Source of the DNA: a phage
Length of the DNA: 64,000 nucleotides
Sequence record: PQ374922.1
Strand: one strand, 5' to 3'
Shown: piece by piece, positions 1-64,000 of the stretch
Layout: each line of letters begins with the position of its first letter
How positions within the stretch are numbered: the stretch's first letter is position 1
Program-made: the position numbers and the translations under genes
Notes under the pieces: model-generated
The model's database searches: none
The model's input: only the letters and a program-made list of their open reading frames with translations
Told to the model about the DNA's origin: nothing

Positions 1-3000
1 ATGGCTAATAAACCAACACAGCCTGTTTTCCCTCTCGGTCTGGTGGCTGAAGAGCAGTCTACTTTGGCTGGTGTCGTCAACACGGGTACGATTGAGCATG
101 GACCAGATGCTGTCCTGACTTTACCCGAGGGTAATGCCAGCGCAGGACTCCCGTCTTCCGTTCGCTACAATGCCGACTCCGACGAATTTGAGGGCTTCTA
201 TGAAAATGGTGGATGGTTGCCGCTGGGTGGCGGTGGTATCCGCTGGGAAGTCCTTCCGCATGCCTCTACGACAACGCTCACTGAAGGGCGAGGCTATCTC
301 ATTAATAATACCACAGGGGCATCTACAGTGGTTCTCCCTTCCCCTACGCGTATTGGGGATTCCGTTACTATTTGTGATGCTTATGGGAAATTTGCCACTT
401 ACCCATTGACCGTGTCTCCTTCTGGAAATAATTTGTATGGCTCCACTGAAGACATGGCTATAACAACTGATAACGTATCAGCAACGTTCACTTGGTCTGG
501 ACCTGAACAAGGTTGGATTATTACATCCGGCGTCGGTCTTGGCCAAGGTCGCGTCTACAGTCGTGAAATCTTTACAAAAATTTTGGCGTCTGAAACAAGT
601 ACTGTCGCTCTCAATACCCCACCAACAATCGTGGACGTGTATGCTGACGGAAAACGTCTTGCGGAATCCAAATATTCACTAGATGGGAATGTAATCACTT
701 TCAGCCCTTCTTTGCCAGCCAACACAGAACTTCAGGTGATTGAATATACTCCTATTCAATTGGGTAATGGCGGTGGTTCTAGTTCTTCTACGATTACCTG
801 GGTCTATAATGGGGGTTCAGCGATTGGCGGTGAAACCGAAATCACGTTGGACGTCGTTGTTGATGATGTTCCGGCCATTGATATAAACGGAAGTCGCCAG
901 TATAAAAATCTGGGATTCACATTCGATCCATTAACCAGTAAAATCACTCTTGCGCAAGAACTGGAACCAGAGGATGAAGTTGTTGTGATTATAAATGGGA
1001 CACCAAACATTTATAACCAAATCGATCGTTCTTTACAGGAAGTTGCTCGTGCTGCTAACGTTAAAAATAGTGAAGTAATTCTTAGCACTGATATCACTCA
1101 ATTCTTGAATGACAAGAAAGTTGTTTATGATGTTACCGAACAGAAGGCTTATGGCCTACCTTCTTTGCCAACTAACGTTTGTATTGGTTCAGTATCTAAT
1201 GGTCAGCTTACTTATAATCCAGGCAGCATTACCGTAGATTTGATTCCATTGCCTAACTCCGTCGAACTGTTAAGCAATAATTTGATGTCATCTACAGGGT
1301 CTAGCTTCGTTAAGCATGGGGATAAGACTGTAGGGGAAATCTTGGATACCTTATCCAGTGTTCAACTACACTACTCTTCCTTTGCCTCTCTTACGGAGTT
1401 ACATGACTATATCATTAACAATAACCTTACTAACGTGGATATTATTTTTGATAAGGTATTAACTTTAGGTCCAGGCTCTGGTGGGTTAGGAACTCTGTTT
1501 GTACTCAGTAACATGAAGCACCTTGGTATCCACAACCTGGTTATAGATGACACTCTCCTCTATTCTGGTTCGTTTGATTTAACCCGTGTATTCGACCTTG
1601 CTAACATAGGTAATTTATACATGGAGGTAGATGCTACCAGTACCCTGGAATATGTTGGTGATGATAAAAGGGGGCTAACCCCATTACGTTTAAATGGCTG
1701 CGATAATTTTACGTTTATTGGTAAAACTACACGCTGTTATCAAGGTTATGAATGTACTAATGTAAAAAATCTCCATGCTCGTAGTGTGAATAATGATACT
1801 CGCTATCCACATCTTCTTGGTAATGTTGGTACAGTTGATATCCACACAGTTAATAATGGTTGTCGTCGTGACTTCTTCCTGACGAATAATTGTGCTGGGG
1901 GGAAGATTACAGTTGATGCCGTGGATACACAGCAGGGTACACCAATCAAAATGTACTTCTATAATGGGAACATGGACAACCAAATAAGTAACCTGACAAT
2001 TAATTATAAGTACCGTAGCACAGGTCGTTACACACTTCCGTACCGAGTAGCACCAATATGGTTGGATTGGGGCTGGGACAGCACCATAACGGAGTCTATG
2101 GTTGCTGGGCTGATGCGTAACATAACCATCATTTATGATGTCGTCGGGGGGAATTGGGGGAGTGTTATCGGCACAACAAAGCTGATTGATGAGTCTGTAG
2201 CAGACAACAACCCACGTGGCTATGGCTATTCAAATATTGTGATCACCGGACGCATAGAATTGGGGGGTGGGGACTCCAATAATCACGCATGGTTCTTTAA
2301 CTTCAACTCTAATGATAACTGGGTATCAGGAGATACTATTAATGGGTTTATCTGTCGTGACCTGGTGGTCCGGAAGCTGAATGGTGGTGATGTATACGTC
2401 AACACCAATCAGCTTACAGGTGCAGTGACAAATTATGGAGGAGTTAAATTTGAAGGTGTTAGTGCACCAGAAGCTAAGTTAACAGCTACTGATTACAGTA
2501 AAGTAAAATTTGCTAATTGCACGTTTTCTGATTTTGCATCTTTAGGTGCAGCAACTGATTCAAGCAAATGTGCTACGGGTTCCTTGCTGTTTATTAAAGC
2601 TGCTGGAAACCCAGGAAAATTCAAACTTGGAACGGTTAGTACATATCGTAACGTGAGCCTGTGGACCGTTGATGTTGTCGCTAACTCCCCTCTCTCTGGG
2701 GTATCGTCGGCATGGCATGGGCGTTTACAGGGAACACTGGCGATGGCTACAACTCCAGCAGCAAGCACAATGGAAGGTTCAGTACAAAGCTCGTTCACAA
2801 AAGGAACAGCAGCTACGCCGACTATATCAGTCGATGCTAGTGGTAACGTGTTCCTTAACTTTGATGGATGGGACGCACTAGAGGCTAACGTGGCTGTAAA
2901 TGTTAAAATGCAGTATGACGAATACAGTGGCGGAGGCAACAAAACTGTACGTGGTATGTTAAGCAAAGCTAATGGTGGGTTTAGTCTGAACCTTAGTTAA
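1..3000 (+). CDS. Tailspike protein with long N-terminal extension, shared anchor module and beta-rich C-terminal receptor-binding region; may be 5'-truncated by window edge
   Basis: 999-aa ORF starting at window position 1; internal module SEVILSTDITQFLNDKKVVYDVTEQKAYGLPSLPTNV..QLTYNPGSITVDLIPLP is paralogous to modules in the ORFs at 6468 and 9357; GC-hairpin terminator follows. Confidence 0.8.
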   Translation: MANKPTQPVFPLGLVAEEQSTLAGVVNTGTIEHGPDAVLTLPEGNASAGLPSSVRYNADSDEFEGFYENGGWLPLGGGGIRWEVLPHASTTTLTEGRGYLINNTTGASTVVLPSPTRIGDSVTICDAYGKFATYPLTVSPSGNNLYGSTEDMAITTDNVSATFTWSGPEQGWIITSGVGLGQGRVYSREIFTKILASETSTVALNTPPTIVDVYADGKRLAESKYSLDGNVITFSPSLPANTELQVIEYTPIQLGNGGGSSSSTITWVYNGGSAIGGETEITLDVVVDDVPAIDINGSRQYKNLGFTFDPLTSKITLAQELEPEDEVVVIINGTPNIYNQIDRSLQEVARAANVKNSEVILSTDITQFLNDKKVVYDVTEQKAYGLPSLPTNVCIGSVSNGQLTYNPGSITVDLIPLPNSVELLSNNLMSSTGSSFVKHGDKTVGEILDTLSSVQLHYSSFASLTELHDYIINNNLTNVDIIFDKVLTLGPGSGGLGTLFVLSNMKHLGIHNLVIDDTLLYSGSFDLTRVFDLANIGNLYMEVDATSTLEYVGDDKRGLTPLRLNGCDNFTFIGKTTRCYQGYECTNVKNLHARSVNNDTRYPHLLGNVGTVDIHTVNNGCRRDFFLTNNCAGGKITVDAVDTQQGTPIKMYFYNGNMDNQISNLTINYKYRSTGRYTLPYRVAPIWLDWGWDSTITESMVAGLMRNITIIYDVVGGNWGSVIGTTKLIDESVADNNPRGYGYSNIVITGRIELGGGDSNNHAWFFNFNSNDNWVSGDTINGFICRDLVVRKLNGGDVYVNTNQLTGAVTNYGGVKFEGVSAPEAKLTATDYSKVKFANCTFSDFASLGAATDSSKCATGSLLFIKAAGNPGKFKLGTVSTYRNVSLWTVDVVANSPLSGVSSAWHGRLQGTLAMATTPAASTMEGSVQSSFTKGTAATPTISVDASGNVFLNFDGWDALEANVAVNVKMQYDEYSGGGNKTVRGMLSKANGGFSLNLS

Positions 3001-3004
3001 TAAA

Positions 3005-3030
3005 ATTCCCCTCTTCGGAGGGGATCTTGT
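3005..3030 (+). terminator. Rho-independent terminator-like hairpin (cccctc-ttcg-gagggg) followed by T-rich tract
   Basis: Perfect 6-bp GC stem with UUCG-type loop directly after the stop at 3000. Confidence 0.6.
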
Positions 3031-3063
3031 TATACCTTTGTTCATAAATTTGATTAGTTCAGA

Positions 3064-3074
3064 CTAAATACCCC
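3064..3074 (+). promoter_or_regulatory. Late-promoter-like motif CTAAATACCCC
   Basis: Recurring box about 30 nt upstream of late-gene ATGs; here followed by complementary TATGGGGTA near the RBS. Confidence 0.6.
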
Positions 3075-3103
3075 ATATTGGACATCCTTTATGGGGTATT
3101 ATC

Positions 3104-6100
3104 ATGATTTCTCAATTCAATCAACCACGCGGCTCCACTTCCATAGAAGTTAACAAACAATCTATCGCTCGAAATTTCGGTGTCAAAGAAGACGAAGTCG
3201 TTTATTTCACTGCTGGTATTGATCTCAGTGGATTTAAAGTAATTTATGATGAGTCTACCCAACGGGCCTATTCTCTTCCTTCAGGTATTGTTTCAGGAAC
3301 GACTGCGATAAGTCTGAACGGACAAGCCATCCTCACTCATTCCGCTGGTTCTGTTGACCTCGGAGAATTAGCCGTATCCCGTGAGGAATATGTTACATTG
3401 CCTGGTTCATTTGATACAGGTGTAACTGTTAATTGTAAGAATGAATTAGTTGTCTTTACCGAGGGCAAGTACCGCTGGGATGGTGAATTACCTAAAGAAG
3501 TTCCTGCTGGTTCGACTCCTGAATCGTCTGGCGGCATTGGTGATGGGAAATGGGTCGGTGTTGGGGATGTGGCACTGCGTGGACAGATTTCAGACCCCGA
3601 GGGTGCAACAAAATATCCTGAACTACAAATGGCTCGCTGGCGTGATAATGGCGATCCGCGTGGATGGGGTGTTAAAGGTGATGCTGTACATGATGATACA
3701 GCAGCATTAACGAGCGTATTAAACGACACACCGGTTGGACAAAAGATTAATGGCAATGGGAAGACATATAAGGTCACATCCCTGCCTGACATTAGTAGAT
3801 TCGTCAATACTCGTTTTGTATATGAACGTATTCCTGGTCAGCCGCTTTATTATGCCTCTGAAGAATTTGTTCAGGGTGAGCTGTTCAAAATAACGGACAC
3901 CCCTTATTACAATGCGTGGCCACAAGATAAAGCGTTCGTTTACGACGATGTTATTTACTGTCCGTTCATGGCTAGTGATAGACATGGGGTTAGCAGGCTG
4001 CATGTATCCTGGGTTCGTTCAGGGGATGACGGACAGACCTGGACAACCCCGGAGTGGTTAACCGACCTACATCCTGACTATCCGACAGTTAACTACCACT
4101 GCATGAGTATGGGGGTGATGCGTAATCGTCTCTTTGCGATGATTGAGACCCGTACATTGGCATCTAACGCACTGGTAACCTGTGAGTTGTGGGATCGCCC
4201 CATGTCCCGTAACTACCATCCGACAGGCGGTATCACTAAAGCCGCCAACCAGCCTGTGGCTGTAATTACTATCCCTGAACACGGTCTTTTTGCTGGGGAT
4301 TTTGTTAACTTCTCAAACTCTGGGGTGACTGGAGTTTCAGGGAATATGACTGTAACTTCAGTTATTGACCGCAACACTTTCACAGTTACCACGCCAAATC
4401 AACAGGCGTTTGACCAAAATAATTCTGCCAGCCGTTGGCATATGGGTACATCGTTCCATGAGTCGCCGTGGCGTAAAACCAGCCTTGGGTTAATCCCAAT
4501 GGTGACTGAAGTTCATAGTTTTACCGCCATCAATAATGATTCATTCATGATGGGGTATCACCAAGGTGATGTTGCTCCTCGTGAAGTTGGCATGTTGTAT
4601 TTCCCGGATGCGTTTAATAACCCGGGTTTATACCAAAAACGTCGTATTCCTGCTGATTATGAACCTGATGCGGCAGAGCCTTGCGTTAAATATTTTGATG
4701 GCGTTCTTTATGTCTTAACTCGTGGTACTCGTTCAGATCGTTTGGGGAGTTCGTTGCATCGTAGTCATGATTTGGGCATGACTTGGGAATCACTCAGATT
4801 TCCTAATAATGTTCACCACTCTACGTTGCCGTTCGCTAAAGTCGGTAATGAACTAATCATTTTCGCCACAGAGCGTGCTGATAACGAATGGGAAGCCAAT
4901 GTACCTGATCAACGATACTTTACTTCTTATCCACGAACGTTCTACACGCGAGTGAACCTAGACACCTGGAACCTGGATAATACTCAGTGGGTGAATATCA
5001 CTGACCAGATTTATCAGGGCGGTATTGTCAACTCTGGAGTCGGTGTTGGCTCAGTGGTTGTTAAGGATAGTTATATCTATTACATGTTCGGTGGGGAAGA
5101 CCATCTGAACCCCTGGACATATGGAGATAACTCAGCGAAAGACCCATTCAAATCAGATGGTCATCCCTCAGATTTGTATTGCTACAAAATGAAGATTGGC
5201 CCAGACAATCGTGTTTCCAGGGATTTCAGATATGGTGCTGTACCTGACAGAGCTGTTCCCGTGTTTTTTGATACGAATGGGGTTCGCACTGTCCCTGCGC
5301 CAATGGAATTTACAGGAGATTTGGGTTTAGGTCATGTGACCCTTAGGGCCAGCACCAGTAATAACATTCGCTCTGAAATGCTACTGGAAGGCGAGTATGG
5401 GTTTATTGGGAAATCTGTACCTACTAATAACCCAGCAGGACAGCGCACCATATTTTGCGGTGGAGAAGGAACCAGTTCTTCTACTGGTGCACAGATTACG
5501 CTTTACGGTGCGAATAACACAGCTTCTCGCAGGATAGTTTACAACGGAGCTGAGCACCTGTTCCAGACTGCTGATGTTAAGCCTTATAACGATAACGCTA
5601 TTGCTCTTGGTGGGCCCAGCAACCGTTTCACCACTGCATACCTCGGAAGCAACCCTATTGTTACTTCTAACGGAGAGAAGAAAACGGAGCCGGTAGTTTT
5701 TGATGATGCTTTCCTGGATGCCTGGGGTGACGTTCACTACATCATGTACCAGTGGTTAGATGCTGTTCAACTGAAAGGCAATGAAGCTCGTATTCACTTC
5801 GGGGTTATTGCTCAGCAAATTCGTGATGTATTCATTGCACATGGTCTGATGGACGAAAACAGTACGGATTGTCGTTATGCCGTTCTGTGCTATGACAAGT
5901 ATCCACGGATGACCGATATGGTATTTTCGCACAATGAAATCGTTGAACACACTGACGAGGAGGGTAATGTCACCACCACGGAAGAGCCTGTATTCACTGA
6001 GGTGGTTATTCACGAAGAGGGTGAGGAGTGGGGCGTGCGGCCTGACGGAATTTTCTTTGCTGAAGCTGCTTATCAGCGAAGAAAACTGGAAAGAATCGAA

Positions 6101-6130
6101 GCCAGACTTTCTGCTCTTGAACAGAAGTAA
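3104..6130 (+). CDS. Tailspike protein with sialidase-like beta-propeller (two Asp-box motifs) and C-terminal intramolecular chaperone-like domain
   Basis: 1008 aa; Asp-boxes SGDDGQTW (4019-4042) and SHDLGMTW (4763-4786); N-terminal anchor-like module; acidic C-terminal ~150 aa (about 5680-6130) resembling self-cleaving tail-fibre chaperone domains. Confidence 0.8.
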   Translation: MISQFNQPRGSTSIEVNKQSIARNFGVKEDEVVYFTAGIDLSGFKVIYDESTQRAYSLPSGIVSGTTAISLNGQAILTHSAGSVDLGELAVSREEYVTLPGSFDTGVTVNCKNELVVFTEGKYRWDGELPKEVPAGSTPESSGGIGDGKWVGVGDVALRGQISDPEGATKYPELQMARWRDNGDPRGWGVKGDAVHDDTAALTSVLNDTPVGQKINGNGKTYKVTSLPDISRFVNTRFVYERIPGQPLYYASEEFVQGELFKITDTPYYNAWPQDKAFVYDDVIYCPFMASDRHGVSRLHVSWVRSGDDGQTWTTPEWLTDLHPDYPTVNYHCMSMGVMRNRLFAMIETRTLASNALVTCELWDRPMSRNYHPTGGITKAANQPVAVITIPEHGLFAGDFVNFSNSGVTGVSGNMTVTSVIDRNTFTVTTPNQQAFDQNNSASRWHMGTSFHESPWRKTSLGLIPMVTEVHSFTAINNDSFMMGYHQGDVAPREVGMLYFPDAFNNPGLYQKRRIPADYEPDAAEPCVKYFDGVLYVLTRGTRSDRLGSSLHRSHDLGMTWESLRFPNNVHHSTLPFAKVGNELIIFATERADNEWEANVPDQRYFTSYPRTFYTRVNLDTWNLDNTQWVNITDQIYQGGIVNSGVGVGSVVVKDSYIYYMFGGEDHLNPWTYGDNSAKDPFKSDGHPSDLYCYKMKIGPDNRVSRDFRYGAVPDRAVPVFFDTNGVRTVPAPMEFTGDLGLGHVTLRASTSNNIRSEMLLEGEYGFIGKSVPTNNPAGQRTIFCGGEGTSSSTGAQITLYGANNTASRRIVYNGAEHLFQTADVKPYNDNAIALGGPSNRFTTAYLGSNPIVTSNGEKKTEPVVFDDAFLDAWGDVHYIMYQWLDAVQLKGNEARIHFGVIAQQIRDVFIAHGLMDENSTDCRYAVLCYDKYPRMTDMVFSHNEIVEHTDEEGNVTTTEEPVFTEVVIHEEGEEWGVRPDGIFFAEAAYQRRKLERIEARLSALEQK

Positions 6131-6135
6131 TAAAC

Positions 6136-6166
6136 AAAACCCCGCTTCGGCGGGGTTAGTTTTTAC
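6136..6166 (+). terminator. Rho-independent terminator (aaaccccgcttcggcggggtt + T-tract)
   Basis: 8-bp GC stem, UUCG loop, T-run; same hairpin sequence recurs near 24378 and 31115. Confidence 0.7.
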
Positions 6167-6172
6167 TTATTA

Positions 6173-6430
6173 ATAATACTTTTTATATAGAGTTTACTGT
6201 TTGCATTACCCTTACTGATACAGCAGTTAAGGTAATAGTCTGACCTGATATGTTGAACATACCTAACTGTATACCATCCACCATGAAAGGGTCTGCTGAA
6301 CCTAGTGTGTAAGTAGCTAAAACGTTATCCCTGTTGGCTATATCTACACCCTGAACTTTGGTACTGGCATCTGAACCTACTATTGTAGTTCCATTGGTTC
6401 TCCTTGTTATACCTTTGTTCATAAATTTAT
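6173..6430. repeat. Copy A of ~240-bp intergenic direct repeat
   Basis: About 85% identical to 11305-11525 by eye; carries an intact 79-codon minus-strand ORF. Confidence 0.6.
6183..6422 (-). CDS. Small hypothetical protein (79 aa) encoded inside the repeat element; possibly a relic
   Basis: Intact ORF in copy A only; no convincing RBS; second copy is frameshifted. Confidence 0.25.
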   Translation of the reverse strand: MNKGITRRTNGTTIVGSDASTKVQGVDIANRDNVLATYTLGSADPFMVDGIQLGMFNISGQTITLTAVSVRVMQTVNSI

Positions 6431-6439
6431 TAGTTCAGA

Positions 6440-6450
6440 CTAAATACCCC
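6440..6450 (+). promoter_or_regulatory. Late-promoter-like motif CTAAATACCCC
   Basis: Same box and downstream TATGGGGTA complement as at 3064; leader nearly identical to that of the 3104 gene. Confidence 0.6.
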
Positions 6451-6467
6451 ATATTAGCAAATCCTCT

Positions 6468-8912
6468 ATGGGGTATCTTCAAATGACCAGAAACGTCGAG
6501 AGCATCTTTGGAGCGGTCGTAACAGCTCCGCACCAGATTCCATACACTTACACAGCAACGGGCGGAGAGAAGTTTATCTCCCTCCCTTTCTACCCTGTCA
6601 CGGGTATAGTCACAATCAACGGTGGTATGCAAGTTCCGTTAGACAACTTTGAAATCGATGGAAATACGTTGAATCTCGGGTGTGCATTATCCAAAGGTGA
6701 CGTTGTGTTCTGTCTGTTTGATAAGATTCTGTCTCCAGAAGATTATAAAACCGGGATTCGAATCTATAAGTTTCAGGCTATAGGAGGTGAAACCGAGTTC
6801 ACTCCTGATTACACATCTTATGGAGTCCAATCTCTTTATATCGGTGGTGAGTACAAAACACCCGAAATTGAATATTCCTATGACAGCACGACAGGGAAAG
6901 TGACTTTACAAACTGCGCTGACTGCAGGCGTTTGGGTAGTCGCTGAAATGTCTGTTAAACAACCGAATATCAGTCCGTTGTTTGACCGAAGTATTCAAGA
7001 AATCGCCCGTTCAGCTAATGTAAAAGATTCTGAAGTAATTCTTAGTACTGACACTACGCAATTATTGAATGGTAAAAAGATTGTCTACTCTGTTAGTGAG
7101 CAGAAGTCATATGGTTTACCTGTATTACCAGCGAATGTATATATTCAGTCTGTTAATGCAGGTAAGTTAACATATTCCCCTGGCGAAATTGTTGTTGATC
7201 TACTTCCTGTACCATCTTCAGTAAGAGATGAGCTGACTGCATATAAAGCGGATTTAGCTAGTGATTCCGGTGCAAGTAAGATTGGTATTAAGATTTCTTT
7301 GCCTGGGACAATTTCTCGTACATTGCAGGAACGGGCAGAAGATAGTGTTAGTGTCAAAGATTTTGGTGCAGTGCCTAATCTTACAACAGATAGTACTTAC
7401 GCCATTCAAGCTGCAATTGATGCGACTCCGTCTGGAGGTACTTTAGGTTTCTATGGCGGACCCTATAGGTTTGGTACTGTTACCGTGGACAAACCTATTA
7501 CACTAGTTGGAGATGCAGACTTGCAGTTTGAGTGTATTCGTATCAAAACAAGTAAGTTTCATAGTTTCTTGACAGGGACACTTACTGCTGCGAGATATGA
7601 CAACGCATGTCGTGCATTTCAAATATTGGCCTATGAAGACGGTAGAGACTATGAGGACATCAAGGTACATGGTGCACGTTTCGAGGGTTTCTTCTATAAC
7701 ACAGACTTCCGAGGTCGCTCTTACGATGCGTCAGAAAGCGATCCTACTAACAGAGTAGTTCGTGACACCTCTATTATGGGCTGTACTTCAGTTCAGCCTA
7801 AAGATGGTAAAGATAGAGGCCACTTTCAACACGTAGGTGTGACCAATGCCAAGTGCATAGGTAACTCGACGTATGGTGGCAAGAATGCTACTTCTTATAA
7901 CTTCATTAATGGTAACGGCTCTTTGGTGGTTATTGGTAACTATGACCATGACAATGAATATGGATCCTTAGAGATTGAGAATAACCAGATAAGCTACGGT
8001 GTTGTTACTGGTAATATCTTCCATAAACAGCTATGGATAGATGATACTAGCAACATTAACGTAATAGGTAACACCTGCACGGATAGGATTTTCATTACTG
8101 CACAATCTAACAACTCTGAGAACGTATCAGTAGTAGGAAACAATGTACCTCGCATCTACGTCAGTAAGTTTGGTCAAAGCCCAACAGGTCGTCACCGTAA
8201 CTTGACTATACGTGGCAACCATATCACTGGCAAGGATGTTCCTAACTGTATATTCTTAGATGATTCTATTGATTCCGCTTCTATTGAGGGTAATGATTGT
8301 TATGGTGTGTCTGGTGTTAGAGGTATAGCCATTACTCGCCATTCCGGTGCTAACTATACGGTGCGTCATAATAACTTACATGGCACTAACTTACTCTTTA
8401 GTGGTTCAGGCGGCAAAGTTTATAGTTATGACAACTTTGATGTTGGGGTTGATGAATCCCCTGTTATAAACAGAACTGACGCAATGCACATTGACAACCT
8501 TCTTCGTGTAAATGAAGAATACCTTGATTTGCCAGGAAAGTACCTATACAAATCTAAGTATGCAGGAGAAATTGCACAAGGTGGGTCAGTTACTATTGAG
8601 TTACCTGTATCAACAAGTGGTACTTTGTCTTTCCGTGGTCTTAGTCTGTGGGTTCTTATCCGTAACGTTTCTACAGGAAACTTTTCTTCCTATCGTGTCG
8701 ATGGAAGGCATGCAGTATTTGGCTCCTCTGTTACTGTTAGCTTTGGTGATAAATATGGAGCAGTAGGAGTAAATACTGGCGATATTACTGTTAGTGATGA
8801 TTCCTCCACAGCTAATCTTATTCGTATCAAGGTAATCAATGGGCACGTAGATCAAACAATGCAAGTGACAGTCATACCAGAGGTAACGAGCAGACTTGGG
8901 ACTGAAGAGTGA
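6468..8912 (+). CDS. Tailspike protein, pectate-lyase-like beta-helix type (true start may be ATG at 6483)
   Basis: 814 aa; anchor module SEVILSTDTTQLLNGKKIVYSVSEQKSYGLPVLPANV; VKDFGAV..TDSTYAIQAAIDA beta-helix entry motif. Confidence 0.8.
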   Translation: MGYLQMTRNVESIFGAVVTAPHQIPYTYTATGGEKFISLPFYPVTGIVTINGGMQVPLDNFEIDGNTLNLGCALSKGDVVFCLFDKILSPEDYKTGIRIYKFQAIGGETEFTPDYTSYGVQSLYIGGEYKTPEIEYSYDSTTGKVTLQTALTAGVWVVAEMSVKQPNISPLFDRSIQEIARSANVKDSEVILSTDTTQLLNGKKIVYSVSEQKSYGLPVLPANVYIQSVNAGKLTYSPGEIVVDLLPVPSSVRDELTAYKADLASDSGASKIGIKISLPGTISRTLQERAEDSVSVKDFGAVPNLTTDSTYAIQAAIDATPSGGTLGFYGGPYRFGTVTVDKPITLVGDADLQFECIRIKTSKFHSFLTGTLTAARYDNACRAFQILAYEDGRDYEDIKVHGARFEGFFYNTDFRGRSYDASESDPTNRVVRDTSIMGCTSVQPKDGKDRGHFQHVGVTNAKCIGNSTYGGKNATSYNFINGNGSLVVIGNYDHDNEYGSLEIENNQISYGVVTGNIFHKQLWIDDTSNINVIGNTCTDRIFITAQSNNSENVSVVGNNVPRIYVSKFGQSPTGRHRNLTIRGNHITGKDVPNCIFLDDSIDSASIEGNDCYGVSGVRGIAITRHSGANYTVRHNNLHGTNLLFSGSGGKVYSYDNFDVGVDESPVINRTDAMHIDNLLRVNEEYLDLPGKYLYKSKYAGEIAQGGSVTIELPVSTSGTLSFRGLSLWVLIRNVSTGNFSSYRVDGRHAVFGSSVTVSFGDKYGAVGVNTGDITVSDDSSTANLIRIKVINGHVDQTMQVTVIPEVTSRLGTEE

Positions 8913-9061
8913 TGCCATTAATCAAGTCAGTTAAGCAAAGTGCTGTACGCCGGAACGCAGAAGAACTCATCAAGGAAGAGTGTGACCCTAAGCAGGCTTA
9001 CGCCATTGCTAAGGATGTACAACGTCGTGCAATGAAGAAACCTTCTGTATCTTCTGCGTAA
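8912..9061 (+). CDS. Small hypothetical ORF (49 aa) translationally coupled to the upstream tailspike gene
   Basis: ATG overlaps the upstream stop (TGATG); basic helical-looking product; below the ORF-track size cut-off. Confidence 0.2.
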   Translation: MPLIKSVKQSAVRRNAEELIKEECDPKQAYAIAKDVQRRAMKKPSVSSA

Positions 9062-9356
9062 GCAGGTTAATATCTTAGTGTACACAAGGGCAGACCTATG
9101 ATAGCTCACAGCACACCTATGAGTGCCGCTCTGGAGTCTATGACTTGTTCCCTGACTATCTAGGTTTGCTCTTAGTGTATTCCAAGTATTAATATGAAAG
9201 GTTGGTGTAACATTGTAGGAGGGAATGGATGGTTATTGTATCTAGTAAGAGGAAAAGTCTAGATAAGATAATGCATACTGGCCTACGCTACCGTGTACTT
9301 ACCTAGTTATAAGACCCCGCTGAAGCGAGGTCTTCTAGAAAAACAAAGAGGTTGCT

Positions 9357-11264
9357 ATGAACGAGATGTTCTCTCAAGGTGGTAAAGGCTCTACGGGTAT
9401 TCTTACCAATATACAAGCCATTGCTCGTGCATGTAACGTAGCAGAAGGTAAAGTTATTCTCAGTACGAATACTAATACATTGCTAGATGATAAGACTGTA
9501 CTCTTCGATCGTAATGCTAAGAAGATATGGACTTTACCTACTCTCCCCTCCGGGGCAACCATTGCTAATGTAAATGGTGACCAATTAACCTATAACCCAG
9601 GAGGTATTACCGTTAGTCTACTTCCTGCACCAAATGACATTGCTGTACGAGTTAATGAAGCCATTACAGCAGTATATGACGAACTGGCTTCTAACACTGG
9701 CTCTAGTAAGGTTGGTCACATTACCGGACGTGTTGGTGAAGTTGCTCGCACTGTACAGGCTGCATTAGGTGATTGGGTAAGTCTGAAGGACTTTGGTGCA
9801 GTAGGTGATGGGATTACCGATGACACTGATGCTATTCAGGCTATGGTTGCTTGGGTAAACTCCCGAGCCAAATACTCTGCACCCATTTCTGTTATCTTTC
9901 CTGCTGGTCATTATAAGTACACTACTGGTATAAACTTTACACGCCCTGTAGCAGTATATGGTTTTCAGTCAGCTACTCTGGACTACTCAGGTACAGGTGC
10001 AGCAATGTACTTAGGTGACCCAACTCCAGAAGATGCACCTACTGCTGATAACTTTTATCAGTCTGAATACACTATAGAGGGTCTGCGATTCACTGGTGGT
10101 GTGCAAGCAGGTTTCGGTATTTTCATTAAGTCCTTCGTATTCACACCTAGAATCAGATACTGCATCTTTATGGACTATGGTAACTCTGCAACCTATGACA
10201 TCTATTCTCAGTATGAGAACTGGGATGGAATCATTGAGTGTTGTGAGAAACATACCTACTTCAGTACAGTAGCAACTGGTAGTTTCATAGCTCTCCTTGG
10301 CAAGAAGACTGATGGTAGTGCCTATGATGGTGGTAACTCACGATTTACCATACGTGACTGCTCAATGGGTGCATACGATAACCAAGACTTAGGTTACTTT
10401 GCATATATCAACTCTACATTGTGCCGTGTAATCGGAGGTAACGCACACCACTGTACCGGAGGTATTCTCCTTGGACCAAATGCTCACGGTGCTATTATTG
10501 ATGGATACTACACAGAGGTGAGTACAGCTGTACGACCTTGGATGGTTTCAGTGCTTAGTGACAAGACTAATCCTGCAAACTACCTTTTCCCACAGAGTGT
10601 ACGAATCCGTAACTGTTACATCAACATGCATAGCGAGAAGATAGGGAATAACGGTCGCATCATCGGAATGATGGATGGTAACGTTAAGTTACGTGATTGG
10701 GTAGTAGAGGATATTGCTGTTAGTACATTTGCTAATGGGCAGGTTCTGATTGATATGAACAACCTTGATGAACAGGTTAATAACACCTTTGCGCGAATTA
10801 ATCCTGTATTCATCCCTTATAACTCAGGTGCGGGTGCTAAATTCACTGTTGTCAATAACCCACCATTATCACCAAATGCATGGACATCCTCTGATGTTAT
10901 AGAAGGTACATGGACCCCTTCTGTAGGTGGTAATGCCACTTACAACATTCAGAAGGGTAAGTACCGTAAGGAAGGTCGTAAGGTAACAGTAGAGTTTGAT
11001 ATTCATATCAATACTATTGGTACAGGAAATCAGTCAGCAATTTTAGGTCTGCCTTTTGCGTGTGGTGATTCCACAGGTACAGGTAGTGTAAGCTACTATG
11101 CTGAACTTGCCTTACCTGTTTATGGTTTGTATATCCGAGTAGATGCACTAAGCTCCGATATTACAATCTCTGCATCCACAGCCTCAGCAGCGGGTATCTC
11201 TGGTTCTGTTGCAGCACTGGGGAATAATTCACGAATCATGGGTACATTGGTTTACTTTGTATAA
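9357..11264 (+). CDS. Tailspike protein, pectate-lyase-like beta-helix type
   Basis: 635 aa; N-terminal anchor module KVILSTNTNTLLDDKTVLFDRNAKKIWTLPTLP..QLTYNPGGITVSLLPAP; LKDFGAVGDGITDDTDAIQAMVAW motif; RBS aaagagg. Confidence 0.75.
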   Translation: MNEMFSQGGKGSTGILTNIQAIARACNVAEGKVILSTNTNTLLDDKTVLFDRNAKKIWTLPTLPSGATIANVNGDQLTYNPGGITVSLLPAPNDIAVRVNEAITAVYDELASNTGSSKVGHITGRVGEVARTVQAALGDWVSLKDFGAVGDGITDDTDAIQAMVAWVNSRAKYSAPISVIFPAGHYKYTTGINFTRPVAVYGFQSATLDYSGTGAAMYLGDPTPEDAPTADNFYQSEYTIEGLRFTGGVQAGFGIFIKSFVFTPRIRYCIFMDYGNSATYDIYSQYENWDGIIECCEKHTYFSTVATGSFIALLGKKTDGSAYDGGNSRFTIRDCSMGAYDNQDLGYFAYINSTLCRVIGGNAHHCTGGILLGPNAHGAIIDGYYTEVSTAVRPWMVSVLSDKTNPANYLFPQSVRIRNCYINMHSEKIGNNGRIIGMMDGNVKLRDWVVEDIAVSTFANGQVLIDMNNLDEQVNNTFARINPVFIPYNSGAGAKFTVVNNPPLSPNAWTSSDVIEGTWTPSVGGNATYNIQKGKYRKEGRKVTVEFDIHINTIGTGNQSAILGLPFACGDSTGTGSVSYYAELALPVYGLYIRVDALSSDITISASTASAAGISGSVAALGNNSRIMGTLVYFV

Positions 11265-11280
11265 CGCGTGACATTACTAA

Positions 11281-11310
11281 AAGCCCCCAATTAAGGGGGC
11301 TTTTCTTATA
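11281..11310 (+). terminator. Rho-independent terminator (aagcccccaattaagggggctttt)
   Basis: GC-rich stem plus T-tract after stop at 11264. Confidence 0.65.
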
Positions 11311-11525
11311 TAGAGTTTACCGTTTGCATTACCCTAATTGATACTGCTGTCAGGGTGATTACTTGCCCAGATATATTAAACATACCTAGTTGAATACCAT
11401 CCACCATGAAAAGGGTCAGTTGAACCAAGCGTGTAAGTAGCTAATACATTATCCCTGTTAGCAATGTCCGTTTTATACTAGCGTCTGAACCTACTACTGT
11501 AGTTCCATTGGTTCATCCCATTCTC
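11305..11525. repeat. Copy B of ~240-bp intergenic direct repeat (degenerate; internal ORF disrupted)
   Basis: Alignable by eye to 6173-6430; extra A in the homopolymer breaks the ORF found in copy A. Confidence 0.55.
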
Positions 11526-11635
11526 TTGCTGTACCACCACAAATAGCAGAGGTCTTGAATCCATGACCATAACCACAGAAAGATAATCAAAGACCCTTCG
11601 GACTTATTTCTTTCTATTCCTCGGTTGGTTGTATA

Positions 11636-11646
11636 CTAAATATCTC
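11636..11646 (+). promoter_or_regulatory. Late-promoter-like motif variant CTAAATATCTC
   Basis: About 30 nt upstream of ATG 11677. Confidence 0.45.
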
Positions 11647-11676
11647 TATAATGGCACCTATCGATGGAGCATCAAA

Positions 11677-14600
11677 ATGCAAGAAATGAACCTCAACCGC
11701 CGCCCATATTGGGATGACTGGAATCCAGAGAAGCGTTTTTCGCGCATCCTATTCCGCCCGGCACCTATCAAAGTTCAGACGCGTGAACTGAACCAGATGC
11801 AGACCATCTTCCAGGATCAACTGGAGAAACTTGGCAACCATCTGTTCAAAGACGGATCAATGGTTATCCCCGGCGGCCTGACGATCACCAATACTGCTGT
11901 GTCCATGAAGTTCACTCTGGCTGGTGGTAGTGAGTTCACTGATCTGGAAGGTATCTCCGAACTCTATGTTCTGGGCAAGGACAACAATGCGAAAGCACGC
12001 GTCCTGTCCTTGGAACGTTATCCAGCTGAGCCGGATACAATGTATGCCATCTTAGAGATGACTGAGAGTGGTAGTTCAGACGGTTTCGAAGCTGGCGACA
12101 ACCTATACTTCAACACCTATGACGTGAACGATAACTTCATCCGTGTCGGCTATGGTGTGGCCGATACTGTTGGTGGTTCGATTGTTGCTCGCATGACAAA
12201 GGGTGTTTATTTCGTTCGTGGTATGTTCCTGGATGTTGAACCAGCCACTCTGATCGTAGACAACGCATCGAACTCTACATCTCACCGCATTGGCTTCAAA
12301 GTTACAGAAACAATCGTGACCGAAGCAGAAGATGAAAGTCTGTTCTCCAATGCTCAGGGTACTCCGAACTCTAAAGCCCCTGGTGCGCATCGCCTGCGCG
12401 TCGACCTCGTGTTGTCTCGCTACGGTTATGATGAAGAAGTGGCCGACTTCGTTGAACTGGCGAAGGTGAAAGACGGTCGTGTTCAGTCCATGGTCACCCA
12501 GTCAACGTACAACATCCTCGAAGACGCCATGGCTCAGCGTACCTATGAGACCAACGGGGATTACAACGTCTCTACTCACCAGATCGACCTGCGCGAACAT
12601 CTGAAACAGAACAACAACGGCGGCGTTTACACTCCGGCCGAAGGTGGCGACGAAAGCAAATTCGTGGCGGTTATGAAGCCAGGGATATCCTACGTTCGTG
12701 GTCGTCGTATCGAAAACCTCGGCGAAGAGCTGGTCATAATTGACAAAGCCCGTGACACTGATATCCTGAACAACAACCCTGTGGCTGTTTCGACTGGCAA
12801 CTATCTGGTGTCCAAGAACTCCAAAGGGGTTCCGGTTGTCTCCCGCACAATCCGCTACAAGTTCCTGAACGCATCCAGCGATGTGCAGGCCACCGCCCTG
12901 CTGATTTCGGCAGAGCGCTCTGGTGCTGAATTCCGTCTGTATATGCGCGACCTGGTTGTGACTGGGGACATGGGCACGGTGACCAAAGTCGCTTATGAAG
13001 AAAGCGGCACAACCATGTTCTCTTGTGAACTGGAGTCCAATCAGTTCAGCCAGAGTTCAGCAATTGACCTGATCTTCCCTCTGCCTGTATTTGGTGTGAA
13101 GACTCTAGCACCTACAGGCACCATCGACATCAACTACACTGTCCTGCGGTCAAACAAGATCACGTTGAACGCCGCTGGTGCAGGCTCAATTTCTGCTCCT
13201 CTGGGTTACAGCTTCAGCCCTGAGTTTTCACTGTATTCCGCAGCGAAAGCAGATGGCACTGCAGCTCAGTTTGATATCTCTTCGGGACTGTCCCTGGCTG
13301 GTACTCCGGTTGGTTCAGCACTGCAGATTTCCCTGGGCGCGGGGTACGCCAACCAGTCTATCAACCTGTTGGCATTGATGGTCCGCACCACAGCGACGAT
13401 CAAGACCAAGACTGTTACCGAAGTCACCGAGACTGTGACGTTTACCGCGGCAGCCAGCGCACAACTTGGGAACCATGATGGTTACAAGCTGATCAGCGTG
13501 AAGAACGCAAATGGCGCTGACGTCACCTCTAACTTCACTCTGGACGGCGGTCAGCGTGATGCTGCATACTACCTTTCTAACCTCATATCGTCCACAGGAG
13601 CCATTTCAGGGACGTTCACGGTGGTGTATCAGTATTTCGCTCACAGCTCTGGTGATTTCTTCACAGCGGACTCCTATTCGTCCATCAACTACCCAGACAT
13701 CCCGAACTATGTTTCATCCAGTTCTGGTACTGTGTATGGGTTGGCCGACAGTCTGGACTTCCGTCCCAAGATCACCAGCGGAGCGTCTGACACGGACATG
13801 GTTCGCCCGAACACCGCGATCATCCTAGATGCAGAGTACTATCTGCCTCGTATTGATGCTGTGTATCTGGCAGACAACGGTGTGTTCAACGTTGCTCGTG
13901 GTGTGAGTTCCAACAACCTGGCTTCCCCTGCGATCCCAGACAACGGCATGCGCCTGTATGAATTGATGATCCCACCATACACGGCCAACATTGACGACAT
14001 CCAGATTCGTACTATCGACAACCGCCGCTACACGATGCGCGATATCGGTAAACTGGAGACCCGTATCTCCAATGTCGAATATTACACCTCACTGTCTCAG
14101 CTGGAATCCTCGGCGATGTCACAACAGGTGTTCGATCCAATTACTGGCAACCCGCGCTTCAAGAACGGTATCGCAGCAGACCCGTTCAAAGACTTCCGTC
14201 TGATCGACGATTTGTCTGCAGACTGGGTGGGTTCAATCGACACTGACAATGGTCGCCTGCGTCCGTTTGTTCAGCAGAACGCGATTGACCTGACGCCAGT
14301 CGGTTGGAACAACGTTCAGGATGGCATGGTTGTATGCAACTACACCCGTGAGATCTCTGTCCGCCAGGACTATGCAACCACGACCATCAACGTGAACCCG
14401 TATGCGGTGTTCAACTGGGAAGGTTTCTTGAAGCTGAACCCAACTACTGATTACTGGTTTGAGAACTACTATGTTACTCCACGTGTGATCAACGAAACGA
14501 TCAACACCCGTGGTGCGATCAAAGAAGGTTCTGTGTATGGCACATGGCGTACTGTGTCCGTGTCTGAGCGTGTGTGGGAACCGCATGGTGCAGGTGGTGT

Positions 14601-16515
14601 ATGGTGGGGCTATCGCTACCGCACGACTGTGTCTACCCGTGACGTCACCACGTACACGTACACCGACAAGACGACCACTACCCTGACTGGCGAGCAGATC
14701 GTTGAAACGCAGGTTATCCCATACATGCGCAAAACGAACATCAACTTCGAAGCCACAGGCCTGCGTCCGTTCACTCGTGTGTATCCGTTCTTCTCTGGGC
14801 GTGATGTGAGCGCGTACTGTACCCCAAACGGTGGTGTACTGGGTGGTGCGTTGAATACTGATGCCAACGGCAACATCAAAGGTGTGTTTGCGGTTCCTCA
14901 GAACGAGACTATCAAGTTTAACACGGGTGACAACGTCTTCCGTCTGACTGACAGTCCTGTGGACAGCAAGTCTGCTGATGATACCCTGACCAATGCCGAG
15001 GCTGTTCATAAGTCCTTCGGCAAGAAACAGGGCATCCAGAAGACTTATGTCAACACCCGCGTCCTGGGATACACTGCGACCAAGTCTACGGAAAACAAAA
15101 CAGAGACGGTTGAAGTCGCGAAGTGGAAAGATCCTATCGCCCAGTCCTTCATGGTTGCCACCAATATCGGCGGCGAATACATCGAAGGCATCGAAGTGTT
15201 CTTCTCTACCAAGTCCCGTGATATCCCGATCACTCTGGAAATCCGCGAGATGAGCAATGGTCTGCCAGCGACGACTGTCGTCACTCGTAAGACTCTGAAT
15301 CCATCAGAAGTTTCCATCTCCACAGACTCTTCTGTGCCGACGATGTTCAAGTTTGATTATCCTGTGTATCTGCAGGCGCAAACCGAGTTCGCGATTGTTC
15401 TCTTGGCCAACACTCAGGACTACAACGCATACATCGCAGAGATGGGCAAGAAGAACTTGCTGACCAACGAGTTCATTGCCAAACAGCCGTACACAGGCGT
15501 GTTCTTCACATCTTCAAATGGTACGACCTGGACTCCAAACCAGACTGCCGATATGAAGTTCCGTGTATATCGCTGTAACTTCTCCGCTGGTTCGAACATC
15601 GTGACCTTCGATGCTAAAGTCGGTCCGAAGATCCGCCCTCTGGGTCTGAATACCGTGAAATGTGTCAACGGTTCTTCAACTGTTACTGTGTACGCTCCGG
15701 GGCATGGCCTGACTGCGGGTGAAAGTGTTACTCTGTCTGGGTTGACGGGTGGTTGCGGTTTCACTCCTGAGCAACTGAACGCTCAACACACTGTGACTGA
15801 TGCGACGTTCACGACGTTCAAATTCGTTCTGAGTTCCAACGCCGACTCCGACGGTCAGATTGGTGGTGAAGCGGCTTCTTTCCTAGGCAACTACTTGGTA
15901 GACATGTTCTACGCAAGCGTCACCAATTCAGCCCTAGAAGGATCTGTATTGAAACTGGAATACCGCTATCGCGATGCGACCTCCAACTCATTCTCTGATT
16001 GGGTTGAGTTCGAATCCGATACGGACGTGTCTCTGCCGACGGAAGGTATCTATCGTCAGGTGGGCGACTTCCAGGTTCGTGCAACCATGACTCGCAACGA
16101 GAGTAATGTCTACACGGCTCCAATGATCGACGGTGATGATTTCACTATCATCTTCAACACCTACGGTGTGGATCCGTTTGAAGATGTGTTCAGCTATGTG
16201 ACCAAGGATATCGGATTCGATAACCCTTGCACCACTCTGAAGCAATACTTCGGCGCGATGCTACCTTCTCAGTCTTCAATGACTGTGCAGGTTAAACTTC
16301 TGCGCGCAGGTCAGGAGATGGATAATGTGCCATGGGAAACAGTGACACCGACATCCCCTCTGGTCAATGACGGTTCTACATTCTTCGAATATGAGTATGA
16401 CAAGACTGTAGAAAGCACCAATCCTTTCGTTGGTCTGAAGATCCGCCTGCTGGTCAGAGGCAACCGCACAGCACCGCCGTCATTCAAAGATTTCCGTTTG
16501 ATTGCTCTGGCATAA
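11677..16515 (+). CDS. Large virion structural protein (1612 aa), likely baseplate or tail-fibre associated
   Basis: Long ORF between the tailspike cluster and the neck genes; ORF track begins at TTG 11629, first ATG with RBS (ggag) is 11677; E. coli-like codon usage; function not assignable by eye. Confidence 0.6.
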   Translation: MQEMNLNRRPYWDDWNPEKRFSRILFRPAPIKVQTRELNQMQTIFQDQLEKLGNHLFKDGSMVIPGGLTITNTAVSMKFTLAGGSEFTDLEGISELYVLGKDNNAKARVLSLERYPAEPDTMYAILEMTESGSSDGFEAGDNLYFNTYDVNDNFIRVGYGVADTVGGSIVARMTKGVYFVRGMFLDVEPATLIVDNASNSTSHRIGFKVTETIVTEAEDESLFSNAQGTPNSKAPGAHRLRVDLVLSRYGYDEEVADFVELAKVKDGRVQSMVTQSTYNILEDAMAQRTYETNGDYNVSTHQIDLREHLKQNNNGGVYTPAEGGDESKFVAVMKPGISYVRGRRIENLGEELVIIDKARDTDILNNNPVAVSTGNYLVSKNSKGVPVVSRTIRYKFLNASSDVQATALLISAERSGAEFRLYMRDLVVTGDMGTVTKVAYEESGTTMFSCELESNQFSQSSAIDLIFPLPVFGVKTLAPTGTIDINYTVLRSNKITLNAAGAGSISAPLGYSFSPEFSLYSAAKADGTAAQFDISSGLSLAGTPVGSALQISLGAGYANQSINLLALMVRTTATIKTKTVTEVTETVTFTAAASAQLGNHDGYKLISVKNANGADVTSNFTLDGGQRDAAYYLSNLISSTGAISGTFTVVYQYFAHSSGDFFTADSYSSINYPDIPNYVSSSSGTVYGLADSLDFRPKITSGASDTDMVRPNTAIILDAEYYLPRIDAVYLADNGVFNVARGVSSNNLASPAIPDNGMRLYELMIPPYTANIDDIQIRTIDNRRYTMRDIGKLETRISNVEYYTSLSQLESSAMSQQVFDPITGNPRFKNGIAADPFKDFRLIDDLSADWVGSIDTDNGRLRPFVQQNAIDLTPVGWNNVQDGMVVCNYTREISVRQDYATTTINVNPYAVFNWEGFLKLNPTTDYWFENYYVTPRVINETINTRGAIKEGSVYGTWRTVSVSERVWEPHGAGGVWWGYRYRTTVSTRDVTTYTYTDKTTTTLTGEQIVETQVIPYMRKTNINFEATGLRPFTRVYPFFSGRDVSAYCTPNGGVLGGALNTDANGNIKGVFAVPQNETIKFNTGDNVFRLTDSPVDSKSADDTLTNAEAVHKSFGKKQGIQKTYVNTRVLGYTATKSTENKTETVEVAKWKDPIAQSFMVATNIGGEYIEGIEVFFSTKSRDIPITLEIREMSNGLPATTVVTRKTLNPSEVSISTDSSVPTMFKFDYPVYLQAQTEFAIVLLANTQDYNAYIAEMGKKNLLTNEFIAKQPYTGVFFTSSNGTTWTPNQTADMKFRVYRCNFSAGSNIVTFDAKVGPKIRPLGLNTVKCVNGSSTVTVYAPGHGLTAGESVTLSGLTGGCGFTPEQLNAQHTVTDATFTTFKFVLSSNADSDGQIGGEAASFLGNYLVDMFYASVTNSALEGSVLKLEYRYRDATSNSFSDWVEFESDTDVSLPTEGIYRQVGDFQVRATMTRNESNVYTAPMIDGDDFTIIFNTYGVDPFEDVFSYVTKDIGFDNPCTTLKQYFGAMLPSQSSMTVQVKLLRAGQEMDNVPWETVTPTSPLVNDGSTFFEYEYDKTVESTNPFVGLKIRLLVRGNRTAPPSFKDFRLIALA

Positions 16516-16564
16516 GTAATATTAACAAGGCGGGGTTGCCCCGCCATTAACAGAGGATATTATC

Positions 16565-16813
16565 ATGCGTGGTGTAAAAGTACAAGGGCATGCATCGATG
16601 ATGAGAAGTAGCTCTTGCCCTGGGGCTATCATCTGCACAGACAATGCTGCCGGTTTGGCAGCACTGAACGCTCGTCGAAATCAGGAAGAAAAGGACAAAA
16701 CTATTGCAGCGCAGGCAGCGCAAATAGATCAACTGACAGCGATGGTACAACTCATGGCAGAACACCTCGGGATTGAACTCCCGTCAGGAGGCCAAGATGG
16801 CAACCCAAACTGA
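16565..16813 (+). CDS. Hypothetical protein (82 aa)
   Basis: ATG with RBS agagga; overlaps next gene by 17 nt. Confidence 0.5.
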   Translation: MRGVKVQGHASMMRSSSCPGAIICTDNAAGLAALNARRNQEEKDKTIAAQAAQIDQLTAMVQLMAEHLGIELPSGGQDGNPN

Positions 16814-17135
16814 CACTGTGATCGATGTGAAAGCGATCCTCACCGGGGTGCTGACGGCGACGATAGTCTCTGTTGGCTCGGTTGTTTGGATGATGGGTAA
16901 ATTTGAGAATCGCCTTGATGTGGTTGAGCGTGACTCCAACAAGGTCGACCTAATCCTCACCAAGGTGAACGATATGAATGAGAAGATTGCTGTGTTAAAC
17001 ACAGACGTTAACTACGTCAAGCAGAACGTTGCTGAGTTGAAACTCAATAGCAACAGTCTATCCGACGACGTTCGCACTTTACGTATCACCGTCGCTGATA
17101 TCCAGAGCAACAAGGGGAATGGCAATGGCCGTTAA
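16797..17135 (+). CDS. Hypothetical protein with N-terminal hydrophobic segment and C-terminal coiled coil (112 aa)
   Basis: RBS aggagg before ATG 16797; hydrophobic stretch ILTGVLTATIVSVGSVVWMMG followed by heptad-like repeats. Confidence 0.5.
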   Translation: MATQTDTVIDVKAILTGVLTATIVSVGSVVWMMGKFENRLDVVERDSNKVDLILTKVNDMNEKIAVLNTDVNYVKQNVAELKLNSNSLSDDVRTLRITVADIQSNKGNGNGR

Positions 17136-17877
17136 TTCTATTGTTGATCGTAAAGGATTTATGAATTACATTCTCAAGAAATTGGGGGCACCTGTAATTC
17201 AGATCAACCTTGACCCAACGCAAGTTTCGGATGCTGTAGACGATGCTCTACAGAAGTTTTGGGAGTATCATCGTGATGGCAGTCAGGACGCATTCTTTGT
17301 TCACCAGGTGACTGAAGAAACTATCACCAACGGTTACATCGAATTCCCCAAAGACATCGACGACGTGGTTGAAGTCATCGTTGGCCCTCCGATTGAATCG
17401 ATCGGTAACTGGGCAACCCCTCAATGGCAGATGGCCCAAGCCATGTTGGTACCAAAGGCCGCCCTCGTTTCCATCCGCTTGGTCGACTATGTTTCAATGC
17501 AACAGCGTTTGTCTGACATCACCAGTGTGCTGAACGTGAAGCGCACCTTCGTTTACAAGAAATTCCAGCGCAAACTCTACCCACAATTCGCCCTGATAAA
17601 GGACGAGGTGTTGGCGTTCAAATGCTTCCAGAACATCGACCCAGAGGTTGAGGGTAATGAAGAAGCATGGAATGATATGTGGCTGAAGGCATATGCAACT
17701 GCGTTGGTCAAGCGCCGCTGGGCAGAAGTGCTCAAGAAGGCAAGAGGCATCCGTCTCCCTGGCGGTATCGAGCTGGATGGCGATAGTATGTTCAGTGAGG
17801 CTGAAGCGGAGATCGAGCGTTTAGAGGAAGAATTGCGTACTGGTCAGCAGTACCCTATCGACTTCTACATGGGATAA
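17119..17877 (+). CDS. Neck protein, T4 gp13-like
   Basis: N-terminal ILKKLGAPVIQINLDPTQV and C-terminal LKAYATALVK...RLPGGIELDG match my recollection of T4 gp13; position upstream of gp14/gp15-like genes. Confidence 0.8.
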   Translation: MAMAVNSIVDRKGFMNYILKKLGAPVIQINLDPTQVSDAVDDALQKFWEYHRDGSQDAFFVHQVTEETITNGYIEFPKDIDDVVEVIVGPPIESIGNWATPQWQMAQAMLVPKAALVSIRLVDYVSMQQRLSDITSVLNVKRTFVYKKFQRKLYPQFALIKDEVLAFKCFQNIDPEVEGNEEAWNDMWLKAYATALVKRRWAEVLKKARGIRLPGGIELDGDSMFSEAEAEIERLEEELRTGQQYPIDFYMG

Positions 17878-17879
17878 GG

Positions 17880-17906
17880 AAAGGCGGGATTACCCGCCCT
17901 TCTTTT
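17880..17906. terminator. Hairpin terminator shared by convergent genes (aaggcgggattacccgccctt)
   Basis: GC stem-loop between the plus gene ending 17877 and the minus gene ending 17905. Confidence 0.6.
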
Positions 17907-18117
17907 AGATTTTCAAATCCAGGTTTCCGTTGCCACTACCACGCAGCAGACCGTCTTCTGTCTTGTCTTTGGAGTTCCACCACTCAATGAAGTCTGTGCC
18001 ATCTACTTCTTTCACCAGACCGACGATGTCGTAATCACCACCTCCAATCTTGGCGTCCACACAGATGATTCGGACGCGACGACCGCTGCGAACTTCTTTG
18101 ATGTCTTCCACTTGCAT
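17905..18117 (-). CDS. Small hypothetical protein (70 aa) on the opposite strand inside the late structural operon
   Basis: Good RBS (gagga) 6 nt before the minus-strand ATG; flanked by terminator; product unrecognised. Confidence 0.45.
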   Translation of the reverse strand: MQVEDIKEVRSGRRVRIICVDAKIGGGDYDIVGLVKEVDGTDFIEWWNSKDKTEDGLLRGSGNGNLDLKI

Positions 18118-18146
18118 GAGCTATTCCTCAAAAGAATAAACTTCGA

Positions 18147-18157
18147 CTAAATACCTT
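18147..18157 (+). promoter_or_regulatory. Late-promoter-like motif CTAAATACCTT
   Basis: About 20 nt upstream of ATG 18177; followed by GAGGGTAT complement. Confidence 0.5.
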
Positions 18158-18176
18158 CAAAATTGAGGGTATCGAT

Positions 18177-18827
18177 ATGGCCACTTCTAAATATTTCAAC
18201 GCCACCAATCACCAAGGCACACAGAAGCTGATTGAAGATTTGGTACAGGAAATGATTGAGTTGCGCGGGATAGACATCAAGTATATACCCCGTTCCATCG
18301 TTGAAAAATTTCCTATCACTAACGATGCTAACCACAGATTCGACCAGGCGTTCGACATCGAAGCGTACATGCAGGATTATCAGGGCTTCAACACCCAGAT
18401 GTGGGAGAAGTTTGGGGGTATCCAATTGCAAGACGAAGTGACGTTCTCTATCTCGCGCCGCCGATTTGCCGAGGTGATAGGCAACGGTGTTGGGTTTGAA
18501 CAACAACCTCAGGAAGGTGACCTGATCTATCTACCACTGGCAAACAAGATCTTCAAGGTCAACAACCCGAACAACGATGAAGACTTCATGCAATTTGGCA
18601 AATGGTATACGTTCTCTCTGCCGTGTACGTTGTTCCAGTACGGCAACGAAAACTTCGATACGGGCGTTCCGGAGATCGACGATATCGACAAACGTCTGTC
18701 CATCTTGGACGAAGAGAACGAACCGGACGTGTACAAGGATTCTTCTCTGCAGACCGACAATGCTTTGGCGGATGTGCTTGAGAAGGGGCTTGCAGTAGAC
18801 AAGATGAAGATCGACTTTGGAGAATAA
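18177..18827 (+). CDS. Neck protein, gp14-like (by position)
   Basis: 216 aa; RBS gaggg; lies between gp13-like and gp15-like genes as in T4. Confidence 0.55.
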   Translation: MATSKYFNATNHQGTQKLIEDLVQEMIELRGIDIKYIPRSIVEKFPITNDANHRFDQAFDIEAYMQDYQGFNTQMWEKFGGIQLQDEVTFSISRRRFAEVIGNGVGFEQQPQEGDLIYLPLANKIFKVNNPNNDEDFMQFGKWYTFSLPCTLFQYGNENFDTGVPEIDDIDKRLSILDEENEPDVYKDSSLQTDNALADVLEKGLAVDKMKIDFGE

Positions 18828-18829
18828 TC

Positions 18830-19525
18830 ATGGCCAGACCATTTGAAAATTACTTCTACCATGATTCATTGATGAAATACATCAATCTGTTTGCCACCAT
18901 TATGTCTGATCTGAAGGTGAACACAGAGCGTGGTCTTATGGAAGTCCCATTACACATGGCCATCGGGAGACGCAATGACCTCAACAGGAACGTGCCATCC
19001 AACATGCTCCCATTTGCGACCTTCTCTTTTGGTCAGTTTGAGATCAACAAACAGGTGACGAAGACGTACCACAATCGACAATCGACACCAACAGCAGGGG
19101 CGAAGCAGCGAATCCCCCTGATTATCGATTTTGAGTACAATATCCGAACCAAGAAATTAGTTGAGATGTTACAGGTGCTAGAGCAGGTTTATTCGGTATT
19201 CACTCCCTCTCTAGACTGTGGTATCAAGGACAACGATACACTACAGCAAGACCAGAAGATCAAGATCCAACTGGTCAGCCACCAGATGTCCGATAACTGG
19301 GAAGGGGATGCTTCTGATTCACCACACGTCGACTGCTCCTTCATGTTCCAGCTGAGCGGCTTCATCTACGGGTATGACTATTGGGTGGACAACGAGGGAG
19401 GCGGGGATCCTAACGGGATCAAAGAGATAATTATCGAAATGTCTAATGATTTGAAAACACCGTGGACGGAACTGCCGGAGTGGTTCCGTGTTGACAAAGA
19501 CGGTGTACATCATCCTGGAGATTGA
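18830..19525 (+). CDS. Tail completion and sheath stabiliser protein, gp15-like
   Basis: 231 aa; segment KKLVEMLQVLEQVYSVFTPSL resembles the T4 gp15 region FQIVEQILPYFQP; synteny. Confidence 0.65.
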   Translation: MARPFENYFYHDSLMKYINLFATIMSDLKVNTERGLMEVPLHMAIGRRNDLNRNVPSNMLPFATFSFGQFEINKQVTKTYHNRQSTPTAGAKQRIPLIIDFEYNIRTKKLVEMLQVLEQVYSVFTPSLDCGIKDNDTLQQDQKIKIQLVSHQMSDNWEGDASDSPHVDCSFMFQLSGFIYGYDYWVDNEGGGDPNGIKEIIIEMSNDLKTPWTELPEWFRVDKDGVHHPGD

Positions 19526-19527
19526 TT

Positions 19528-20235
19528 ATGAGTGCTATGTCAGAACGCCTATTATCCACCCTCAGTGCTATCCAAGCGCGGGATGAGGTCGCTCAAGAAG
19601 TCATGGAGAAGACCTCGCCTATGGCCGGAAAAGATTACGATCCGGATACAGGCGAATGGTTGGGTGAAAAGCCTGCGGGGTATGAGCCTGTGGTGTTTCC
19701 TCCTTCATTGGACCCAGAAGAGCTGAAGCCCAAGGAGTCTAAGGTTCCAGACTTCGAAGACACTGATGCCACCACCGACTACAAACGCATCCGTGACACG
19801 ACTTATGCCATGCAGGAAGCCACGATGTTCATGATGGGACAGGCAGCCAAACTTGCGACGACGACTGAAGCACCCCGTGCCTTCACAGTCTTCAAAGAGT
19901 TGGGTGAACTCATGCGCGGTCTGAACAAAGACCTGATGGAGAACCAGAAAACTATCAAGGCGGTCACGGGCGACAGAGAGCCACCTCCTGGAGACGAAAC
20001 AACCGTCGAGGTCACCACGTCCCCTGATGGCACAACCACGGTCAACGTCGGTAAACAGGCCAGGTCTTCCCGTGATCTACTGAAGACCATCGAAGACGCT
20101 CGTAAACGTGCTGAAGAACGTACTGCAGCGAAAGCTGCGTCCAAAGGACCTGAACCCGAAGAAGATGTAATCGACGTTCAGGCCGAGCCGCAGCCGAAGG
20201 AAGAAGGTGAAGACAATGGCGTATCAGAAGCGTGA
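19528..20235 (+). CDS. Terminase small subunit, gp16-like
   Basis: Region APRAFTVFKELGELMRGLNKDLMENQKTIK resembles the T4 gp16 core; lies immediately upstream of the large terminase. Confidence 0.7.
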   Translation: MSAMSERLLSTLSAIQARDEVAQEVMEKTSPMAGKDYDPDTGEWLGEKPAGYEPVVFPPSLDPEELKPKESKVPDFEDTDATTDYKRIRDTTYAMQEATMFMMGQAAKLATTTEAPRAFTVFKELGELMRGLNKDLMENQKTIKAVTGDREPPPGDETTVEVTTSPDGTTTVNVGKQARSSRDLLKTIEDARKRAEERTAAKAASKGPEPEEDVIDVQAEPQPKEEGEDNGVSEA

Positions 20236-22426
20236 TGTAGAATACGCCCCACTCAAGACGGGGTTTAAGACAGAAGACGTCAGACTGCGTATGGACCAAA
20301 CGTTCATGCGCAAGCCGTCTGTGCGTGCTCCTCGTGTGGAGTTGATGCTAACCGACGAACAAGAATCGGAGTTCGTCGAGTGCGCGATGGACGCCCATTA
20401 CTTCGCCGCCAACTACTACAAGATCACGACCATCGATAAAGGCTTCATCCTCTTTGACATGCACGATTACCAGAAGCAGTTGTTCCATGACTTCCAGGAC
20501 TATCGATTCAATGCGGTCGTCCAGGCTCGTCAGTCTGGGAAATGTGTAAAAGGTGACACGCTTGTCACAGTTTACGATACTCTCAGCCAAGAGCAGTTGC
20601 TCCTGACCATAGGGGAGCTTCACAGCCGCTTCGAGGACGTCAATCACGCTGTGCCGCTGAATACCATTGGCAATCATGACAAGTTCGTGGACAGCCGCTT
20701 CGGCAAGCGTTACTTTGTGCAATCCGATAGTGGCTGGGTTCCGGTTATCGCAGCGCATAAGACGAAGAAATATGCGGAATTCGTTATTGTGACTGTTACT
20801 GGGCGGCGAATTAACGTGGCCGACGAACATATATTCTTCACTCCGGAAATGAAGGAGATATTTGCCAAAGACCTGAATGCTGGGTCATACATCATGACGT
20901 CAGAAGGTTCAGAAGAAATCCGTGAGGTTTGGCAGACTGGTGAGACGCATCACATGTATGACCTACAGGTGAAATCTAGTGATCAGCGCTACTACACCAA
21001 CGGCTTCCTCAGCCACAACACGACTGTCGTGGCAGCGTTCCTGCTCTGGTATGCGATGTTCCACTCCGACAAAGAGATCGCAGTACTGGCGAACAAAGAG
21101 AAGCAGGCGATTGAAATCCTAGATCGTATTCGCAAAGCATATCAAGATTTGCCATTCTTCCTCCAACAGGGTTGTGAGAAGTTCGGTTCCACGCTGATCG
21201 AGTTCGAAAACGGATCAAAGATCTACGCCTATGCGACATCTTCCGACTCCATCCGTGGTCGATCTGTATCGCTCCTGTATGTGGACGAAGTGGCGTTCAT
21301 TGAAAACGACTTTGAATTCTGGGAGTCTACATTCCCGGCGATTGCATCTGCAGAGACTTCACGTTGTATTCTGACCAGTACGCCGAAAGGTCAGCGCGGG
21401 TTGTTCTACGACATCGTCACCAAGGCGAACCCAGAACACCCACAATACAACGACTTCAAACTCACAGAGGTCCCATGGTATCGTGTTCCAACGTACACCA
21501 AAGATCCAGACTGGGAATCCAAACAAAGGGCGAAGCTGGGTGATGCACGTTTCGATCAAGAATTTGGCATTAAGTTCCGTGGTTCTGTGGGATCACTGAT
21601 ACCTGCCAAGTGTCTGGACAAGATGACCTCGAAGCTGTATCAGGAGCCGAACGAGTTCACCAAGATTTATCACGACTACGATCCTAAGCGCATCTATATG
21701 GGTATCGCAGATACAGGCAAGGGTGTCGAAGGGGATTATTCTGTGCTGACCATTATCGACATCACAGACTATCCTCACAAGATCGCAGCCAAGTATCGAA
21801 ATAACACGATACCTCCAATGATGTACGCGTACACAATCGCCGATATGGGTGAGAAGTATGGAACGTGCCCGATGCTAGTCGAGACCAACAACGACGTGGG
21901 TGGTCAGGTAATCACAATTCTATACCAGGAAATTGAATATCCAGAGATCATCTTCACCACAACAGATACCAAGGGTACAGGCAAGAGAATCGGTGGTCGC
22001 CGCCCTGAGCCTGGTATCAATACCAACAAGAAGGTGCGCACAAACGGCTGTGCCAACCTGAAAGCCCTGATTGAACGTGAAATGCTGGTGATAGATGACC
22101 AGGACACGATAGATGAACTCAGTACATTCGTATGGACTGGAACAAGGTATGAAGCCGATGATGGTTGTCATGATGACTGTGTAATGCCCCTCGTGTTGTA
22201 TGCATGGGCGGTGAAACAAGAATGGTTTAGTGATCTCACCAATTCAAATATCTCTGTGGACATGAGAGGACGGTTGTCTGCGATGGAAGAATCACAGATG
22301 CTACCATTTGGGGGTATGATGTCGACACCAGATCCTCACTCTGTGGAGAACATCCCAGGGTTCGGTGGAATTCAGGTTTATGATGAACGCTCTGGTATGT
22401 CTATGGAAGAATGGCTGAGACGGTGA
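20216..22426 (+). CDS. Terminase large subunit, gp17-like, interrupted by a mini-intein in the Walker A motif
   Basis: Walker A halves ARQSGK / TTVVAA flank the insert; Walker B LLYVDEVAF; nuclease-region similarity to T4 gp17 (..YHDDLVM.. equivalent CHDDCVM). Confidence 0.9.
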   Translation: MAYQKRDVEYAPLKTGFKTEDVRLRMDQTFMRKPSVRAPRVELMLTDEQESEFVECAMDAHYFAANYYKITTIDKGFILFDMHDYQKQLFHDFQDYRFNAVVQARQSGKCVKGDTLVTVYDTLSQEQLLLTIGELHSRFEDVNHAVPLNTIGNHDKFVDSRFGKRYFVQSDSGWVPVIAAHKTKKYAEFVIVTVTGRRINVADEHIFFTPEMKEIFAKDLNAGSYIMTSEGSEEIREVWQTGETHHMYDLQVKSSDQRYYTNGFLSHNTTVVAAFLLWYAMFHSDKEIAVLANKEKQAIEILDRIRKAYQDLPFFLQQGCEKFGSTLIEFENGSKIYAYATSSDSIRGRSVSLLYVDEVAFIENDFEFWESTFPAIASAETSRCILTSTPKGQRGLFYDIVTKANPEHPQYNDFKLTEVPWYRVPTYTKDPDWESKQRAKLGDARFDQEFGIKFRGSVGSLIPAKCLDKMTSKLYQEPNEFTKIYHDYDPKRIYMGIADTGKGVEGDYSVLTIIDITDYPHKIAAKYRNNTIPPMMYAYTIADMGEKYGTCPMLVETNNDVGGQVITILYQEIEYPEIIFTTTDTKGTGKRIGGRRPEPGINTNKKVRTNGCANLKALIEREMLVIDDQDTIDELSTFVWTGTRYEADDGCHDDCVMPLVLYAWAVKQEWFSDLTNSNISVDMRGRLSAMEESQMLPFGGMMSTPDPHSVENIPGFGGIQVYDERSGMSMEEWLRR
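20543..21019 (+). mobile_element. Mini-intein (159 aa, no homing-endonuclease domain) in the terminase large subunit P-loop
   Basis: Starts with Cys (CVKGDTLV), ends with ..GFLSHN, +1 residue Thr of the GKT Walker A; extein halves join to the canonical SRQxGKT motif. Confidence 0.85.
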
Positions 22427-22429
22427 TCA

Positions 22430-22440
22430 CTAAATATCTT
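22430..22440 (+). promoter_or_regulatory. Late-promoter-like motif variant CTAAATATCTT
   Basis: About 40 nt upstream of the sheath ATG. Confidence 0.45.
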
Positions 22441-22478
22441 TCAAATTGAGCGAAACTCTACAGAGAAGGAATAAGATT

Positions 22479-24374
22479 ATGGCAACTCAAAGCTTCAGCG
22501 TTGCGCCGTCCGTACAGTGGACTGAGCGTGATGCCACGCTTCAGACGTCTCCATCCGTTGTTGTTCAGGGTGCGACTGTCGGCAAATTCCAATGGGGTGA
22601 AGCAGAACTCCCTGTGTTGGTCACTGGTGGCGAAACTGGTCTGGTGAAGAAATTCTTCAAGCCAAACGATGCAACTGCCACCGACTTCTTGGTGATTGCT
22701 GACTTCCTGTCTTACAGCTCTGTTGCATGGGTGACCCGTGTGGTCGGTCCGGCGGCACGCAACGCTGTAACCAAAGGTCAGACTGCAATCCTTATCCGCA
22801 ACAAATTAGACTTCGAAACTGCGTCCCCATCTGCGTCTATTACCTGGACAGGCCGCTATGCTGGCTCCCTGGGTAACGACATTGCTGTGAACATCTGTGA
22901 CGCTGCGCTGTTCCCGACCTGGGAATTCCGTAACAACTTCGCATATGCTCCGCAGGATGGCGAGTACCATATCGCCATCGTTGACAAAGTAGGTCGCATC
23001 ACCGACTCTTCTGGCGCTGTTAGTCAGGTTGATCGTATCTCTGTATCCGGTACGGCCACCGCTGCTGGTTCCATCTCTGTTGCTGGTGAAGCCGTGGCGT
23101 ACACTGACGCTGACACCCCGGCGACTCTGGCGACAAAGATCGGAACTGCGCTGACGTCTCTGTCTAGCGTGTATTCTTCTGTTGTCGTGAAGTCCAACAC
23201 CGTCACCGTCACTCACAAAGCAATCGGTCCTCAGGCTGCGACTGCGATTGTTCCAGACGCGAATGGTCTGACTGCTACCGCTGCCGTCACCACTGTTGGT
23301 GCTTCCGGTACGATCATCGAGAAGTATGAACTAGTGCAGACCGCTCAGGGTTCTAAGAAATCTGATGGATCCAATGCGTACTTCAAAGACGTGATCAACG
23401 GCACCTCAAATTGGGTGTACACCTTCGCCAATACCCTGGCTGCTGGTGTCATTGAACTCGAAGGTGGTGTAGACGATTACACTGGGAACCGTGTTGCGGC
23501 TATCCAGGCACTGAACAACGCCGAAGCGTATGATGCCAAGCCAGTGTTCGGTTTCTGTGAAGAACTGATTGAGCAGCAGGCACTGATCGACCTGTCCACT
23601 GAGCGTAAAGACACAGTGTCCTTTGTGTCTCCTCTTCGCGATACGGTCGTCGGAAACCGTGGCCGTGAGATGGATGATGTTGTGGCCTGGCGTGAAAGCC
23701 TTGTTCGCGACTCCTCCTACTTCTTCATGGATGACAACTGGGCGTATGTGTACGACAAGTACAACGACAAAATGCGTTGGATTCCGGCTTGTGGCGGCAC
23801 CGCAGGTGTTTGGGCGCGAAGCATTGAAATCGCGGGCATCTACAAATCTCCGGCGTTCCACAACCGTGGTAAATACAACAACTATAATCGAATGGCGTGG
23901 TCTGCGTCTTCTGATGAGCGTGCTGTGCTGTATCGCAACCAGATCAACAGCATCGTCACCTTCTCCAACGAAGGCATCGTGTTGTACGGCGACAAGACTG
24001 GCCTGACCCGCCCATCTGCGTTCGACCGCATCAACGTTCGTGGTCTGTTCATTATGGCAGAGCAGAACATCGCAGCCATCGCCAAATACTACCTTGGTGA
24101 GAACAACGATGCATTCACTCGTGGGTTGTTCAGCAACGCTGTCCGCCCATATATCCGCCAGTTGGCCAACATGGGCGCGATCTATGACGGGATGGTGAAG
24201 TGTGACGAGGACAACAACACCGCTGATGTTATCGCAGCCAACACCATGGTCGCGGGCATTTGGCTGAAACCAGAGTACAGCATAAATTGGGTGTATCTTG
24301 ATTTTGCTGCCGTTCGTCCGGACATGGAATTCAGTGAGATCGAATCCGGCGGTGGTATCGTCGCTGCGTCCTAA
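22479..24374 (+). CDS. Tail sheath protein, gp18-like
   Basis: N-terminal GKFQWGEAE and C-terminal PSAFDRINVRGLF...SINWVYLDFAAV match the T4 gp18 pattern; start chosen at ATG with RBS agaagga (ORF track begins at TTG 22446). Confidence 0.9.
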   Translation: MATQSFSVAPSVQWTERDATLQTSPSVVVQGATVGKFQWGEAELPVLVTGGETGLVKKFFKPNDATATDFLVIADFLSYSSVAWVTRVVGPAARNAVTKGQTAILIRNKLDFETASPSASITWTGRYAGSLGNDIAVNICDAALFPTWEFRNNFAYAPQDGEYHIAIVDKVGRITDSSGAVSQVDRISVSGTATAAGSISVAGEAVAYTDADTPATLATKIGTALTSLSSVYSSVVVKSNTVTVTHKAIGPQAATAIVPDANGLTATAAVTTVGASGTIIEKYELVQTAQGSKKSDGSNAYFKDVINGTSNWVYTFANTLAAGVIELEGGVDDYTGNRVAAIQALNNAEAYDAKPVFGFCEELIEQQALIDLSTERKDTVSFVSPLRDTVVGNRGREMDDVVAWRESLVRDSSYFFMDDNWAYVYDKYNDKMRWIPACGGTAGVWARSIEIAGIYKSPAFHNRGKYNNYNRMAWSASSDERAVLYRNQINSIVTFSNEGIVLYGDKTGLTRPSAFDRINVRGLFIMAEQNIAAIAKYYLGENNDAFTRGLFSNAVRPYIRQLANMGAIYDGMVKCDEDNNTADVIAANTMVAGIWLKPEYSINWVYLDFAAVRPDMEFSEIESGGGIVAAS

Positions 24375-24375
24375 A

Positions 24376-24406
24376 AATAAACCCCGCTTCGGCGGGGTTT
24401 TCATTT
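24376..24406. terminator. Bidirectional Rho-independent terminator (aaaccccgcttcggcggggttt)
   Basis: Sits between convergent sheath (+) and GIY-YIG (-) genes; same hairpin sequence as near 6138 and 31115. Confidence 0.7.
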
Positions 24407-25195
24407 CCTCTGTATTGACCACCCAGAAGTATTTGTCCTCTTGGTAGAAGACTTTCTGTATGGTGCTGGGATGGGATTCGGCTTTCTCCCTGCGAGAGCC
24501 ATATTAAAGGTCTCTGAACAAAGTTCCCTTTCCTTGCAAAACTTCAACAGATTCTTAATTTCATATTTCTCTCCATCAGGAGATATCAATATAAATTCTC
24601 GACCTAAGCCAGCATTGACTTTATTTTGAAAAGAAGGGTCAGATCTCAATTTATCCATCGCTTTCTTTAAATTTTTCTTCTTTTCAGGGTCTTTGAAAAC
24701 TTCCTTCAACAACTGCGACTGGGATTTCTTCTTTTCTTCTGTCCAAACCGCTTGTTGAGATGCTGACATCTTCAACCGACTTTCTTCTTTATGAACTGCC
24801 CCGTATTGTTTCGCCACGAATAAAACGCCCCAACCCTCATCGTCAACTGGTTTCATACCGACATATTTTCTGGTGTTAATATCAAAGGCAGCCGCCATAC
24901 CAGATATATCGATTTGTCCTCCTTTGCTGATGTTCATGCCACCCTGACTAATATGGGATTTATGGAGTTCAATGTAATAGATTTCCCTCTCGTTTAAATA
25001 CCCAACGGGACACTCTTCCAATATTTCATAAGAGATGGCTTCTTCGCCGTATTTTCTTATGCAATTGTAGAGATATGCTTTGTTGCCCCTTCGCGCTTCT
25101 TGGATATGTTCCCTGAAGCGTTGTTGAAAGCCGTTCCTTGTTTGCCCGATGTAGGTCTTGTTGTTGATTTTGAGCAGATAAATAATACCAAGCAT
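24401..25195 (-). CDS. GIY-YIG family homing endonuclease (free-standing)
   Basis: N-terminal GIIYLLKINNKTYIGQT..R..EH motif; AT-rich relative to neighbours; inserted antisense between sheath and tube genes. Confidence 0.85.
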   Translation of the reverse strand: MLGIIYLLKINNKTYIGQTRNGFQQRFREHIQEARRGNKAYLYNCIRKYGEEAISYEILEECPVGYLNEREIYYIELHKSHISQGGMNISKGGQIDISGMAAAFDINTRKYVGMKPVDDEGWGVLFVAKQYGAVHKEESRLKMSASQQAVWTEEKKKSQSQLLKEVFKDPEKKKNLKKAMDKLRSDPSFQNKVNAGLGREFILISPDGEKYEIKNLLKFCKERELCSETFNMALAGRKPNPIPAPYRKSSTKRTNTSGWSIQRK

Positions 25196-25237
25196 AATAC
25201 ACCTCCTTGGTGCATTTTACCTGTAATTTCTTCAAGA

Positions 25238-25248
25238 CTAAATACCGA
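25238..25248 (+). promoter_or_regulatory. Late-promoter-like motif CTAAATACCGA
   Basis: About 35 nt upstream of the tube ATG. Confidence 0.5.
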
Positions 25249-25282
25249 ATATGAAACCCATTCTCTATAGGAGAGTAATACA

Positions 25283-25816
25283 ATGGCTACAGTTAATGAA
25301 TTCAGAGCAGCTATGTCACGCGGGGGCGGCGTTCAGCGCCAACACCGTTGGCGTGTGACTGTTAACTTCCCTTCCTTCGTGGCTGGAAGCGATACTATCC
25401 GTGATGTTTCGCTGTTGGCAGTGACCACAAATACCCCAACAGGCCAGCTCGGGGAAATACTCGTCCCATGGGGTGGTCGTGAACTTCCATTCCCAGGCGA
25501 CCGTCGTTTCGAAGCGCTGCCTGTAACGTTTATCAACGTTGTGGACAACGCCCCGTACAACGCATTCGAAGTCTGGCAGCAGTATATCAACGGCAGCAAC
25601 AACAACCGTGCGTCTGCTAACCCAGATGATTATTTCCGTGATGTAATCATGGAACTGCTGGATGCGAATGACAATGTCACCAAGACCTGGACCCTTCAGG
25701 GCACCTGGCCTCAGAACCTCGGTCAGCTGGAACTGGACATGTCTGCAATGGACTCTTATACTCAGTTCACTGTTGACCTGCGTTACTTCCAGGCCATTTC
25801 AGACAAGTCTCTCTAA
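25283..25816 (+). CDS. Tail tube protein, gp19-like
   Basis: C-terminal TWTLQGTWPQNLGQLELDMSAMDSYTQFTVDLRYFQ matches the T4 gp19 pattern GLWPTNVGELQLDWDS..FEVTLALDYW. Confidence 0.85.
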   Translation: MATVNEFRAAMSRGGGVQRQHRWRVTVNFPSFVAGSDTIRDVSLLAVTTNTPTGQLGEILVPWGGRELPFPGDRRFEALPVTFINVVDNAPYNAFEVWQQYINGSNNNRASANPDDYFRDVIMELLDANDNVTKTWTLQGTWPQNLGQLELDMSAMDSYTQFTVDLRYFQAISDKSL

Positions 25817-25836
25817 TGTCCTCAGTGCTGGGGGAT

Positions 25837-25847
25837 CTATATTCCCC
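25837..25847 (+). promoter_or_regulatory. Possible late-promoter variant CTATATTCCCC
   Basis: About 35 nt upstream of portal ATG; weaker match to the recurring box. Confidence 0.3.
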
Positions 25848-25882
25848 CTCACTAATTACAAGAAAATGTTGAGGACTTAATC

Positions 25883-27577
25883 ATGGCATTCGGTAATGGT
25901 GCATTCGGAAATGGGTTCTTCGGCCTGTTCGGTAGAGGCGGCAAAGTAGAAGCGCCGATTGATACTGACAAGATGGTCACGAACCAAGAAGAGAAGTTGC
26001 TTTCAAAAGCGACTGTTGTTGCGCTGGACGATTCTCAGGATGGCTCGATCATCCTCCAGGGCGGCGCGAACACATTCAATTTCGTTGGTGTTGAGAATGA
26101 GTTGCTCAACGTCAAACAGCTGGTCGAAGAGTACCAGTCTATGGCTCAGCAGCCTGAGATTCGTAAAGCTGTGGATATCATTGTCAACGACGTCGTCACT
26201 TGTGAAGAGGAAGAGACTCCTGTAACCATCAACCTGGAAAAGGTAGATGGCATCACAGACGAAGTCAAAGAGAAGATCACTGACGCATTCAAAGAGATCA
26301 TGCATCTCCTTGACTTTGACAACACGGCGTATCAGAAGATCCGCAAATGGTATATTGAAGGCCGTCAGGCATTCCACGTTGTAGTGGACCCGAAGAACAA
26401 GAAAGCGGGTATCGCCAAACTCATCATGATGGACTCACGCTGTATCCGCCCAGTGTACATCGTTCAAAAGGCGATGCGCGACGGTATCGAAGTCATCAAT
26501 GACGTAAAACTTCAATACTACTACAACCCGAACTACAACCGCAACCAATTCACTGGCCAGTCCGGTACGTCTCAGAACTTCCAACCGTCACAGCAAGAGC
26601 TGGTGTTTGATGATGAGAGCATAGTGTATCTGGACAGTGGTGAAGAGCCTCTGGCGAATGGGGTTGTACCAAGCCTGCTGAACCCAGCTATCCGTCCCCT
26701 GAACAACCTTGTTACAACTGAAGATGCAACGGTGATCTATGCGATCACACGTGCTCCTGAGAAGCGAGCGTTCTATCTCGACGTGGGTACGCTGGGTAAG
26801 AAGTCGGCAGAAGAATACATGCAAGCCATGATGGGTAAATTCAAGAACCGTCTGGCGTATGACCGCACCACTGGTAAGGTGGCTGGCAACACTCATTTGA
26901 TGGGTATCGCTGAGGACTACTGGTTACCACGTCGCGAAGGGCAGAACGCAACCGAGATCTCCAACGTAGGCGGTGGCGACCAACTGGGTCAAATGGATCA
27001 TGTGGTATACTTCCGCGAGAAGCTCTACGAGGCTCTGATGATCCCTAAAAGCCGCCTGCAAGAGGAAGGTTCCATCAACATCGGTGGTTCCAATCTTGCT
27101 GAAATCACACAGGAAGAATTGCGCTTCAACAAGTTCTGTGCGAGCCTGCGCCGTCGTTATTCTTCTGGTATCTTCCTGGAACTTCTGCGTCGCCATCTGA
27201 TATTAAAAGGCATTACAGACCAGGCTGACTGGAATGAGAAGATCAAGCCGTTCGTCAAGTTCGAATTCACTTCTGACAGCTTCATCCGTGAACAACAAGA
27301 GAACGAAATCTTGTCGCAGCGTATGGCGGCTCTCGGTCAGATCGAACCATATATCGGCACTCTCTTCTCTATCGATTTTGCTCAACGCAATCTGCTGCGC
27401 ATGTCTGATGAAGACATCAAAGACCAGCAAGAGAAGATCGCGAAAGAGAAGAAAGAAGGCAAATATCCTGAAGTACAGGCAGATGAGTCCGGCGGCTTCG
27501 GCAGCGGGGAAGTCAGTCCACTGAAATTCAGACCTAACGTCATCCCAGCGACTAACCCTCCTGGTGGTGAAGAATAA
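25883..27577 (+). CDS. Portal protein, gp20-like
   Basis: Region TEDATVIYAITRAPEKRAFYLDVGTL...GIAEDYWLPRREGQNATEISNVGGGDQ closely follows the T4 gp20 core. Confidence 0.9.
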   Translation: MAFGNGAFGNGFFGLFGRGGKVEAPIDTDKMVTNQEEKLLSKATVVALDDSQDGSIILQGGANTFNFVGVENELLNVKQLVEEYQSMAQQPEIRKAVDIIVNDVVTCEEEETPVTINLEKVDGITDEVKEKITDAFKEIMHLLDFDNTAYQKIRKWYIEGRQAFHVVVDPKNKKAGIAKLIMMDSRCIRPVYIVQKAMRDGIEVINDVKLQYYYNPNYNRNQFTGQSGTSQNFQPSQQELVFDDESIVYLDSGEEPLANGVVPSLLNPAIRPLNNLVTTEDATVIYAITRAPEKRAFYLDVGTLGKKSAEEYMQAMMGKFKNRLAYDRTTGKVAGNTHLMGIAEDYWLPRREGQNATEISNVGGGDQLGQMDHVVYFREKLYEALMIPKSRLQEEGSINIGGSNLAEITQEELRFNKFCASLRRRYSSGIFLELLRRHLILKGITDQADWNEKIKPFVKFEFTSDSFIREQQENEILSQRMAALGQIEPYIGTLFSIDFAQRNLLRMSDEDIKDQQEKIAKEKKEGKYPEVQADESGGFGSGEVSPLKFRPNVIPATNPPGGEE

Positions 27578-27614
27578 TTCGACTAAGTATAGAAAACATT
27601 TAGAGGATATGAAC

Positions 27615-27785
27615 ATGGCCGCTATCGATCTGGTAAAAGCAATCATCGCTGGTGATACTGATGCCGCTGCTGCTGAATGCGAAATGGAGCTATCCGCTCG
27701 CGCCCAAGAACTGGTCCAGCAGGGTACTGAATATGTCTTGAACTCCCTGAGCCAAGACATGGGTCCTTTCGGCGACGACCAGTAA
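27615..27785 (+). CDS. Small acidic prohead core protein (gp67-like by position)
   Basis: 56 aa from ATG with RBS agagga (ORF track begins at GTG 27564); between portal and prohead protease. Confidence 0.45.
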   Translation: MAAIDLVKAIIAGDTDAAAAECEMELSARAQELVQQGTEYVLNSLSQDMGPFGDDQ

Positions 27786-27797
27786 GAGGAATGTATC

Positions 27798-28103
27798 ATG
27801 GAAATCGAAGAAGTTGCAACGTTCGCTGATTTCCTGGCTTCCCGCATGGATGAGCAGAAAGTCATTGACAAGGTGAACGCAAAAGGCAAACGCCGTCGCC
27901 GTCTGCAGTGTGCTCCTGGTTTCAAACTGTCTGCGGATGGTTCCCGTTGTGAAGTGATGGTCGCCAGTGAGCGCCGTACTCGCAAGCTGGGCAACCGCAA
28001 GGCGATCCGAGCCAAGAAACGCATGGGTATGGGATACCAGCGCAAAATCGAGCGTCGTAAGAAAAAAGCAATGAAGTTCCGTCGTATGATGGGGCTGAGT
28101 TAA
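27798..28103 (+). CDS. Highly basic prohead core or internal protein (gp68-like by position)
   Basis: 101 aa, Arg/Lys-rich C-terminus; RBS agagga. Confidence 0.45.
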   Translation: MEIEEVATFADFLASRMDEQKVIDKVNAKGKRRRRLQCAPGFKLSADGSRCEVMVASERRTRKLGNRKAIRAKKRMGMGYQRKIERRKKKAMKFRRMMGLS

Positions 28104-28110
28104 GGAGCGA

Positions 28111-28779
28111 ATGATGAAACTGTTGCGTGAGATCACTGCGATAGGGAAAGACCTTCAGATTGGTGAAGCGGCCACGGCTACTGGCGGCAAGGCCATGTAC
28201 ATCGAAGGTCCATTCGTGATGTGTAACCAGGTGAACCGTAATGGTCGCAACTACGATCTCCAAAAGGTGGGTATCCCTGCTGTCGAAGCATACGACAAAG
28301 AGTATATCCAGGATCGTCGTGCAATCGGTGAACTCAAGCATCCGGATTATCCTTTCCCCGATATCGAACACGCTGCACTCAAAACCGAATCTTTGCGCTG
28401 GGAAGGCACCAACGCTATCGGTCGAGCGCGGATCCTGAATACACCGAAAGGTCAGATCATTCGTGCTCTGGCTGAAGCAGACTTCAACCTGGCCGTGTCT
28501 ACACGTGGCCTTGGTGAGACCAAGTCAGTGAACGGCTATGATGACGTTCAACCCGGCTTTATGCTCACTGCTGTTGATGCAGTCGACCGTCCTTCTGGAC
28601 AAGTTTGTTATGTAAAGGCTGTGAGCGAATCTGTGGAATGGCAGCTTGATGAATCTTCAGGAATTTGGGTTCCTAAGGACATTAAGGGGCATGTGGTCGA
28701 TTCATTGGTGAAAACCAATATTCAGTTAGAAGACGACTTCCTGCGCCGCCTCGATATCGCATTGAAACATCTGGGCTGA
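28111..28779 (+). CDS. Prohead core protein and protease, gp21-like
   Basis: Motifs AMYIEGPFVMCNQVNRNGRNY, AIGELKHPDYP, GRARIL, LAVSTRGLGE match the T4 gp21 pattern. Confidence 0.85.
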   Translation: MMKLLREITAIGKDLQIGEAATATGGKAMYIEGPFVMCNQVNRNGRNYDLQKVGIPAVEAYDKEYIQDRRAIGELKHPDYPFPDIEHAALKTESLRWEGTNAIGRARILNTPKGQIIRALAEADFNLAVSTRGLGETKSVNGYDDVQPGFMLTAVDAVDRPSGQVCYVKAVSESVEWQLDESSGIWVPKDIKGHVVDSLVKTNIQLEDDFLRRLDIALKHLG

Positions 28780-28790
28780 ATTCAGCCTCA

Positions 28791-28800
28791 CTAAATACTG
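28791..28800 (+). promoter_or_regulatory. Late-promoter-like motif CTAAATACTG
   Basis: About 25 nt upstream of scaffold ATG; preceded by palindrome gggctgaattcagccc. Confidence 0.45.
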
Positions 28801-28824
28801 AAAATCGTTCAGAAGGAAACAATC

Positions 28825-29676
28825 ATGAAACCTGAATTGCAAAAACTGTTTGAGGGCGTTAACGGCCTCAGCACCGACTTCTTGGATAAAGTGTCTGGTC
28901 TGCTGGAATCTAAAGTAGAAGCCGCTCGCCTGACCGCTATTCAAGAAACCGAAAACGCTGCCAATATTGAGCGCCTGCGTCTGGTTGAAGCTCATCAGGC
29001 TGAGATTGCTCAGCTGAAAGAGTCTCACTTGATGGAAATCGCGACGAAAGTCGATGGCTTCCTGAATGCTGTTGTAGAAGAGTGGGCTAACAAGAACGCT
29101 CCTGCAATCGATGCTCAGATCAAACGTGAAGCGGCTGAAAACCTGCTGACTGGCCTGACTGGTGTTCTGAAAGAAGCTGGTATTAACTTTGCCACCGACG
29201 AAAACGGCCAGATCGCTGCGTTGACTGCCCGCCTGGCCGAAGCAGAACAACGCGCTGCGGCTGCTGAAAGCGAAAACCGTCAAATCAAAGAAGCCGCGAA
29301 TGCGACTCTGCGTGACTCTGTGATCGCCCGTATCTGTGAAGGTATGGTCGATACCAAGAAAGCAACGGTTGTCAATCTGCTGGAAGCGGTGCAGTTCACC
29401 ACCGAAAGCGAATTCGCTTCCCGCGTACACACCTTCCGCAACCTGGTAGAAGGTAAGTCCGTGAAGAAAGAAGGCGATGACGATGACGATGACTTCCAGG
29501 ACAAAGTCGGCGGAAAAGACGGCGATGACGACAACAAAGATGTTAAAGCCGAAGGCAAAAAGCCTAAGAAAGAAGGCGATGAAGATGACGATGAAGATGA
29601 AACAGACAAAGAGCTGAAAGAATCTATCAAGCGTCAGTTGGCCGACTATAATCGTCGCTTCGGCATCAACGGCTAA
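28825..29676 (+). CDS. Prohead scaffolding protein, gp22-like
   Basis: Ala/Glu-rich coiled-coil protein with acidic poly-D/E C-terminal tract; position between protease and capsid genes. Confidence 0.7.
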   Translation: MKPELQKLFEGVNGLSTDFLDKVSGLLESKVEAARLTAIQETENAANIERLRLVEAHQAEIAQLKESHLMEIATKVDGFLNAVVEEWANKNAPAIDAQIKREAAENLLTGLTGVLKEAGINFATDENGQIAALTARLAEAEQRAAAAESENRQIKEAANATLRDSVIARICEGMVDTKKATVVNLLEAVQFTTESEFASRVHTFRNLVEGKSVKKEGDDDDDDFQDKVGGKDGDDDNKDVKAEGKKPKKEGDEDDDEDETDKELKESIKRQLADYNRRFGING

Positions 29677-29766
29677 TTTAGCAGCCACAGCCCTCGAAAG
29701 GGGGCTTGATTTTGAACTACTAAGTAATTTCAACTTAACTGAATATCAATGTAAGGAATGACCATC

Positions 29767-31089
29767 ATGGCTAAGAAACTTGTTACCGAACAAATGCGCG
29801 AGCAGTGGCTGCCAGTTCTTCAGAAAGAATCTGAAAGCATCCAGCCGCTTTCTGCCGAAAACGTTGCCGTCCGTCTGCTGCAAAACCAGGCTGAGTGGAA
29901 CGCCAAAAACCTGGGCGAATCCGACGCTCCTGGCTCCGTGAACGCCTCTGTGGGCAAATGGCAGCCAGTCCTGATCGACATGGCCAAACGTCTGGCTCCG
30001 GTCAACATCGCGATGGACTTCTTCGGCGTTCAGCCGCTGTCTGGTCCTGACGGTCAGATCTTCGCACTGCGTGCTCGCCAGGGTGTTGCAGACGGCTCCA
30101 ACACTACCCAGTCCCGCGCTGAGCTGTTCATGAACGAAGCCAACTCCGGTTACTCCGGTGACGATACTGCACAGGCTGGCGACCCATCTGGCTTCTCCCA
30201 GACTGAGATCGAAGGTTCCGGCGCTGCTACCACCACCATCGGTAAAGGCATGTCAACCTCCGACGCTGAACTGCTGGGCACCACCACCAACCCATGGGCA
30301 CGTGTTGGTATCACCGTTCAGAAAGCAACCGTGACTGCGAAGTCTCGCGGCCTGTACGCTGACTACAGCCACGAACTGCGCCAGGACATGATGGCGATCC
30401 ACGGCGAAGACGTTGACAGCATCCTGTCCGACGTGATGGTAACTGAAATTCAGGCAGAGATGAACCGTGAGTTTATCCGCACCATGAACTTCAGCGCAGT
30501 ACGCTTCAAAAAATTCGGCACCAACGGTATCGTAGACATCTCCACTGACATCTCCGGTCGTTGGGCGCTGGAAAAATGGAAGTACATGACTTTCATGCTG
30601 GAAGTTGAAGCGAACGGCATCGGTGTTGACACCCGTCGTGGTAAAGGCAACCGTGTTCTGTGTTCTCCGAACGTAGCATCCGCTCTGGCGATGTCCGGCA
30701 TGCTGGATTATGCTCCGGCGCTGCAGGAAAACACCAAGCTGGCGATTGATCCGACTGGCCAGACCTTCGCTGGTGTGCTGTCTAACGGTATGCGTGTCTA
30801 CATCGACCCGTATGCAGTAGCAGAATACATCACCCTGGCATACAAAGGCGCAACCGCGCTGGACGCTGGTATCTTCTTCGCACCGTATGTACCGCTGGAA
30901 ATGTACCGCACCCAGGGTGAAACCACCTTCGCACCACGTATGGCATTCAAGACCCGCTACGGGATTTGTGCTAACCCATTCGTTCAGATCCCAGCGAACC
31001 AGGATCCACAGGTCTATGTGACTGCGGATGGTATCGCCAAGGACACCAACGTGTACTTCCGTAAAGGGCTGATCAAAGGCCTGTTCTAA
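29767..31089 (+). CDS. Major capsid protein, gp23-like
   Basis: N-terminal FFGVQPLSGPDGQIFALRA and C-terminal GIFFAPYVPLE...FKTRYGICANPF match the T4 gp23 pattern; start chosen at second ATG for RBS spacing. Confidence 0.9.
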   Translation: MAKKLVTEQMREQWLPVLQKESESIQPLSAENVAVRLLQNQAEWNAKNLGESDAPGSVNASVGKWQPVLIDMAKRLAPVNIAMDFFGVQPLSGPDGQIFALRARQGVADGSNTTQSRAELFMNEANSGYSGDDTAQAGDPSGFSQTEIEGSGAATTTIGKGMSTSDAELLGTTTNPWARVGITVQKATVTAKSRGLYADYSHELRQDMMAIHGEDVDSILSDVMVTEIQAEMNREFIRTMNFSAVRFKKFGTNGIVDISTDISGRWALEKWKYMTFMLEVEANGIGVDTRRGKGNRVLCSPNVASALAMSGMLDYAPALQENTKLAIDPTGQTFAGVLSNGMRVYIDPYAVAEYITLAYKGATALDAGIFFAPYVPLEMYRTQGETTFAPRMAFKTRYGICANPFVQIPANQDPQVYVTADGIAKDTNVYFRKGLIKGLF

Positions 31090-31112
31090 TCGAACAGTTG
31101 TCCTTAACCCTG

Positions 31113-31140
31113 ACAAACCCCGCTTCGGCGGGGTTTTTAT
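31113..31140 (+). terminator. Rho-independent terminator (aaaccccgcttcggcggggttttt)
   Basis: Strong hairpin plus T-tract after the capsid gene. Confidence 0.75.
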
Positions 31141-31193
31141 TTGTTCATATTATCGAACAGGTTATACTAGATACCATATGGAGGAGAATAATT

Positions 31194-32666
31194 ATGTATC
31201 AGGTAATCTGTAGTGTCTGCCATGAACAGTTCAAAGCATCCAGGAAAGATAAGAAATTTTGTTCAGATGCTTGCAAGACCTTCGCATCGAACACCCTAAA
31301 GAACCTCCCGGAAGGTTTCCTTGAAGCAGTGAATGAATTGTCTGACGAGGAATCATATCGCCAATTTTTCTACAAATATATGTTCACCAAGAACAACAAA
31401 TTGGATATCCAAAAATGCAAATCTGAACTGCTTATGAAGCACATCAATGTAGACCTTTTAGTGTTCGCCAATACCCACAACACCCTACAAGATTTGGCTT
31501 GTAAAGTCACAGCTTGGCTGTACAATAGAACCGTGAAAATATGCCCGGTGTGTTCCAAGGAAACCAACTTTTATATCAATAATAAAGATTACAGAACATA
31601 TTGTTCTGAAGAATGTTATCAGGTTTCTATGTGTAAAGGTGGGATTGGTCGGAAAGCCATAGAGAATTCGAATATATCCAAATACGGAAGCTGCTCCACA
31701 CTACAATTACCTGGTGTGAGGGAGAAGGCGTTGGCAACGTTACAAGAACGTTATGGTGTTGACAACCCTATGAAAAATTCGAACATACTAAAACGTGCGT
31801 TGTTCAGCAATGGTTCTATCAGGAACAAGAAATCTTCTTATGAAAAGGAAATATCCGAGTTTCTCACCTCAATGGGAGTTGTAAACACTGTTTCTGATTA
31901 CAGTATATTATCCGGTAAACAACTGGATATCTATTGCCCTGAACACAAATTGGCGATTGAATTTAATGGCCTGTACTGGCATTCAGAAGTTTTTAAAGAG
32001 AAACATTATCACCTGGAAAAGACTGAAATATGTGAAACTCAGGGTATCCAGTTGATCCACATCTGGGAAGATGAATGGGTTGAGAAACAGGAAGTGGTAA
32101 AATCTCTTCTGAAAGCTAAACTTGGAATTAAAACGCCTGCGTCATATGCTCGCCAACACAAAGTCGTTTGGGGAAATATAAGCGGCTTGAGGGAGTTTTT
32201 AGACAACCACCACATACAAGGTTCCGTTTCTTCCACCCACCATTTGTCGTTAATTGACAAGAGTGGGGCCATACAAGCCGTGATGCTATTCACTAAAAGG
32301 AAAGATGGCCTGGAATTAGTCAGATTTGCCTCTAATGATTGCCACGGGGCATTCAGTAAACTTCTTTCACACTTCAGAAGAAAATTTACCGGCACCAAAA
32401 TCTATTCCTTTGGGGATAGGTGTGTTGTAAGCAGGTTGTCCAACATTTACCTATCCCACGGATTCGTAGAAGAGGAAGTACAGAAGCCAGACTACAAATA
32501 TCACAAGCCTGGCACATTTATGCGTGAGCACAAATTCGGTTTCAGAAAAGGTTCATTTGCTCGCATGGGGTATGACGTAGAAGGCAAAACAGAAAGCCAA
32601 TTAGCAACCGAAGCCGGGTTGGTCAGGATTTGGAATTGTGGACTGATCAAATATGTCTTGAACTAA
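31194..32666 (+). CDS. Zinc-ribbon protein with Vsr/DUF559-like endonuclease motif; putative homing-endonuclease-like selfish gene
   Basis: Two CxxC...CxxxC ribbons (CSVCHEQ..FCSDAC; CPVCSKE..YCSEEC); nuclease-like AIEFNGLYWHSE...IHIWEDEW; AT-rich; RBS ggaggag. Confidence 0.6.
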   Translation: MYQVICSVCHEQFKASRKDKKFCSDACKTFASNTLKNLPEGFLEAVNELSDEESYRQFFYKYMFTKNNKLDIQKCKSELLMKHINVDLLVFANTHNTLQDLACKVTAWLYNRTVKICPVCSKETNFYINNKDYRTYCSEECYQVSMCKGGIGRKAIENSNISKYGSCSTLQLPGVREKALATLQERYGVDNPMKNSNILKRALFSNGSIRNKKSSYEKEISEFLTSMGVVNTVSDYSILSGKQLDIYCPEHKLAIEFNGLYWHSEVFKEKHYHLEKTEICETQGIQLIHIWEDEWVEKQEVVKSLLKAKLGIKTPASYARQHKVVWGNISGLREFLDNHHIQGSVSSTHHLSLIDKSGAIQAVMLFTKRKDGLELVRFASNDCHGAFSKLLSHFRRKFTGTKIYSFGDRCVVSRLSNIYLSHGFVEEEVQKPDYKYHKPGTFMREHKFGFRKGSFARMGYDVEGKTESQLATEAGLVRIWNCGLIKYVLN

Positions 32667-32674
32667 AAGAACAT

Positions 32675-32700
32675 TTCAATAACGGGGCGAAAGGTATCAT
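32675..32700 (+). promoter_or_regulatory. Candidate middle-type promoter: TTCAATAA box, 12-nt spacer, TATCAT
   Basis: Recurring TTCAATAA-N12-TAnnnT arrangement about 30 nt upstream of ATG 32730. Confidence 0.4.
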
Positions 32701-32729
32701 TACCCTCTCTATTAATCGAGGAAATCGCA

Positions 32730-32930
32730 ATGAGCCTGAAAGAAGATTCTGTAAACACCACAGTCGCCAACTCCACCTTCCGTGAGTGGCACGACGTATT
32801 ATGTAAAGTCGCGAAAAGCCAGGGTGGTTCAGCCGCCGACGCCGACGCCTGGCGTGATGACTACGAAGCGGGCAAGACACCTCGCCAGTCTTGGGAAGAT
32901 GAATGGGGTTGGGAAGAACAAGAAGGATAA
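32730..32930 (+). CDS. Small acidic Trp-rich hypothetical protein (66 aa)
   Basis: RBS gaggaaa; product unrecognised. Confidence 0.45.
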   Translation: MSLKEDSVNTTVANSTFREWHDVLCKVAKSQGGSAADADAWRDDYEAGKTPRQSWEDEWGWEEQEG

Positions 32931-32935
32931 CAGTT

Positions 32936-32961
32936 TTCAATAACGGGGTGAGAGGTATTAT
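32936..32961 (+). promoter_or_regulatory. Candidate middle-type promoter: TTCAATAA box, 12-nt spacer, TATTAT, with the -10 inside a hairpin
   Basis: Same box arrangement; arms acgggg and ccccgt flank the TATTAT. Confidence 0.4.
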
Positions 32962-32990
32962 TGCCCCGTCTACTATCCGAGGGTTGTACC

Positions 32991-33215
32991 ATGTACTTGA
33001 AAAAGATCGTGAAGAAGCCGAAAGCCGGTGTTGCCGAGGTGCGCCTCATCGAGGTTTACGTTGATTCTTGTAACAATGAGCAGTGTTACTTCATGGTCGA
33101 CACGATGGTGTATGTGCCAGCCTCTCACCTGAACCGTGATTTCGTCACAACCGAAAATGTCGTCCGCTGGGAGATTGCAACGCAGTCCGATATCGACGAA
33201 CACAACATTCTTTGA
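32991..33215 (+). CDS. Hypothetical protein (74 aa)
   Basis: First ATG in frame with RBS gaggg; ORF track begins at TTG 32961. Confidence 0.45.
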   Translation: MYLKKIVKKPKAGVAEVRLIEVYVDSCNNEQCYFMVDTMVYVPASHLNRDFVTTENVVRWEIATQSDIDEHNIL

Positions 33216-33232
33216 AAGGAAGGATCTATATC

Positions 33233-33676
33233 ATGTGTAACAAGAATTTCATTTTCATTAGTCCCGCCAAGAAACAGTTCTTCCGTAGCTCCGTTGGGGA
33301 CAAGGTGGAAGGTTTCCGTAAATTCAAAGATTATCGCCTGGCATGTGGTGATGTTGATTTTCAGAGTTTCGACAATGATCGCCAGGATTTGAACGATGAG
33401 GGTTGGACAGAAGTTCCATCCCCTCAGTATATCCATATCAAGCTGTACTACATGAAGGACAGCGGGAAGTATTATTCTGAAGGTGAACTCGTCCTCAATC
33501 GTGGAGAGGCTGAAGCTGAACCTGCTAAGTCCTGGATGGACACTATGGATAAAATCCGATATCTACTCGACTCAGGCAATTTGCCCGGTTTGGTTAAAGG
33601 TGCCCGGTACGAGGTCTTCGTGACCGGAGAAGGGCATCCAGGTGGTTATCCACAACTGTTCCGCATTAACAACTGA
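33233..33676 (+). CDS. Hypothetical protein (147 aa)
   Basis: RBS aaaggaagga; ORF track begins at TTG 33212. Confidence 0.5.
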   Translation: MCNKNFIFISPAKKQFFRSSVGDKVEGFRKFKDYRLACGDVDFQSFDNDRQDLNDEGWTEVPSPQYIHIKLYYMKDSGKYYSEGELVLNRGEAEAEPAKSWMDTMDKIRYLLDSGNLPGLVKGARYEVFVTGEGHPGGYPQLFRINN

Positions 33677-33684
33677 GGTTAAAC

Positions 33685-33921
33685 ATGATTATCAAAAAGA
33701 TCGGCGCAAGTCCTCTCACTGGTACTATATTCCAGGGCAGGTTGAACACCAAAACCAGCATGTGGGTTGGTGAGAAGACCGACGTGACAGATGACTGCGT
33801 GGCAGCTGTAGCTGAACACTTGCGTCACATCAAGAAAGACTATTGCTTCCCAACGACGGATGGTAAGTTTCTGGTGCTGAGCGCCGAGGTTCACGACACC
33901 CTTCCTGATCGCTTCAAATAA
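33685..33921 (+). CDS. Hypothetical protein (78 aa)
   Basis: RBS gagg; followed by hairpin acgggg...ccccgt. Confidence 0.5.
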   Translation: MIIKKIGASPLTGTIFQGRLNTKTSMWVGEKTDVTDDCVAAVAEHLRHIKKDYCFPTTDGKFLVLSAEVHDTLPDRFK

Positions 33922-34123
33922 ATTTTAAATTTATTCAATAAACGGGGTTTAATTCTTCAATAAACCCCGTATACTTCATTCCATAAGCAGCACAACACTG
34001 ACTCTGAAATGAAGGGACTATCACCAATCTCGTTACAAAGTAACATTGCAGCAATTTGTTCTAAACCTTTGAACAGGGTATGTTAACCGCATACCCTATC
34101 CCCTACAAATAGAGGACTTTACC

Positions 34124-34468
34124 ATGGCAGCAGACACCAAACTGAACAAATCCGTGGAGATCCCCCACATCGTCAAATTCGAAAAGCCGAGTGAGCGCAA
34201 GCCACGCAAAACGCGCCGCCTGGTCACCAAGCTGGATCTTCTGAAACAGAAGTTCGGCGACCACAGCGTGTTCACTCGCATTCGAAATGCAATAAAGGAA
34301 GGGCGAACTGAGCTGGAGCTATATCGACCGAACGGTTCGACACGCGCGTATCAGACCACTGACGGCTTACTGGAACTGATCCGCCTGAGCGGGATGACGA
34401 TCGAACCGCGTTCGTCAGGCACTCCTCTGTGCTCCCTGTACGTAATCGGCAATCTTGGGGCGCTGTGA
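34124..34468 (+). CDS. Hypothetical basic protein (114 aa)
   Basis: RBS agagga; Lys/Arg-rich N-terminal half. Confidence 0.5.
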   Translation: MAADTKLNKSVEIPHIVKFEKPSERKPRKTRRLVTKLDLLKQKFGDHSVFTRIRNAIKEGRTELELYRPNGSTRAYQTTDGLLELIRLSGMTIEPRSSGTPLCSLYVIGNLGAL

Positions 34469-34473
34469 GTTCT

Positions 34474-34896
34474 ATGAAGAAGTATATCGTTCTCATTACG
34501 GGTTCCCGCTCAATCACCGAGCGGGATAAGGTATTCGCCAAGCTGGACGAACTCCTCGATCCTCATGAGGTCTATACACTGATTGAGGGTGAAGCCTCTG
34601 GTGTGGACAAGATTTGCCGTGACTGGGCTGAAATCAATTATGTTCATATCACTCCTATGCCAATACCTCCGAGCTATTATGAAAAGTATGGGAAAGGGAT
34701 GGGCAACAAACGCAATCAGGACATGTTAGACAAGGCATTGGATCTCGTCAGGCAGACCAAGCTGGAAGTGTATCCGATTGCGATGTGGGATGGTTCGTCC
34801 ACTGGCACCCTGGACATGATCAACCGTTGCAAGAAAGCTGGCCTCCCTGTGGATATCACTCTAATGGGTAAGCCGAAGACCAAGCGCCTTTTGTAA
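34474..34896 (+). CDS. SLOG/LOG-like (Rossmann-fold, DUF2493-like) nucleotide-binding protein
   Basis: YIVLITGSR...EGEASGVDK...WDGSSTGTLDMI motifs typical of LOG/SLOG nucleotide-processing domains. Confidence 0.5.
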   Translation: MKKYIVLITGSRSITERDKVFAKLDELLDPHEVYTLIEGEASGVDKICRDWAEINYVHITPMPIPPSYYEKYGKGMGNKRNQDMLDKALDLVRQTKLEVYPIAMWDGSSTGTLDMINRCKKAGLPVDITLMGKPKTKRLL

Positions 34897-34937
34897 CATA
34901 TCATAAATAATTTGAGTATACACAGCGGAGATACATC

Positions 34938-35108
34938 ATGTTTGTCGTCATCAATCTGTTCTGTTACATCTTCACGGCGTACTTCTTGGGCGCGGTAGGG
35001 ATTGAGACCTACAATGACCTGAAGGATGGGGAATACGCCAACCGAATGGTTTATGTCAAGAAGTTTGTTCGTAAGTTCTGGTCCAACTTCGTTTACAAAC
35101 TACCATGA
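34938..35108 (+). CDS. Small hydrophobic protein (56 aa, one predicted TM helix)
   Basis: ATG preceded by ggag; below ORF-track cut-off; MFVVINLFCYIFTAYFLGAVG hydrophobic N-terminus. Confidence 0.35.
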   Translation: MFVVINLFCYIFTAYFLGAVGIETYNDLKDGEYANRMVYVKKFVRKFWSNFVYKLP

Positions 35109-35111
35109 TCC

Positions 35112-35122
35112 CTAAATACCCC
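35112..35122 (+). promoter_or_regulatory. Late-promoter-like motif CTAAATACCCC with complementary ATGGGGGTAT hairpin arm
   Basis: Exact box about 25 nt upstream of ATG 35147. Confidence 0.55.
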
Positions 35123-35146
35123 CATCATCCATGGGGGTATTTTCTT

Positions 35147-35875
35147 ATGAACACACAGATCTATGACGCCCTATCACAGGGCAACGCCTTTACCAATCCT
35201 CTCCCGTCCCTCAGCAGCGCCTCACAGGGGTTAATCACCAGTGGTAAGGCGACTACAGCGTCACTGGCTAACACCGGAAATGCGCAGATTCAGGAAGCGC
35301 TGACGGCAGGTGGGTTGACTACAGCCAAACTCAACGAATCTACAGCAATGTTCAACTCAGCCAACAACAGCATCACTACTTTGAACAACTATGGCGACCA
35401 GTCAGTGAACGAGGCATATTCCCGCATCGGTACATCTGTGTCGTATAAGTCCGCCCTGAAGTCTATAGGTCGAGAACCGAACAACTGTGATCTGATCAAT
35501 AATGCATTTGGGGTTATTCAGAACCTCGGCAAACAGTGGATCAACACCATGCAAAGTGTTCTCACAACTATCACAAACAAGATGAATGAGCTGGCTGAGT
35601 TGGTAGCTCAGGGTGTCAGTGCTGGTCTTGATGCTATTCGGGCACTGGCTGCTGAAGTTACTCAAGCCATCGACACTGCTGTCGCATCAGTAGCCTCTAT
35701 TGCTCAGGACATCACGAACGGTATTGCAGCAGAGTTAGCCCATATCCAAGACATGGTTGGTAAGTGTCTTAACTTCTCTTTTGCCAACGTGATCTCAGAG
35801 TGGGCGAAAGATATCTGCGCCGGAGGTGTCATCAACAGCATTGGTTCCGATAATCTGAAGAACGCGCTGAAGTAA
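35147..35875 (+). CDS. Ser/Thr/Asn/Ala-rich hypothetical late protein (243 aa), possibly virion-associated
   Basis: Late-promoter box directly upstream; low-complexity alpha-helical-looking sequence; start chosen downstream of the promoter box (ORF track ATG 35105 overlaps the box). Confidence 0.5.
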   Translation: MNTQIYDALSQGNAFTNPLPSLSSASQGLITSGKATTASLANTGNAQIQEALTAGGLTTAKLNESTAMFNSANNSITTLNNYGDQSVNEAYSRIGTSVSYKSALKSIGREPNNCDLINNAFGVIQNLGKQWINTMQSVLTTITNKMNELAELVAQGVSAGLDAIRALAAEVTQAIDTAVASVASIAQDITNGIAAELAHIQDMVGKCLNFSFANVISEWAKDICAGGVINSIGSDNLKNALK

Positions 35876-36283
35876 TCAGTGCTCCCGCGCCGGAAGAACT
35901 CCCACTGGTTCGATGCCATCCAACAGCAGGGAGTTCACACCCACATTACTCAGTCTGATCAAGATCGTTCCCCCTGGGTTAACTTCAAAGATACTCATCC
36001 CATTTCCAACCGCGTCGTTGTTAACGAACACACCCTGAGTTGCGATTCGTACTGGTTTATCTGAGTCATTCATGATCTTGAACGTCACGATTATATCTGA
36101 TGTTGTATCCAGTCGCCCAACCATGTGTTGCTTCAGCTTGGCATGGAATGATGGATTAAAAGTGATAATGATGCTGTTATTCTGAGAGTAATAAATACTT
36201 GCTGATAGGTATGGAATCTTCCCTTCATCGCCATGCCGCAGGAGAGGAATTGTGGTCTTCCAGTATGGCTTGAGGGTGCTCAT
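35876..36283 (-). CDS. Hypothetical protein on minus strand (about 135 aa; start uncertain)
   Basis: Only the C-terminal part of the 271-codon antisense ORF looks protein-like; convergent with the gene ending 35875; weak RBS. Confidence 0.3.
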   Translation of the reverse strand: MSTLKPYWKTTIPLLRHGDEGKIPYLSASIYYSQNNSIIITFNPSFHAKLKQHMVGRLDTTSDIIVTFKIMNDSDKPVRIATQGVFVNNDAVGNGMSIFEVNPGGTILIRLSNVGVNSLLLDGIEPVGVLPAREH

Positions 36284-36554
36284 GTTCTCATCAAAGCAAC
36301 CTAAAGGTACGAGCTTCTGGAAGGGCTGGAACTCTTGCACGATGATGTCCAGCATACCCTTGTTACAAGTGGGAACGCTGGCCGACAACGTCACAGGTAC
36401 AGTGCGCACTTCTGGGTTCCAGAGTTCGGAAACAGAAATTATTGGCGTGACAAAGATGCGACAGCTCGTAAACAAGAGCATCGAGCATGCCAACAACAAT
36501 CTACTGATCCCGCGCATCAGGGTCACAAAATATCTCCACAGCAAAGGTGCTATT

Positions 36555-37067
36555 ATGTCCAACGTACAATTTAAGAACGAAAACCCTAATTTCGCGGCGT
36601 CCGATAAGTGGCGTCTGACTATCGGAGACCTTGTACTCCTAACCCGTAACATCCACGACTTCAGTATACCAGGGGTGTACTCCGAAGGCATCGATGGTCC
36701 GTCTCCTGGTGACGTGTTGGTTTCTATACCTTCAGAGCGTTTAACCTATGATCCCGTCGTATTTACTTTCGTTATAGACGAGGACTGGAAATCATGGTTA
36801 CAGATCCACCAATGGATTACCAGCAACGTCGGCAAGGATTTGCCTGTCAGCAAGGACATTACCATTGAATTGCTGGATAACCTCAACCGACCGATTGGCC
36901 TCACTCTCGTGCTGGAGGAAGCCCGCCCGACTGCTTTGGACAACGTACTGGTGGACGTAGACGCAGCTGTACCTCAGCTGGTGACGACAGTGACCTTCAA
37001 GTTCCAACAGCTGGTTCCACTATCTGGTGGGAAGGCGATTGATTCTAATCCGCGAAATGCGGTATAA
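36555..37067 (+). CDS. Tail-tube-fold paralogue (gp19-like), possibly a baseplate tube component such as gp48/gp54
   Basis: C-terminal ITIELLDNLNRPIGLTLVLEEARPTALDNVLVDVDAAVPQLVTTVTFKFQ aligns by eye with the tube protein at 25283; start chosen at ATG 36555. Confidence 0.6.
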   Translation: MSNVQFKNENPNFAASDKWRLTIGDLVLLTRNIHDFSIPGVYSEGIDGPSPGDVLVSIPSERLTYDPVVFTFVIDEDWKSWLQIHQWITSNVGKDLPVSKDITIELLDNLNRPIGLTLVLEEARPTALDNVLVDVDAAVPQLVTTVTFKFQQLVPLSGGKAIDSNPRNAV

Positions 37068-37097
37068 TTCTATGACATTGACAAGCTGGGATATTTT

Positions 37098-37550
37098 ATG
37101 AAAGAACAACTACAGACAATGGCTACCGAGGACATCATGAACGAACTGGAGCCGCTGATCACAGTGGACCCAGAAGACATGAACCTTGACCAGATCTCAC
37201 TGAAAATCGGGCGCTCTTGGATGGCTGTACAGCGGCATTATCTGCGCGAGGGGCGTTATCTTGAATTTCTCAACGGGCGCTTCCGCCAGATCGATCTCTA
37301 TCTGCGCCGCTACTATGCAGGGGAGTTACCCCCTAACATCTACGCAGAGCGCCCCCTGAAGGTTCGCCCCCTGAAGTCTGACCTAGATACATGGGTCAAA
37401 GCAGACGATGACTATGTGGAGTTGTCTGTTCTGTTACAAGAACAAAAAGCAAAAGTCAAGTTCATAGAGACTTGTTTGGATCGCCTGAACAAACTGGGAT
37501 ACGAAGTGAAAAATGCTATTGAGTGGAGAAAATATATTGATGGTGTATAA
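37098..37550 (+). CDS. uvsY: Recombination mediator, UvsY-like
   Basis: 150 aa; segment YYAGELPPNIYAERPLKVRPLKSDLDTWVKADDDYVELSVLLQE resembles the T4 UvsY core; lies two genes upstream of uvsW as in T4. Confidence 0.65.
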   Translation: MKEQLQTMATEDIMNELEPLITVDPEDMNLDQISLKIGRSWMAVQRHYLREGRYLEFLNGRFRQIDLYLRRYYAGELPPNIYAERPLKVRPLKSDLDTWVKADDDYVELSVLLQEQKAKVKFIETCLDRLNKLGYEVKNAIEWRKYIDGV

Positions 37551-37565
37551 CGAGGATCACACATA

Positions 37566-38312
37566 ATGGCATCCCTCCAAGATCTACGCAAGCTGAACGA
37601 CTTCGAAAACCGTCATTACACATTCCAGCAATACGAACTTCCTTACAAGGAACTGGAGTGTGTTACGACGGAGAATGGTCGTCATTACGTTTCACCGTCT
37701 GGTGTAAAACTGACATCCGTCACGACTATGCTGGGACGCACTGGAGATCATGAATGGCTTGAGTCTTGGAGGAAGAAGCTGGGCGCAGAGGCCGCTGACC
37801 TTGAGACCATGCGCTGTGCTGACCGAGGGGAGAAGCTGCACCTTGCGTGTGAACTGTATCTAAAGAACCGCCCAATGAAAGAAGTGTTGGAAGCGGCTGG
37901 CGAATACATGTTCATGTTCAAGCAGCTGTTCCCTTACCTGAACAAGATGACAAAGATCTATGCTCAGGAGATCCCATTATATAGCGAGGTGCTTGGTCTT
38001 GCAGGTCGTGTAGACCTTATCGGGGTTTATGAGGGTAAACCTGCTGTCATCGACTTCAAGACATCGAACACCATGAAGACGCGGGGCATGATCGAGGATT
38101 ACAGTATCCAGCTATGCTTATATTCGGTCATGTTCCAGCAGATGTTCGGCGTCAAGATCACCCGCCTCATCAACGTGATCGCCAACGAGTCTTCCCCTCT
38201 ACCAACCGTCATTGAGTTCAACCGTGATGACATTCTGACAAAGATGTTTGAGCGTGTTCGTCTGTATCATCGCATGGATAAAGAACAAAACGGAGTCTGG
38301 CCGGATCACTAA
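37566..38312 (+). CDS. PD-(D/E)xK superfamily nuclease (exonuclease-like)
   Basis: Motifs GRVDLIGVY (Asp) and PAVIDFKTS (D-x-K) in beta-strand context. Confidence 0.55.
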   Translation: MASLQDLRKLNDFENRHYTFQQYELPYKELECVTTENGRHYVSPSGVKLTSVTTMLGRTGDHEWLESWRKKLGAEAADLETMRCADRGEKLHLACELYLKNRPMKEVLEAAGEYMFMFKQLFPYLNKMTKIYAQEIPLYSEVLGLAGRVDLIGVYEGKPAVIDFKTSNTMKTRGMIEDYSIQLCLYSVMFQQMFGVKITRLINVIANESSPLPTVIEFNRDDILTKMFERVRLYHRMDKEQNGVWPDH

Positions 38313-38319
38313 ATACCCC
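38309..38319 (+). promoter_or_regulatory. Late-promoter-like motif CTAAATACCCC upstream of uvsW
   Basis: Exact box 22 nt upstream of ATG 38341, overlapping the upstream stop codon. Confidence 0.55.
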
Positions 38320-38340
38320 ATAATCCTTGGGAGATTTTGT

Positions 38341-39849
38341 ATGGTAGACATTCAGATTGTTAAGGTTAACGAAGTCCGCATGCGTTGCATCGCAGATCTT
38401 TCTATCAGGGAAGAACTTAATGACTACTTCAAATTCGAAGACCCGAACTTCGTTCCCAACCCCTTTTCTAAATGGGACGGGGTTGTCCGCCTATTTACCA
38501 AGTCATCTGGTCTAATCGATATCGGTCTGCTGTTTGAGGTATTTAAGTTCTGTAAGAACAACGGATACACCATTGAACTGGATCCGGCACTGAAGTACAT
38601 TCAGGACATCCCAGATGAAGAAATCCGTGACTTCATCGACAGTCTGCATCCAAAGATCCGCACCGAAAATCACGAATATATCGATGCCGAGACTCGTGAC
38701 TACCAGTACGACACCATCGCCAAGGCTATGCGTCAAACCAGATGCGTCTGTGAACTGGCTACGAGTGCCGGTAAGTCCTTTATTCTGTATGTCATGGCGC
38801 GGTACTACAGGCGGCGCAGAGAAGCTCTCGAAAGTCCTCTGAAGACGCTTATCGTGGTGCCGTCAATCCACCTAGTCACTCAGCTGTACGACAACTTCGA
38901 AGAGTATGCACATGGCAGTGATTGGAAGCCCGTTGTTAACACCCAGCTGATTTTTGAGGGCGCGACAAAGGATATCAGCAAACCAATCGTCATCAGTACA
39001 TGGCAAGGCATTCAAGACCAGCCGAAGGAATGGTTCCACCAGTTCGGTGATATCGTGGTGGATGAAGTGCACACCTCCAAGTCTGAGAAACTGTCTTACA
39101 TCCTAAACAACTGCATCTATGCCGACCAGCGCCTGGGGGTTACAGGTACGCTGGCGAATACCAAAGTTGCCGGGCTTCAGGTGGTGGCTCACTTCGGGGC
39201 GTACCATAAGATCATCACGGCTCGCGATCTTATCAATCTCGGGTACGCCACTGACATCAAAGTGAAGATGATCCAGCTGAAGCACACTCCGGCGGATGCT
39301 GTTGGTCTGGACGGGGATTATTCCAAGGAAATAGAATACCTTATCACACACCAGTCCCGCAACGAACTGATCGCCAAGATGGCACTGAATCTGAAAGGAA
39401 ACGTGGCCATCATGTTCGAACGTATTGATGGTCACATGATGGTCGTGTATGATATGCTGAGCGCGGTCAAGCCCAACGTGTTTGTCATCAACGGGGAAGT
39501 AAAGATCGAAGACCGCCGCCGCATACAGAAAGCGATGGAGGATGGAGAGGACATCACCCTGTTGGCATCATACGGGACAATGCAGCAGGGAGTGTCGATC
39601 AAGAAGCTACACCACCTTGTACTGGCACACCCGAGCAAGTCATATATCCGCGTCATACAGACATTGGGTCGTCTGATGCGTCAGCACTCCTCTAAGGACG
39701 TCGCGTGGATATGGGACTTAGTGGATGATGCATCGTACAACGCCAGCACGAACCACGCTCTTAGGCACTCTCACGAGCGTTACAAGTTTTACCTGGCAGA
39801 GCGCCACCCTGTGGAGTTCATGAAGGTGGCGCTGGGTAATCACGATTAA
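38341..39849 (+). CDS. uvsW: UvsW-like SF2 DNA/RNA helicase
   Basis: Walker A ELATSAGKS, DEVH box, VISTWQGIQDQPKEWFHQFG, C-terminal LASYGTMQQGVSIKKLHHLVLAHPSKS all matching the T4 UvsW pattern. Confidence 0.9.
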   Translation: MVDIQIVKVNEVRMRCIADLSIREELNDYFKFEDPNFVPNPFSKWDGVVRLFTKSSGLIDIGLLFEVFKFCKNNGYTIELDPALKYIQDIPDEEIRDFIDSLHPKIRTENHEYIDAETRDYQYDTIAKAMRQTRCVCELATSAGKSFILYVMARYYRRRREALESPLKTLIVVPSIHLVTQLYDNFEEYAHGSDWKPVVNTQLIFEGATKDISKPIVISTWQGIQDQPKEWFHQFGDIVVDEVHTSKSEKLSYILNNCIYADQRLGVTGTLANTKVAGLQVVAHFGAYHKIITARDLINLGYATDIKVKMIQLKHTPADAVGLDGDYSKEIEYLITHQSRNELIAKMALNLKGNVAIMFERIDGHMMVVYDMLSAVKPNVFVINGEVKIEDRRRIQKAMEDGEDITLLASYGTMQQGVSIKKLHHLVLAHPSKSYIRVIQTLGRLMRQHSSKDVAWIWDLVDDASYNASTNHALRHSHERYKFYLAERHPVEFMKVALGNHD

Positions 39850-40217
39850 TCTTGATTCACATAGGCGGGGGTGGCCTCGCCTTCATCAGTTACTACACCG
39901 AACAATTTGTCCAGAGAAGCCAGACATTGTGCGTTCAGGTGTTCACTGATCGTATCCTTCAGCATTTGTTCGCTGTTCAATTGGAATGGCAGAACCTTCG
40001 CTTCGATGCCGTTATCAAACGTCACAACGCCAACATACAGACCAACTTTCAGGCCTGTCATCAAGCCAAGGGGGACAAATCGCGGCTCCGATGGTAAGTT
40101 CTTGTCTGACGCCAGCTGTGTCAGATAAACTGGGGTGCCTGTGATAAATTGACCTGTGGTGAGGTTGGCGTCTGGCTTACTACACCCGACTGCGTATAAT
40201 CCTACGAACTGTTTCAT
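39846..40217 (-). CDS. Hypothetical protein (123 aa), possibly exported or lipid-anchored
   Basis: Minus strand, convergent with uvsW; N-terminus MKQFVGLYAVGCSK is weakly signal or lipobox-like. Confidence 0.45.
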   Translation of the reverse strand: MKQFVGLYAVGCSKPDANLTTGQFITGTPVYLTQLASDKNLPSEPRFVPLGLMTGLKVGLYVGVVTFDNGIEAKVLPFQLNSEQMLKDTISEHLNAQCLASLDKLFGVVTDEGEATPAYVNQD

Positions 40218-40404
40218 ATATTACTCTCGTGTGTTGGTTAACATGACATACATATTATTTCGCGTGCATGTTTAGACCAAATAAATTATTTTTGTTGTTG
40301 AATAAAAACTGCTTTCTTGTTGAACAATGGCGTGGTATTATACGAGTTGTGAGCGTTAGCGAACAACGAGTATTTGTTTTATGAGCGAAGCGAATAGGAT
40401 TAAT

Positions 40405-40445
40405 AAAAGTTATTATCTTTAATAAGGTTATTATCTTTAATAAAG
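40405..40445. repeat. Tandem duplication of an 18-nt AT-rich unit (gttattatctttaataag, two copies) in a 360-bp AT-rich intergenic region
   Basis: Direct tandem copies followed by palindrome aaatgccgaaggcattt; region 40218-40577 separates divergent genes. Confidence 0.5.
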
Positions 40446-40577
40446 TCCATAAATGCCGAAGGCATTTATTAATAACGCGTAGCGCAATTTGCCACTTGTT
40501 CTATAAGCAAAACACAGCGATACTAGATTTCGTCAAACATGACTTGAACCACCACTATATTTTGAGGATACATACAA

Positions 40578-41246
40578 ATGCAAGAGATCACTCTCTCCGA
40601 ACGTACACTTCAGTTGCTGGCCAACTTTGAGACCATCAACCCATCTATCGTTCTGACACCGGGCAAGATGCTGCGCAGTATTAATGATTCTTCTACTGTG
40701 ATCGCCGTGGCGCAGATCGAAGAAGACTTCCCGTTTGAGTTCCCGATTCTGGACCTGACCAAACTTCTGGCCATCCAGCGCCTACCTTCCTTCAAAGGTG
40801 CCAAAGCCGAATTCCATCAGGACTACATCCTGTTGAAAGGTGAAAGTTCTCAGCTGCAATTCTGGCGTTCTGCTAAAGAACTCACGGTTGTCCCGGCTGA
40901 TACTATCGAACTGCCGTCTGTTGACTTTGAAGCGATCATCACTCCAGAGAAGATGAAAGAACTGACCCGCGCCTGTTCTACCCTCGGACATAAGACTGTG
41001 CGCCTGGTTGCTCAGGGTGGCAAAACTCGCCTGGTTGCAACCACCACTACCCTGGACAACTCCAACAACTACACTGTTGAGCTGGGTGAAACCGCGCTGC
41101 CGGACTTCGTAATGCCGCTGGATGTTGCCAACCTGAAAATGATCGAAGGCAACTACACTCTGCGTGCCTGTGCTGATCTACAGATGGTGAACTTCCAATC
41201 ATCCGACGCGACGATCAATTACTTCGTCGGCGCACAGATTGAGTAA
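40578..41246 (+). CDS. Sliding clamp, gp45-like
   Basis: N-terminal TLQLLANFETINPSIVL matches T4 gp45 TTALLKNFATINSGIML; RBS gagga; optimal-codon-rich. Confidence 0.9.
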   Translation: MQEITLSERTLQLLANFETINPSIVLTPGKMLRSINDSSTVIAVAQIEEDFPFEFPILDLTKLLAIQRLPSFKGAKAEFHQDYILLKGESSQLQFWRSAKELTVVPADTIELPSVDFEAIITPEKMKELTRACSTLGHKTVRLVAQGGKTRLVATTTTLDNSNNYTVELGETALPDFVMPLDVANLKMIEGNYTLRACADLQMVNFQSSDATINYFVGAQIE

Positions 41247-41262
41247 TCAATCTCCAGCCTGA

Positions 41263-41300
41263 TGCTATAATGTGTGGGCGGGGCGTTCCCCGCCTATTTG
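41263..41300 (+). promoter_or_regulatory. Extended -10 promoter-like element (TGcTATAAT) followed by GC hairpin ggcgggg-cgtt-ccccgcc
   Basis: Between gp45 stop and gp44 start; the hairpin may be a 5'-UTR structure or a terminator. Confidence 0.4.
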
Positions 41301-41327
41301 AAATGATTCTTCTACACGAGGCTGAAA

Positions 41328-42317
41328 ATGTCTAATATCACAATTGTAAAAGACCAGTATGCATGGGAAAACCGCTTCCGCCCTGACAACCTGGACGAGA
41401 TTATCATCCCTCAAGACGTCCGCGCTAAAATCCATGGCTACATCACCAGCGGCAACGGCAACATCCCGTCTATGCTGTTCTACTCCCCTCAGCCTGGTAC
41501 TGGCAAGACTACCTCCGCCCTGGCCGTGTGTAACGAGATCGGTTGTAAGCAACCACTGATGATCAACGCATCCCTGGACAACAGCATCGACGTTATCCGT
41601 GACCGCGTGATTCAGTACTCTACTGGTGTGAGCGTATTCGGTGGTCGCAAAGTCGTTATCCTCGACGAAGTAGAGCGTCTGTCTATGGCGGCACAGGAGT
41701 CGCTGAAGGGTATTGTGGAGAAGGTCTCCAAGAACTGTTCATTCATCCTGACCACCAACGCCAAGCAACGTGTGAACGAACCTCTGCGCTCTCGTTGCCG
41801 TGAAATCGACTTTATCTGGAATGAGACCGAGGCTGATGAGGTCAAACTTCAGTTCATGCGCCGCTGTGCTGAAATCCTTCGCTGCGAAGGTGTTGAGTAT
41901 GACCCTCCTGTGTTGGCTGCTATTGTCAAGCGCCATTTCCCTGATAACCGCCGCATCATGGGTGTTCTACAGGATAACGTCACCACTTACGGCAAGATCG
42001 ACGAACGTGCACTGGCTGTGTTAAAATCGGCCGATATGGGCATGTTGGTGAATATGTTGAAGGATAATGACTGGGCTGGGATGAAGCAGTGGGTGACCGA
42101 CAACCAGAACTATATCACTGAAGACTTCTATTCCCGCTTCTTCCAGTTCTGTGTACCACAGGATAAAGAGAAGCAAATGTTGGTTCAGAATGAGTCTATC
42201 CCTGATCTGGTATGTGTATGTGGTCAGTCTCAGATTGAACACCGTCAAGTCGGCGATGTCTGGCTGCATGCTGTGTTTTTCCTGACCAATGTCATGCTCA
42301 ACATCAAGTGGAAGTGA
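41328..42317 (+). CDS. Clamp loader large subunit, gp44-like AAA+ ATPase
   Basis: Walker A PQPGTGKTTSA, Walker B ILDEVE, sensor region; follows gp45 as in T4. Confidence 0.85.
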   Translation: MSNITIVKDQYAWENRFRPDNLDEIIIPQDVRAKIHGYITSGNGNIPSMLFYSPQPGTGKTTSALAVCNEIGCKQPLMINASLDNSIDVIRDRVIQYSTGVSVFGGRKVVILDEVERLSMAAQESLKGIVEKVSKNCSFILTTNAKQRVNEPLRSRCREIDFIWNETEADEVKLQFMRRCAEILRCEGVEYDPPVLAAIVKRHFPDNRRIMGVLQDNVTTYGKIDERALAVLKSADMGMLVNMLKDNDWAGMKQWVTDNQNYITEDFYSRFFQFCVPQDKEKQMLVQNESIPDLVCVCGQSQIEHRQVGDVWLHAVFFLTNVMLNIKWK

Positions 42318-42321
42318 TATT

Positions 42322-42744
42322 ATGGCCGCCCTTGGATTGTTCGATTACCTGGCTGCTCTGAACAGCAGCAAAGAAAACCTTTTGCGGTCTGATGACCCAG
42401 AAGTGTTGAAAGGATTCGACCCGTTTATGACGCGGCGTGGTTTAGCTCAGAGCAAAGACACTCTAGTGGCTGCGCAACAGATGAATAAGCTACATGCTAT
42501 CACTCCATGGATGCAATGGTCATATGCCTTTTACACCATTCCGGCTCGGAAACGCTACGACAAATGGTCTAAGAAAGGTCCGATTGATCCTGACGTGAAG
42601 TTACTCTCAGAGTACTTCTACATCAGCATGGAGAAGGCATCGGAGTACGTCCGTTTCTTGCCGAAGGAAGTCCTGGCCGAGATACGCGAGAAGATGAGAC
42701 GCACTGAGCTGAACGCCAAAGCGAAACCGCGCAAGGCTAAGTAG
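42322..42744 (+). CDS. Clamp loader small subunit, gp62-like
   Basis: ARKRYDKWSK resembles T4 gp62 RGKRYGKWAK; position after gp44. Confidence 0.7.
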   Translation: MAALGLFDYLAALNSSKENLLRSDDPEVLKGFDPFMTRRGLAQSKDTLVAAQQMNKLHAITPWMQWSYAFYTIPARKRYDKWSKKGPIDPDVKLLSEYFYISMEKASEYVRFLPKEVLAEIREKMRRTELNAKAKPRKAK

Positions 42745-42773
42745 TTCAAACTATTGTAAAAGGGGAATGAGTC

Positions 42774-43238
42774 ATGGCGCGTAATACGCTAGACATATTG
42801 AATATTTCAGCAGTCAACGATGAGGCCAGCATCGTTGATTGTATGGTTGAAGTTCAATTGAACCAAGATCGGCCAGGTATATTCCTGGGGATCAAGGAAA
42901 CACTGAGTCGAATTGGGGTAAACACGCGCCAAGAGCCGAATACTCTGTATCAGACTTGCCATATTCTTCATAAGTGTGGTAAGTATTATATCGTCCACTT
43001 CAAGCATCTATTTATGCTGGACGGGCATTATAACGGATTTAACCGCGAAGATGTCCTGAGGATGAACCGAATCATCAAGCTGCTGGAGCAGTGGAACATG
43101 GTGAAGGTCATTCATCCTGAGCAGGTCACTGAAGCAGCCGATATGTCTCGCATTAAAGTGGTTAAACACGATCAGGTTCCTGAATGGAAACTGGTTCCAA
43201 AATACATCATCCGGCCTACGAAGGCAAAAAGCGAATAA
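42774..43238 (+). CDS. regA: Translational repressor RegA
   Basis: IKETLSRIGVNTRQEPNTLYQTCHILHKCGKYYIVHFKHLFMLDG and PEWKLVPKYII closely match T4 RegA. Confidence 0.9.
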   Translation: MARNTLDILNISAVNDEASIVDCMVEVQLNQDRPGIFLGIKETLSRIGVNTRQEPNTLYQTCHILHKCGKYYIVHFKHLFMLDGHYNGFNREDVLRMNRIIKLLEQWNMVKVIHPEQVTEAADMSRIKVVKHDQVPEWKLVPKYIIRPTKAKSE

Positions 43239-43254
43239 CTGGAGTCGCTAAATC

Positions 43255-44127
43255 ATGACAACTACATTTTCCAAGAACGTGAATCTGAATCTGGCTTTCG
43301 GTAATGCAAAGGGCGACGTCACATCGCCCGACTTTGGTAAGATCCGCAATCAGGCGAAACTGGTGCTGGAAGAAACCCGTGAACTGCTGGAAGCGGCGTA
43401 TTTCGACCACGAGGTGAAAATTGAGTTCACTGCATCTCCGCGAGTCCTGAAAGAACCCGTTGTTGTCGACATCAAAGACATTATGCGCCAGATCATGGAT
43501 GCTCAGGGCGACATCACAACAGTCAACGACGGCGTGGCTCATATTGCTGGTTTCGACGGTGACGAATGCCTACAGCGCGTGTATGCCTCTAACATGAGCA
43601 AGTTCATCCGTAATGAAGGTGAAGTTGTGCCAGCACTGGATTACTACTACAACAAAGGATTCCCACGCGAAAGTCTACGCATCGAAGGGGAATTCCCTCA
43701 GGCGTGCATCAAAGTGGTAGACACCATCACCGTCGACGGCAAAGAATACCCGGCTGGCAAGTTCCTGAAGAACATGGCAACCTTCAAAGAGCCTGACTTC
43801 TCTGATATGTTGACCGCCGAGCCTAAGCGCCAGATCACCGAAATCATTCTGACAGGTACGGCTACCCCAGGTCGACTCGGATGCAACGAACACGCTGGTG
43901 TTGCCTACGCACCGTTCGATTTTATTGACGAGATCGTGGGATACACCAAGATGGGCTTCCAGGCGTTCTCTGGCGAAACAGTCGAGAGCTACATTCCCGT
44001 GTTTGTTTTCAATGAAGACAACTTCCCAACTCTACCGTTGATCTGGGGTGAATGGAAAGCCAACGTCCGTATCTATGTGGCCAGCCCAGTGCAATCATCT
44101 ATCACCCAACTGACCCGTATCGATTAA
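43255..44127 (+). CDS. Hypothetical protein (290 aa), possibly with MazG-like NTP pyrophosphohydrolase-type N-terminal helix pair
   Basis: KLVLEETRELLEAAYFDHE resembles the EExxE metal-binding helix of all-alpha NTP pyrophosphatases; weak. Confidence 0.45.
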   Translation: MTTTFSKNVNLNLAFGNAKGDVTSPDFGKIRNQAKLVLEETRELLEAAYFDHEVKIEFTASPRVLKEPVVVDIKDIMRQIMDAQGDITTVNDGVAHIAGFDGDECLQRVYASNMSKFIRNEGEVVPALDYYYNKGFPRESLRIEGEFPQACIKVVDTITVDGKEYPAGKFLKNMATFKEPDFSDMLTAEPKRQITEIILTGTATPGRLGCNEHAGVAYAPFDFIDEIVGYTKMGFQAFSGETVESYIPVFVFNEDNFPTLPLIWGEWKANVRIYVASPVQSSITQLTRID

Positions 44128-44148
44128 GATATACAGTTGTTCACTAAA

Positions 44149-44176
44149 CAACAGAGGCTATAATGGCCTCTGTTTT
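44149..44176 (+). terminator. Hairpin terminator (cagaggc-tataatg-gcctctg + T-tract) with TATAAT in the loop
   Basis: 7-bp stem plus T-run after stop at 44127. Confidence 0.6.
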
Positions 44177-44195
44177 CGTATTCTAAGAGGATACC

Positions 44196-45416
44196 ATGAA
44201 AGATAAAGCCCTGGACGTCCCGTACTGCGGTGTCCGTGAAGAAAAGATAAAGTCGGCCAAACCGGTTCTCAGTCCGACCCATACCTGCCTGTCTTACGAA
44301 TGGATGCGCGATCGTTATCAGATCCACGTCAAGAAGGACGTCCAGCGCCTTCCTGCTCCTTGGACTGATAATCCCATATTACGGCAGGTCAAGTTCTGTA
44401 ACGTCCGGAGAGAGCACGACAGGCAGTCTCTCAACCTGATCAACAACATCGTCAACAACGATGCTCTGGGTATGGCCGACAAGATGTTCAACTGCGTGTT
44501 GTTCCGCATGTTCAACCTCTGGGATCCAATCCAGGCTATCGGCGGCGCGATGACGATCAAAGAATTCGCCGAGATCAACCTCGATGCAACCCGCGAACGA
44601 CTTAAGAAGTTCGAGGCCGACGGCGGTAAGGTATTCACCAATGCCTTCAACACGGGCGGCCTGAAACAATGCCTGGCTTTCCCTGAGATGGTTGTCAACC
44701 ACAAGGAGCAGCGCTTCGGTGGGATGATGGTGAATCTGATCTGTAAAGATGGTTCAACCCAGAACATGGATTATAAAGAAGCCAAGGCGATAGCCGAAGC
44801 AGAACCGGACTTCTACACCATCGAAGGTTGGGAACCGTACATGCCAATGCGTGTCATCCGCTCCCTGAAGGCATTCGTCAACAAGTATCCAAATTACTTC
44901 CATGACCTGCTGCGCCTTGGTACTCCTTTGGAAGTATACCAGCGCATGTACGACGACATCGAAGGGCTTGGTCCATTCCTGGCCTATCAGATCTGGGTAG
45001 ACTTCACTTACATTCCTGAATATCCTTTCAGTGAGAACCACTTCACGGTTGCTGGACCAGGCTGTCGCGCAGGGATCGACCTGATGTTCCAGGACAAAGA
45101 TGGCATGACGCATGAAGAATGCATCTTCTGGTTGCGGGACAATCAGGACGCGGTTTATGGCCCTCTTGGGTATAACAGGGAAGAATTTTGGTCTGCGGAA
45201 GAGCCTTGGGATCAGTGTATGAATGTGATGAGCATCGAGAATATGGCATGTGAATTGTCGAAATATACTCGTTGTGTAGAGGCCATACAGCAAGGTAAAA
45301 AACCGCGCGGGAAGGTTGGATATGACGGCGGTGGGGAATACAAAAAGCGCTGTGATGAAGTCGTGCTCAAACGTGGTTCCGTCAATTTGCTGGACCGTTT
45401 GAAGAAACCTGAATAA
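44196..45416 (+). CDS. Hypothetical protein (406 aa)
   Basis: RBS aagagga; no recognisable motif by eye. Confidence 0.55.
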   Translation: MKDKALDVPYCGVREEKIKSAKPVLSPTHTCLSYEWMRDRYQIHVKKDVQRLPAPWTDNPILRQVKFCNVRREHDRQSLNLINNIVNNDALGMADKMFNCVLFRMFNLWDPIQAIGGAMTIKEFAEINLDATRERLKKFEADGGKVFTNAFNTGGLKQCLAFPEMVVNHKEQRFGGMMVNLICKDGSTQNMDYKEAKAIAEAEPDFYTIEGWEPYMPMRVIRSLKAFVNKYPNYFHDLLRLGTPLEVYQRMYDDIEGLGPFLAYQIWVDFTYIPEYPFSENHFTVAGPGCRAGIDLMFQDKDGMTHEECIFWLRDNQDAVYGPLGYNREEFWSAEEPWDQCMNVMSIENMACELSKYTRCVEAIQQGKKPRGKVGYDGGGEYKKRCDEVVLKRGSVNLLDRLKKPE

Positions 45417-45436
45417 AGATTCCCTTTACTTCGTTC

Positions 45437-45462
45437 TTCAATAACTCAATCCAGCGTATATT
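45437..45462 (+). promoter_or_regulatory. Candidate middle-type promoter: TTCAATAA box, 12-nt spacer, TATATT
   Basis: Same arrangement as at 32675 and 32936; about 70 nt upstream of ATG 45531 with a GC hairpin in the leader. Confidence 0.4.
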
Positions 45463-45530
45463 GACCTCACTTAAACGAAGCGCCCTGGCAAACGGGGCGC
45501 ACATTTGAACTGAAACAGGAAGATTACACC

Positions 45531-47549
45531 ATGTCAGATTTTAAGCCCTTCGCAGTAGCTGTCAACAATAACGTGCTGGCCATGTCAGCAACTGGTCTGT
45601 TCATGACCAACATCGATAAAGATGCTCTGTGGGATCTGTATCTGTCTTCTTTCCCTGCTGGCACTAACCCGCTTTATCGTGAGCGTACCGAGCACGACTG
45701 TACCTGCTGCAAACAATTCATCCGTAACATCGGCGGTGTAGTCACCATCGACTCCGATCTGAACGTGATCTCTATCTGGGATAACATTCAGCTGGGTAAC
45801 GAATACGACGTTGTCGCTGCGGCGCTGTCAGCATATGTTAAGCAGCACGCAATCGTCGACGTGTACTTCAACGACACCAAGAAAGTTGGTGTTGAATCGA
45901 ATCACGAAATGAAAGACGGTATTGTCCGCACCTACAACCACTTCCACACCGACCTGCTGGGCAGCTATGTTCTGCGGGCAGATACCATCGCTTCTAAGAA
46001 GGGTGAAATCCGCCAGGCGATTGAAGTGTTTGAGCGCGGCCTGCGTGAACTGTCTCTGGAATCGGCTGAAATCGTTCTGGAATTGATCGACCAGAATTCT
46101 CTGTATCGCGGTGAAGAGCACAAAGCGGCAGTGCAGGCGTTCGTGGTGAACAAGACCCTGTACGAACAAACTGCAGAAGAGAAACGCGCTCTGTGGGCTT
46201 GGCGCACTGGCTACCGTGCAAACGGTCATACCCCTCACGGCATTCGTAATACCGTGATTGGCTCTCTGCTGGTAGACCTCAATGAAGGCCGGGATCTGGA
46301 AACCGCCGTGAAGTCCTTTGAAGCCAAAGTCGCTCCGACGAACTACAAGCGCCCAACCGCGCTGGTCACGAAATCCATGATTGAAAACGCGCAGAAAGAA
46401 GTCGAAGCGCTGGGTCTGACTGATTCACTGGGTCGCCGTTATGCCGTGTATGACGATCTGACCATCAACAACGTTCTGTTCGCCGACCTAGCAGCTCAGA
46501 AGAAGATGGACCCGTTTGCTCAGCTGGCGTCTGAAGTGAAGACTCCGACCAAGTCCCTGGACAAGGTTGAAGAGATCACGATCGACGACTTCCTGACCAA
46601 CGTGTTGCCAAAGGCGCATTCCCTGGAAGTGCTGGTCGAAAACTCTCACATTGGCAACCTGATGTCCCTGATCGCTCCGGCCACCGCAGGCGCTCCTAAC
46701 CTGTTCAAGTGGAACAACGGCTTCAGCTGGTCGTACAATGGCGAAGTGGCCGACTCCATCAAAGAGCGCGTGAAGACCGCAGGCGGCAATGTCGACAGCT
46801 TCCTCCGTGTGTCACTGGCTTGGCATAACAACGACGACCTGGATCTGAGCCTGAACGATCCTCTTCACAACCACGTGTATTATCACAACCGTCGTTCGAC
46901 AACTGGCGCAACTCTAGACATCGACATGAACGGTATGGACGGCATTGATCCAAACCGCCGTCCGGTGGAGAACATCTTCTTCAGCGATGAACGCAAGCTG
47001 CGTGATGGTCTGTACGAGTTCTATGTCACTAACTTCAGCCAGCGTGAAACCTGTGATATGGGCTTCGAAATCGAAGTTGAATACAAAGGCCAGACCAAGC
47101 GTTTTTCGCATCCTGGCCTGAAGCACAAAGATCGCACTCTGGCTGTTGTGATTGATGTCCGCGCTGGACAAGTGGTAGACATCCGTTCTACCCTGAAAGA
47201 CGACGCTCGCTCTCAGGAAATCTGGGGCATCAAGACCTCCGTCTTCCAGAAGGTACAGCTGGTTCTGAACTCACCAAACCATTGGGACGGCGAGCAGACT
47301 GGCAACAAGCACGTGTTCTTCATCCTGGAAGGTTGTGCTAACCCTGTCGGCACCCGTGGTTTCTATAACGAATATCTGAAGCCGGAACTTGATAAACACC
47401 GCAAGGTTTTTGAAATGTTAGGTGGTAAGATTAAAGTACAGCCAAGCACTGAGCAGCTGTCCGGTCTGGGCTTCTCTACCACCCAACGCAACCACGTGTT
47501 CGTGAAGGTGAGCGGTTCGTTCAACCGCACTGTGAAAGTTGTGTTCTAA
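45531..47549 (+). CDS. Large hypothetical protein (672 aa); weak ADP-ribosyltransferase-like signature in the C-terminal half
   Basis: RBS aggaag; R...STT...EIE spacing loosely reminiscent of R-S-E ADP-ribosyltransferases; not confirmed. Confidence 0.5.
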   Translation: MSDFKPFAVAVNNNVLAMSATGLFMTNIDKDALWDLYLSSFPAGTNPLYRERTEHDCTCCKQFIRNIGGVVTIDSDLNVISIWDNIQLGNEYDVVAAALSAYVKQHAIVDVYFNDTKKVGVESNHEMKDGIVRTYNHFHTDLLGSYVLRADTIASKKGEIRQAIEVFERGLRELSLESAEIVLELIDQNSLYRGEEHKAAVQAFVVNKTLYEQTAEEKRALWAWRTGYRANGHTPHGIRNTVIGSLLVDLNEGRDLETAVKSFEAKVAPTNYKRPTALVTKSMIENAQKEVEALGLTDSLGRRYAVYDDLTINNVLFADLAAQKKMDPFAQLASEVKTPTKSLDKVEEITIDDFLTNVLPKAHSLEVLVENSHIGNLMSLIAPATAGAPNLFKWNNGFSWSYNGEVADSIKERVKTAGGNVDSFLRVSLAWHNNDDLDLSLNDPLHNHVYYHNRRSTTGATLDIDMNGMDGIDPNRRPVENIFFSDERKLRDGLYEFYVTNFSQRETCDMGFEIEVEYKGQTKRFSHPGLKHKDRTLAVVIDVRAGQVVDIRSTLKDDARSQEIWGIKTSVFQKVQLVLNSPNHWDGEQTGNKHVFFILEGCANPVGTRGFYNEYLKPELDKHRKVFEMLGGKIKVQPSTEQLSGLGFSTTQRNHVFVKVSGSFNRTVKVVF

Positions 47550-47593
47550 ACCTGATTTGAAATTGTAACCCATTCATCATTGAGGATAGTAAA

Positions 47594-47965
47594 ATGTTTG
47601 ATAAAGCAACCCGTATGAAACTGCGCTTCGAGTCTAACAAAGGTCTGCTGTCTGTTGAGCAGGTCTGGGACCTGAGCCTGACTGCCCTGAACGAAATGGC
47701 GAAAGGTCTGAGCCGTCAGGTGAAAGCAGCAGAAACCGATGAAGAAGATTTCATTGGTACCAAAAGCAACGTTGACTCCGAACTGCAGCTGCGCTTCGAC
47801 GTTGTCAAGCACATCATCGGCGTTAAGCTGAAAGAACGTGACGACAGCAGAGAAGCGGCAGAGCGTAAGGCGAACAACCAGGTTATCCTGGAGCTGATCC
47901 AGCGTAAGAAACAGCAAGAGCTGGAAAGCAAATCTGTTGAAGAACTGGAAGCGCTGCTGAAATAA
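47594..47965 (+). CDS. Hypothetical protein (123 aa)
   Basis: RBS gaggata; charged helical-looking protein. Confidence 0.5.
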   Translation: MFDKATRMKLRFESNKGLLSVEQVWDLSLTALNEMAKGLSRQVKAAETDEEDFIGTKSNVDSELQLRFDVVKHIIGVKLKERDDSREAAERKANNQVILELIQRKKQQELESKSVEELEALLK

Positions 47966-47985
47966 CCCTGTTGGCCTCGGCCTGA

Positions 47986-48014
47986 GCAACCCCGCCATGT
48001 GCGGGGTTTCTTTT
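47986..48014 (+). terminator. Rho-independent terminator (aaccccgccatgtgcggggtttctttt)
   Basis: GC stem plus T-tract after stop at 47965. Confidence 0.65.
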
Positions 48015-48025
48015 GGACAAAGAAT

Positions 48026-48436
48026 ATGAAACTTGTCATCTGTGATTACTGCGGCCTCCTAGCCGAATTCGTCGGTGGTGATGTTCTCTACCCTCATCGC
48101 CCTGACCTCCGCAATCTGAAGTTCTGGGTTTGTACCCCATGTGATGCCCGTGTCGGTTGCCATGCCCATGGCGACGGCAGACAACCTCTGGGAAGGATGG
48201 CGAATGCCGCTCTCCGTGCCGAGAAGCAAAAAGCCCATAGATCGTTTGACCCATTATGGAAAGGCGGAGAGAGGAGCAGGAGCGACGCTTACAGTTGGCT
48301 GGCGCATAAGCTGGGGATAAAGAAGCGTGAGTGTCATATTGGCTTGTTCGATATCGACATGTGCCGTAAAGTAGTTGTTGTCTGTCAACAATACGAGGCA
48401 CATATCAATGTCAAAGGAAATACAAGAAGCGTTTGA
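48026..48436 (+). CDS. Zinc-ribbon hypothetical protein (136 aa)
   Basis: CDYC...CTPC cysteine pairs; ORF track begins upstream at 47999. Confidence 0.5.
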   Translation: MKLVICDYCGLLAEFVGGDVLYPHRPDLRNLKFWVCTPCDARVGCHAHGDGRQPLGRMANAALRAEKQKAHRSFDPLWKGGERSRSDAYSWLAHKLGIKKRECHIGLFDIDMCRKVVVVCQQYEAHINVKGNTRSV

Positions 48437-48713
48437 GAATCTAACTCAGGCGCTCACCAACTGCAACCGTCTCAACTATTGCAACGACCCATTGCAAAAG
48501 CTGAAGTCCCTGGTAGAATCAGAACTGGCTAAACTGGCCGAATACAACGCCATCCAAGAAGACGTGGCGTTCATGTCGGACACGGTCGTAGACACCCTTC
48601 CGCGCGAAGTGTACAATGTCTTGGACCGCATCGCAAAGGTGGGTTTCCGTGAACCACAAGACGCCAAACCCACCCCCGAAATTCTTACATCCATCGTTGA
48701 CTCGTTTAAGTGA
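48408..48713 (+). CDS. Hypothetical protein (101 aa)
   Basis: Internal ATG with RBS gagg, overlapping the end of the previous gene. Confidence 0.4.
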   Translation: MSKEIQEAFENLTQALTNCNRLNYCNDPLQKLKSLVESELAKLAEYNAIQEDVAFMSDTVVDTLPREVYNVLDRIAKVGFREPQDAKPTPEILTSIVDSFK

Positions 48714-48720
48714 GACCACC

Positions 48721-48954
48721 ATGTCTAAAGAGATTATCTTTACCGGGGCGGCGCTTGACACCATGTATGCCCTGTACAATCGTGGTCCACTGAGCATTGG
48801 CGATATCCCGTCTAAGTCAGGTCTGGACTTCCTGTTGCGACATAAGCTGGTTGTGGCTGTGGTAGTCAGGGGTGAAACGCAATACGCCGGGTCGATGGCC
48901 ATGGCTTCCCACTACAAACGTCAGACATGGAAGGGCGCTTCCTCCAAATCCTGA
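48721..48954 (+). CDS. Hypothetical protein (77 aa)
   Basis: ATG 8 nt after the previous stop. Confidence 0.4.
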   Translation: MSKEIIFTGAALDTMYALYNRGPLSIGDIPSKSGLDFLLRHKLVVAVVVRGETQYAGSMAMASHYKRQTWKGASSKS

Positions 48955-49025
48955 GTTTGTCAAAACCTTTTCAATATCAATAACGTCCAGCGTAAATGCT
49001 GGGCGTTTCAATTTGTGCATCACAG

Positions 49026-49031
49026 TATAAT
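49026..49031 (+). promoter_or_regulatory. Sigma70-like -10 hexamer TATAAT upstream of the Prs-like/Nampt-like pair
   Basis: Perfect TATAAT about 30 nt upstream of ATG 49063; upstream region also holds overlapping TTCAATA-like boxes. Confidence 0.4.
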
Positions 49032-49062
49032 ACGGCTGTACAATACACCATGAGGCTACATT

Positions 49063-49917
49063 ATGTTTCGTTTGAAATTGAACGACCAAGATGTGTTCTA
49101 CAAACACTTCACCTTCCCAGGTGGTGAGGAACATATCAAGATTCAAAAGTCTGGTATCCCTATCGGCCACGTTCAGAACGTGGCGATTGATGCTCACATC
49201 AAATCATCGGCTGACTTCATTGAGCTGGCGCTTCTGGTAAACGCCGTTCGTGGTCTGGGTAACGTGGACCGTCTGACGACATTCCATGCGTATATCCCTT
49301 ACTTCCCGTATGCTCGCCAGGACCGCCATTGTGACTTCGGTGAGCCTCTGTCTGTGAAGTGGGCGGCTGAGTTCATCAATAGCATGAACTTTGACCGCGT
49401 GGCGATCAAAGATCCTCACAGCCATGTTGTGTCTTCTCTGATCAACAACGTCCATGTTGTCCCGCAAGATTACATCGTGCGTCAGTATCTGGGCTGGTTC
49501 ATCCGTGGGAACAACGCTGTGTTGGTAGCCCCTGACGGCGGCGCGGCTAAGAAGACCGAAGCCCTCAGTCTGTCGTTGGACGGTGTTCCTGTTGTCTACG
49601 GTCACAAGAACCGTGACACCAAGACTGGTGAGATCATTGGGGTGAGTATTACGAACCCTGAACTGATCAAAGACCGCTATCTGGTGGTGGTCGATGATAT
49701 CTGCGACGGTGGGCGCACGTTCGTTGAGTTAGGCAAAGAGCTTCAGAAGCACAAGCCTAAGCACATGACGCTCTTCGTTACCCATGGCATCTTCAGCAAA
49801 GGTCTCTCTGTTTTCGACGGGATCTATGATGCTGTGTATGCCGACACTGTCTGGTGGGAGAACATCACCGCCGACGGGCTTCCTTTCAAAACTGAAAATA
49901 CAGGACGTGTAAAATGA
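49063..49917 (+). CDS. Ribose-phosphate pyrophosphokinase-family protein (Prs-like; candidate ADP-ribose pyrophosphate synthetase of NARP1)
   Basis: 284 aa; phosphoribosyl-binding loop LVVVDDICDGGRT (diverges from canonical DTGGT); RBS gagg. Confidence 0.8.
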   Translation: MFRLKLNDQDVFYKHFTFPGGEEHIKIQKSGIPIGHVQNVAIDAHIKSSADFIELALLVNAVRGLGNVDRLTTFHAYIPYFPYARQDRHCDFGEPLSVKWAAEFINSMNFDRVAIKDPHSHVVSSLINNVHVVPQDYIVRQYLGWFIRGNNAVLVAPDGGAAKKTEALSLSLDGVPVVYGHKNRDTKTGEIIGVSITNPELIKDRYLVVVDDICDGGRTFVELGKELQKHKPKHMTLFVTHGIFSKGLSVFDGIYDAVYADTVWWENITADGLPFKTENTGRVK

Positions 49918-51578
49918 GCATGCGCCACTTAGACCCAATCCATGCGATCGACTTCTACAAATCGGGGCACATCTATCAGTTCCCTGAAGGCAGTGAGCTG
50001 GTGTTCTCCAACGGAACTCCGCGCTCTAACAAACTGTTCAACTCTCACCTGCCGAAGAACGGCGTGGTGGTCTGGGGCATCCAGGGCTTCATGACCTGGT
50101 TCCACGAACTGTTTGACGAAGCATTCTTCCAGCGCCCGAAGGCCAAGGTGCTGAAGAAGTATGCCCGTCGCATGAACAAAGTCCTGGGTCCAGGCCGCGT
50201 CGGCACAGAGCATATTGAAGCCCTGCATGACCTCGGCTACCTGCCTATCGAAGTCCGTGCGCTGCCTGAAGGCACCATGTGTCCGTATGGCGTTCCGGTG
50301 TATGTGATGTTCAATACCCTGCCGGAGTTCTACTGGCTGACCAACTATCTGGAGACTGTGTTCAGCTCTGAGATCTGGAAGCCGATGACGAACGCCACCA
50401 TAGCTCTGCATTACAAGGCACTGATGGTGAAAGCTGCCCTCGCTACGGGAGTATCACCAGACCATTGGTTCATCGACTACCAAGGTCACGACTTCTCCTT
50501 CCGTGGTATGAGCGGGTGGCATGACGCCGCGTCTTCCGGTTCCGGTCATCTGGTGTTCTTCAAAGGCACCGACACCAACCCTGCCCTGGACTTCGTAGAA
50601 GAGTATTATGGCGCAGACATCGACGAAGACTATGTCGTTGCTGGGTCGGTTGCCGCAACGGAACATGCGGTGATGTGTATGGGCACGAAGGATGGTGAAT
50701 TCGAAACCTTCCGCCGCCTGGTGCAGGACGTGTATCCTGATGGCATCGTCAGCATCGTGTCTGATGCGTGGGATTACTGGCAGGTCATCGACGACTATCT
50801 GCCTCGCCTGAAAGACATTATCATGGCGCGCAATGGTAAAGTCGTGATCCGCCCCGACTCGGGCGACCCTGTACACATCGTCGGCGGCTACCGCATCGAG
50901 GGGTTCAAAGACCGCGCTACGCTGAACATCAGCGGCGTGTCTAGCAGCACCGAAGTTATCCACATCGAAGAGACGAACACCTATCACCTGATCACAGGCG
51001 AAGGCACGATCAACTCTCTGATGGCAGATGACCGTAATATCATCAGCCGTTCAGAAGCGGTCGGCTCTATCCAGCGCCTGTGGGAGATCTTTGGTGGCAC
51101 CCAGACTGAAACTGGGCACTTCCTGTTGGATGAGCACATCGGCCTGATCTACGGTGATTCTATCACCCTGGCGCGTGAAGACCAGATCTTTAGCCGTCTG
51201 GCTGACCGGAACTTCGCTTCCATCAACGTGGTGTTCGGTATCGGTTCCTACACCTACCAGATGAACACCCGTGACAGTACTGGCACAGCAGTGAAAGCCA
51301 CGGCTGGTAAAGTGAACGGTGAATTCCGTGAGATCTTCAAAGAGCCGAAGACCGATAAAGGCGGGACTAAAAAGTCTGCGCGTGGTTTCCTTAAAGTCAT
51401 TAAAGACCCTCAGGGTAAACTAGTGTTGGTTGACGGTATCACTTTTGATCAGGTGCAAGACGCCGACAACCAGCACCAGCTGGTGTATCGTGATGGCGAG
51501 TTCTTCAATACTCAAACACTGGAAGATGCGCGTGTTCGTGCTGCTCCTCTGGTGACGGAACTGGCATCACAAATCTGA
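49914..51578 (+). CDS. Nicotinamide phosphoribosyltransferase-family protein (Nampt/NadV-like; candidate nicotinamide ADP-ribose transferase of NARP1)
   Basis: 554 aa; DFYKSGH and RPDSGDP hallmarks of the Nampt family; start overlaps upstream stop (ATGA). Confidence 0.85.
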   Translation: MSMRHLDPIHAIDFYKSGHIYQFPEGSELVFSNGTPRSNKLFNSHLPKNGVVVWGIQGFMTWFHELFDEAFFQRPKAKVLKKYARRMNKVLGPGRVGTEHIEALHDLGYLPIEVRALPEGTMCPYGVPVYVMFNTLPEFYWLTNYLETVFSSEIWKPMTNATIALHYKALMVKAALATGVSPDHWFIDYQGHDFSFRGMSGWHDAASSGSGHLVFFKGTDTNPALDFVEEYYGADIDEDYVVAGSVAATEHAVMCMGTKDGEFETFRRLVQDVYPDGIVSIVSDAWDYWQVIDDYLPRLKDIIMARNGKVVIRPDSGDPVHIVGGYRIEGFKDRATLNISGVSSSTEVIHIEETNTYHLITGEGTINSLMADDRNIISRSEAVGSIQRLWEIFGGTQTETGHFLLDEHIGLIYGDSITLAREDQIFSRLADRNFASINVVFGIGSYTYQMNTRDSTGTAVKATAGKVNGEFREIFKEPKTDKGGTKKSARGFLKVIKDPQGKLVLVDGITFDQVQDADNQHQLVYRDGEFFNTQTLEDARVRAAPLVTELASQI

Positions 51579-51585
51579 TAACCGA

Positions 51586-51610
51586 AGGGGAGGCAACTCC
51601 CCTGTTTTGA
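51586..51610 (+). terminator. Rho-independent terminator (aggggaggcaactcccctgtttt)
   Basis: GC stem plus T-tract after stop at 51578. Confidence 0.65.
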
Positions 51611-51680
51611 GGGAAACCTGATGTCTGTGAAGACCGTTATTAAATCCCAACAGGGCTTCGTCTCTGTTAAGTGAGATCAA

Positions 51681-51896
51681 ATGATACTGAAAGAATGTTT
51701 TACCGACCTGAAGGCGACGTCTGAAAGTATTCCGGCTTGCATTCAGAACTATGCTCCAAAGGATGTGCTCTTGGCTCAGCTGGAGCAGTCTCGTGAATTT
51801 ATCAACAATATGCTGGACTCTGTAAAGACGCGCATCGAAGCCGCTGATGAGTCTGAACTTAACCCTTACGCACAAGGCGAAGAAAACAATGATTGA
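51681..51896 (+). CDS. Small hypothetical protein (71 aa)
   Basis: Weak RBS; overlaps the start of the vWA gene by 8 nt. Confidence 0.35.
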   Translation: MILKECFTDLKATSESIPACIQNYAPKDVLLAQLEQSREFINNMLDSVKTRIEAADESELNPYAQGEENND

Positions 51897-54090
51897 ATCA
51901 TTAGAATTTAAGAATGCGGTTGCGACTGCTGCCCCGTCCAACCATGTAATCGTTGTAGACATTTCCGGCTCTATGTACCGTGCGCTCCCTGAAGTCCGCA
52001 AGCACCTGAAGGAGAACCTGCCATCCCTGGTGAAACCGGAAGACACTGTGAGTGTTCTATACTTCTCATCCAAAGGCGACTTTGGTACTGTGTTCGCTGG
52101 CCGTCAGATCAATGCAGCATCCGACCTGAGCGAAATCAACAATCTGATTGACCGCTTCCTGAAACCGTCTGGTTGCACTGGCTTTGTTGAGCCGTTGAAA
52201 CTGGCGATGGACACTGCTCGTGGCCTGAAGAAGCCTGGCTATGTCAACAACCTGGCGTTCATGACTGACGGGTATGACAACTGCTGGCGTACCAACGAAA
52301 TTCTACTGGTTGCTGAGACCCTGCCATTTGCTTTCGATAACATTACATTTATTGAATATGGCTGGTACTGTAACCGCGAACTGCTGGCGCAGATGGCCGA
52401 ACGCTCTGGTGCTACTCACGTGTTTGCCGAAGGTCAGACCGAATACCAGACCGAACTGGAAAACGTGCTGAAGTCATCAGTGCCGAAGGTGAAAGTTGAT
52501 GTCCCAGTCATCTACACCCATGCCATCTACGTCGAAAACGGTGTGGCAACAGTACTGGCGGTGCAGGACGATGACTCTCACCCGGTCGGCTATGTGAGCA
52601 TCCCTGAGAGCATCACCAAGCTGTGGGTTGTAAACCCTAACATGATCGACCAGCTTGATGCGCTGGCGGATATCCAGGCGGCATACGTGCTGGCGTTCTA
52701 CGGCGTACACATCATGGACGCGGACCTGGTGTGGGCTGCACTGAAGAAAACGGGTGACGTTCGCTTCATCAAACAGTACAGCAACTGCTTCACCAAGCAG
52801 GACTACTCCAACATCAAGAACGATCTGGTTCAGGCGATTGTTGACGACCAGCTGCGCGGCGTTGACGGTATTGACTATGACCTGGTTCCGGCTGAAGATG
52901 CGACCACCGTCGTTGATGTGCTGACGTACCTGGCTGAAGCTGGTGTGCCTGTTGCTACCAAGCATCCGATGTTCTCCTATAAGAGCATCGGGCGCGGTAC
53001 TGTGCAGAAAACCGACGACACCGAAGACAAGCTGGCAGAACAGATCGCGAATGCTCAGTCCAAAGAAGAGCGTAAAGCCCTGGCTCTCAAGCTGGCAGAA
53101 CACGAAGAGTGGAACCCGACGTTCGAACCTACCAACGACCTGGGTGTTGTGCCAATCAGCGATTTGGTCTATAACTCCGAGCGCCCGAACATCAGTGTGC
53201 GTACAATTCAACACGGTACTGTGGCTGTGCCTGAATTCGCACAGAAGAAGTTTGGCCTGCCTGAAGAACTGGACACTTTCCAGTGGCGCAACTACACCAT
53301 CGTCAAAGACGGCATCATCAACGTGAAGACTCTGCCGTTCAAGGCTGATATCGAAGTTGTACAGAAGCTGATCGAAATGGGCGTCCACGTGTTTGGTGGT
53401 CCGGAAGTGTTCATCCTGAACCTGGAAAGCGTACCACTGGTCAACCGCGCCATGGTCAAGAACATCAGTGCTGCTCAGTTCTTTGCGGATAATGTCCGTT
53501 TGGAAGCCCTGAAAGGCAAGCAGAAGGTGCTGAAGTTCTATCGAGACGCCCTGGTTGGTAAGGGTAACGCCAAAGGCCTGGCAGTACAGTACGGTGCTGA
53601 GGCGGCCGAGTTCCTGTCCTCCTACGGTATCCGCGATTACGGCTTCTCACCGAAGACTGAGACCAAAGAGTCTACCGACTTCTACATGAGCCGTGAGCTG
53701 AACGTTAAGATCGCCGGGGCGTCTTCACTACCGAGCATCGCGGCAGTACAGAAGAAGATCGCAGAGAATAAGAAACTCAATGCTGGTGACTTGTTTATCG
53801 CCAATGCTCTGAAAGAGTACGAAGCATTCGTGAAGTCTCCTATGATCACTGCCGTGCCTGAAGCCTTACAGAAACAGCTGATCGAAAACTGGATCGACGC
53901 TGCTGCCAAGGCGGCCATCACCGAAGTCCGTGCCCTGAACAAGACACTGTCTAAAGTGGTGTATGGTATCGTTGCTGGCCACGGCTGGTTCACCGACCTC
54001 GACCTGGAAGAGTCCACCATGGAAGTTGAAGTGGATGGCGTGAAGTACAAGGTCACTGCCGAACTGACAGAGAAAGAAATCAAAATCTAA
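51889..54090 (+). CDS. von Willebrand factor type A (vWA) domain protein (733 aa)
   Basis: N-terminal MIDAS-like VIVVDISGSMY (DxSxS); long C-terminal region unrecognised; start chosen at second in-frame ATG. Confidence 0.6.
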   Translation: MIESLEFKNAVATAAPSNHVIVVDISGSMYRALPEVRKHLKENLPSLVKPEDTVSVLYFSSKGDFGTVFAGRQINAASDLSEINNLIDRFLKPSGCTGFVEPLKLAMDTARGLKKPGYVNNLAFMTDGYDNCWRTNEILLVAETLPFAFDNITFIEYGWYCNRELLAQMAERSGATHVFAEGQTEYQTELENVLKSSVPKVKVDVPVIYTHAIYVENGVATVLAVQDDDSHPVGYVSIPESITKLWVVNPNMIDQLDALADIQAAYVLAFYGVHIMDADLVWAALKKTGDVRFIKQYSNCFTKQDYSNIKNDLVQAIVDDQLRGVDGIDYDLVPAEDATTVVDVLTYLAEAGVPVATKHPMFSYKSIGRGTVQKTDDTEDKLAEQIANAQSKEERKALALKLAEHEEWNPTFEPTNDLGVVPISDLVYNSERPNISVRTIQHGTVAVPEFAQKKFGLPEELDTFQWRNYTIVKDGIINVKTLPFKADIEVVQKLIEMGVHVFGGPEVFILNLESVPLVNRAMVKNISAAQFFADNVRLEALKGKQKVLKFYRDALVGKGNAKGLAVQYGAEAAEFLSSYGIRDYGFSPKTETKESTDFYMSRELNVKIAGASSLPSIAAVQKKIAENKKLNAGDLFIANALKEYEAFVKSPMITAVPEALQKQLIENWIDAAAKAAITEVRALNKTLSKVVYGIVAGHGWFTDLDLEESTMEVEVDGVKYKVTAELTEKEIKI

Positions 54091-54096
54091 TCCAAC

Positions 54097-54121
54097 GGGC
54101 GGGGCAACCCGCCTTTCTTTG
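54097..54121 (+). terminator. Terminator-like hairpin (ggcggg-gcaa-cccgcc + T-tract)
   Basis: After stop at 54090. Confidence 0.6.
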
Positions 54122-54132
54122 GGAGAAGTAGC

Positions 54133-54456
54133 ATGAGCAGTAAACCAACATATGTTGAAGTCATGCGTCATCTGGCTCAGTACGCCACTGACAATCTGAA
54201 TATGGATCTGTGGCGTGACGATGACAAGCGCAAATTGCTGGACGACGTGGCATCTCAGAACGAGGACGCCCTGGACAAGCTGGCTGGCCTCCGTACCAAG
54301 AAAGACCTCGGCGGTGATGAACTGGATGCCATCGAAATTGTAATGGAACTAGAAGAAGAGTTCAACGTCGAAATCGACGACGGTTGGCTGGGTAGTAAAG
54401 GTGATGACCCGACCATGGGTGAACTCGCTGAACTCGTGGTTGCCCTGCGCAAATAA
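54133..54456 (+). CDS. Acyl carrier protein-like protein with Glu replacing the phosphopantetheine-attachment Ser
   Basis: KDLGGDELDAIEIVMELEEEFNVEI aligns with the E. coli ACP core [25 protein letters not shown]; residue 63 (54319-54321) is GAA/Glu where ACP has Ser. Confidence 0.65.
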   Translation: MSSKPTYVEVMRHLAQYATDNLNMDLWRDDDKRKLLDDVASQNEDALDKLAGLRTKKDLGGDELDAIEIVMELEEEFNVEIDDGWLGSKGDDPTMGELAELVVALRK

Positions 54457-54460
54457 CAGA

Positions 54461-54490
54461 AGCCCCCAACAAACGTTGGGGATTTTTACT
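54461..54490 (+). terminator. Rho-independent terminator (cccccaac-aaac-gttggggg + T-tract)
   Basis: 8-bp stem plus T-run after stop at 54456. Confidence 0.65.
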
Positions 54491-54564
54491 TTTAGGGGTT
54501 TACTTCCTCTAAGGAATGTCCTATTATTCAATAACTGGCGAACGATGGCGTTCACCAGATTGAG

Positions 54565-54819
54565 ATGAAGGATTACATTATGAAACTGCCTGGTTACGTT
54601 GACATCTATGCCCGCCTCGATAAAGACGGCAATCTGAAAGCCAAAGAATTGACGCACATGATTATCAAGTACGGCGTCGACACTGTGGTCGAAGTTGAAA
54701 ACGAACAAGTTAAAGGTGAGTATGTCAAAATTAAAGGGTGTGGCCTCAGAACAAACCCGACTTACTTTGTGGGAGTTCACCTTGACACAGGTAAAGAAGT
54801 CGTGGAGATGGTGGCATAA
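54565..54819 (+). CDS. Hypothetical protein (79-84 aa; start 54565 or 54580)
   Basis: Second ATG has better RBS (aagga). Confidence 0.45.
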   Translation: MKDYIMKLPGYVDIYARLDKDGNLKAKELTHMIIKYGVDTVVEVENEQVKGEYVKIKGCGLRTNPTYFVGVHLDTGKEVVEMVA

Positions 54820-55064
54820 TGTCAAATAAGAACAAGATGGTAGAAACCTCAGTAGAGATTGATCGCAATTGGGGATTGCTCCGCGCTAAAGGGTTCCGCC
54901 GTGTGTATGCGACCAAAGAAGTCTACGCACAGCGTCGTGACGTTATCATCAGCAAGAAAGGCAAAGAGTGGGTTGCTGAAGAAGTTGATGTCGAGACAGG
55001 CATCGTGGGAAAGGTAAAGGCCAAGGCCGCGATCCTCTTCGCTCTTCTGAAGCACATCAGTTAA
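54819..55064 (+). CDS. Hypothetical protein (81 aa)
   Basis: TAATG stop-start overlap with the upstream gene. Confidence 0.45.
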   Translation: MSNKNKMVETSVEIDRNWGLLRAKGFRRVYATKEVYAQRRDVIISKKGKEWVAEEVDVETGIVGKVKAKAAILFALLKHIS

Positions 55065-55123
55065 TTCTATAACTTTGGGCGGGGTATGATTACCCCGTCT
55101 ATTTGAAACCAAGAGACTATATC

Positions 55124-55498
55124 ATGAAAAAGTTAATCCTCGCTGTTGCCCTGCTGGGCGCTTCCTTTGCTGCTGTTTCCGCCCCTCCTGTCATCACCGG
55201 AGTGTCTACCAACGGTGTTTATGCTTTCAAGGCGTATGGCCAAGACCTCGTTCTGTATAAGAACGGGAAGATGATTGAGCGCTGCGTATCAGACGACGTG
55301 AATCGTGGGATCGACAATCAGGGCAGCCCATACGTCCTGGACATCTATTCCTGCTCTAACGGGACGAAGTCCTTTGGCGTCAAGACCTTTGGCAACGTCG
55401 CCGACGGTGGCTGGGGCTTCATGTTCGAAACCCGCAACCACCACCCGGTCAAGACCATGCAAGAAGAGTTCTTGATCTCTGTCGGGGGTACGTTATGA
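55124..55498 (+). CDS. Exported protein with cleavable signal peptide (124 aa precursor)
   Basis: MKKLILAVALLGASFAAVSA followed by PP; two Cys in mature part; ORF track begins at TTG 55103. Confidence 0.55.
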   Translation: MKKLILAVALLGASFAAVSAPPVITGVSTNGVYAFKAYGQDLVLYKNGKMIERCVSDDVNRGIDNQGSPYVLDIYSCSNGTKSFGVKTFGNVADGGWGFMFETRNHHPVKTMQEEFLISVGGTL

Positions 55499-55782
55499 CA
55501 CCATCAGAGAGAAGTTCTATCAAGGAGATGATCAGAGACAAGGCGTGTGTTGACCATACTCAGTCAGAGAACATCTTGCGCCTGATGGTAATAAAGAACG
55601 ATATCGATAACAGCCGATTCCAATCAGCGCTCTACGGGCTTCTCGAGTTCGTTCTCCGCCAGGCTGATCTTGGTCCTGTCGGTACTCTTGATGATCTAAC
55701 CAAGCTGTTGAACACGGGCGGGGAAACTTTCGACGCCGCTCGTATCCTGATTGACGGTAGACCTGAAGAAGACGAGGTATAA
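55495..55782 (+). CDS. Hypothetical protein (95 aa)
   Basis: ATGA overlap with upstream stop. Confidence 0.45.
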   Translation: MTPSERSSIKEMIRDKACVDHTQSENILRLMVIKNDIDNSRFQSALYGLLEFVLRQADLGPVGTLDDLTKLLNTGGETFDAARILIDGRPEEDEV

Positions 55783-55942
55783 TTTGGATAAAGAATTGGT
55801 TTGGGAAATTGTGAAGGGTGTCCTAGTAATAATCGCGGTGGTTTTCATCTTGGGTGGGAACTTCTTCTATTGGTTATTCCGATCCGACCAGAAACGTCGC
55901 GAACGCAAGGAGAAAGAGAGAAAGGATCGATGGATGCGCTAA
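55751..55942 (+). CDS. Possible tiny membrane protein (non-ATG start, position uncertain)
   Basis: Hydrophobic segment VLVIIAVVFILGGNFFYWLF followed by a basic tail; no in-frame ATG before the hydrophobic segment. Confidence 0.2.
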   Translation: MTVDLKKTRYNLDKELVWEIVKGVLVIIAVVFILGGNFFYWLFRSDQKRRERKEKERKDRWMR

Positions 55943-55974
55943 CTAAGGGATAACCCTATATCCCGAGGTGTGTC

Positions 55975-56424
55975 ATGTTCCTTACATCTTTTATTGACTG
56001 GTTGAACATCATTAACGGCCTGAGGATTCCTGTTGGGAACCTCGGGCTTTCGCGTTCTTCTATGCCACAAATCGATGCCGACAAACAAGAAGATTTTCAC
56101 AAATATCTTGAAGACAACGGCGTGTCCATAGATGCTGTACAAGTGCCCATCAAAATGCTTCGTCTCACCCAGAACGAAATCAACAAGATGAAGGTCTGGA
56201 AGATCATGAAGAACATCAGAAATAAGAAACCTATGGGTCGAGTTTGGGTGTCTTCTGACAATTACGTTGTTGACGGTTCTCACCGATTTGTCGCTGCGTT
56301 GAACATGGACGGCAAACAGCGCATGAAGGTCTACAAAGTTGATTTGCCAGCGATGGAATTTGTTAAACTCGCTAAACAGTTTCAGGGTGTGCGATACAGA
56401 ACGGTCAGCGATACTCGTTTCTGA
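55975..56424 (+). CDS. ParB/sulfiredoxin-like nuclease-domain protein
   Basis: 149 aa; VVDGSHRFVAAL resembles the ParB N-terminal DGxHR motif; RBS gagg. Confidence 0.55.
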   Translation: MFLTSFIDWLNIINGLRIPVGNLGLSRSSMPQIDADKQEDFHKYLEDNGVSIDAVQVPIKMLRLTQNEINKMKVWKIMKNIRNKKPMGRVWVSSDNYVVDGSHRFVAALNMDGKQRMKVYKVDLPAMEFVKLAKQFQGVRYRTVSDTRF

Positions 56425-56503
56425 ATACGATAGTTTATTGAATCCCTTTACTCATCATGGTGAGCCGCCTATCATTTCATCCAATGAAATAAGGAGAATC
56501 ACC

Positions 56504-57190
56504 ATGAAACGTTTAATCCTCGGGGTTGTGCTGGCTGGTCTGGCATTACCCGCCGCTGCCAAGCTGAACTCCACAGGTGATAAACTGTGGTCCGACCTTT
56601 CCTATTGTGCTGGGTTCTCCCAGGCGGTTGCCATCGACAAGTCTGGTTCCATAGAGAACTTCGCTGAACTCTGGAACACAGGCAACGTCTCCACTGCTGT
56701 CATCAATGCCGGAATTGAGTTCAACCGTTACAAACAGGGAGCCTATAACCTCAAAGGCTACCTCAATGACGACGAATTTAACCGTGGAGGCATGGAGGCT
56801 GGCGATTTGATCATGACTGGGCGTATGGGCACCCAAGGCCGAATGACCGTAAGACAGTGCCGTTCGCTCCCTTCTCCGGCATTACAGAAGGGTGTGCAGG
56901 TTGGTCGCCGCCACCTGAACCTTATCAACGATGGCAACCAGTGCATCAAAGTATTCGAATACAGCGCTACGCAGACCTCTGATCGCGTCCTGAAGAAGGA
57001 ATGGCGCACCCGCGCTCTTGGTCTCAGAGCCTGGCTGGTTGAGAACGATTATTACTTTGAAGACAGGGTTCAGAACGGTCTGAAAGACCTGGCCACGAAT
57101 CTGAGCGTGAACCTTGATGATCCCCGCATGTCGCGCGAACTCCAGCAGACTCGTGTTGACTGCGACAATATGATGAAGGAGAACGAGTGA
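56504..57190 (+). CDS. Exported protein with signal peptide (228 aa precursor)
   Basis: MKRLILGVVLAGLALPAAA followed by K; RBS aaggaga; ORF track begins upstream at 56339. Confidence 0.55.
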   Translation: MKRLILGVVLAGLALPAAAKLNSTGDKLWSDLSYCAGFSQAVAIDKSGSIENFAELWNTGNVSTAVINAGIEFNRYKQGAYNLKGYLNDDEFNRGGMEAGDLIMTGRMGTQGRMTVRQCRSLPSPALQKGVQVGRRHLNLINDGNQCIKVFEYSATQTSDRVLKKEWRTRALGLRAWLVENDYYFEDRVQNGLKDLATNLSVNLDDPRMSRELQQTRVDCDNMMKENE

Positions 57191-57516
57191 TGAAATGTAA
57201 AATCCTGCTCTTGTTGGTACTGATAGCCGGGTGTGTAAATGCCGCGCCACCGTCTAAACTGAACACATGTGTGGCATGGATGGAGACGTATCAGCAGTTC
57301 CACCCAGATGACAAAGACACATCTATCCTCCTGTCCGACTTCGAGGGGGAGCTGAAGCGCCTTGATCTGTTCAGTGTTGATCAGATAGAGAATGCGCTGG
57401 ATCTTCCCATGATGCTGACTGCGGCTGACAACAGTACACAAACGAAGAAAGACCTGATGTATTGCCGGGGGATTGCCCAGGACTTTGTCGGATTTCAAAA
57501 TAAAGTTTCGGGTTAA
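57190..57516 (+). CDS. Predicted lipoprotein (108 aa precursor)
   Basis: Signal MKCKILLLLVLIAGC with lipobox LIAGC; start overlaps upstream stop. Confidence 0.6.
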   Translation: MKCKILLLLVLIAGCVNAAPPSKLNTCVAWMETYQQFHPDDKDTSILLSDFEGELKRLDLFSVDQIENALDLPMMLTAADNSTQTKKDLMYCRGIAQDFVGFQNKVSG

Positions 57517-57555
57517 AATTTAGCCCTACAATGTGAACTGAAGGAATACACTGTG

Positions 57556-58422
57556 ATGCTCCTGACCAAAACAATCGCTGCGGCGATTATCGAAAAGAAT
57601 AAGGCTTTTGCCCCCAACGCAGCCAAAGTTATGTTGGTACACGAAGACGCTCGCGTGATCTTCGCCGAGAAGTTCGAGATGGGCGCGAAGTTCTGGTATG
57701 CCGACAACTTGCGTGAGAGCAAACTTCAGGGTATCATCCACAAACTGACTCTGGTCGCCAAGCGTAATGACCAGGGTGACTGGGTCGGCGTTTCTGACTT
57801 CAGTACGAAGATCACCCCAAAGGCTCCGCTTTCTCGTCAAGAGCGCATTCTGGAAGCCCAGGAAAAGCTGCGTGCGGCTCGGAGTACCCCAAAGGCGAAA
57901 CCAGATGCAAGCCCTGTCATCAAGCCAGCGGTTGTTCCTAAGTCCAAATACCTCCCGCCCGTGAGTCAAAAGGCTGTGGAGCAATTGGTCGAGAAGCGCA
58001 AGGGTGACGTTGTGATGAAGTCTGACTCTTCAGTGGAGCCGTTCAAGCCGGATCCAGCAGAAGTACAGGCGCTGGCAGAAAAGGTAAAGAATTCACAATT
58101 CATTTCCTTGCGTGAACTTGAACCGCCTACTCGCCGTCGTGTCGCCAACGAGCTGTTTGTGTCGTTCAGGTCGGATGGCAAGATCGTCCTGTGCAAAGCC
58201 CTGCGCGATGCAATCCCTTGGACAACTCTGAACATGATGGTCACTCGCGACTTCAAGCGTTTTGGTATCATGCAAGGCAAGGACTACAACGTCAACCAGA
58301 GCGGGACTTATGTTAATCGCGCCATGTGTGACAAACTGACCTTCCCAGAAGATACCGGAACGATCCGTGTCGTTCTGAACTGGGACGACAAGCTGAACAT
58401 GTATGTTGGCGATTTCCAATAA
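57556..58422 (+). CDS. Hypothetical protein (288 aa)
   Basis: RBS aaggaa; Lys/Pro-rich central linker. Confidence 0.5.
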   Translation: MLLTKTIAAAIIEKNKAFAPNAAKVMLVHEDARVIFAEKFEMGAKFWYADNLRESKLQGIIHKLTLVAKRNDQGDWVGVSDFSTKITPKAPLSRQERILEAQEKLRAARSTPKAKPDASPVIKPAVVPKSKYLPPVSQKAVEQLVEKRKGDVVMKSDSSVEPFKPDPAEVQALAEKVKNSQFISLRELEPPTRRRVANELFVSFRSDGKIVLCKALRDAIPWTTLNMMVTRDFKRFGIMQGKDYNVNQSGTYVNRAMCDKLTFPEDTGTIRVVLNWDDKLNMYVGDFQ

Positions 58423-58478
58423 TCAATAACCTCGGGCGGCTTATCATAAAGCTGCCCTTTCATTTGAGTGACTATATC

Positions 58479-58940
58479 ATGGAAAAACTTTATTCTATTA
58501 TCGTCGGTCCTGATCCTGACGGATTATTCTTCGCCCCGTTGTCTTATATTGCCCACGCCCGTATCGGTAGCCATTACGCATATTGCACACGTGGCCACGA
58601 CGGTTCCAATATCCTCCATTATAGCCGCCTGAACGATTTCCTGGCACTTCAACCAGAAGATGTTGTGTTGGCGCGTCGCGTGTTCATCGACTTCAACGCG
58701 ATGCACAACAACGAAATCGACGCTCGCTATCATGCCATGCGTTCTATGGAAGGGGGAGACTGCATTTATCGTATCGACCATTTTAGTGAGTTTACCCAAT
58801 CTATTGATTGGTTCGTTTCAGAAAAGACGTTGGGTGAAAGAATCGTCACAACTCCGTGGGCACATGCGGACAACTTCGTGTGTCTACCGATGCGTACAAA
58901 GAAGTCGACAATCTGTGCAACAAGTTCCGCATCTCGGTGA
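58479..58940 (+). CDS. Hypothetical protein (153 aa)
   Basis: First ATG in frame (ORF track begins at TTG 58464); 3' end overlaps the next ORF in another frame. Confidence 0.45.
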   Translation: MEKLYSIIVGPDPDGLFFAPLSYIAHARIGSHYAYCTRGHDGSNILHYSRLNDFLALQPEDVVLARRVFIDFNAMHNNEIDARYHAMRSMEGGDCIYRIDHFSEFTQSIDWFVSEKTLGERIVTTPWAHADNFVCLPMRTKKSTICATSSASR

Positions 58941-59140
58941 CCTGTAATCAAGACCTGGGCGAAGAGATACAATGGACAGCTGAGTCTCCTCATTTCAGTG
59001 GCCTGGTGATGACGGCCGAAACCCGTTCCCGTGCTGTTGTCCAGTTAGTACTCTGGGCGTTCTACCAGCGCACCCCGTTCTCATACATGGGACAGAAAGA
59101 GATTGATGAACTCCTGAAGTCTCACGCGGTGGAGGTATGA
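58856..59140 (+). CDS. Hypothetical ORF overlapping the 3' end of the previous gene (possible frameshift continuation or separate gene)
   Basis: Protein-like translation in the +1 frame relative to 58479-58940; no RBS before ATG 58856. Confidence 0.3.
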   Translation: MGTCGQLRVSTDAYKEVDNLCNKFRISVTCNQDLGEEIQWTAESPHFSGLVMTAETRSRAVVQLVLWAFYQRTPFSYMGQKEIDELLKSHAVEV

Positions 59141-59141
59141 C

Positions 59142-59420
59142 ATGGCTGGTGTATGGTGTGATGTCTTGCTGGTTCGTTACAGCGTAAATGGGAGCACGCA
59201 AGTGTGTTCTGCTTTCTATCCGGTCCCGTTCTCTTCCGGTGGCCTGACGGTTCAGCGAGTTCTCAATATTGAGGCAGAACTGAACAAAAAGTCTTTTGGT
59301 GTACAAGTCCTGGGGTACGATCTTCTGAATGAAATGATGGTTGAAGAAGACAAAGTTGAGACTGTCATTGGTCGTCAGGAGATGGAATCGTTAATCTCCA
59401 AATCGGAGGTCAAATCATGA
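59142..59420 (+). CDS. Hypothetical protein (92 aa)
   Basis: RBS ggaggt. Confidence 0.45.
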   Translation: MAGVWCDVLLVRYSVNGSTQVCSAFYPVPFSSGGLTVQRVLNIEAELNKKSFGVQVLGYDLLNEMMVEEDKVETVIGRQEMESLISKSEVKS

Positions 59421-59668
59421 GTCCCAACATGGCAATAATCTGGGTTGGTGAATCGTCAATGCGTTGTCCTCACAAGACGATCACCTTCTTGGACGATGAG
59501 CGCCTGGCCGAACAACGGGTTGAAGTCCGCGAAATGCAGGTTTCTTCAAAGGCGGTGAACGTTCCTGTGACTAATATTCAGACTTTTAAGCCTTGCGTTA
59601 GAGTGATTTGTGAACGCTGTGGATGTTATGGCACGATGACGACTGAAGACGTGGCGAAAGGCTATTAA
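59417..59668 (+). CDS. Hypothetical Cys-containing protein (83 aa)
   Basis: ATGA overlap; CxxC pair near C-terminus. Confidence 0.45.
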   Translation: MSPNMAIIWVGESSMRCPHKTITFLDDERLAEQRVEVREMQVSSKAVNVPVTNIQTFKPCVRVICERCGCYGTMTTEDVAKGY

Positions 59669-59688
59669 TTCCGCTTTATTCAATAAAA

Positions 59689-59714
59689 TTTGTTAGTTAA
59701 ACTGTAGTCCTCTT
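59689..59714 (+). promoter_or_regulatory. Candidate middle-type promoter: TTCAATAA box, about 12-nt spacer, TAAACT
   Basis: About 45 nt upstream of the HU-like gene ATG. Confidence 0.35.
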
Positions 59715-59758
59715 GTAGTGAACATGAAAGTAAACATTAACCCAACGGAGAAATCCAG

Positions 59759-60037
59759 ATGAATCGTACTGAATTTGTTGCCCACATTGCTTCGACCCAG
59801 AATATCACCAAAGGCGAAGCGGAGAAAGTAGTGGCATCCTTTATCGACGGTGTTAAAACTGCAGTTGCTGCAGGCGCATCTGTACAGCTGGTCGGCTTCG
59901 GTGCGTTCGAAGTGAAACACCAAGAAGCGCGTGAAGGCCGCAACCCTCTGAACGGCCAGACTATTCAGATCGCGGCGAAAAACGTTGTGAAATTCAAAGT
60001 GGGCGAAGGTCTGAAGAACGCTGCCAACGGCAAGTAA
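59759..60037 (+). CDS. HU/IHF-family histone-like DNA-binding protein
   Basis: 92 aa; GFGAFEVKHQEAREGRNPLNGQTIQIAAKNVVKFKVGEGLK is the classic HU arm and body. Confidence 0.85.
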   Translation: MNRTEFVAHIASTQNITKGEAEKVVASFIDGVKTAVAAGASVQLVGFGAFEVKHQEAREGRNPLNGQTIQIAAKNVVKFKVGEGLKNAANGK

Positions 60038-60085
60038 TTCTATCTGACGCGCGGCCAGGCTCTGCAATCAGGGCATGGCAAAAGA

Positions 60086-60118
60086 GAAAGCCGGAGTACA
60101 ATGCTCCGGCTTTTTCGT
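60086..60118 (+). terminator. Rho-independent terminator (aagccggag-tacaatg-ctccggctt + T-tract)
   Basis: 9-bp stem plus T-run after the HU-like gene. Confidence 0.7.
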
Positions 60119-60165
60119 TCTTGGGGATCGGGTAAACTATAGGCGAATCCCATAGGAGGAAGAAA

Positions 60166-61884
60166 GTGACAGCATTCAACCAATATACCAAGGCGCTTGA
60201 CGGCGTCGGACCAGTCAGCATAGACCGCATCAAGTCTCTTGCCACTGAGTTCTTCCCGTATGACACCGCCAACCCCGGCCAGATGGAATGCATCGTTGAA
60301 GCCATTGATGCCCTTGTGAATAAGAAATTCAAACACGTGATCATCGAGGCTCCGACTGGTGTGGGTAAATCCCTCATCGGCACTACCATCCATAACGTGC
60401 TTCGCCATTTGGTTCTTGAGCACAACCCGTATGGTCAGTTCCGCACGTCTATCACGACGCCGACCAAAGGTTTACAGGATCAGTATGCAGCAGAGAAAGC
60501 CGTGACGATAGACATCCTGAAGGGCAAGAAGAACTACCGTTGCCACATCAGTCCCGACCTATACTACAACGCCATTCAGTGCCGTATGGCATGCCGTGAT
60601 GGCCACTGTAGTAAGAATCGTTGCCCATATGTTCAGGCGCGTAGACAGTGGACCGACGTCTCCTCCCTGCGCTGCACCAACGCCGCCATGATGGTGGAGA
60701 TGTGTACGACGATTTGTATGAAGCCGGAAAACCGTGCCGATATGCTGATCCTTGACGAGTGTCATAAGATGCCCTCTACGCTCCTAGAGCATACTATCAT
60801 GGAATACAACATAAAGGCTGTGGAAGGGTTGCTTACGATCCCCGAGGGAGTGCCTATCGTGGAGACCATCAAGGATATCATCATCCGCACAGATAACTAT
60901 GAATTGGGCAAGCTGTATTCCCTGTCTGGTGAGATGCATGCGATATTTGATGAACTGCACGGCAAGGTTGAAGCCCTGTTGGAAACTCTTGAGGAACTGG
61001 TAGAGGACGAGCGCCTGACTGAAGCCCAGGTGATGAAGCTGTCTGATATTATTGATACTCTTCACAACCTCAGCGACTACTGTGGTATCATGGGGCAGAC
61101 CAACGCCAGCACTTTCATCGTACAGGAGAAGGACAAGGGTATGATTCAGTTCAAGCCTGTCATCGCCTCTGATGTATCCCAGTTCGGCCTGTTCCGCAAG
61201 GGTGACTACCACGTTCACATGTCGGCTACCATTTGCGGGATTGACTCGTACGCCCGGTCACTGGGTATCCGCGAGGGTGAGTACCACAAGATACAGATCG
61301 GCAACCCTATCCCGATTGAGAACCGGAAAGTCAACTACATGCCCATCATGAAGATGACAGCGAACATGGGTGACTACGAGATGAAGAAGCTGGCTGAATA
61401 CGTGGATGAAATTATCGCGTTCCACCCTGGGCAGTCTGGCATCATTCACACAGTCAGTTATGACCGCGCCCTGGCTCTACAAAAGTTCAGTAAGTACCGG
61501 AATATGATTCACGTTCCTCGTACTCGTAAGGCTCTGATGGACATCATGGAACACGCGTTCAGGACGAAGACACCTTGTGTCATCGCCAGTCCGTCCATGG
61601 AAGAGGGGTATGACTTCAAAGGCGATTATAGTCGATTTCAGATCTTGATCAAGGTGCCATATGATTACCTTGGTGATCCTCTGGTGGCCCACGTCAACAG
61701 TGTGGACCCATCGGCGTACTTCAGGATGGCGGTACTGCGTATCGTTCAGATGTGTGGGCGTTCGGTCAGGGGCGTGAATGACTGGGCTGCGACGTACATC
61801 CTTGATTCTTCTTTTGAATCACTGATGATGCGCAACCCAGAGTTCTTCCCCGCTTGGTTCACTGATGCCGTGTTTGAGGTTTAG
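60166..61884 (+). CDS. DinG/XPD-family Fe-S helicase (SF2)
   Basis: GTG start with RBS aggagga; Walker A EAPTGVGKS, DECH box, Cys cluster CH..C..C..C between motifs. Confidence 0.8.
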   Translation: MTAFNQYTKALDGVGPVSIDRIKSLATEFFPYDTANPGQMECIVEAIDALVNKKFKHVIIEAPTGVGKSLIGTTIHNVLRHLVLEHNPYGQFRTSITTPTKGLQDQYAAEKAVTIDILKGKKNYRCHISPDLYYNAIQCRMACRDGHCSKNRCPYVQARRQWTDVSSLRCTNAAMMVEMCTTICMKPENRADMLILDECHKMPSTLLEHTIMEYNIKAVEGLLTIPEGVPIVETIKDIIIRTDNYELGKLYSLSGEMHAIFDELHGKVEALLETLEELVEDERLTEAQVMKLSDIIDTLHNLSDYCGIMGQTNASTFIVQEKDKGMIQFKPVIASDVSQFGLFRKGDYHVHMSATICGIDSYARSLGIREGEYHKIQIGNPIPIENRKVNYMPIMKMTANMGDYEMKKLAEYVDEIIAFHPGQSGIIHTVSYDRALALQKFSKYRNMIHVPRTRKALMDIMEHAFRTKTPCVIASPSMEEGYDFKGDYSRFQILIKVPYDYLGDPLVAHVNSVDPSAYFRMAVLRIVQMCGRSVRGVNDWAATYILDSSFESLMMRNPEFFPAWFTDAVFEV

Positions 61885-62648
61885 TAACCCGCAACGAAGG
61901 ACAGATGGCACTTGACATTCGGTTCCAACGACGTCACAGAAACCGTCATATTGTCCGTATCTTGGCTGAAGTCAATGGTGGCGAGAGGTTTGGTCTGAAT
62001 ATGGTTGTATACACTGTAGATCAGATCCTCGCCACGATACCCTACCTTCCCGTCTGTGTCTTGCCAATGACCCAGTGTCTCATCGTAGACATGCACTCTG
62101 AACTCGATCATATGGAAGAGTGCCTTGGGGATGTCCTTGAGTACGCTGGTGCCAACCACGGGAATCTCTATGCTGGAATCATTAGAGTTCCCTTCATAGA
62201 CCGAAGCCCATGCAAAGGTAGGATCACCCCCAGCAACAGGGGTTCGCTTCCAGTATTGGAATTCTGGGTTGCCTGAAGCGTTCTTCTGAAGTAGAATGAC
62301 CTCACCACCTTTGAAGTTCGAGGTATCGATGTCGCCTCGCTGAAGTTCATCTGCTGGAGATCCAATAAATTTCCAGCCTTCGCGATCCAGTAAAGACTTA
62401 TAATAGTCGGTGAACACGTTGCTGTCTTCTGCATCGTTGATGGCATCTTTGAGACCTTGGCCTGTCACCATCTCGTTGAGCTTCAACCACATGTTCTTGA
62501 CAGCAGAAGCTGCTGCGACTTGTCCAGCAGTCCCACCTGCAGCATAATCATAGATGATATCTTCTGACTTGATAGCATCATAGATAGAGAGGAGCAATTG
62601 CTCAATCTGCGGGGCGGTGAGACTGAAACGATATGCGCGGGGTGCCAT
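61881..62648 (-). CDS. Hypothetical protein (256 aa) divergent from the RNase H gene
   Basis: Strong RBS (agaggaa) before minus-strand ATG 62648; stop overlaps the DinG-like stop; product unrecognised. Confidence 0.5.
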   Translation of the reverse strand: MAPRAYRFSLTAPQIEQLLLSIYDAIKSEDIIYDYAAGGTAGQVAAASAVKNMWLKLNEMVTGQGLKDAINDAEDSNVFTDYYKSLLDREGWKFIGSPADELQRGDIDTSNFKGGEVILLQKNASGNPEFQYWKRTPVAGGDPTFAWASVYEGNSNDSSIEIPVVGTSVLKDIPKALFHMIEFRVHVYDETLGHWQDTDGKVGYRGEDLIYSVYNHIQTKPLATIDFSQDTDNMTVSVTSLEPNVKCHLSFVAGY

Positions 62649-62693
62649 AGTTTCATTCCTCTTTCTATAAAACCAGTTTGGGATATTTATATC

Positions 62694-63221
62694 ATGATAG
62701 AAATTTATTCTGACGGGGGTTCTAACCCGAAGACCAACCAGGCCGCAGGCTGGGCATTTGTCATCAGGCCAATAACGGGTATGCAATGGAAGGTGTTCTT
62801 CGGTCATCTACCTCCCCCGTCCACTAACAATATCGCCGAGTTGTTGGGTGTGACCAACGCATTGAAGCTACTGTGGGCATTCTCAGGAAAGGGTGAGCGC
62901 AGAATACCAAAGGCAACAATTTGGTCTGACAGCCAATATGCCATCAAGAGTGTCACCGAATGGCGAACGAAGTGGGAGTATCAGGGTTTCCCAGAAAAGA
63001 ACGTTGAACTCATCAAAGATCTGTTCAGAATCTATGATCTCGTTTGTTCAATTTGTGATGTTGAACTAAAATGGGTTAAGGGTCATGCGGGACACGAAGG
63101 CAACGAACTTGCCGATGACTGGGCTACAGCAGCCAAAAACGACAGCAACTTCCTGATTGAGAATGACAAGATCTCGGTGAAGAAGGTTGTTGGATCTTTT
63201 GATGAATTTATCGGTATCTGA
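62694..63221 (+). CDS. rnh: Ribonuclease H (RNase HI family)
   Basis: MIEIYSDGGS...WAFVI; IWSDSQYAI; KWVKGHAGHEGNELADDWA catalytic motifs. Confidence 0.8.
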   Translation: MIEIYSDGGSNPKTNQAAGWAFVIRPITGMQWKVFFGHLPPPSTNNIAELLGVTNALKLLWAFSGKGERRIPKATIWSDSQYAIKSVTEWRTKWEYQGFPEKNVELIKDLFRIYDLVCSICDVELKWVKGHAGHEGNELADDWATAAKNDSNFLIENDKISVKKVVGSFDEFIGI

Positions 63222-63232
63222 GGACTATCATA

Positions 63233-64000
63233 ATGGGAATGAACTTCGTGGACAGAGGGGAGAATGTCGTCAAATATTTCACGGACGAAGACAACGAGCG
63301 TGTCATTAGTATCCTTCGTGATTGGATCCCTGCTCGCAAGAAAGCACTTGCTGAGGGCACCAGGCTTCCAAAGATCCCCAACTATGTTGCTCTGCAGGTC
63401 CAGCGCATCATCACCAAGATGAGTACCCGCTACAACTATCGCGATTATCCCTTCCGTGAAGACATGGTCTCTGAAGCAATAGTCAACATCTTGCGCTACC
63501 TCCACACATTTGACGTCGAACACATTGGAAAGAAAGGGAAGATCAACTTCTTCTCTTGGGTGACCATGTGTGCTGATCGATCATTCGCTCGTAAACTGAA
63601 TATCGAAGAAGAGCACACGTACATTAAATTGCGCTCATTTGAAGAGGCGGGTGGGTTCGCAGGCCTGGCAGACGATCCCGACTTCCAACAAGAGGTCTTT
63701 GTTGATGCTACAGGAATTGGCATGGACTTCCGTGAACGTATCGGCAACTTTGAGAACAAAAAGGACGCTCAAAGGCAGAAGGAGCGAGAGAAGGTGGAGG
63801 CAGCTCGTCTCGCAGAATCGAATAAAAAGATTGCGAAAGGCATACTTCAATACATGGCGCAGGCTAAGAATACGGTAACAGCGCAGGCCGAAGACAATTC
63901 AGATCAAGACTTCGGCAAAACCCAATTCAATCTGGAAGATGATATCTGTGCGATGGAACCAGATTGGGAAGCCCTCAAACAAAGATTAGAAGAACGGGAG
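63233..64000 (+). CDS. gp55-like late-transcription sigma factor (3' end beyond window)
   Basis: No stop before window end; helix pattern FSWVTMCADRSFARKLNIEEEH resembles the T4 gp55 region ITQACFNAFVQRIKKERKE. Confidence 0.65.
   Translation, partial: MGMNFVDRGENVVKYFTDEDNERVISILRDWIPARKKALAEGTRLPKIPNYVALQVQRIITKMSTRYNYRDYPFREDMVSEAIVNILRYLHTFDVEHIGKKGKINFFSWVTMCADRSFARKLNIEEEHTYIKLRSFEEAGGFAGLADDPDFQQEVFVDATGIGMDFRERIGNFENKKDAQRQKEREKVEAARLAESNKKIAKGILQYMAQAKNTVTAQAEDNSDQDFGKTQFNLEDDICAMEPDWEALKQRLEERE

What the first reader, a model, noticed from the sequence alone, without database searches (positions are those of the whole stretch)
6173..11525. ~240-bp direct repeat after two tailspike genes, one copy with an intact antisense ORF
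Sequence after the tailspike stops at 6130 and 11264 is about 85% identical by eye (about 6173-6430 and 11305-11525), each preceded by a strong terminator. Copy A encodes an intact 79-codon minus-strand ORF (6183-6422); copy B has a 1-nt insertion that breaks it. The 3' ~45 nt of the element plus the late-promoter box also recur before the 3104 gene (about 3027-3075). These could be recombination linkers for tailspike swapping or relics of a duplicated small gene.
Basis: seen in the sequence. Interest (0 to 1): 0.5.

Follow-up and report, generated by a model that had tools for sequence, protein, structure and literature searches.

The report
Borrowed-gene scraps beside swapped tailspike genes
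The two repeat copies are dead 3' fragments of a gene from an unrelated phage family (N4-like Gamaleyavirus) that were carried in along with imported tailspike genes, so they are scars showing how and from where this phage acquired new host-recognition genes.

Summary
The repeat is real: 6180-6400 matches 11303-11514 at 78.8% identity counting gaps (about 83% without), E 6.5e-53. Each copy follows a strong two-way terminator. It is neither a dedicated linker nor a duplicated small gene. Both copies are the truncated 3' end (residues ~135-208 and ~126-208) of a 208-codon gene, phrog_17779, with a predicted TNF-like jelly-roll fold. In Gamaleyavirus podophages this gene lies tail-to-tail with the tailspike gene gp63.1. 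It is full-length only in Schitoviridae; every Ackermannviridae hit is a fragment. The window is a YX22-like Ackermannviridae genome. Its segment 6996-11334 is 97.35% identical to Gamaleyavirus St11Ph5 and ends inside copy B. The two copies differ in terminator type and right-hand junction, have dS ~1, and each has closer relatives elsewhere, so they are independent imports. The "intact" 79-codon ORF is a chimera: its ATG and first five codons are the antisense of a conserved Ackermannviridae intergenic box, it has no Shine-Dalgarno sequence, and it encodes half a fold. In the related phage PC3, a recombination breakpoint with Gamaleyavirus nithesis lies inside the fragment, so it can serve as a homology arm. 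This is ordinary in kind but informative in detail.

The parts
3638..6141 (+). Receptor-binding part and C-terminal chaperone domain of the endosialidase tailspike gene (whole gene 3104-6130), which lies upstream of copy A. This part is shared with phages of other families.
   Evidence: Pfam finds the endosialidase domains, Tail_spike_N and Peptidase_S74. The segment is 90.8% identical to the Gamaleyavirus UE-S5a endosialidase and about 82% identical to K1F. Bases 5573-6163 are 96% identical to IME207-like contigs in which the same terminator is native.
6138..6157 (.). Two-way intrinsic terminator hairpin (type I). It is the joint between the endosialidase cassette and copy A.
   Evidence: 8-bp GC-rich stem with T-runs on both strands; -16.1 kcal/mol, z -4.0. 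The hairpin is identical in pSb-1 (downstream of its gene gp18, next to the parent gene's 3' end) and downstream of the endosialidase in L034-L036.
6180..6408 (-). Copy A: the 3' fragment (residues 135-208) of the Gamaleyavirus TNF-like gene (phrog_17779; pSb-1 gp17 / Bp4 orf14).
   Evidence: 83.5% identical to pSb-1, 81.7% to Bp4, and 89.3% to the Gamaleyavirus metagenomic contig L033. The PHROG match has E 3e-36 and covers profile positions 136-207 of 208. The right junction sits at the 6-nt microhomology CTTGTT (6403-6408).
6183..6422 (-). Chimeric 79-codon ORF. The first five codons (MNKGI) come from the antisense of the Ackermannviridae intergenic box; the remaining 74 codons come from copy A.
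   Evidence: The same ATGAACAAAGGTATAACAAG sequence occurs in the fragment-free box at 3026-3051. There is no Shine-Dalgarno sequence in the 20 nt upstream. Other fragments lack any equivalent start codon.
6403..6476 (+). Conserved Ackermannviridae inter-tailspike box. The second copy, at 3026-3099, follows its terminator (3007-3024) directly, so that slot shows the fragment-free state.
   Evidence: 93% identity between the two copies. The box is present upstream of tailspike genes in about 246 phage records.
6996..11334 (+). Block shared with Gamaleyavirus St11Ph5. It contains the C-terminal two-thirds of the tailspike gene at 6468-8912 (gp66-type), a 50-codon ORF, the whole tailspike gene at 9357-11264 (gp63.1-type), the terminator, and the first ~30 nt of copy B.
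   Evidence: One BLAST segment of 4339 nt at 97.35% identity. Near-identity begins at about 7096. The window is nearly identical to YX22 from ~3900 up to about 7000. St11Ph5 itself has most of the parent gene deleted, which is why the match stops at 11334.
11279..11304 (.). Two-way terminator hairpin (St11Ph5 variant of type II) between the tailspike gene and copy B.
   Evidence: 10-bp stem, -17.5 kcal/mol, z -4.7, with U-runs on both strands. The sequence is identical in St11Ph5.
11303..11540 (-). Copy B: a decayed 3' fragment (residues ~126-208) of the same Gamaleyavirus gene. It carries +1, -10 and -13 nt lesions.
   Evidence: 83.6-84.5% identical to pSb-1, 81% to Bp4, 85.5% to the fragment in fGh-Ecl02. 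The alignments show the indels. The longest remaining ORF is 40 codons.
11533..11586 (+). Last ~55 nt, including the TAA stop at 11584-11586, of an older resident Agtrevirus-type tailspike gene. It was displaced when the Gamaleyavirus cassette first arrived. Copy B joins it at the microhomology ACCA(C/G)CAC.
   Evidence: Matches the 3' end of the vB_CECAV_050 tail-protein gene. LHE287 retains about 190 nt of it. fGh-Ecl02 has the same junction.

Best explanation
Both repeat copies are hitch-hiking pseudogene fragments. They are evolutionary scars, not working parts.

**Where the fragments come from.** In Gamaleyavirus (G7C-like, N4-like podophages), a 208-codon gene for a TNF-like jelly-roll protein of unknown function lies tail-to-tail with the tailspike gene gp63.1 and shares a two-way terminator with it. 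When Ackermannviridae myophages captured Gamaleyavirus tailspike cassettes, the left crossover was homologous, in the conserved 5' anchor region of the tailspike genes. The right join fell by illegitimate, microhomology-mediated recombination inside that neighbouring gene. Its last ~230-275 nt therefore came along.

**How this applies to the window.**
- Copy B (after the tailspike gene at 9357-11264) sits at a slot where the scar is old and shared with at least 8 other Ackermannviridae phages. Here it flanks a recently imported St11Ph5-like block.
- Copy A (after the endosialidase gene) is a separate import of a different allele. It is joined to the resident intergenic box at CTTGTT and to the endosialidase cassette at the shared terminator hairpin.

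**What happens afterwards.** Once present, a fragment provides about 250 nt of homology with any Gamaleyavirus that still has the gene. It can then act as the right-hand arm for further cassette exchange. Meanwhile it decays by short-repeat-mediated deletions.

**Shown versus inferred.** Shown: homology, truncation, the junction sequences, the St11Ph5-like block, and a breakpoint inside the fragment in PC3. Inferred: the direction and order of events, and that the crossover in this window's own lineage lay inside copy B.
For: 1. **Parent gene.** Copy A and copy B match the 3' end of pSb-1 gp17 and Bp4 orf14 at 81-84% nucleotide identity and about 90% amino-acid identity. The PHROG match is phrog_17779.

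2. **Distribution.** tblastn finds full-length copies only in ~70-74-kb Schitoviridae genomes. Every listed Ackermannviridae hit is partial: residues 129-208, 135-208, 139-208 or 174-208.

3. **Flanking tailspikes are shared with Gamaleyavirus.** Window 6996-11334 is 97.35% identical to St11Ph5. In A221, RPN242 and PC3, the last tailspike gene plus the fragment is 93-97% identical to nithesis tailspike plus parent-gene 3' end, with homology starting exactly at the truncation junction.

4. **Junction sequences.**
 - CTTGTT for copy A; the donor-like allele L033 reads TCTCCTTGTTTGTG.
 - CCTGA for the ancestral slot-B join, into the last ~215 nt of a CECAV_050-type resident tailspike gene.
 - The later junction variants are consistent with deletion at short repeats.

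5. **Independent origin of A and B.** They have different terminator types and different junctions, dS about 1.0, and closer relatives elsewhere (A-L033 89%, B-fGh-Ecl02 85.5%, A-B 78.8%).

6. **Not a maintained gene.**
 - dN/dS of 0.02-0.18 equals that between functional alleles, so the substitutions predate truncation.
 - Frameshifts or truncations occur in copy B, SKML-39, fGh-Ecl02, YX22 slot B and CAU_YEP3; LHE287 and the A221 group each carry a 1-nt deletion near the junction.
 - A221, RPN242 and PC3 have no start codon for the fragment.
 - The fragment is only the C-terminal part (residues 135-208) of a jelly roll that spans residues ~55-208.

7. **Use as a homology arm.** In the PC3 / RPN242 / nithesis comparison, informative sites run as 22 RPN242-like sites, then 35 of 36 nithesis-like sites, then RPN242-like again. 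The switch falls between L008 3683 and 3692, inside the fragment (Fisher p 5e-22, post hoc).
Against: - No donor was found that carries the St11Ph5-type gp63.1 together with an undeleted parent gene. The crossover in the window's own slot B is therefore only bounded, to 11334-11536.
- For copy A, the known Gamaleyavirus that carries an endosialidase (UE-S5a) has it in the gp66 slot, not next to the parent gene. Whether the endosialidase and copy A arrived together is unknown.
- The same truncation junction is shared by alleles with dS of 0.5-1.0 and dN/dS of about 0.05. That requires repeated overwriting of the fragment from functional donors, which is plausible but demonstrated only once (PC3).
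- Low dN/dS and the intact frame of copy A are also what a functional mini-gene would show.
Confidence: 0.88

Rival explanations
1. The fragments are selected 3' homology arms, meaning true recombination linkers. On this view they are retained because they raise the rate at which the phage captures new Gamaleyavirus tailspike cassettes.
For: - A recombination breakpoint lies inside the fragment in PC3 versus nithesis.
- The same junction persists across phages with different tailspikes and deeply divergent fragment alleles.
- Published work proposes conserved up- and downstream motifs as recombination hotspots for receptor-binding-protein genes (PMC10408124).
Against: - Only 9 other Ackermannviridae phages listed (four weaker records not shown) carry a fragment, against the ~246 records that carry the intergenic box.
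- Slot A carries it only in YX22 and this window.
- The fragments are being lost by deletion: 105-nt stubs remain in YX22 slot B and CAU_YEP3, and copy B has three indels.
- Gamaleyavirus genomes themselves lose the gene (St11Ph5, ZQ2, PE007, EC1-UPM, ECBP1).
- Cassette swaps also occur without the fragment, as the stacked remnants in AV101 show.
Confidence: 0.1
2. Copy A encodes a functional 79-residue antisense protein, a truncated TNF-like mini-protein, and copy B is its recently inactivated paralogue.
For: - The frame is intact and has an ATG.
- dN/dS is 0.06-0.09 against functional alleles.
- Many independently truncated ORFs of 66-101 aa that keep the same C-terminus are called in metagenomes.
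Against: - The ATG and first five codons come from the antisense of a box present in ~246 phage records.
- There is no Shine-Dalgarno sequence and no credible promoter. The only weak -35/-10 match lies inside the ORF.
- The fragment is only the C-terminal part (residues 135-208) of a jelly roll that spans residues ~55-208.
- Only YX22 shares the ORF. Most fragments in other Ackermannviridae genomes in the phage collection lack a start codon or are frameshifted.
- The exact protein is not on record in the assembly collection searched with the look-up of encoding contigs.
- The low dN/dS is explained by recent descent from functional donor genes.
- The metagenomic ORFs are an ascertainment artefact, because only intact frames are called as genes.
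Confidence: 0.04
3. The two copies arose by duplication within this genome of a terminator-plus-spacer unit during expansion of the tailspike gene array.
For: The two copies occupy analogous positions after tailspike genes in one genome.
Against: - The terminator hairpins differ.
- The right junctions differ: CTTGTT into the box for copy A, versus ACCA(C/G)CAC into an old tailspike tail for copy B.
- dS is about 1.0 between the copies.
- Copy A is closer to L033 (89%) and to YX22 slot B (90% over 160 nt) than to copy B (78.8%); copy B is closer to fGh-Ecl02 (85.5%).
- Related phages carry slot B alone.
Confidence: 0.03
4. The repeat is a structured RNA or cis-regulatory element, such as a 3'-UTR or antisense RNA, conserved at the nucleotide level.
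For: It lies in intergenic DNA between a terminator and the next gene's upstream region.
Against: - No Rfam family reaches threshold anywhere in the window.
- Folding energy is no better than shuffled sequence on either strand (z +0.95 and +0.17).
- Substitutions are overwhelmingly synonymous in the minus-strand frame, which is the signature of protein-coding ancestry.
Confidence: 0.02

Closest known systems
Conserved DNA motifs flanking receptor-binding-protein genes, proposed as cross-genus recombination hotspots. 'Motif three' is a ~20-nt terminator-like motif downstream of these genes in Gamaleya-, Kutter- and Justusliebigviruses (Pas et al. 2023, Virol J, PMC10408124).
   Same: The sequence lies downstream of tailspike genes and is shared between Gamaleyavirus and Ackermannviridae. 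The terminator hairpin at 6138-6157 is exactly such a shared joint: it is native both after an endosialidase gene in IME207-like contigs and next to the parent gene's 3' end in pSb-1.
   Different: The repeat body is about 230 nt beyond the terminator, and it is a truncated coding sequence of a neighbouring donor gene rather than a short motif. It is present in only a few Ackermannviridae genomes. The paper does not describe it.
The Gamaleyavirus gene phrog_17779 (pSb-1 gp17, Bp4 orf14, UE-S5a gene 13). It is annotated as 'hypothetical', 'tail needle knob' or 'protease'.
   Same: Sequence homology covers the last 74-83 codons. The orientation and position relative to a gp63.1-type tailspike and its two-way terminator are the same.
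   Different: The window copies lack the first 125-134 codons, the native start and the promoter. Copy B is frameshifted. The predicted TNF-like jelly roll (residues ~55-208) cannot be complete.
Homologous exchange of tailspike genes through the conserved 5' anchor (XD/TD) domains in Ackermannviridae (Sorensen et al. 2021 and 2024, PMC8432352 and PMC11414711). The same branched tailspike architecture is shared with G7C.
   Same: The left boundary of the St11Ph5-like block (about 7000-7100) falls in a region homologous between YX22-type and gp66-type genes. The 5' ~100 nt of the gene at 9357 is 88-91% identical in both families.
   Different: Those studies address the 5' arm and exchange of the receptor-binding domains. 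They do not mention intergenic remnants. Here the 3' side is resolved, and it fixes the direction of transfer as podophage to myophage.
Gene remnants and illegitimate-recombination scars at module boundaries in mosaic phage genomes. This is a general concept from comparative phage genomics, cited from my own knowledge.
   Same: Truncated donor genes joined at 5-7-nt microhomologies. They are stacked with a remnant of the displaced resident gene (11533-11586).
   Different: Nothing differs in kind. This is a particularly clean example spanning two phage families.

Membership tests
phrog_17779 / Gamaleyavirus TNF-like gene (as a gene fragment) | Significant sequence match to the family profile | tested here: met
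   The copy A ORF matches with E 3e-36, aligning to profile positions 136-207 of 208. tblastn and BLASTN matches to pSb-1, Bp4, UE-S5a and nithesis agree.
phrog_17779 / Gamaleyavirus TNF-like gene (as an intact member) | Full-length ~204-212-residue protein containing the whole jelly-roll domain (residues ~55-208) | tested here: not met
   Copy A covers only residues 135-208. Copy B covers ~126-208 and has three frame-breaking indels.
phrog_17779 / Gamaleyavirus TNF-like gene (genomic context) | Convergent with, and immediately downstream of, a gp63.1-type tailspike gene, across a shared two-way terminator | tested here: met
   This arrangement is seen in pSb-1, Bp4, UE-S5a, nithesis and L033 and at both window copies.
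Functional small protein-coding gene | Start codon with a ribosome-binding site, and conservation of the ORF in relatives | tested here: not met
   The ATG derives from the intergenic box and there is no Shine-Dalgarno sequence. Other fragments lack a start codon or are frameshifted. Only YX22 shares the ORF.
Rho-independent (intrinsic) terminator | GC-rich hairpin followed by a U-run | tested here: met
   Hairpins at 6138-6157 and 11279-11304 have z-scores of -4.0 to -4.7, with U-runs on both strands. Termination activity itself was not tested.
Cross-genus recombination motif downstream of receptor-binding-protein genes ('motif three', PMC10408124) | A ~20-nt terminator-like non-coding motif downstream of these genes, shared across genera | tested here: inconclusive
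   The hairpin AAACCCCGCTTCGGCGGGGTT is shared between unrelated cassettes. The published motif logo is in a figure or supplement that I could not read, so identity with 'motif three' is not verified.
Mobile element (MITE, IS element or homing-endonuclease footprint) | Terminal inverted repeats, target-site duplication, or an associated nuclease or transposase | tested here: not met
   No inverted repeats bracket either copy. The ends of each copy are fully accounted for by a terminator on one side and a microhomology junction on the other.
Structured non-coding RNA | Match to a known RNA family, or folding stability beyond that of shuffled sequence | tested here: not met
   There are no Rfam hits in the window. 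z-scores are +0.95 and +0.17.

The most novel reading that the evidence does not exclude
The pseudogene fragment is more than a passive scar. On this reading it is maintained in a subset of E. coli-infecting Ackermannviridae because it acts as a dedicated 3' 'landing pad'. Together with the conserved 5' anchor region, it would let these myophages capture whole host-recognition modules from N4-like podophages at elevated frequency, making this an evolvability device kept by second-order selection. That the fragment has been used as a crossover site at least once is well supported (PC3 and nithesis). That it is retained for this reason is the unproven part.
Probability: 0.1. Interest if true: 0.6.

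Novelty: new member of a known kind. Interest (0 to 1): 0.35.

Why it matters
**What the fragments reveal.** They give a direction and a mechanism for host-range evolution across phage families.
- Only the donor family has the full gene, so the fragments show that DNA flowed from Gamaleyavirus podophages into Ackermannviridae myophages.
- They show that the first capture used one homologous crossover and one illegitimate crossover.
- They show that later exchanges can use the scar as a homology arm.

**Biology of this phage.** It appears to have combined a K1 endosialidase with both receptor-binding proteins of an St11Ph5-like phage. St11Ph5 was isolated on an O5ab uropathogenic E. coli strain.

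**Practical consequences.**
- Annotators should not call 6183-6422, or the similar small ORFs in fGh-Ecl02, ECBP1 and AV101, as genes.
- Engineers swapping Ackermannviridae tailspikes could use such flanks as natural homology arms.

Tried and rejected
1. **Donor of copy B.** I looked for a Gamaleyavirus with St11Ph5-type gp63.1 and an undeleted parent gene.
 - The search for related loci in the viral contigs returned only matches to the N-terminal anchor domain.
 - Exact-pattern scans for the St11Ph5-type terminator, in viral and metagenome contigs, hit unrelated phages.
 - The contig encoding P0003, a truncated variant with an St11Ph5-like N-terminal sequence, is only 80% identical to copy B.
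 - The crossover inside copy B therefore could not be mapped.

2. **Donor with endosialidase, type I terminator and parent gene together.** The pattern scan found only IME207-like contigs, in which the terminator is followed by an unrelated convergent gene.

3. **Exact-sequence look-up of the 79-aa ORF.** It is not on record.

4. **Pfam on the parent protein.** No family matched.

5. **Context of distant homologues.** Homologues in CLB_P1, PAT1 and Klebsiella phage H01 are not next to tailspike genes, so linkage to tailspikes is specific to Gamaleyavirus.

6. **RNA explanations.** Rfam and folding z-scores were both negative.

7. **Sigma-70 promoter scan.** It found fewer sites than in shuffled sequence and nothing convincing for the antisense ORF.

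8. **Rejected interpretations.** These were intragenomic duplication, a mobile element, and a functional mini-gene, for the reasons given under the rival explanations.
Full report
**1. Observation**

The repeat exists.
- BLASTN aligns 6180-6400 with 11303-11514 over 222 columns, with 36 mismatches and 11 gap columns. That is 78.8% identity (about 83% over ungapped columns), E 6.5e-53.
- No further copy occurs in the 64-kb window.
- Each copy follows a strong hairpin with U-runs on both strands: 6138-6157 (-16.1 kcal/mol, z -4.0) and 11279-11304 (-17.5 kcal/mol, z -4.7).
- Copy A carries an open 79-codon minus-strand ORF at 6183-6422.
It also has a 10-nt deletion (between 11469 and 11470) and a 13-nt deletion (between 11517 and 11518).
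- The stretch that recurs before the gene at 3104 (3026-3099 versus 6403-6476, 93%) is real. It is a different entity, however: a conserved inter-tailspike box found in about 246 phage records.

**2. What the window is**

- The window is an Ackermannviridae (Aglimvirinae) genome, closest to Escherichia phage YX22. The two differ by 0-2 bases per 100 nt from about 3900 to about 7000, and are 98.3% identical from 11536 onward.
- Four tailspike-type genes (1-3000, 3104-6130, 6468-8912, 9357-11264) precede a VriC-like gene.
- The gene at 3104-6130 is a K1F-type endosialidase with a Tail_spike_N anchor and a Peptidase_S74 chaperone domain.

**3. What the repeat is**

- The body of both copies is 81-84% identical in DNA, and about 90% identical in protein, to the 3' end of a minus-strand gene of about 208 codons. 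That gene lies immediately downstream of, and convergent with, the tailspike gene in Gamaleyavirus (G7C-like N4-like podophages).
- The parent gene is seen in pSb-1 (gp17), Bp4 (orf14), UE-S5a and nithesis. The family is phrog_17779, of unknown function, with no Pfam match.
- An AlphaFold model (pLDDT 74.5) gives a TNF/C1q-like jelly roll over residues ~55-208. The best PDB matches are the Sf6 and HS1 tail-needle knobs, TNF-like lectins and PRD1 P5.
- tblastn against 50,697 phage records finds full-length copies only in ~70-74-kb Schitoviridae. More distant homologues of the domain alone occur in some T7-like, Uetakevirus, Aeromonas and Klebsiella phages.
- Every listed Ackermannviridae hit is a C-terminal fragment: residues 129-208 (A221, RPN242, PC3, PH4, LHE287, SKML-39), 135-208 (YX22, equivalent to copy A), 139-208 (fGh-Ecl02) and 174-208 (CAU_YEP3).
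- Because only the podophage family has the full gene, the direction of transfer is podophage to myophage.

**4. The neighbouring tailspike genes are shared with Gamaleyavirus**

- Window 6996-11334 is a single 4339-nt BLAST segment, 97.35% identical to St11Ph5. Near-identity begins at about 7096.
- This block contains the C-terminal two-thirds of gp66, a 50-codon ORF, all of gp63.1, the terminator and the first ~30 nt of copy B.
- The match stops at 11334 only because St11Ph5 has itself deleted most of the parent gene.
- In A221, RPN242 and PC3, the last tailspike gene plus the fragment is 93-97% identical to the nithesis tailspike plus parent-gene 3' end. Homology starts exactly at the truncation junction.
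- The endosialidase is 90.8% identical to that of Gamaleyavirus UE-S5a. Its last 590 nt plus terminator are 96% identical to IME207-like contigs, in which the same hairpin is native.

**5. Junction anatomy**

Copy A:
- The parent gene reads ...GGTTCTCCTTGTTTGTG... in the closest donor-like allele, the Gamaleyavirus contig L033 (89.3% over 6138-6408).
- The resident box reads ...GGGGATCTTGTTATACC..., as at 3020-3036.
- Copy A reads ...GGTTCTCCTTGTTATACC.... The join is therefore at the 6-nt microhomology CTTGTT, 6403-6408.
- On the left, the sequence up to the hairpin is endosialidase-type and the sequence after it is pSb-1-type. The joint is therefore the shared hairpin.

Slot B:
- LHE287 preserves the longest, presumably oldest, layout. 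Its fragment runs to residue ~118 and is joined at CCTGA to about 190 nt that match the 3' end of a vB_CECAV_050-type Agtrevirus tail-protein gene. That gene's own stop codon and terminator follow.
- The shorter forms are consistent with deletions at short repeats:
 - the junction in A221, RPN242, PC3 and SKML-39;
 - the ACCA(C/G)CAC junction shared by the window and fGh-Ecl02;
 - the 105-nt stubs at AATGG in YX22 slot B and CAU_YEP3.
- In the window, 11533-11586 is the tail of that displaced resident gene, including its TAA stop at 11584-11586.

**6. Two imports, not a duplication**

- Copies A and B have different terminators and different right junctions.
- dS between them is about 1.0, with dN/dS 0.04.
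- Each is closer to sequences elsewhere than to the other: A to L033 89%, A to YX22 slot B 90% over 160 nt, B to fGh-Ecl02 85.5%, and A to B 78.8%.
- Both terminator types occur in Gamaleyavirus.

**7. Is the ORF a gene?**

I judge that it is not.
- Its ATG and the codons MNKGI are the reverse complement of the conserved box. The same bases stand at 3026-3051, where no long ORF follows. The 20 nt upstream contain no Shine-Dalgarno sequence.
- The product would be only the C-terminal part of a jelly roll (residues 135-208 of a domain spanning ~55-208).
- Among the other fragments:
 - A221, RPN242 and PC3 have an open frame but no start codon before residue 176.
 - Copy B, SKML-39 and fGh-Ecl02 are frameshifted.
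 - LHE287 and the A221 group each carry a 1-nt deletion near the junction.
 - YX22 slot B and CAU_YEP3 are stubs.
- Pairwise Nei-Gojobori dN/dS over the last 74 codons is 0.02-0.18 for any comparison involving a fragment. It is 0.08-0.17 between full-length genes, with dS of 0.3-1.4.
- Substitutions therefore accumulated while the sequences were parts of working genes, and the fragments are young or repeatedly refreshed.
- The many 66-101-aa ORFs in metagenomes that keep this C-terminus have unrelated N-termini, created by different deletions. They were found only because intact frames get called as genes.
- RNA-level explanations are unsupported. There is no Rfam hit, folding z-scores are +0.95 and +0.17, and the substitution pattern is codon-like.

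**8. Does the scar serve as a linker?**

In a limited sense, yes.
- In PC3, informative sites in the comparison with RPN242 (Ackermannviridae) and nithesis (Gamaleyavirus) run as 22 RPN242-like sites, then 35 of 36 nithesis-like sites (L008 3692-4606), then RPN242-like sites again.
- The first switch, between 3683 and 3692, lies inside the fragment, about 55-63 nt from the parent gene's stop codon (Fisher p 5e-22, post hoc).
- Persistence of one junction across phages with different tailspikes and deeply divergent fragment alleles points the same way.
- However, only 9 other Ackermannviridae phages listed carry any fragment, and slot A is filled only in YX22 and this window.
- The fragments are visibly being deleted, and the donor family is also losing the gene (St11Ph5, ZQ2, PE007, EC1-UPM, ECBP1).
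- I therefore rate 'selected linker' at about 0.1, and 'by-product that can be reused' as the best reading.

**9. Relation to the literature**

- Conserved 5' anchor domains as recombination sites, and exchange of receptor-binding domains with distant phages, are established for Ackermannviridae (PMC11414711).
- Pas et al. 2023 described a ~20-nt terminator-like motif downstream of receptor-binding-protein genes, shared by Gamaleya- and Kutterviruses, and proposed it as a recombination hotspot (PMC10408124).
- None of the papers I read mentions the ~230-nt gene fragment or the remnant of the displaced tailspike gene.
- The kind of thing is well known: module-boundary scars in mosaic phages. 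This instance and its junction-level reconstruction appear to be new.

**10. Limits**

- The donor of copy B's interior was not found, so the crossover in this lineage is only bounded to 11334-11536.
- Whether the endosialidase arrived together with copy A or was swapped in later at the terminator is open.
- No expression data exist.
- The function of the parent gene is unknown beyond its predicted fold.

Noticed in passing
window 6996-11334: A 4.3-kb block, 97.35% identical to the podophage St11Ph5, carries both of its receptor-binding proteins. As a result the gene at 6468-8912 is a chimera, with an Ackermannviridae N-terminus up to about 7000-7100 and a gp66-type C-terminus. St11Ph5 was isolated on an O5ab uropathogenic E. 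coli strain.
   Followed up: yes
window 11533-11586: The last ~55 nt and the stop codon of an older, displaced Agtrevirus-type tailspike gene survive between copy B and the VriC-like gene. LHE287 keeps about 190 nt of it. AV101 keeps a similar remnant, annotated there as a 41-aa hypothetical protein.
   Followed up: yes
window 3308-3800: The window and YX22 differ by 0-2 bases per 100 nt over most of 3100-7000, but differ by about 20-34 bases per 100 nt in this patch of the endosialidase gene's anchor/neck region. This looks like another small recombination patch.
   Followed up: no
L004 (St11Ph5) 5940-6060; L014-L017 (ZQ2, PE007, EC1-UPM, ECBP1): The donor family is itself losing the TNF-like gene. 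Several Gamaleyavirus genomes keep only the last 25-110 nt next to the tailspike terminator, so the gene is dispensable there.
   Followed up: partly
L011 (fGh-Ecl02) 3516-3659; L017 (ECBP1) 2501-2635: Small ORFs inside these fragments are annotated as hypothetical proteins in GenBank records. One is noted there as 'similar to protease'. They are probably pseudogene pieces.
   Followed up: partly
P0030 / alignment A2 (parent protein): The parent protein is predicted to have a TNF/C1q-like jelly-roll fold resembling phage tail-needle knobs and bacterial TNF-like lectins. It is the only gene on the opposite strand within the Gamaleyavirus late-gene stretches retrieved here, and its role is unknown.
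   Followed up: partly
window 11469/11470 and L010 (SKML-39), same site: Copy B has a 10-nt deletion and SKML-39 an 11-nt deletion at the same GTACC...GTACC short direct repeat. This suggests a slippage hotspot.
   Followed up: no
window 1-64000: No Rfam family reaches its gathering threshold anywhere in the window. That includes the HDV-like ribozymes recently reported from Ackermannviridae, which I saw only in a literature listing.
   Followed up: no

Follow-up and report, generated by a model that had tools for sequence, protein, structure and literature searches.

In the phage sequence record PQ374922.1, of which a stretch of 64,000 nucleotides was analysed (hereafter the window), the gene terL raises the question of how a large terminase can reach its packaging activity when 159 additional residues stand inside its Walker A P-loop. 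The window belongs to an Agtrevirus-like phage of the Ackermannviridae, with 99.5% identity to Escherichia phage LHE287. We consider it very probable that in terL of this ViI-like phage of E. coli (Ackermannviridae) a 159-residue mini-intein, which we infer to be self-splicing, separates the Lys and the Thr of Walker A.

The host gene and the insertion site

The host gene forms one unbroken frame (20207..22426), which the program-made ORF reads as 739 aa from a GTG. The ATG at 20216 (MAYQKRD..., 736 aa), 9 nt downstream of the GTG at 20207, is the terL start in the homologs and in LHE287, where the gene is annotated with 2211 nt. The small terminase gene overlaps the start of terL, and the tail sheath gene comes after it. 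In profile searches, the spliced sequence matched Terminase_6N (E=1.5e-22, beginning at profile position 4) and Terminase_6C (E=6.8e-7), and structures of gp17 matched both terminase domains (E=2e-64). Judged by these matches, the host protein belongs to the large terminases of the T4 type (gp17; Terminase_6N plus Terminase_6C), and its Walker A motif would be restored upon splicing. The C-extein holds the rest of the ATPase and the RNaseH-like nuclease domain.

When solved T4 gp17 is aligned to the precursor (HMMER), the alignment breaks exactly between query residues K112 and T272, which correspond to K166 and T167 of gp17 (SRQLGK^TTVVA; the caret marks the insertion point here and below). 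This agrees with the initial annotation, which had proposed a mini-intein dividing the Walker A P-loop of the large terminase and had given the T4 motif as SRQxGKT; gp17 indeed reads SRQLGKT, and the window has ARQSGK^T, with the break between the invariant Lys and Thr. Translation of 20543..21019 gives 159 aa (CVKGDTLV...GFLSHN), with ...ARQSGK before and TTVVAAFLLW after them, and thereby bears out the Cys at the beginning, the His-Asn at the end and the Thr at position +1 that had been read from the letters.

Intein-free terminases are continuous over the insertion site and read (A or C)RQSGK^TTVVAAF, as found in the TerL of Vibrio phage D528, the 580 aa of which equal 739 minus 159, and in the metagenomic sequences P0015-P0019, which are 73-85% identical and read ARQSGK^TTVVAAF. 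The excision of the 159 residues was claimed to restore the P-loop, and the intein-free homologs show just this sequence; the gap at the site is precise in gp17, D528 and P0015-P0019 alike. The same picture emerged from a spliced-junction query, which matches Ackermannviridae genomes in two pieces spanning 954 nt (477 + 477) and intein-free phages as a single piece of 471-474 nt. The window contains neither a second terL nor a second copy of the intein, and one terL locus per genome was found in the window and in the genomes matched by this query.

Table 1. Coordinates of the features in and around terL (positions in the window).
Feature	Position	Strand	Basis
terS, gp16-like small terminase, overlapping the terL start	19522..20235	+	ORF list and annotation comparison
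terL, intein-containing large terminase precursor, 736 aa from ATG	20216..22426	+	Terminase_6N/6C, PHROG terminase large subunit families, T4 gp17 E=2.2e-64
N-extein, 109 aa, ending ...NAVVQARQSGK, the first half of Walker A	20216..20542	+	gp17 alignment and relatives
Recombination patch over the N-splice junction	20500..20922	+	96% nt identity to Kuttervirus SE14, 74% to Agtrevirus Ag3
Class-1 mini-intein, 159 aa, Cys1 ... His158-Asn159	20543..21019	+	translation, profile matches, relatives, predicted fold
Cys1 codon, block A nucleophile	20543..20545	+	kept in all N-terminally complete relatives
Helical excursion near intein residues 23-47, where the model is least certain (pLDDT about 78)	20609..20683	+	AlphaFold2 model
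Block B, N91-V-A93-D94-E-H96	20813..20830	+	alignment of relatives
Block F core, M138-Y-D140-L-Q-V	20954..20971	+	alignment of relatives
Block G, G-F-L-S157-H158-N159	21002..21019	+	translation and alignment
C-extein, 468 aa, opening with Thr+1 (21020-21022)	21020..22423	+	domain matches, gp17 alignment, relatives

Fold and conservation of the intein

The AlphaFold2 model of the insert consists of a single domain (pLDDT 93.5, pTM 0.87). Foldseek returned 70 PDB matches at E<=1e-3, and the best 50 matches listed are all inteins or closely related HINT (BIL) domains, among them VidaL as the best structural match (E=2.9e-11, TMt 0.83), NpuDnaB, gp41-1 and the TFIIB mini-intein (TM 0.83). Hence, the insert 20543..21019 is predicted with this model to adopt the HINT fold. 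The comparison with intein profiles, which had been suggested as a check, gave a match to TIGR01445 intein_Nterm (NCBIfam) with 25.8 bits, above the cutoff of 24.5, and a match of the insert alone to Pfam PF14890 Intein_splicing with E=1.3e-8, but 0.5 bit below the gathering threshold (35.3 versus 35.8 bits). Orthologs of the intein carry precomputed PF14890 matches. The Pfam E-value, the TIGR01445 score above cutoff and the HINT fold together rule out a pattern produced by chance. By itself, the intein has no family in PHROGs.

An endonuclease domain was found in the intein neither with Pfam nor with NCBIfam or PHROGs; its total length is 159 aa, of which about 40 aa separate block B from block F. 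The insert had been called too short for a homing-endonuclease domain, and with a single HINT domain and no endonuclease family matched, it is a mini-intein without homing endonuclease. Since actinophage inteins can have antisense endonucleases, the antisense 160-aa ORF at 20348..20830 was considered as such; it was rejected, because it matches no family and spans the extein/intein boundary. GIY-YIG (PF01541) matches in related TerL proteins were likewise rejected as traces of an ancestral intein endonuclease; the sequences of these ORFs diverge past FDQE(Y/F)xC, which lies some 200 residues C-terminal to the intein, and continue as a distinct endonuclease ORF, which represents an independent intron or endonuclease insertion.

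Among 21 diverse intein relatives, down to 31% identity, the residues A93, D94, H96, D140, S157, H158 and N159 are invariant; Cys1 is present in every complete sequence, and Thr+1 is likewise conserved. The block B Thr (B7 of TxxH) is absent; Ala93 is invariant throughout the family (V/C-A-D-x-H) and thus no lesion specific to the window. The block F His of distant relatives (DHRYYT) is replaced by Gln in the enterobacterial clade (DQRYYT). Position B7 varies among active inteins, where the block B Thr is common and not obligatory, and both substitutions are tolerated in known inteins. They could, nevertheless, alter the splicing rate. The helical excursion coincides with the loop that carries a 20-aa insertion in Vibrio phage VAP7 and in which the homologs of PhiW-14 and Atu_ph07, the only distant homologs split into two ORFs, are broken. 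The dN/dS of the intein (0.04-0.22) indicates that it is under purifying selection. The GC content is 0.47-0.51 in intein and extein alike, and a compositional anomaly hinting at recent acquisition was not found in this comparison.

Proposed splicing and its consequences

In the proposed mechanism, the precursor would be unable to bind or hydrolyse ATP, with the GK^T loop separated by 159 residues. After translation, an N-S acyl shift would take place at Cys1, and the hydroxyl of Thr+1 would attack the thioester to give a branched intermediate; this residue thus doubles as Walker A Thr and splice nucleophile. Cyclisation of Asn159, aided by His158, would then release the intein, and an O-N shift would leave a normal peptide bond in a 577-aa TerL with ARQSGKTTVVAAF. 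The predicted spliced junction peptide is ...NAVVQARQSGKTTVVAAF... That packaging ATPase activity depends on splicing can be soundly inferred, since the break lies physically within the P-loop and each genome has only a single terL. Moreover, at least 285 isolated, plaque-forming phages carry the terL intein, and with the interrupted gene at a single locus in such phages, TerL must mature. Published splicing experiments on this intein or its Ackermannviridae orthologs were not found in the searchable literature.

The insert could also be a HINT-like domain that does not splice, or a decayed intein, and stay in the mature terminase, given that block B lacks the canonical Thr and that the Pfam score stays marginally under its gathering threshold. 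However, a P-loop NTPase cannot have a functional P-loop with 159 aa inserted between the Lys and the Thr of Walker A, and no second terL could replace the interrupted one. Furthermore, the residues needed only for splicing (Cys1, His96, Asp140, His158, Asn159, Thr+1) are invariant over deep divergence, and the split PhiW-14 and Atu_ph07 homologs make sense only if their halves splice. We therefore regard a non-splicing domain as extremely improbable.

A self-splicing intein might, in addition, act as a conditional switch, so that the packaging motor is activated at a time set by a cue of the infection stage (redox, temperature, nucleotide or partner binding). Its position in the catalytic P-loop means that splicing gates activity; an intein without endonuclease is kept across hundreds of genomes under purifying selection, and it has been argued that P-loop inteins are possibly selectively retained (PMC4760082, PMC5050341). 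But the sequence has no sign of a sensor, and Cys1 is the sole Cys of the intein, which makes an intramolecular disulfide trap within it impossible. The purifying selection may equally arise because the gene is essential and an intein that fails to splice would be lethal, and the existence of close intein-free alleles implies that the intein is dispensable for this type of phage. Such a switch is thus very unlikely.

Earlier reports and related inteins

The terL intein as such is already known and ordinary, as annotations of it in related phages date back to 2013. It was reported for the Salmonella phages Maynard and Marshall (2013) and for Mooltan and Klebsiella phage Magnus (2019), and the large terminase of these phages was described as interrupted by a Hint domain and an intein splice site (PMC3868846, PMC3853055, PMC6486243, PMC6763660). 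In the GenBank record of Mooltan, the homologous coordinates are marked as mat_peptide 'intein', and nr holds 159-aa entries named 'intein [Salmonella phage Maynard/Marshall]'. The orthologous inteins of Maynard (KF669654), Marshall (KF669653), Mooltan (MH688040) and Magnus (MN045230) share the gene, the K^T point and the length of 159 aa with that of the window. The window intein is 76% identical to the Maynard/Marshall/Mooltan allele and 96% to the allele of Kuttervirus SE14; of the two alleles, which share roughly 76% identity, the window thus has the one not found in Maynard, Marshall and Mooltan, and this in hybrid form. The announcements examined state the interruption of TerL by an intein, whereas the P-loop position, the allele diversity and splicing activity are unmentioned in them.

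Insertion between the invariant Walker A Lys and a nucleophilic Thr or Ser is regarded as the 'classic' P-loop intein insertion (PMC5050341, PMC4760082). The TerL1-a inteins of mycobacteriophages as well as DnaB-b, MCM-a and RFC-a occupy this same site with class-1 chemistry and Thr+1. The host of TerL1-a is a Terminase_1 protein, in contrast to the Terminase_6 (T4 gp17 type) host in the window, and the sole TerL6 intein site in the mycobacteriophage survey is the C-motif (site f; PMC5050341). The TerL1 inteins were shown to splice, whereas splicing is a prediction for the window intein.

Large terminases of phages also host atypically split TerL inteins (PMC2677866). The break of GOS-TerL, AceL-TerL and the consensus Cat intein (short IntN, long IntC) falls into the same loop after block A as the splits of PhiW-14 and Atu_ph07, and CatC of the Cat intein is the best PDB sequence match to the window intein (E=0.0065, shared ...YYTNGI/FxSHN). 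In contrast to the split GOS-TerL and AceL-TerL, the window intein is contiguous in one frame and predicted to splice in cis. As the +1 residue is Cys in GOS-TerL, AceL-TerL and Cat (PMC11766414), these inteins may occupy a different terL site. A homologous mini-intein with about 33% identity occurs in the Walker A region of the T4-type TerL of the Campylobacter phages vB_CcoM-IBB_35 and CP20 (Eucampyvirinae), but three residues upstream (PRQ^SSKST, Ser+1) of the K^T point; the Maynard announcement cites the Campylobacter phage TerL intein as precedent.

Recombination and mobility

Within terL, the flanks of the recombination patch (Table 1) are 77-84% identical to SE14 and 90-91% to Ag3, and the informative sites are divided 102:7 inside the patch and 71:306 outside. 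The patch, possibly an unreported detail, starts in the extein 43 nt upstream of the intein and stops about 100 nt before the intein 3' end, whereas the remaining terL follows Agtrevirus Ag3. Hence, the window intein is a hybrid, with the first three quarters SE14-type and the final roughly 100 nt Agtrevirus-type.

These data could mean that the intein is still mobile on intein-free or heterologous terL by means of a free-standing homing endonuclease acting in trans, with the patch as co-conversion tract. Intein and extein are strongly incongruent, as the patch shares 96% identity with a phage from a different subfamily, and intein-plus and intein-minus alleles coexist in close relatives. Moreover, an ORF with a NUMOD3 motif, a homing-endonuclease-type DNA-binding module, lies between terS and terL in Limestonevirus Ds25CZ, and several free-standing genes for HNH and GIY-YIG endonucleases are present in Ackermannviridae (PMC3853055). 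However, the patch does not coincide with the intein and fits ordinary homologous recombination between co-infecting phages. No endonuclease gene stands beside terL in the window or in SE14; in the window terS overlaps terL with nothing in between, and the opposite-strand ORFs 35876-36691 and 39846-40217, which were checked for endonucleases, gave DUF7424 or no match. We therefore consider homing in trans unlikely. In the favoured reading, the intein is vertically inherited and long resident in the enterobacterial Ackermannviridae, as intein and extein have equal GC content and an endonuclease is lacking. Its alleles are nonetheless shuffled between genera via homologous recombination, and the crossovers lie in two conserved parts, the N-extein and the block F/G region.

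Significance

The main practical use of these findings lies in annotation. In the examined relatives, terL is mostly labelled 'terminase large subunit' or 'hypothetical protein', and among the records listed only Mooltan has an intein feature. Since TerL is widely favoured for phylogenies, trees should be built from sequences stripped of the recombining intein. In at least one distant relative, PhiW-14, terL is mis-annotated, with the start placed inside the intein.

In biological terms, the terL intein adds one more case to the well-documented preference of inteins for the P-loop position between Lys and Thr, and its interest would rise only if splicing were regulated or the exchange of alleles driven by an endonuclease. 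On a further reading, which we consider improbable, the endonuclease-less TerL intein of the Ackermannviridae is no fixed passenger: its alleles, with the hybrid in the window as an example, are still exchanged between genera and subfamilies, and this could be promoted in the terL P-loop region by a free-standing, trans-acting homing endonuclease such as the product of the Limestonevirus NUMOD3 ORF. If true, this exchange would offer a tractable coliphage/Salmonella-phage system for 'collaborative' intein homing.

Identity and known occurrence of the terminase intein

The ORF at 20207-22426 encodes a T4-type large terminase. It matched Terminase_6N and Terminase_6C in Pfam as well as terminase large subunit families in PHROGs, and phmmer against solved structures returned gp17 of T4/RB49 with E=2e-64, in agreement with the host protein named in the initial annotation. 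The start codon in homologs and in the annotation of Escherichia phage LHE287 is ATG 20216 (MAYQKRD..., 736 aa), not the mechanically called GTG, and overlaps the stop region of terS, which ends at 20235. TerL is 99.5% identical to that of LHE287 and approximately 98% to that of Agtrevirus AV101, and the phage is a ViI-like member of the Ackermannviridae. No second terL copy was found within the window, and every record matched by the junction query described below had a single terL locus. Elsewhere in the window, two ORFs annotated as 'hypothetical' in LHE287 matched a PD-(D/E)XK nuclease family, adjoining uvsW/uvsY-type genes, and, nearby, DUF7424; tRNA genes were absent.

The 159-residue insert (CVKGDTLV...GFLSHN) is the exact translation of 20543-21019, flanked by ...VVQARQSGK on the N-terminal and TTVVAAFLLW on the C-terminal side. 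The alignment with gp17 falls into two blocks, of which the first (query 31-112) corresponds to gp17 85-166, ending in SRQLGK, and the second (query 271/272 onwards) begins at gp17 166/167 with KTTVVA; therefore, the insertion point corresponds exactly to the bond between Lys166 and Thr167 in the gp17 Walker A motif SRQLGKT. That its removal restores the P-loop, as initially proposed, is borne out by this uninterrupted gp17 motif and by the Terminase_6N match, which rose from 63.5 to 80.8 bits and reached profile position 4 after in silico removal. A 159-aa spliced sequence across the insertion site, used as junction query, matched Ackermannviridae genomes in two parts that together span 954 nt (477 nt extein, i.e. 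the flanking terL parts, and 477 nt insert), whereas about 2,200 records of other T4-like phages matched it in one uninterrupted stretch of 471-474 nt. Among cultured phages, the closest homolog without the intein, TerL of Vibrio phage D528, comprises 580 aa (739 minus 159) and reads CRQSGK followed directly by TTVVAAFLLWYALF; the metagenomic intein-free TerL proteins P0015-P0019 (575-581 aa, 73-85% identity to the exteins) read ARQSGK followed by TTVVAAF. Hence intein-free homologs have a precise gap, so that the insert withstood the refuting condition named in the initial annotation, and intein presence is polymorphic among near relatives.

Pfam Intein_splicing matched the insert with E=1.3e-8 and 35.3 bits, which falls 0.5 bit short of the gathering score, and NCBIfam TIGR01445 (intein N-terminal splicing region) covered residues 1-100 with 25.8 bits at a cutoff of 24.5. 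An AlphaFold2 model built on a 21-sequence alignment (pLDDT 93.5, pTM 0.87) is an all-beta domain in which residues 23-47 form a short helical excursion. All 50 of the top 50 Foldseek matches listed from the PDB were inteins or closely related HINT (BIL) domains, including VidaL (E=2.9e-11, TMt 0.83), the NpuDnaB, SspDnaB and gp41-1 inteins and the TFIIB mini-intein (TM 0.83). The noted terminal residues, Cys1, His-Asn and the following Thr+1, were confirmed and are conserved: Cys1 occurs in all N-terminally complete sequences among the 21 relatives, +1 is Thr or, in one case, Ser, and, down to 31% identity, no substitution occurs at A93, D94 or H96 of block B, at D140 of block F or at S157-H158-N159 of block G. 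Because of Cys1 and the block-F Asp instead of Cys, the intein belongs to class 1. The family deviates from the textbook consensus by Ala instead of the block-B Thr throughout, and the enterobacterial clade carries Gln instead of the block-F His (DQRYYT vs DHRYYT). Blocks B and F are only about 40 residues apart, the model is a single domain, and profile search detected no nuclease family in the insert, which makes it a mini-intein lacking a homing-endonuclease domain. Thus, observation and interpretation in the initial annotation were both right: what interrupts the classic P-loop site is a class-1 mini-intein of the textbook kind.

The intein is already known, since it has been annotated and published for Ackermannviridae phages. 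The 2013 announcements of Salmonella phages Maynard and Marshall described a large terminase that is, unlike that of T4, intein-interrupted, with Hint domain and intein splice site (PMC3868846, PMC3853055), and the same was reported for Mooltan and Klebsiella phage Magnus (PMC6486243, PMC6763660). GenBank MH688040 (Mooltan) contains a mat_peptide 'intein' at exactly homologous coordinates, and a 159-aa 'intein [Salmonella phage Maynard/Marshall]' exists as a protein database entry. The intein is present in Kuttervirus, Agtrevirus, Limestonevirus, Taipeivirus, Miltonvirus and Vapseptimavirus, the latter version with a 20-aa insertion. Terminases are common intein hosts (Dassa et al., 2009; PMC2677866), Lys-Thr is the 'classic' P-loop insertion point, used also by TerL1-a of mycobacteriophages (Kelley et al., 2016; PMC5050341), and Novikova et al. 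(2016; PMC4760082) deal with the preference of inteins for P-loops.

Coordinates of the features discussed
Feature	Record	Position	Strand	Remarks
terL ORF, mechanical call	PQ374922.1	20207..22426	+	739 aa from GTG
Intein	PQ374922.1	20543-21019		159 residues
Exchanged tract	PQ374922.1	20500..20922		optimised breakpoints
DUF7424 ORF	PQ374922.1	35876-36691	-
PD-(D/E)XK nuclease-family ORF	PQ374922.1	37566-38312	+
Region with homologous mini-intein	Campylobacter phage CP20 (L006)	78-2273
terL, two same-frame ORFs	Delftia phage PhiW-14 (L007, GQ357915)	1925-2392; 2441-4198		homolog between GK and T
terL, two CDS in different frames	Agrobacterium jumbo phage Atu_ph07 (L008, MF403008)	1983-2354; 2354-4174		homolog between GK and T
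NUMOD3-motif ORF	Dickeya phage Ds25CZ (L009, MN813053)	809-1687		292 aa, between terS and terL

Split homologs and the wider intein family

The distant metagenomic T4-like terminases P0050, P0065 and P0067 carry the same intein family at the same site. In CP20, the homolog, a mini-intein with about 33% identity, lies three residues further upstream (PRQ before SSKST, Ser+1); therefore, inteins use at least two different positions in the Walker A loop of T4-type TerL. Besides the P-loop intein, the metagenomic T4-like TerL proteins P0050, P0057, P0065 and P0078 have a second intein after SIRG(K/R)S (C...SHN, then C), directly before the Walker B motif LYxDE, i.e. two inteins per ATPase domain.

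In PhiW-14, the first ORF encodes the N-extein (...TARQMGK) and a 43-aa IntN, and the second opens with a 121-aa IntC ending in SHN before TTTVAAF. At the boundary, a TGA-TAA double stop is followed by a GC hairpin with T-run, GGAG and ATG. In GenBank, gp17 comprises the second ORF alone, so that the CDS starts inside the intein. The two ORFs resemble a natural split intein of the atypical kind, located at the P-loop site used in the window. Atu_ph07 is the second cultured phage with a candidate split TerL intein: its first CDS ends the N-extein with ...CGRQLGK and a 42-aa IntN starting with Ser, and its second, joined by a TGATG stop/start overlap, encodes a 152-aa IntC ending in SHN before TTVAAAY and the C-extein. 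Both splits have real gene boundaries. The arrangement agrees with that of an 'unusual' split intein from a metagenomic terminase, whose C-part comprises 122 residues (Dassa et al., 2009; PMC2677866), and the break falls in the loop with the lowest confidence in our AlphaFold2 model. CatC and VidaL, to which the window intein showed its best matches in the PDB by sequence and by structure, respectively, likewise come from atypically split inteins, and Cat was derived from TerL split inteins (PMC11766414). We do not claim the same site for GOS-TerL and AceL-TerL, because both have Cys+1 (PMC11766414).

A different kind of interruption was seen in the TerL proteins P0052, P0061, P0066 (Vibrio phage VP-1), P0076, P0083 (Vibrio phage K469), P0087 and P0090, which are normal as far as FDQE(Y/F)xC, after which GIY-YIG endonuclease-like sequence replaces the nuclease domain. 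It occurs in intein-containing (VP-1) and intein-free (K469) terL alike and suggests that these genes are split downstream of the ATPase domain by an independent insertion, either an intron or a free-standing endonuclease.

Exchange of intein alleles between genera

Intein and extein histories disagree. Compared with Ag3 of the same genus, the C-extein is 97.4% identical at amino acid level (90.7% at nucleotide level) and the intein only 74.8%, whereas with Kuttervirus SE14 of another subfamily the values are 86.1% (76.2%) and 96.2%, with dS of 0.34 for the intein and above 1 for the exteins. Mooltan and SE14, both Kuttervirus, share 98.7% of the C-extein and 100% of the N-extein, but 78.6% of the intein. 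In a sliding-window profile, the exchanged tract begins approximately 43-75 nt before the intein starts and runs to about position 370-380 of the 477-nt intein. Within the optimised breakpoints, informative sites favour SE14 over Ag3 by 102:7, outside Ag3 over SE14 by 306:71 (Fisher p ~1e-48, inflated by the post hoc choice of breakpoints but overwhelming). The window intein is therefore a hybrid, in which the first three quarters, together with 43 nt of N-extein, are of SE14 type and the last approximately 100 nt (blocks F/G) of Agtrevirus type.

With low probability, an endonuclease acting in trans could be behind the exchange of alleles between genera, given that an ORF with a NUMOD3 motif, a homing-endonuclease-type DNA-binding module, is found in Limestonevirus Ds25CZ; however, no homing endonuclease flanks terL in the window, and the NUMOD3 ORF is absent from the window, SE14, Ag3, K751 and 3M. 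The tract boundaries differ from the intein boundaries, and both tract ends lie within the most conserved sequence; our reading is homologous recombination of the ordinary kind, between phages infecting the same cell, and not homing.

Selection and the inferred need for splicing

In all informative pairs the intein shows dN/dS of 0.04-0.22 (Nei-Gojobori), similar to the exteins. A literature search found no experimental splicing data for the Ackermannviridae intein lineage. The full-length intein is present in at least 285 phage records, many of which name the bacterial strain of growth, which we take to mean isolated, propagating phages. Since, as is established for P-loop NTPases, a P-loop with 159 residues between Lys and Thr is non-functional, we strongly infer that the intein must splice.

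Follow-up and report, generated by a model that had tools for sequence, protein, structure and literature searches.

The window, a stretch of 64,000 nucleotides of phage DNA (PQ374922.1), shows 98.8% identity to Escherichia phage YX22, and its phage is a member of the Ackermannviridae (Aglimvirinae). The late motif CTAAATAYC occurs eight times in the window against 0.52 expected, with all copies within 3064-38317; it corresponds to the companion late motif CTAAATAcCcc, the second published motif of ViI-like phages. The late structural module carries CTAAATAYC instead of the sites considered here, which we term class A and which are found in the window from 32675 onward only. A class A site consists of an octamer box, TTCAATAA or a variant of it, and a -10-like hexamer 11-13 nt further on. 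These sites precede the genes of gp45, gp44/62, PRPP synthetase and, in YX22, nrdA, as well as small ORFs.

All sites located below are on the plus strand. The first class A site (32675-32700) comprises TTCAATAA, 12 nt and TATCAT; its box is situated 9 nt past the stop codon of the final late-module gene (31194-32666) and starts 55 nt upstream of the ATG of a 66-aa ORF (32730-32930). At 32936-32969, the same box and spacer are followed by TATTAT (32956-32961), which lies within the loop of a hairpin (32943-32969), and ORF 32991-33215 is downstream. At 45437-45462, TTCAATAA, 12 nt and TATATT precede a 672-aa ORF (45531-47549). The initial annotation had listed these three sites, and they are exact in box, spacer and hexamer. 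Its fourth site exists as well, although the box occupies 59679-59686 instead of starting at 59689 (10 nt off), and the spacer to TAAACT (59698-59703) is 11 nt rather than 12; this class A-like site (59679-59703) is upstream of the gene of an HU-like DNA-binding protein (59759-60037). Copies described as overlapping around 48970-48984 do overlap, but they are the near-copies TTCAATAT (48970-48977) and ATCAATAA (48976-48983). This degenerate site (48970-48983) is within a coding 3' end and has no usable -10 in the window phage, whereas relatives have an intact TTCAATAA-N13-TATATT within a hairpin at this position.

Sites with variant boxes, at 40499, 41246, 44140, 49007, 55065 and 58422, had escaped the initial annotation. 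The first (40499-40524; TTCTATAA, 12 nt, GATACT) has the gp45 sliding clamp gene (40578-41246) downstream and is kept in all relatives, L185 (51% identity) having the canonical TTCAATAC-N11-TAATAT. Some box variants are weak, such as this TTCTATAA-GATACT pair. At 41246-41295, ATCAATCT overlaps the gp45 stop codon and is followed after 12 nt by TATAAT (41266-41271), which is directly preceded by TGc; a GC hairpin (41276-41295) comes afterwards, and the clamp loader gp44 gene (41328-42317) is downstream. The site at 44140-44184, upstream of 44196-45416, has TTCACTAA and 11 nt before a TATAAT (44159-44164) that caps an 11-bp hairpin (44150-44174, z = -5.8); a T-run follows the hairpin, and judged by this arrangement the site looks like a terminator/promoter cassette. 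At 49007-49031, TTCAATTT, 11 nt and TATAAT are inside the final codons of 48721-49053, the box starting 56 nt upstream of the ATG of a gene (49063-49917) that aligns with an AV101 gene annotated as ribose-phosphate pyrophosphokinase. The site at 55065-55101, upstream of 55124-55498, has TTCTATAA and, 12 nt on, TATGAT (55085-55090), where a hairpin (55076-55101, z = -4.3) has its apex, and relatives have TTCAATAA or ATCAATAA there. At 58422-58466, ATCAATAA and 12 nt lead to TATCAT (58442-58447), which a hairpin (58434-58457) holds in its loop; TTTCATTTGA comes after the hairpin. In CBA120, the orthologous site shows TTCAATAA and another stem sequence.

In the window, TTCAATAA is present 10 times against 2.05 expected, and none of 100 shuffles of the window had 10 or more copies. 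Likewise, TTCAATAA-N12-TAnnnT occurs three times (0.06 expected) and TCAAT-N14-TATNAT four times (0.16 expected). Because these counts are far above expectation and shuffles, a chance origin of the boxes is excluded. Intergenic enrichment, a check proposed at the outset, is evident in the whole genome of YX22, where intergenic sequence makes up 8.65% and holds 22 of 30 copies (p = 1e-17); 18 of these 22 are oriented toward a gene start at most 250 nt away. The 44 copies in CBA120 occupy orthologous positions, at least 24 of them between genes. The spacing from box to hexamer has a sharp maximum at 12 in YX22 (8 of 30 boxes) and CBA120 (9 of 44), compared with ~1.3 hits per spacer length for permuted octamers with one mismatch allowed, both genomes pooled. 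Over 25 class A sites, the spacer is 12 nt in 17, 11 nt in five and 13 nt in three. Counted from TTCAAT, the peak is at N14, with 12 sites in YX22 and 12 in CBA120. The -10 has A at position 2 and T at position 6 in all 25 sites and T at position 1 in 22, G is common at -14 and -13, and the box starts a median of 60 nt (interquartile range 56-70 nt) before the ATG. The observation of a box, a 12-nt spacer and a hexamer is confirmed.

The same elements are conserved among relatives. At 45437, TTCAATAA is unchanged in nine lineages, the most distant of which shares 51% protein identity; no other eight-column stretch ahead of the -10 is invariant, and the spacer between the two varies freely. Orthologous sites are kept at five further positions of the window. 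Conservation includes the AA at box positions 7-8, beyond the TTCAAT hexamer.

The class A motif is already known, since TTCAATAA-N12-TATAAT is equivalent to TTCAAT-N14-TATAAT. TTCAAT[N14]TATAAT and CTAAATAcCcc have been cited for EspM4VN as two "unique regulatory motifs" of ViI-like phages (PMC7283392). Class A agrees with the published motif in sequence, register, phage family and companion late motif, with no essential difference. A TATAAT-like hexamer stands 14 nt past TTCAAT, exactly so at 32675, 32936 and 45437; the genome is of the ViI-like/Ackermannviridae type and carries CTAAATAcCcc; and the sites are intergenic, point at a downstream gene and are conserved in the family. The class A sites are the Ackermannviridae (Viunalikevirus/ViI-like) motif TTCAAT[N14]TATAAT.

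Judged from sequence, these sites are in all probability copies of a conserved pre-late promoter cassette of ViI-like phages, with a predicted role in initiation. Each cassette stands right after the upstream stop codon and contains an 8-bp box (consensus TTCAATAA, core TCAAT), a 12-nt spacer (range 11-13) and a TATAAT-like -10, the ATG being ~30 nt past the hexamer. Because the -10 is of the host sigma70 type, host RNA polymerase is the most likely initiator, and it would start ~7 nt downstream of the -10. The box, at about -32 to -25, is 3 bp too near the -10 for a sigma70 -35 and is therefore probably not read by unmodified sigma region 4. A phage-encoded factor is the most plausible reader of the box, although we propose this tentatively; an unusual direct contact of the box with host polymerase is a possible alternative that we regard with somewhat more reserve.

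The original description of Viunalikevirus reportedly read the cassette as a host sigma70 early promoter. This interpretation, in which the holoenzyme suffices and TTCAAT is a degenerate -35 at 14 bp aided by the near-consensus -10, is conceivable but falls short of being probable. The spacer of sigma70 promoters is 16-18 bp; class A has no -35 hexamer at that distance, and its 14 bp is outside the range. No conserved bases were found at N16-18 upstream of the class A -10, including 17 nt upstream, where a host -35 would be sought, and the conserved AA at box positions 7-8 extends past the hexamer. A scan with the standard sigma70 consensus gave no excess over shuffles (17 vs 18.6; 20 vs 15.8), and TTGACA spacing has no peak in YX22 or CBA120. 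The initial remark that the spacing is shorter than in sigma70 promoters holds, the box being out of the -35 register. On the other hand, TTCAAT and TTTACT are each weakly TTGACA-like, G is frequent at -14/-13 and one site has a TGn extended -10. Class A is also the commonest non-late motif, the first genes need some driver, and we know of no injected factor that could provide it. According to Kutter 2011 (PMC3184105), numerous further promoters must work early.

A second class of promoter, class B, bears on the same question. In YX22 and CBA120, TTTACT shows a peak at N17 to TATnAT, which is normal sigma70 spacing. Since TTTACT keeps this strict N17 in the same genomes in which TTCAAT peaks at N14, there is no overall shift in polymerase geometry, which argues against sufficiency of the host holoenzyme at class A. 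In the window, class B sites are at 33934-33975 (TTTAAT at 33948-33953, 16 nt, TATACT at 33970-33975), 54499-54534 (TTTACT, 17 nt, TATTAT at 54522-54527) and 56447-56475 (TTTACT, 17 nt, TATCAT), and class B promoters are upstream of function-unknown ORFs only. They (33948-33975, 54499-54527, 56447-56475), and not the box-N12 sites, fit the consensus and spacing of T4-type early promoters, TTTACW-N17-TAYWAT (PMC4122927).

Exact plus-strand copies of TTCAATAA at 33934, 33956 and 54527, also absent from the initial annotation, are not box-N12-hexamer sites. Those at 33934 and 33956 flank or lie inside a 10-bp hairpin (33942-33970) within the first class B promoter. The copy at 54527-54534 was rejected as a class A box; it overlaps and follows a class B -10. 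An inverted box, TTATTGAA (56435-56442), is 4 nt upstream of the promoter at 56447-56475. As TTCAATAA thus also turns up within spacers of class B, across part of a -10 and, at N11-12, in inverted form, the box sequence alone does not define a single function. These positions raise the unlikely alternative that the box serves as the operator of some regulator or nucleoid-type protein, for instance the HU-like protein of the phage (59759-60037), which would modulate, perhaps repress, promoters driven by their -10 alone. A protein bound inside or beside class B promoters, at such variable positions, would block polymerase, and an HU-family protein is encoded (Pfam Bac_DNA_binding, E = 6e-30), with one box upstream of its gene. 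However, HU-family proteins have little sequence specificity, and a fixed register such as the N12 of class A is what core promoter elements or class II-type activator sites typically show.

The initial annotation had compared the sites with T4 middle promoters, and this interpretation is partly supported. The Mot box has the consensus (a/t)(a/t)(a/t)TGCTT(t/c)A and is centred at -30. The geometry agrees: in MotA-dependent promoters, as in class A, a sigma70-type -10 (TAnnnT) stands 11-13 bp from a box near -30 that replaces the -35, and both are upstream of replication and nucleotide-metabolism genes. In contrast, TTCAATAA is unrelated in sequence to the Mot box with its TGCTT core (PMC4122927), and inverted box copies occur. 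The MotA/AsiA-like pair that was to be searched for is also missing. In YX22, CBA120 and the window, no homologue of MotA or AsiA was detected by tblastn (best E 1.5 and 0.089) or phmmer (best E 3.4 and 0.78), T4 positive controls giving 1e-134 and 1e-56; Kutter 2011 (PMC3184105) likewise found none.

A phage protein that is non-homologous to MotA could nevertheless bind TTCAATAA near -30 and, by itself or together with an anti-sigma partner, recruit sigma70 polymerase after the early phase, leaving TTTACT-N17 as the true host-only early class; we consider this possible rather than probable. The strict 11-13 nt between box and hexamer is the Mot-box distance, and none of the eight box positions varies between lineages. 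A separate class of sigma70 geometry exists, upstream of function-unknown ORFs only, while class A is ahead of replication and nucleotide-metabolism genes and also of small ORFs. Inverted boxes (CTATTGAA or TTATTGAA) at N11-12 are present in three orthologous promoters of YX22 and CBA120, with 8 hits against ~1.9 for control octamers, and at a fixed position they fit a DNA-binding protein better than sigma region 4. Against this stand the absent homologues and the lack of a candidate box-reading factor among the proteins examined. The product of 55124-55498, a weak MotA match, and the 228-aa product of 56504-57190 were both rejected as signal-peptide proteins, and a basic 114-aa early protein (34124-34468) has a mediocre model (pLDDT 69.8) without a significant fold match (best E = 0.21).

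Approximately half of the class A sites have the -10 within a GC hairpin, often with a T-run after it. This feature, noted initially for several sites, is borne out at 32936, 44140, 55065 and 58422; the hairpin of 32675 is weak, and 45437 and 59679 have none. Among relatives, stems are swapped for other complementary sequences and TATAAT stays in the loop, as at 44140, where L185 has a replaced stem and a retained TATAAT. The hairpin-bearing sites resemble PeSL-type cassettes, in which a terminator and a promoter are combined. In T4-like phages, the stem-loop of a PeSL separates the -35 from the -10 or covers the -10 (PMC2839356, Arbiol 2010), and PeSL/PmSL cassettes are also treated in Comeau 2014 (PMC4122927). 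Similarly, stable GC stem-loops are nested with the predicted class A promoters in intergenic spacers (32943-32969, 41276-41295, 44150-44174, 55076-55101, 58434-58457). As in PeSLs, the stem-loop falls after the upstream element and ahead of the -10, or overlaps the latter, and the cassettes are packed tightly between small ORFs. PeSLs are described as junctions of gene-module exchange; three indels relative to relatives abut the cassettes here and may mark comparable junctions, at 41246, where YX22 has one extra gene, at 45437, where AV101 and the Kuttervirus type have two, and at 55065, with an extra 507-nt gene. The promoter part differs, PeSLs having near-consensus sigma70 N17 geometry and class A N14 from TTCAAT, with N16-17 in class B only. 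Promoter and terminator activity and mini-circle formation have been demonstrated for PeSLs, whereas class A cassettes are known from sequence.

The terminator-like form of several sites, together with these possible PeSL-like indel junctions, could instead suggest an RNA or recombination element without a role in initiation, in which UUCAAUAA and the hairpin would signal 3' ends or processing, or else the repeats would be shuffling crossovers. This is very improbable: the hairpin-less sites at 45437 and 59679 retain box, spacing and -10 across genera, the register is fixed to the TATAAT hexamer and not to the hairpin, and shuffling would be a consequence of repeated promoters, no alternative to them. 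For the pre-late promoter cassette, the geometry suggests that read-through transcripts from upstream would form the hairpin and then stop or be stabilised, while cassette-initiated transcripts, beginning inside the 3' arm, would lack it.

These findings add to the published motif the conserved AA at box positions 7-8, variant boxes with the core TCAAT, the nested hairpin and T-run in about half of the sites, and a parallel TTTACT-N17 class. Virion DNA of ViI-like phages is described as containing hypermodified thymidines (PMC5889632), and such thymidines could change the recognition of the T-rich TTCAATAA element.

The window contains 10 copies of the octamer TTCAATAA, here called the box (core TCAAT), where 2.05 are expected; no shuffle out of 100 gave as many, and seven of the copies are plus-strand. 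The initial annotation had placed the box about 12 nt upstream of a -10-like hexamer at four sites. Its claims hold in full for 32675, 32936 and 45437, where a 12-nt spacer leads to TATCAT, TATTAT and TATATT, respectively. At the fourth, the box and TAAACT are real but had been placed 10 nt too far right: the box is at 59679-59686 and TAAACT at 59698-59703, and the spacer is 11 nt, not 12. Near 48970, the reported overlap of two copies is real, but these are TTCAATAT (48970-48977) and ATCAATAA (48976-48983), and the pair lies within a coding 3' end with no usable -10. The observation is thus confirmed, except for one coordinate error. The string TTCAATAA-N12-TAnnnT is found three times in the window (0.06 expected) and TCAAT-N14-TATNAT four times (0.16 expected). 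When variant boxes that keep the TCAAT core are allowed, further sites appear at 40499, 41246, 44140, 49007, 55065 and 58422. A site at 62663 (TTCTATAA-N11-GATATT) was rejected, with only 6 nt from the end of its hexamer to the ATG, and two octamers on the minus strand (7069 and 52356) were set aside because they are antisense within coding sequence. Three octamers in the window lie outside the box-N12 class. A start-codon context, (A/T)CTATATCATG, also recurs in the window (five matches with one mismatch allowed, 1.05 expected; for example 55116-55126, 58471-58481 and 33225-33235), and it is frequent at YX22 gene starts 3' of the box-hexamer cassettes.

Escherichia phage YX22 (Ackermannviridae, Aglimvirinae) matches window positions 32000-46000 at 98.8% identity with 100% of the query covered; many other Ackermannviridae match this interval too, among them Agtrevirus Ag3 (~91%), Dickeya Limestone-type phages (~86%) and, lower, Salmonella and Klebsiella relatives. 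Nearly all window genes are on the plus strand. The first 32.6 kb form a late module of tail-spike, neck, terminase, sheath, tube, portal, scaffold and capsid genes, and the box-N12 sites start only at 32675, where this module ends. The rest is made up of small ORFs of unknown function together with replication genes, among them those for UvsY, UvsW, gp45, gp44/62, RegA, an HU-like protein, a helicase and RNase H. Several local features were also seen. The tail-spike region (3104-11264) has diverged from YX22 (70-95% identity, with differing ORF lengths), a pattern typical of host-range modules. A minus-strand ORF at 24401-25195, which separates the genes for tail sheath and tail tube, carries a GIY-YIG domain (E = 1.4e-6) and probably encodes a homing endonuclease; in YX22 its place is taken by another gene, which is co-oriented. 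At 58479-59140, the counterpart of an intact 663-nt YX22 gene is interrupted by five in-frame stops and split into ORFs 58464-58940 and 58856-59140, which reflects a frameshift or an error in sequencing. At 360 nt, the AT-rich intergenic region 40218-40577 is longer than any other in its part of the window; it lies between a minus-strand ORF and gp45, contains a tandem 18-nt repeat at 40406-40441, and is a candidate origin of replication or regulatory region.

Enrichment of the octamer between genes holds at genome scale. In YX22, 22 of 30 octamers fall in the intergenic 8.65% of the genome (binomial p = 1e-17), and 18 of these 22 point toward a gene start no more than 250 nt away. CBA120, a Kuttervirus from another subfamily, has 44 octamers, at least 24 of them intergenic and many at orthologous positions. 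Spacing between the octamer and a good -10 has a sharp maximum at 12 nt, a value found for 8 of 30 boxes in YX22 and for 9 of 44 in CBA120; when permuted octamers served as controls (one mismatch allowed), each spacer length drew a mean of ~1.3 matches over both genomes together. In a curated set of 25 YX22 sites, the box consensus is T22 T25 C25 A21 A23 T22 A19 A16 and that of the hexamer T22 A25 T21 A17 A22 T25, with spacers of 12 nt (n = 17), 11 nt (n = 5) or 13 nt (n = 3) and a median of 60 nt from box start to ATG. In IMG/VR, TTCAATAA-N12-TATAAT gave nothing beyond isolated, scattered hits at the rate expected by chance, and the scan was uninformative on distribution.

The arrangement is also conserved among relatives. 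Homologs of the 672-aa protein encoded 3' of the 45437 site were gathered from 71 viral contigs. All Ackermannviridae-type loci (69-99% protein identity), together with that of the relative L185 (51%), keep TTCAATAA, 12-13 nt and a TATAAT-like hexamer, while the spacer and the upstream neighbor vary; the motif is absent at the loci of more distant homologs (38-47% identity). In an alignment of nine lineages at the 45437 site, no block of eight columns upstream of the -10 other than the octamer is invariant. The initial transcribed region predicted to follow the site (45463-45500; GACCTCACTTAAACGA) is highly conserved, and 3' of it is a leader hairpin, GCGCCC...GGGCGC, whose loop differs among lineages. 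Relatives also keep the sites at 40499, 41246, 44140, 49007 and 55065, and where the window has the degenerate 48970 copy they have an intact TTCAATAA-N13-TATATT hairpin site.

In line with the initial annotation, GC hairpins at 32943-32969, 44150-44174, 55076-55101 and 58434-58457 enclose the -10, in either the loop or the inner stem, and a terminator scan independently picks out the second and the last of these. At the 41246 site the hairpin (41276-41295) comes after the -10, and sites 45437 and 59679 have none. The stem at 44140, CAGAGGC/GCCTCTG, is replaced by GGGGAGC/GCTCCTC in L185 with TATAAT still in the loop, and the CBA120 ortholog of 58422 has another stem with the same box, spacing and hexamer position. 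This architecture resembles the PeSL promoter/stem-loop cassettes of T4-like phages, in which stem-loops mostly lie between -35 and -10 or over the -10 and act as terminators (PMC2839356; PMC4122927). On geometry, transcription starting ~7 nt past the hexamer would begin in the 3' arm of the hairpin; transcripts born at the cassette would therefore lack the hairpin, and incoming transcripts would form it. A possible further likeness to PeSL cassettes is the occurrence of gene-module junctions, as three insertions or deletions seen against YX22, the relative AV101 and CBA120 abut 41246, 45437 and 55065. One module absent from the window is a 507-nt gene labeled 'RNA polymerase ADP-ribosylase' in the CBA120 RefSeq record.

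Two other promoter-like classes accompany the box-N12 sites. The late motif CTAAATAYC occurs eight times in the window (0.52 expected), always on the plus strand and between 3064 and 38317; these late-promoter-like copies (3064, 6440, 11636, 18147, 22430, 25238, 35112 and 38309) lie upstream of structural genes. Those at 35112 and 38309, the latter before UvsW, are inside the early/middle region. The other class, here class B, has sigma70 spacing and follows the pattern TTTACT (or TTTAAT)-N16/17-TAT(A/T)(A/C)T, with two exact matches in the window against 0.03 expected. Its promoter-like sites are at 54499-54527 (TTTACT-N17-TATTAT, the octamer just following the -10), 33948-33975 (TTTAAT-N16-TATACT, with two octamers around a hairpin) and 56447-56475 (TTTACT-N17-TATCAT, with an inverted box just upstream). 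Class B fits the T4-type early promoter consensus TTTACW-N17-TAYWAT (PMC4122927) and is kept in relatives; TTTACT spacing peaks at N17 in both YX22 and CBA120 (five sites each), and TTGACA has no spacing peak in either genome. All nine of the products examined 3' of class B sites are of unknown function. A scan with a generic sigma70 consensus found no excess over shuffles, which fits earlier reports of only ~8 sigma70-like promoters in Ag3 and CBA120. TTCAATAA often lies within the class B spacer or adjoins the class B site. The box also occurs inverted (CTATTGAA or TTATTGAA), 11-12 nt upstream of a TATAAT-like hexamer, at 12768, 16226 and 26117 in YX22 and at 12814, 17872, 27560 and 157229 in CBA120; three orthologous promoters conserve this arrangement in both phages. 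This conservation mildly favors a DNA-binding protein over a sigma contact. In the window, an inverted box at 56435-56442 is 4 nt upstream of the TTTACT -35-like hexamer.

The initial annotation had likened the class to the MotA-dependent middle promoters of T4. The promoter geometry does fit, but the homology fails: neither T4 MotA nor T4 AsiA has a match in YX22, CBA120 or the window (positive controls, 1e-134 and 1e-56). The best tblastn match to MotA, at 55166-55453, is insignificant (E = 4.2), and a conserved signal peptide at the N terminus means that its product is not a transcription factor. A signal peptide is likewise present in the 228-aa product of 56504-57190, which is near MotA in size and has a class B promoter upstream; both of these candidates near class B promoters thus proved to be secreted. 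A class B promoter also precedes the gene (34124-34468) for a basic 114-aa product, for which the AlphaFold2 fold was uninformative (pLDDT 69.8, residues 1-29 disordered), and Foldseek against the PDB gave a best E of 0.21, with low-scoring IF3-C, R3H and KH-like folds. Pfam and PHROGs scans of 20 site-adjacent products, including YX22 counterparts of regulators annotated in the CBA120 RefSeq record, found no sigma-binding or Mot-like domain; the only matches were to an HU-family protein, DUF5856, families of unknown function and a PHROGs 'transcriptional regulator' family that also gave a weak Pfam Phage_DsbA match (E = 0.2). Host elements were compared as well. Likeness to sigma32 promoters (CTTGAA-N13-15-CCCCAT) and to the binding sites of IHF (WATCAANNNNTTR) and H-NS (TCGATAAATT) was dropped after comparison by eye, as flanking positions misfit.

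The element is conserved, oriented and in fixed register with a sigma70-type -10, and we infer that it is a promoter. Its box sits 3 bp too near the -10 for a -35 role, and a normally spaced class coexists with it; the box would thus seem to require a reader other than unmodified sigma region 4. That the sites are promoter cassettes of a known class is highly probable. If so, dependence of the box on a factor and its direct use by the host polymerase are about equally likely. One specific version of the former, which we regard as rather improbable, is that TTCAATAA is the putative site of an Ackermannviridae protein, analogous but unrelated to MotA (or to MotA with AsiA), that moves sigma70 polymerase from TTTACT-N17 to box-N12 promoters. 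Boxes inside or beside early-type promoters, together with inverted copies equally far from the -10, are hints of one factor that would act as an activator when bound at -32 to -25 and as a repressor when bound inside an early promoter. The interpretation in the initial annotation is partly supported.

The box-N12 motif is not new, as TTCAATAA-N12-TATAAT is the same as TTCAAT[N14]TATAAT, published together with the companion late motif CTAAATAcCcc (PMC7283392). Both motifs reportedly originate from the 2012 Viunalikevirus genus proposal. Kutter (2011) found MotA, AsiA, Alt and ModA to be absent from ViI-like phages, and informatics could not identify the early and middle promoters of these phages, for example the early ones of CBA120 (PMC3184105). 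The virion DNA of ViI-like phages carries hypermodified thymidines. A search of the accessible literature found no transcript mapping for Ackermannviridae. These widespread phages have uses in biocontrol, and reporter phages are derived from them. Engineering such phages requires knowledge of transcription-unit boundaries, which the cassettes would mark. If the N14 register and the N17 class represent two recognition modes, the family would possess a sigma-redirecting system unrelated to that of T4.
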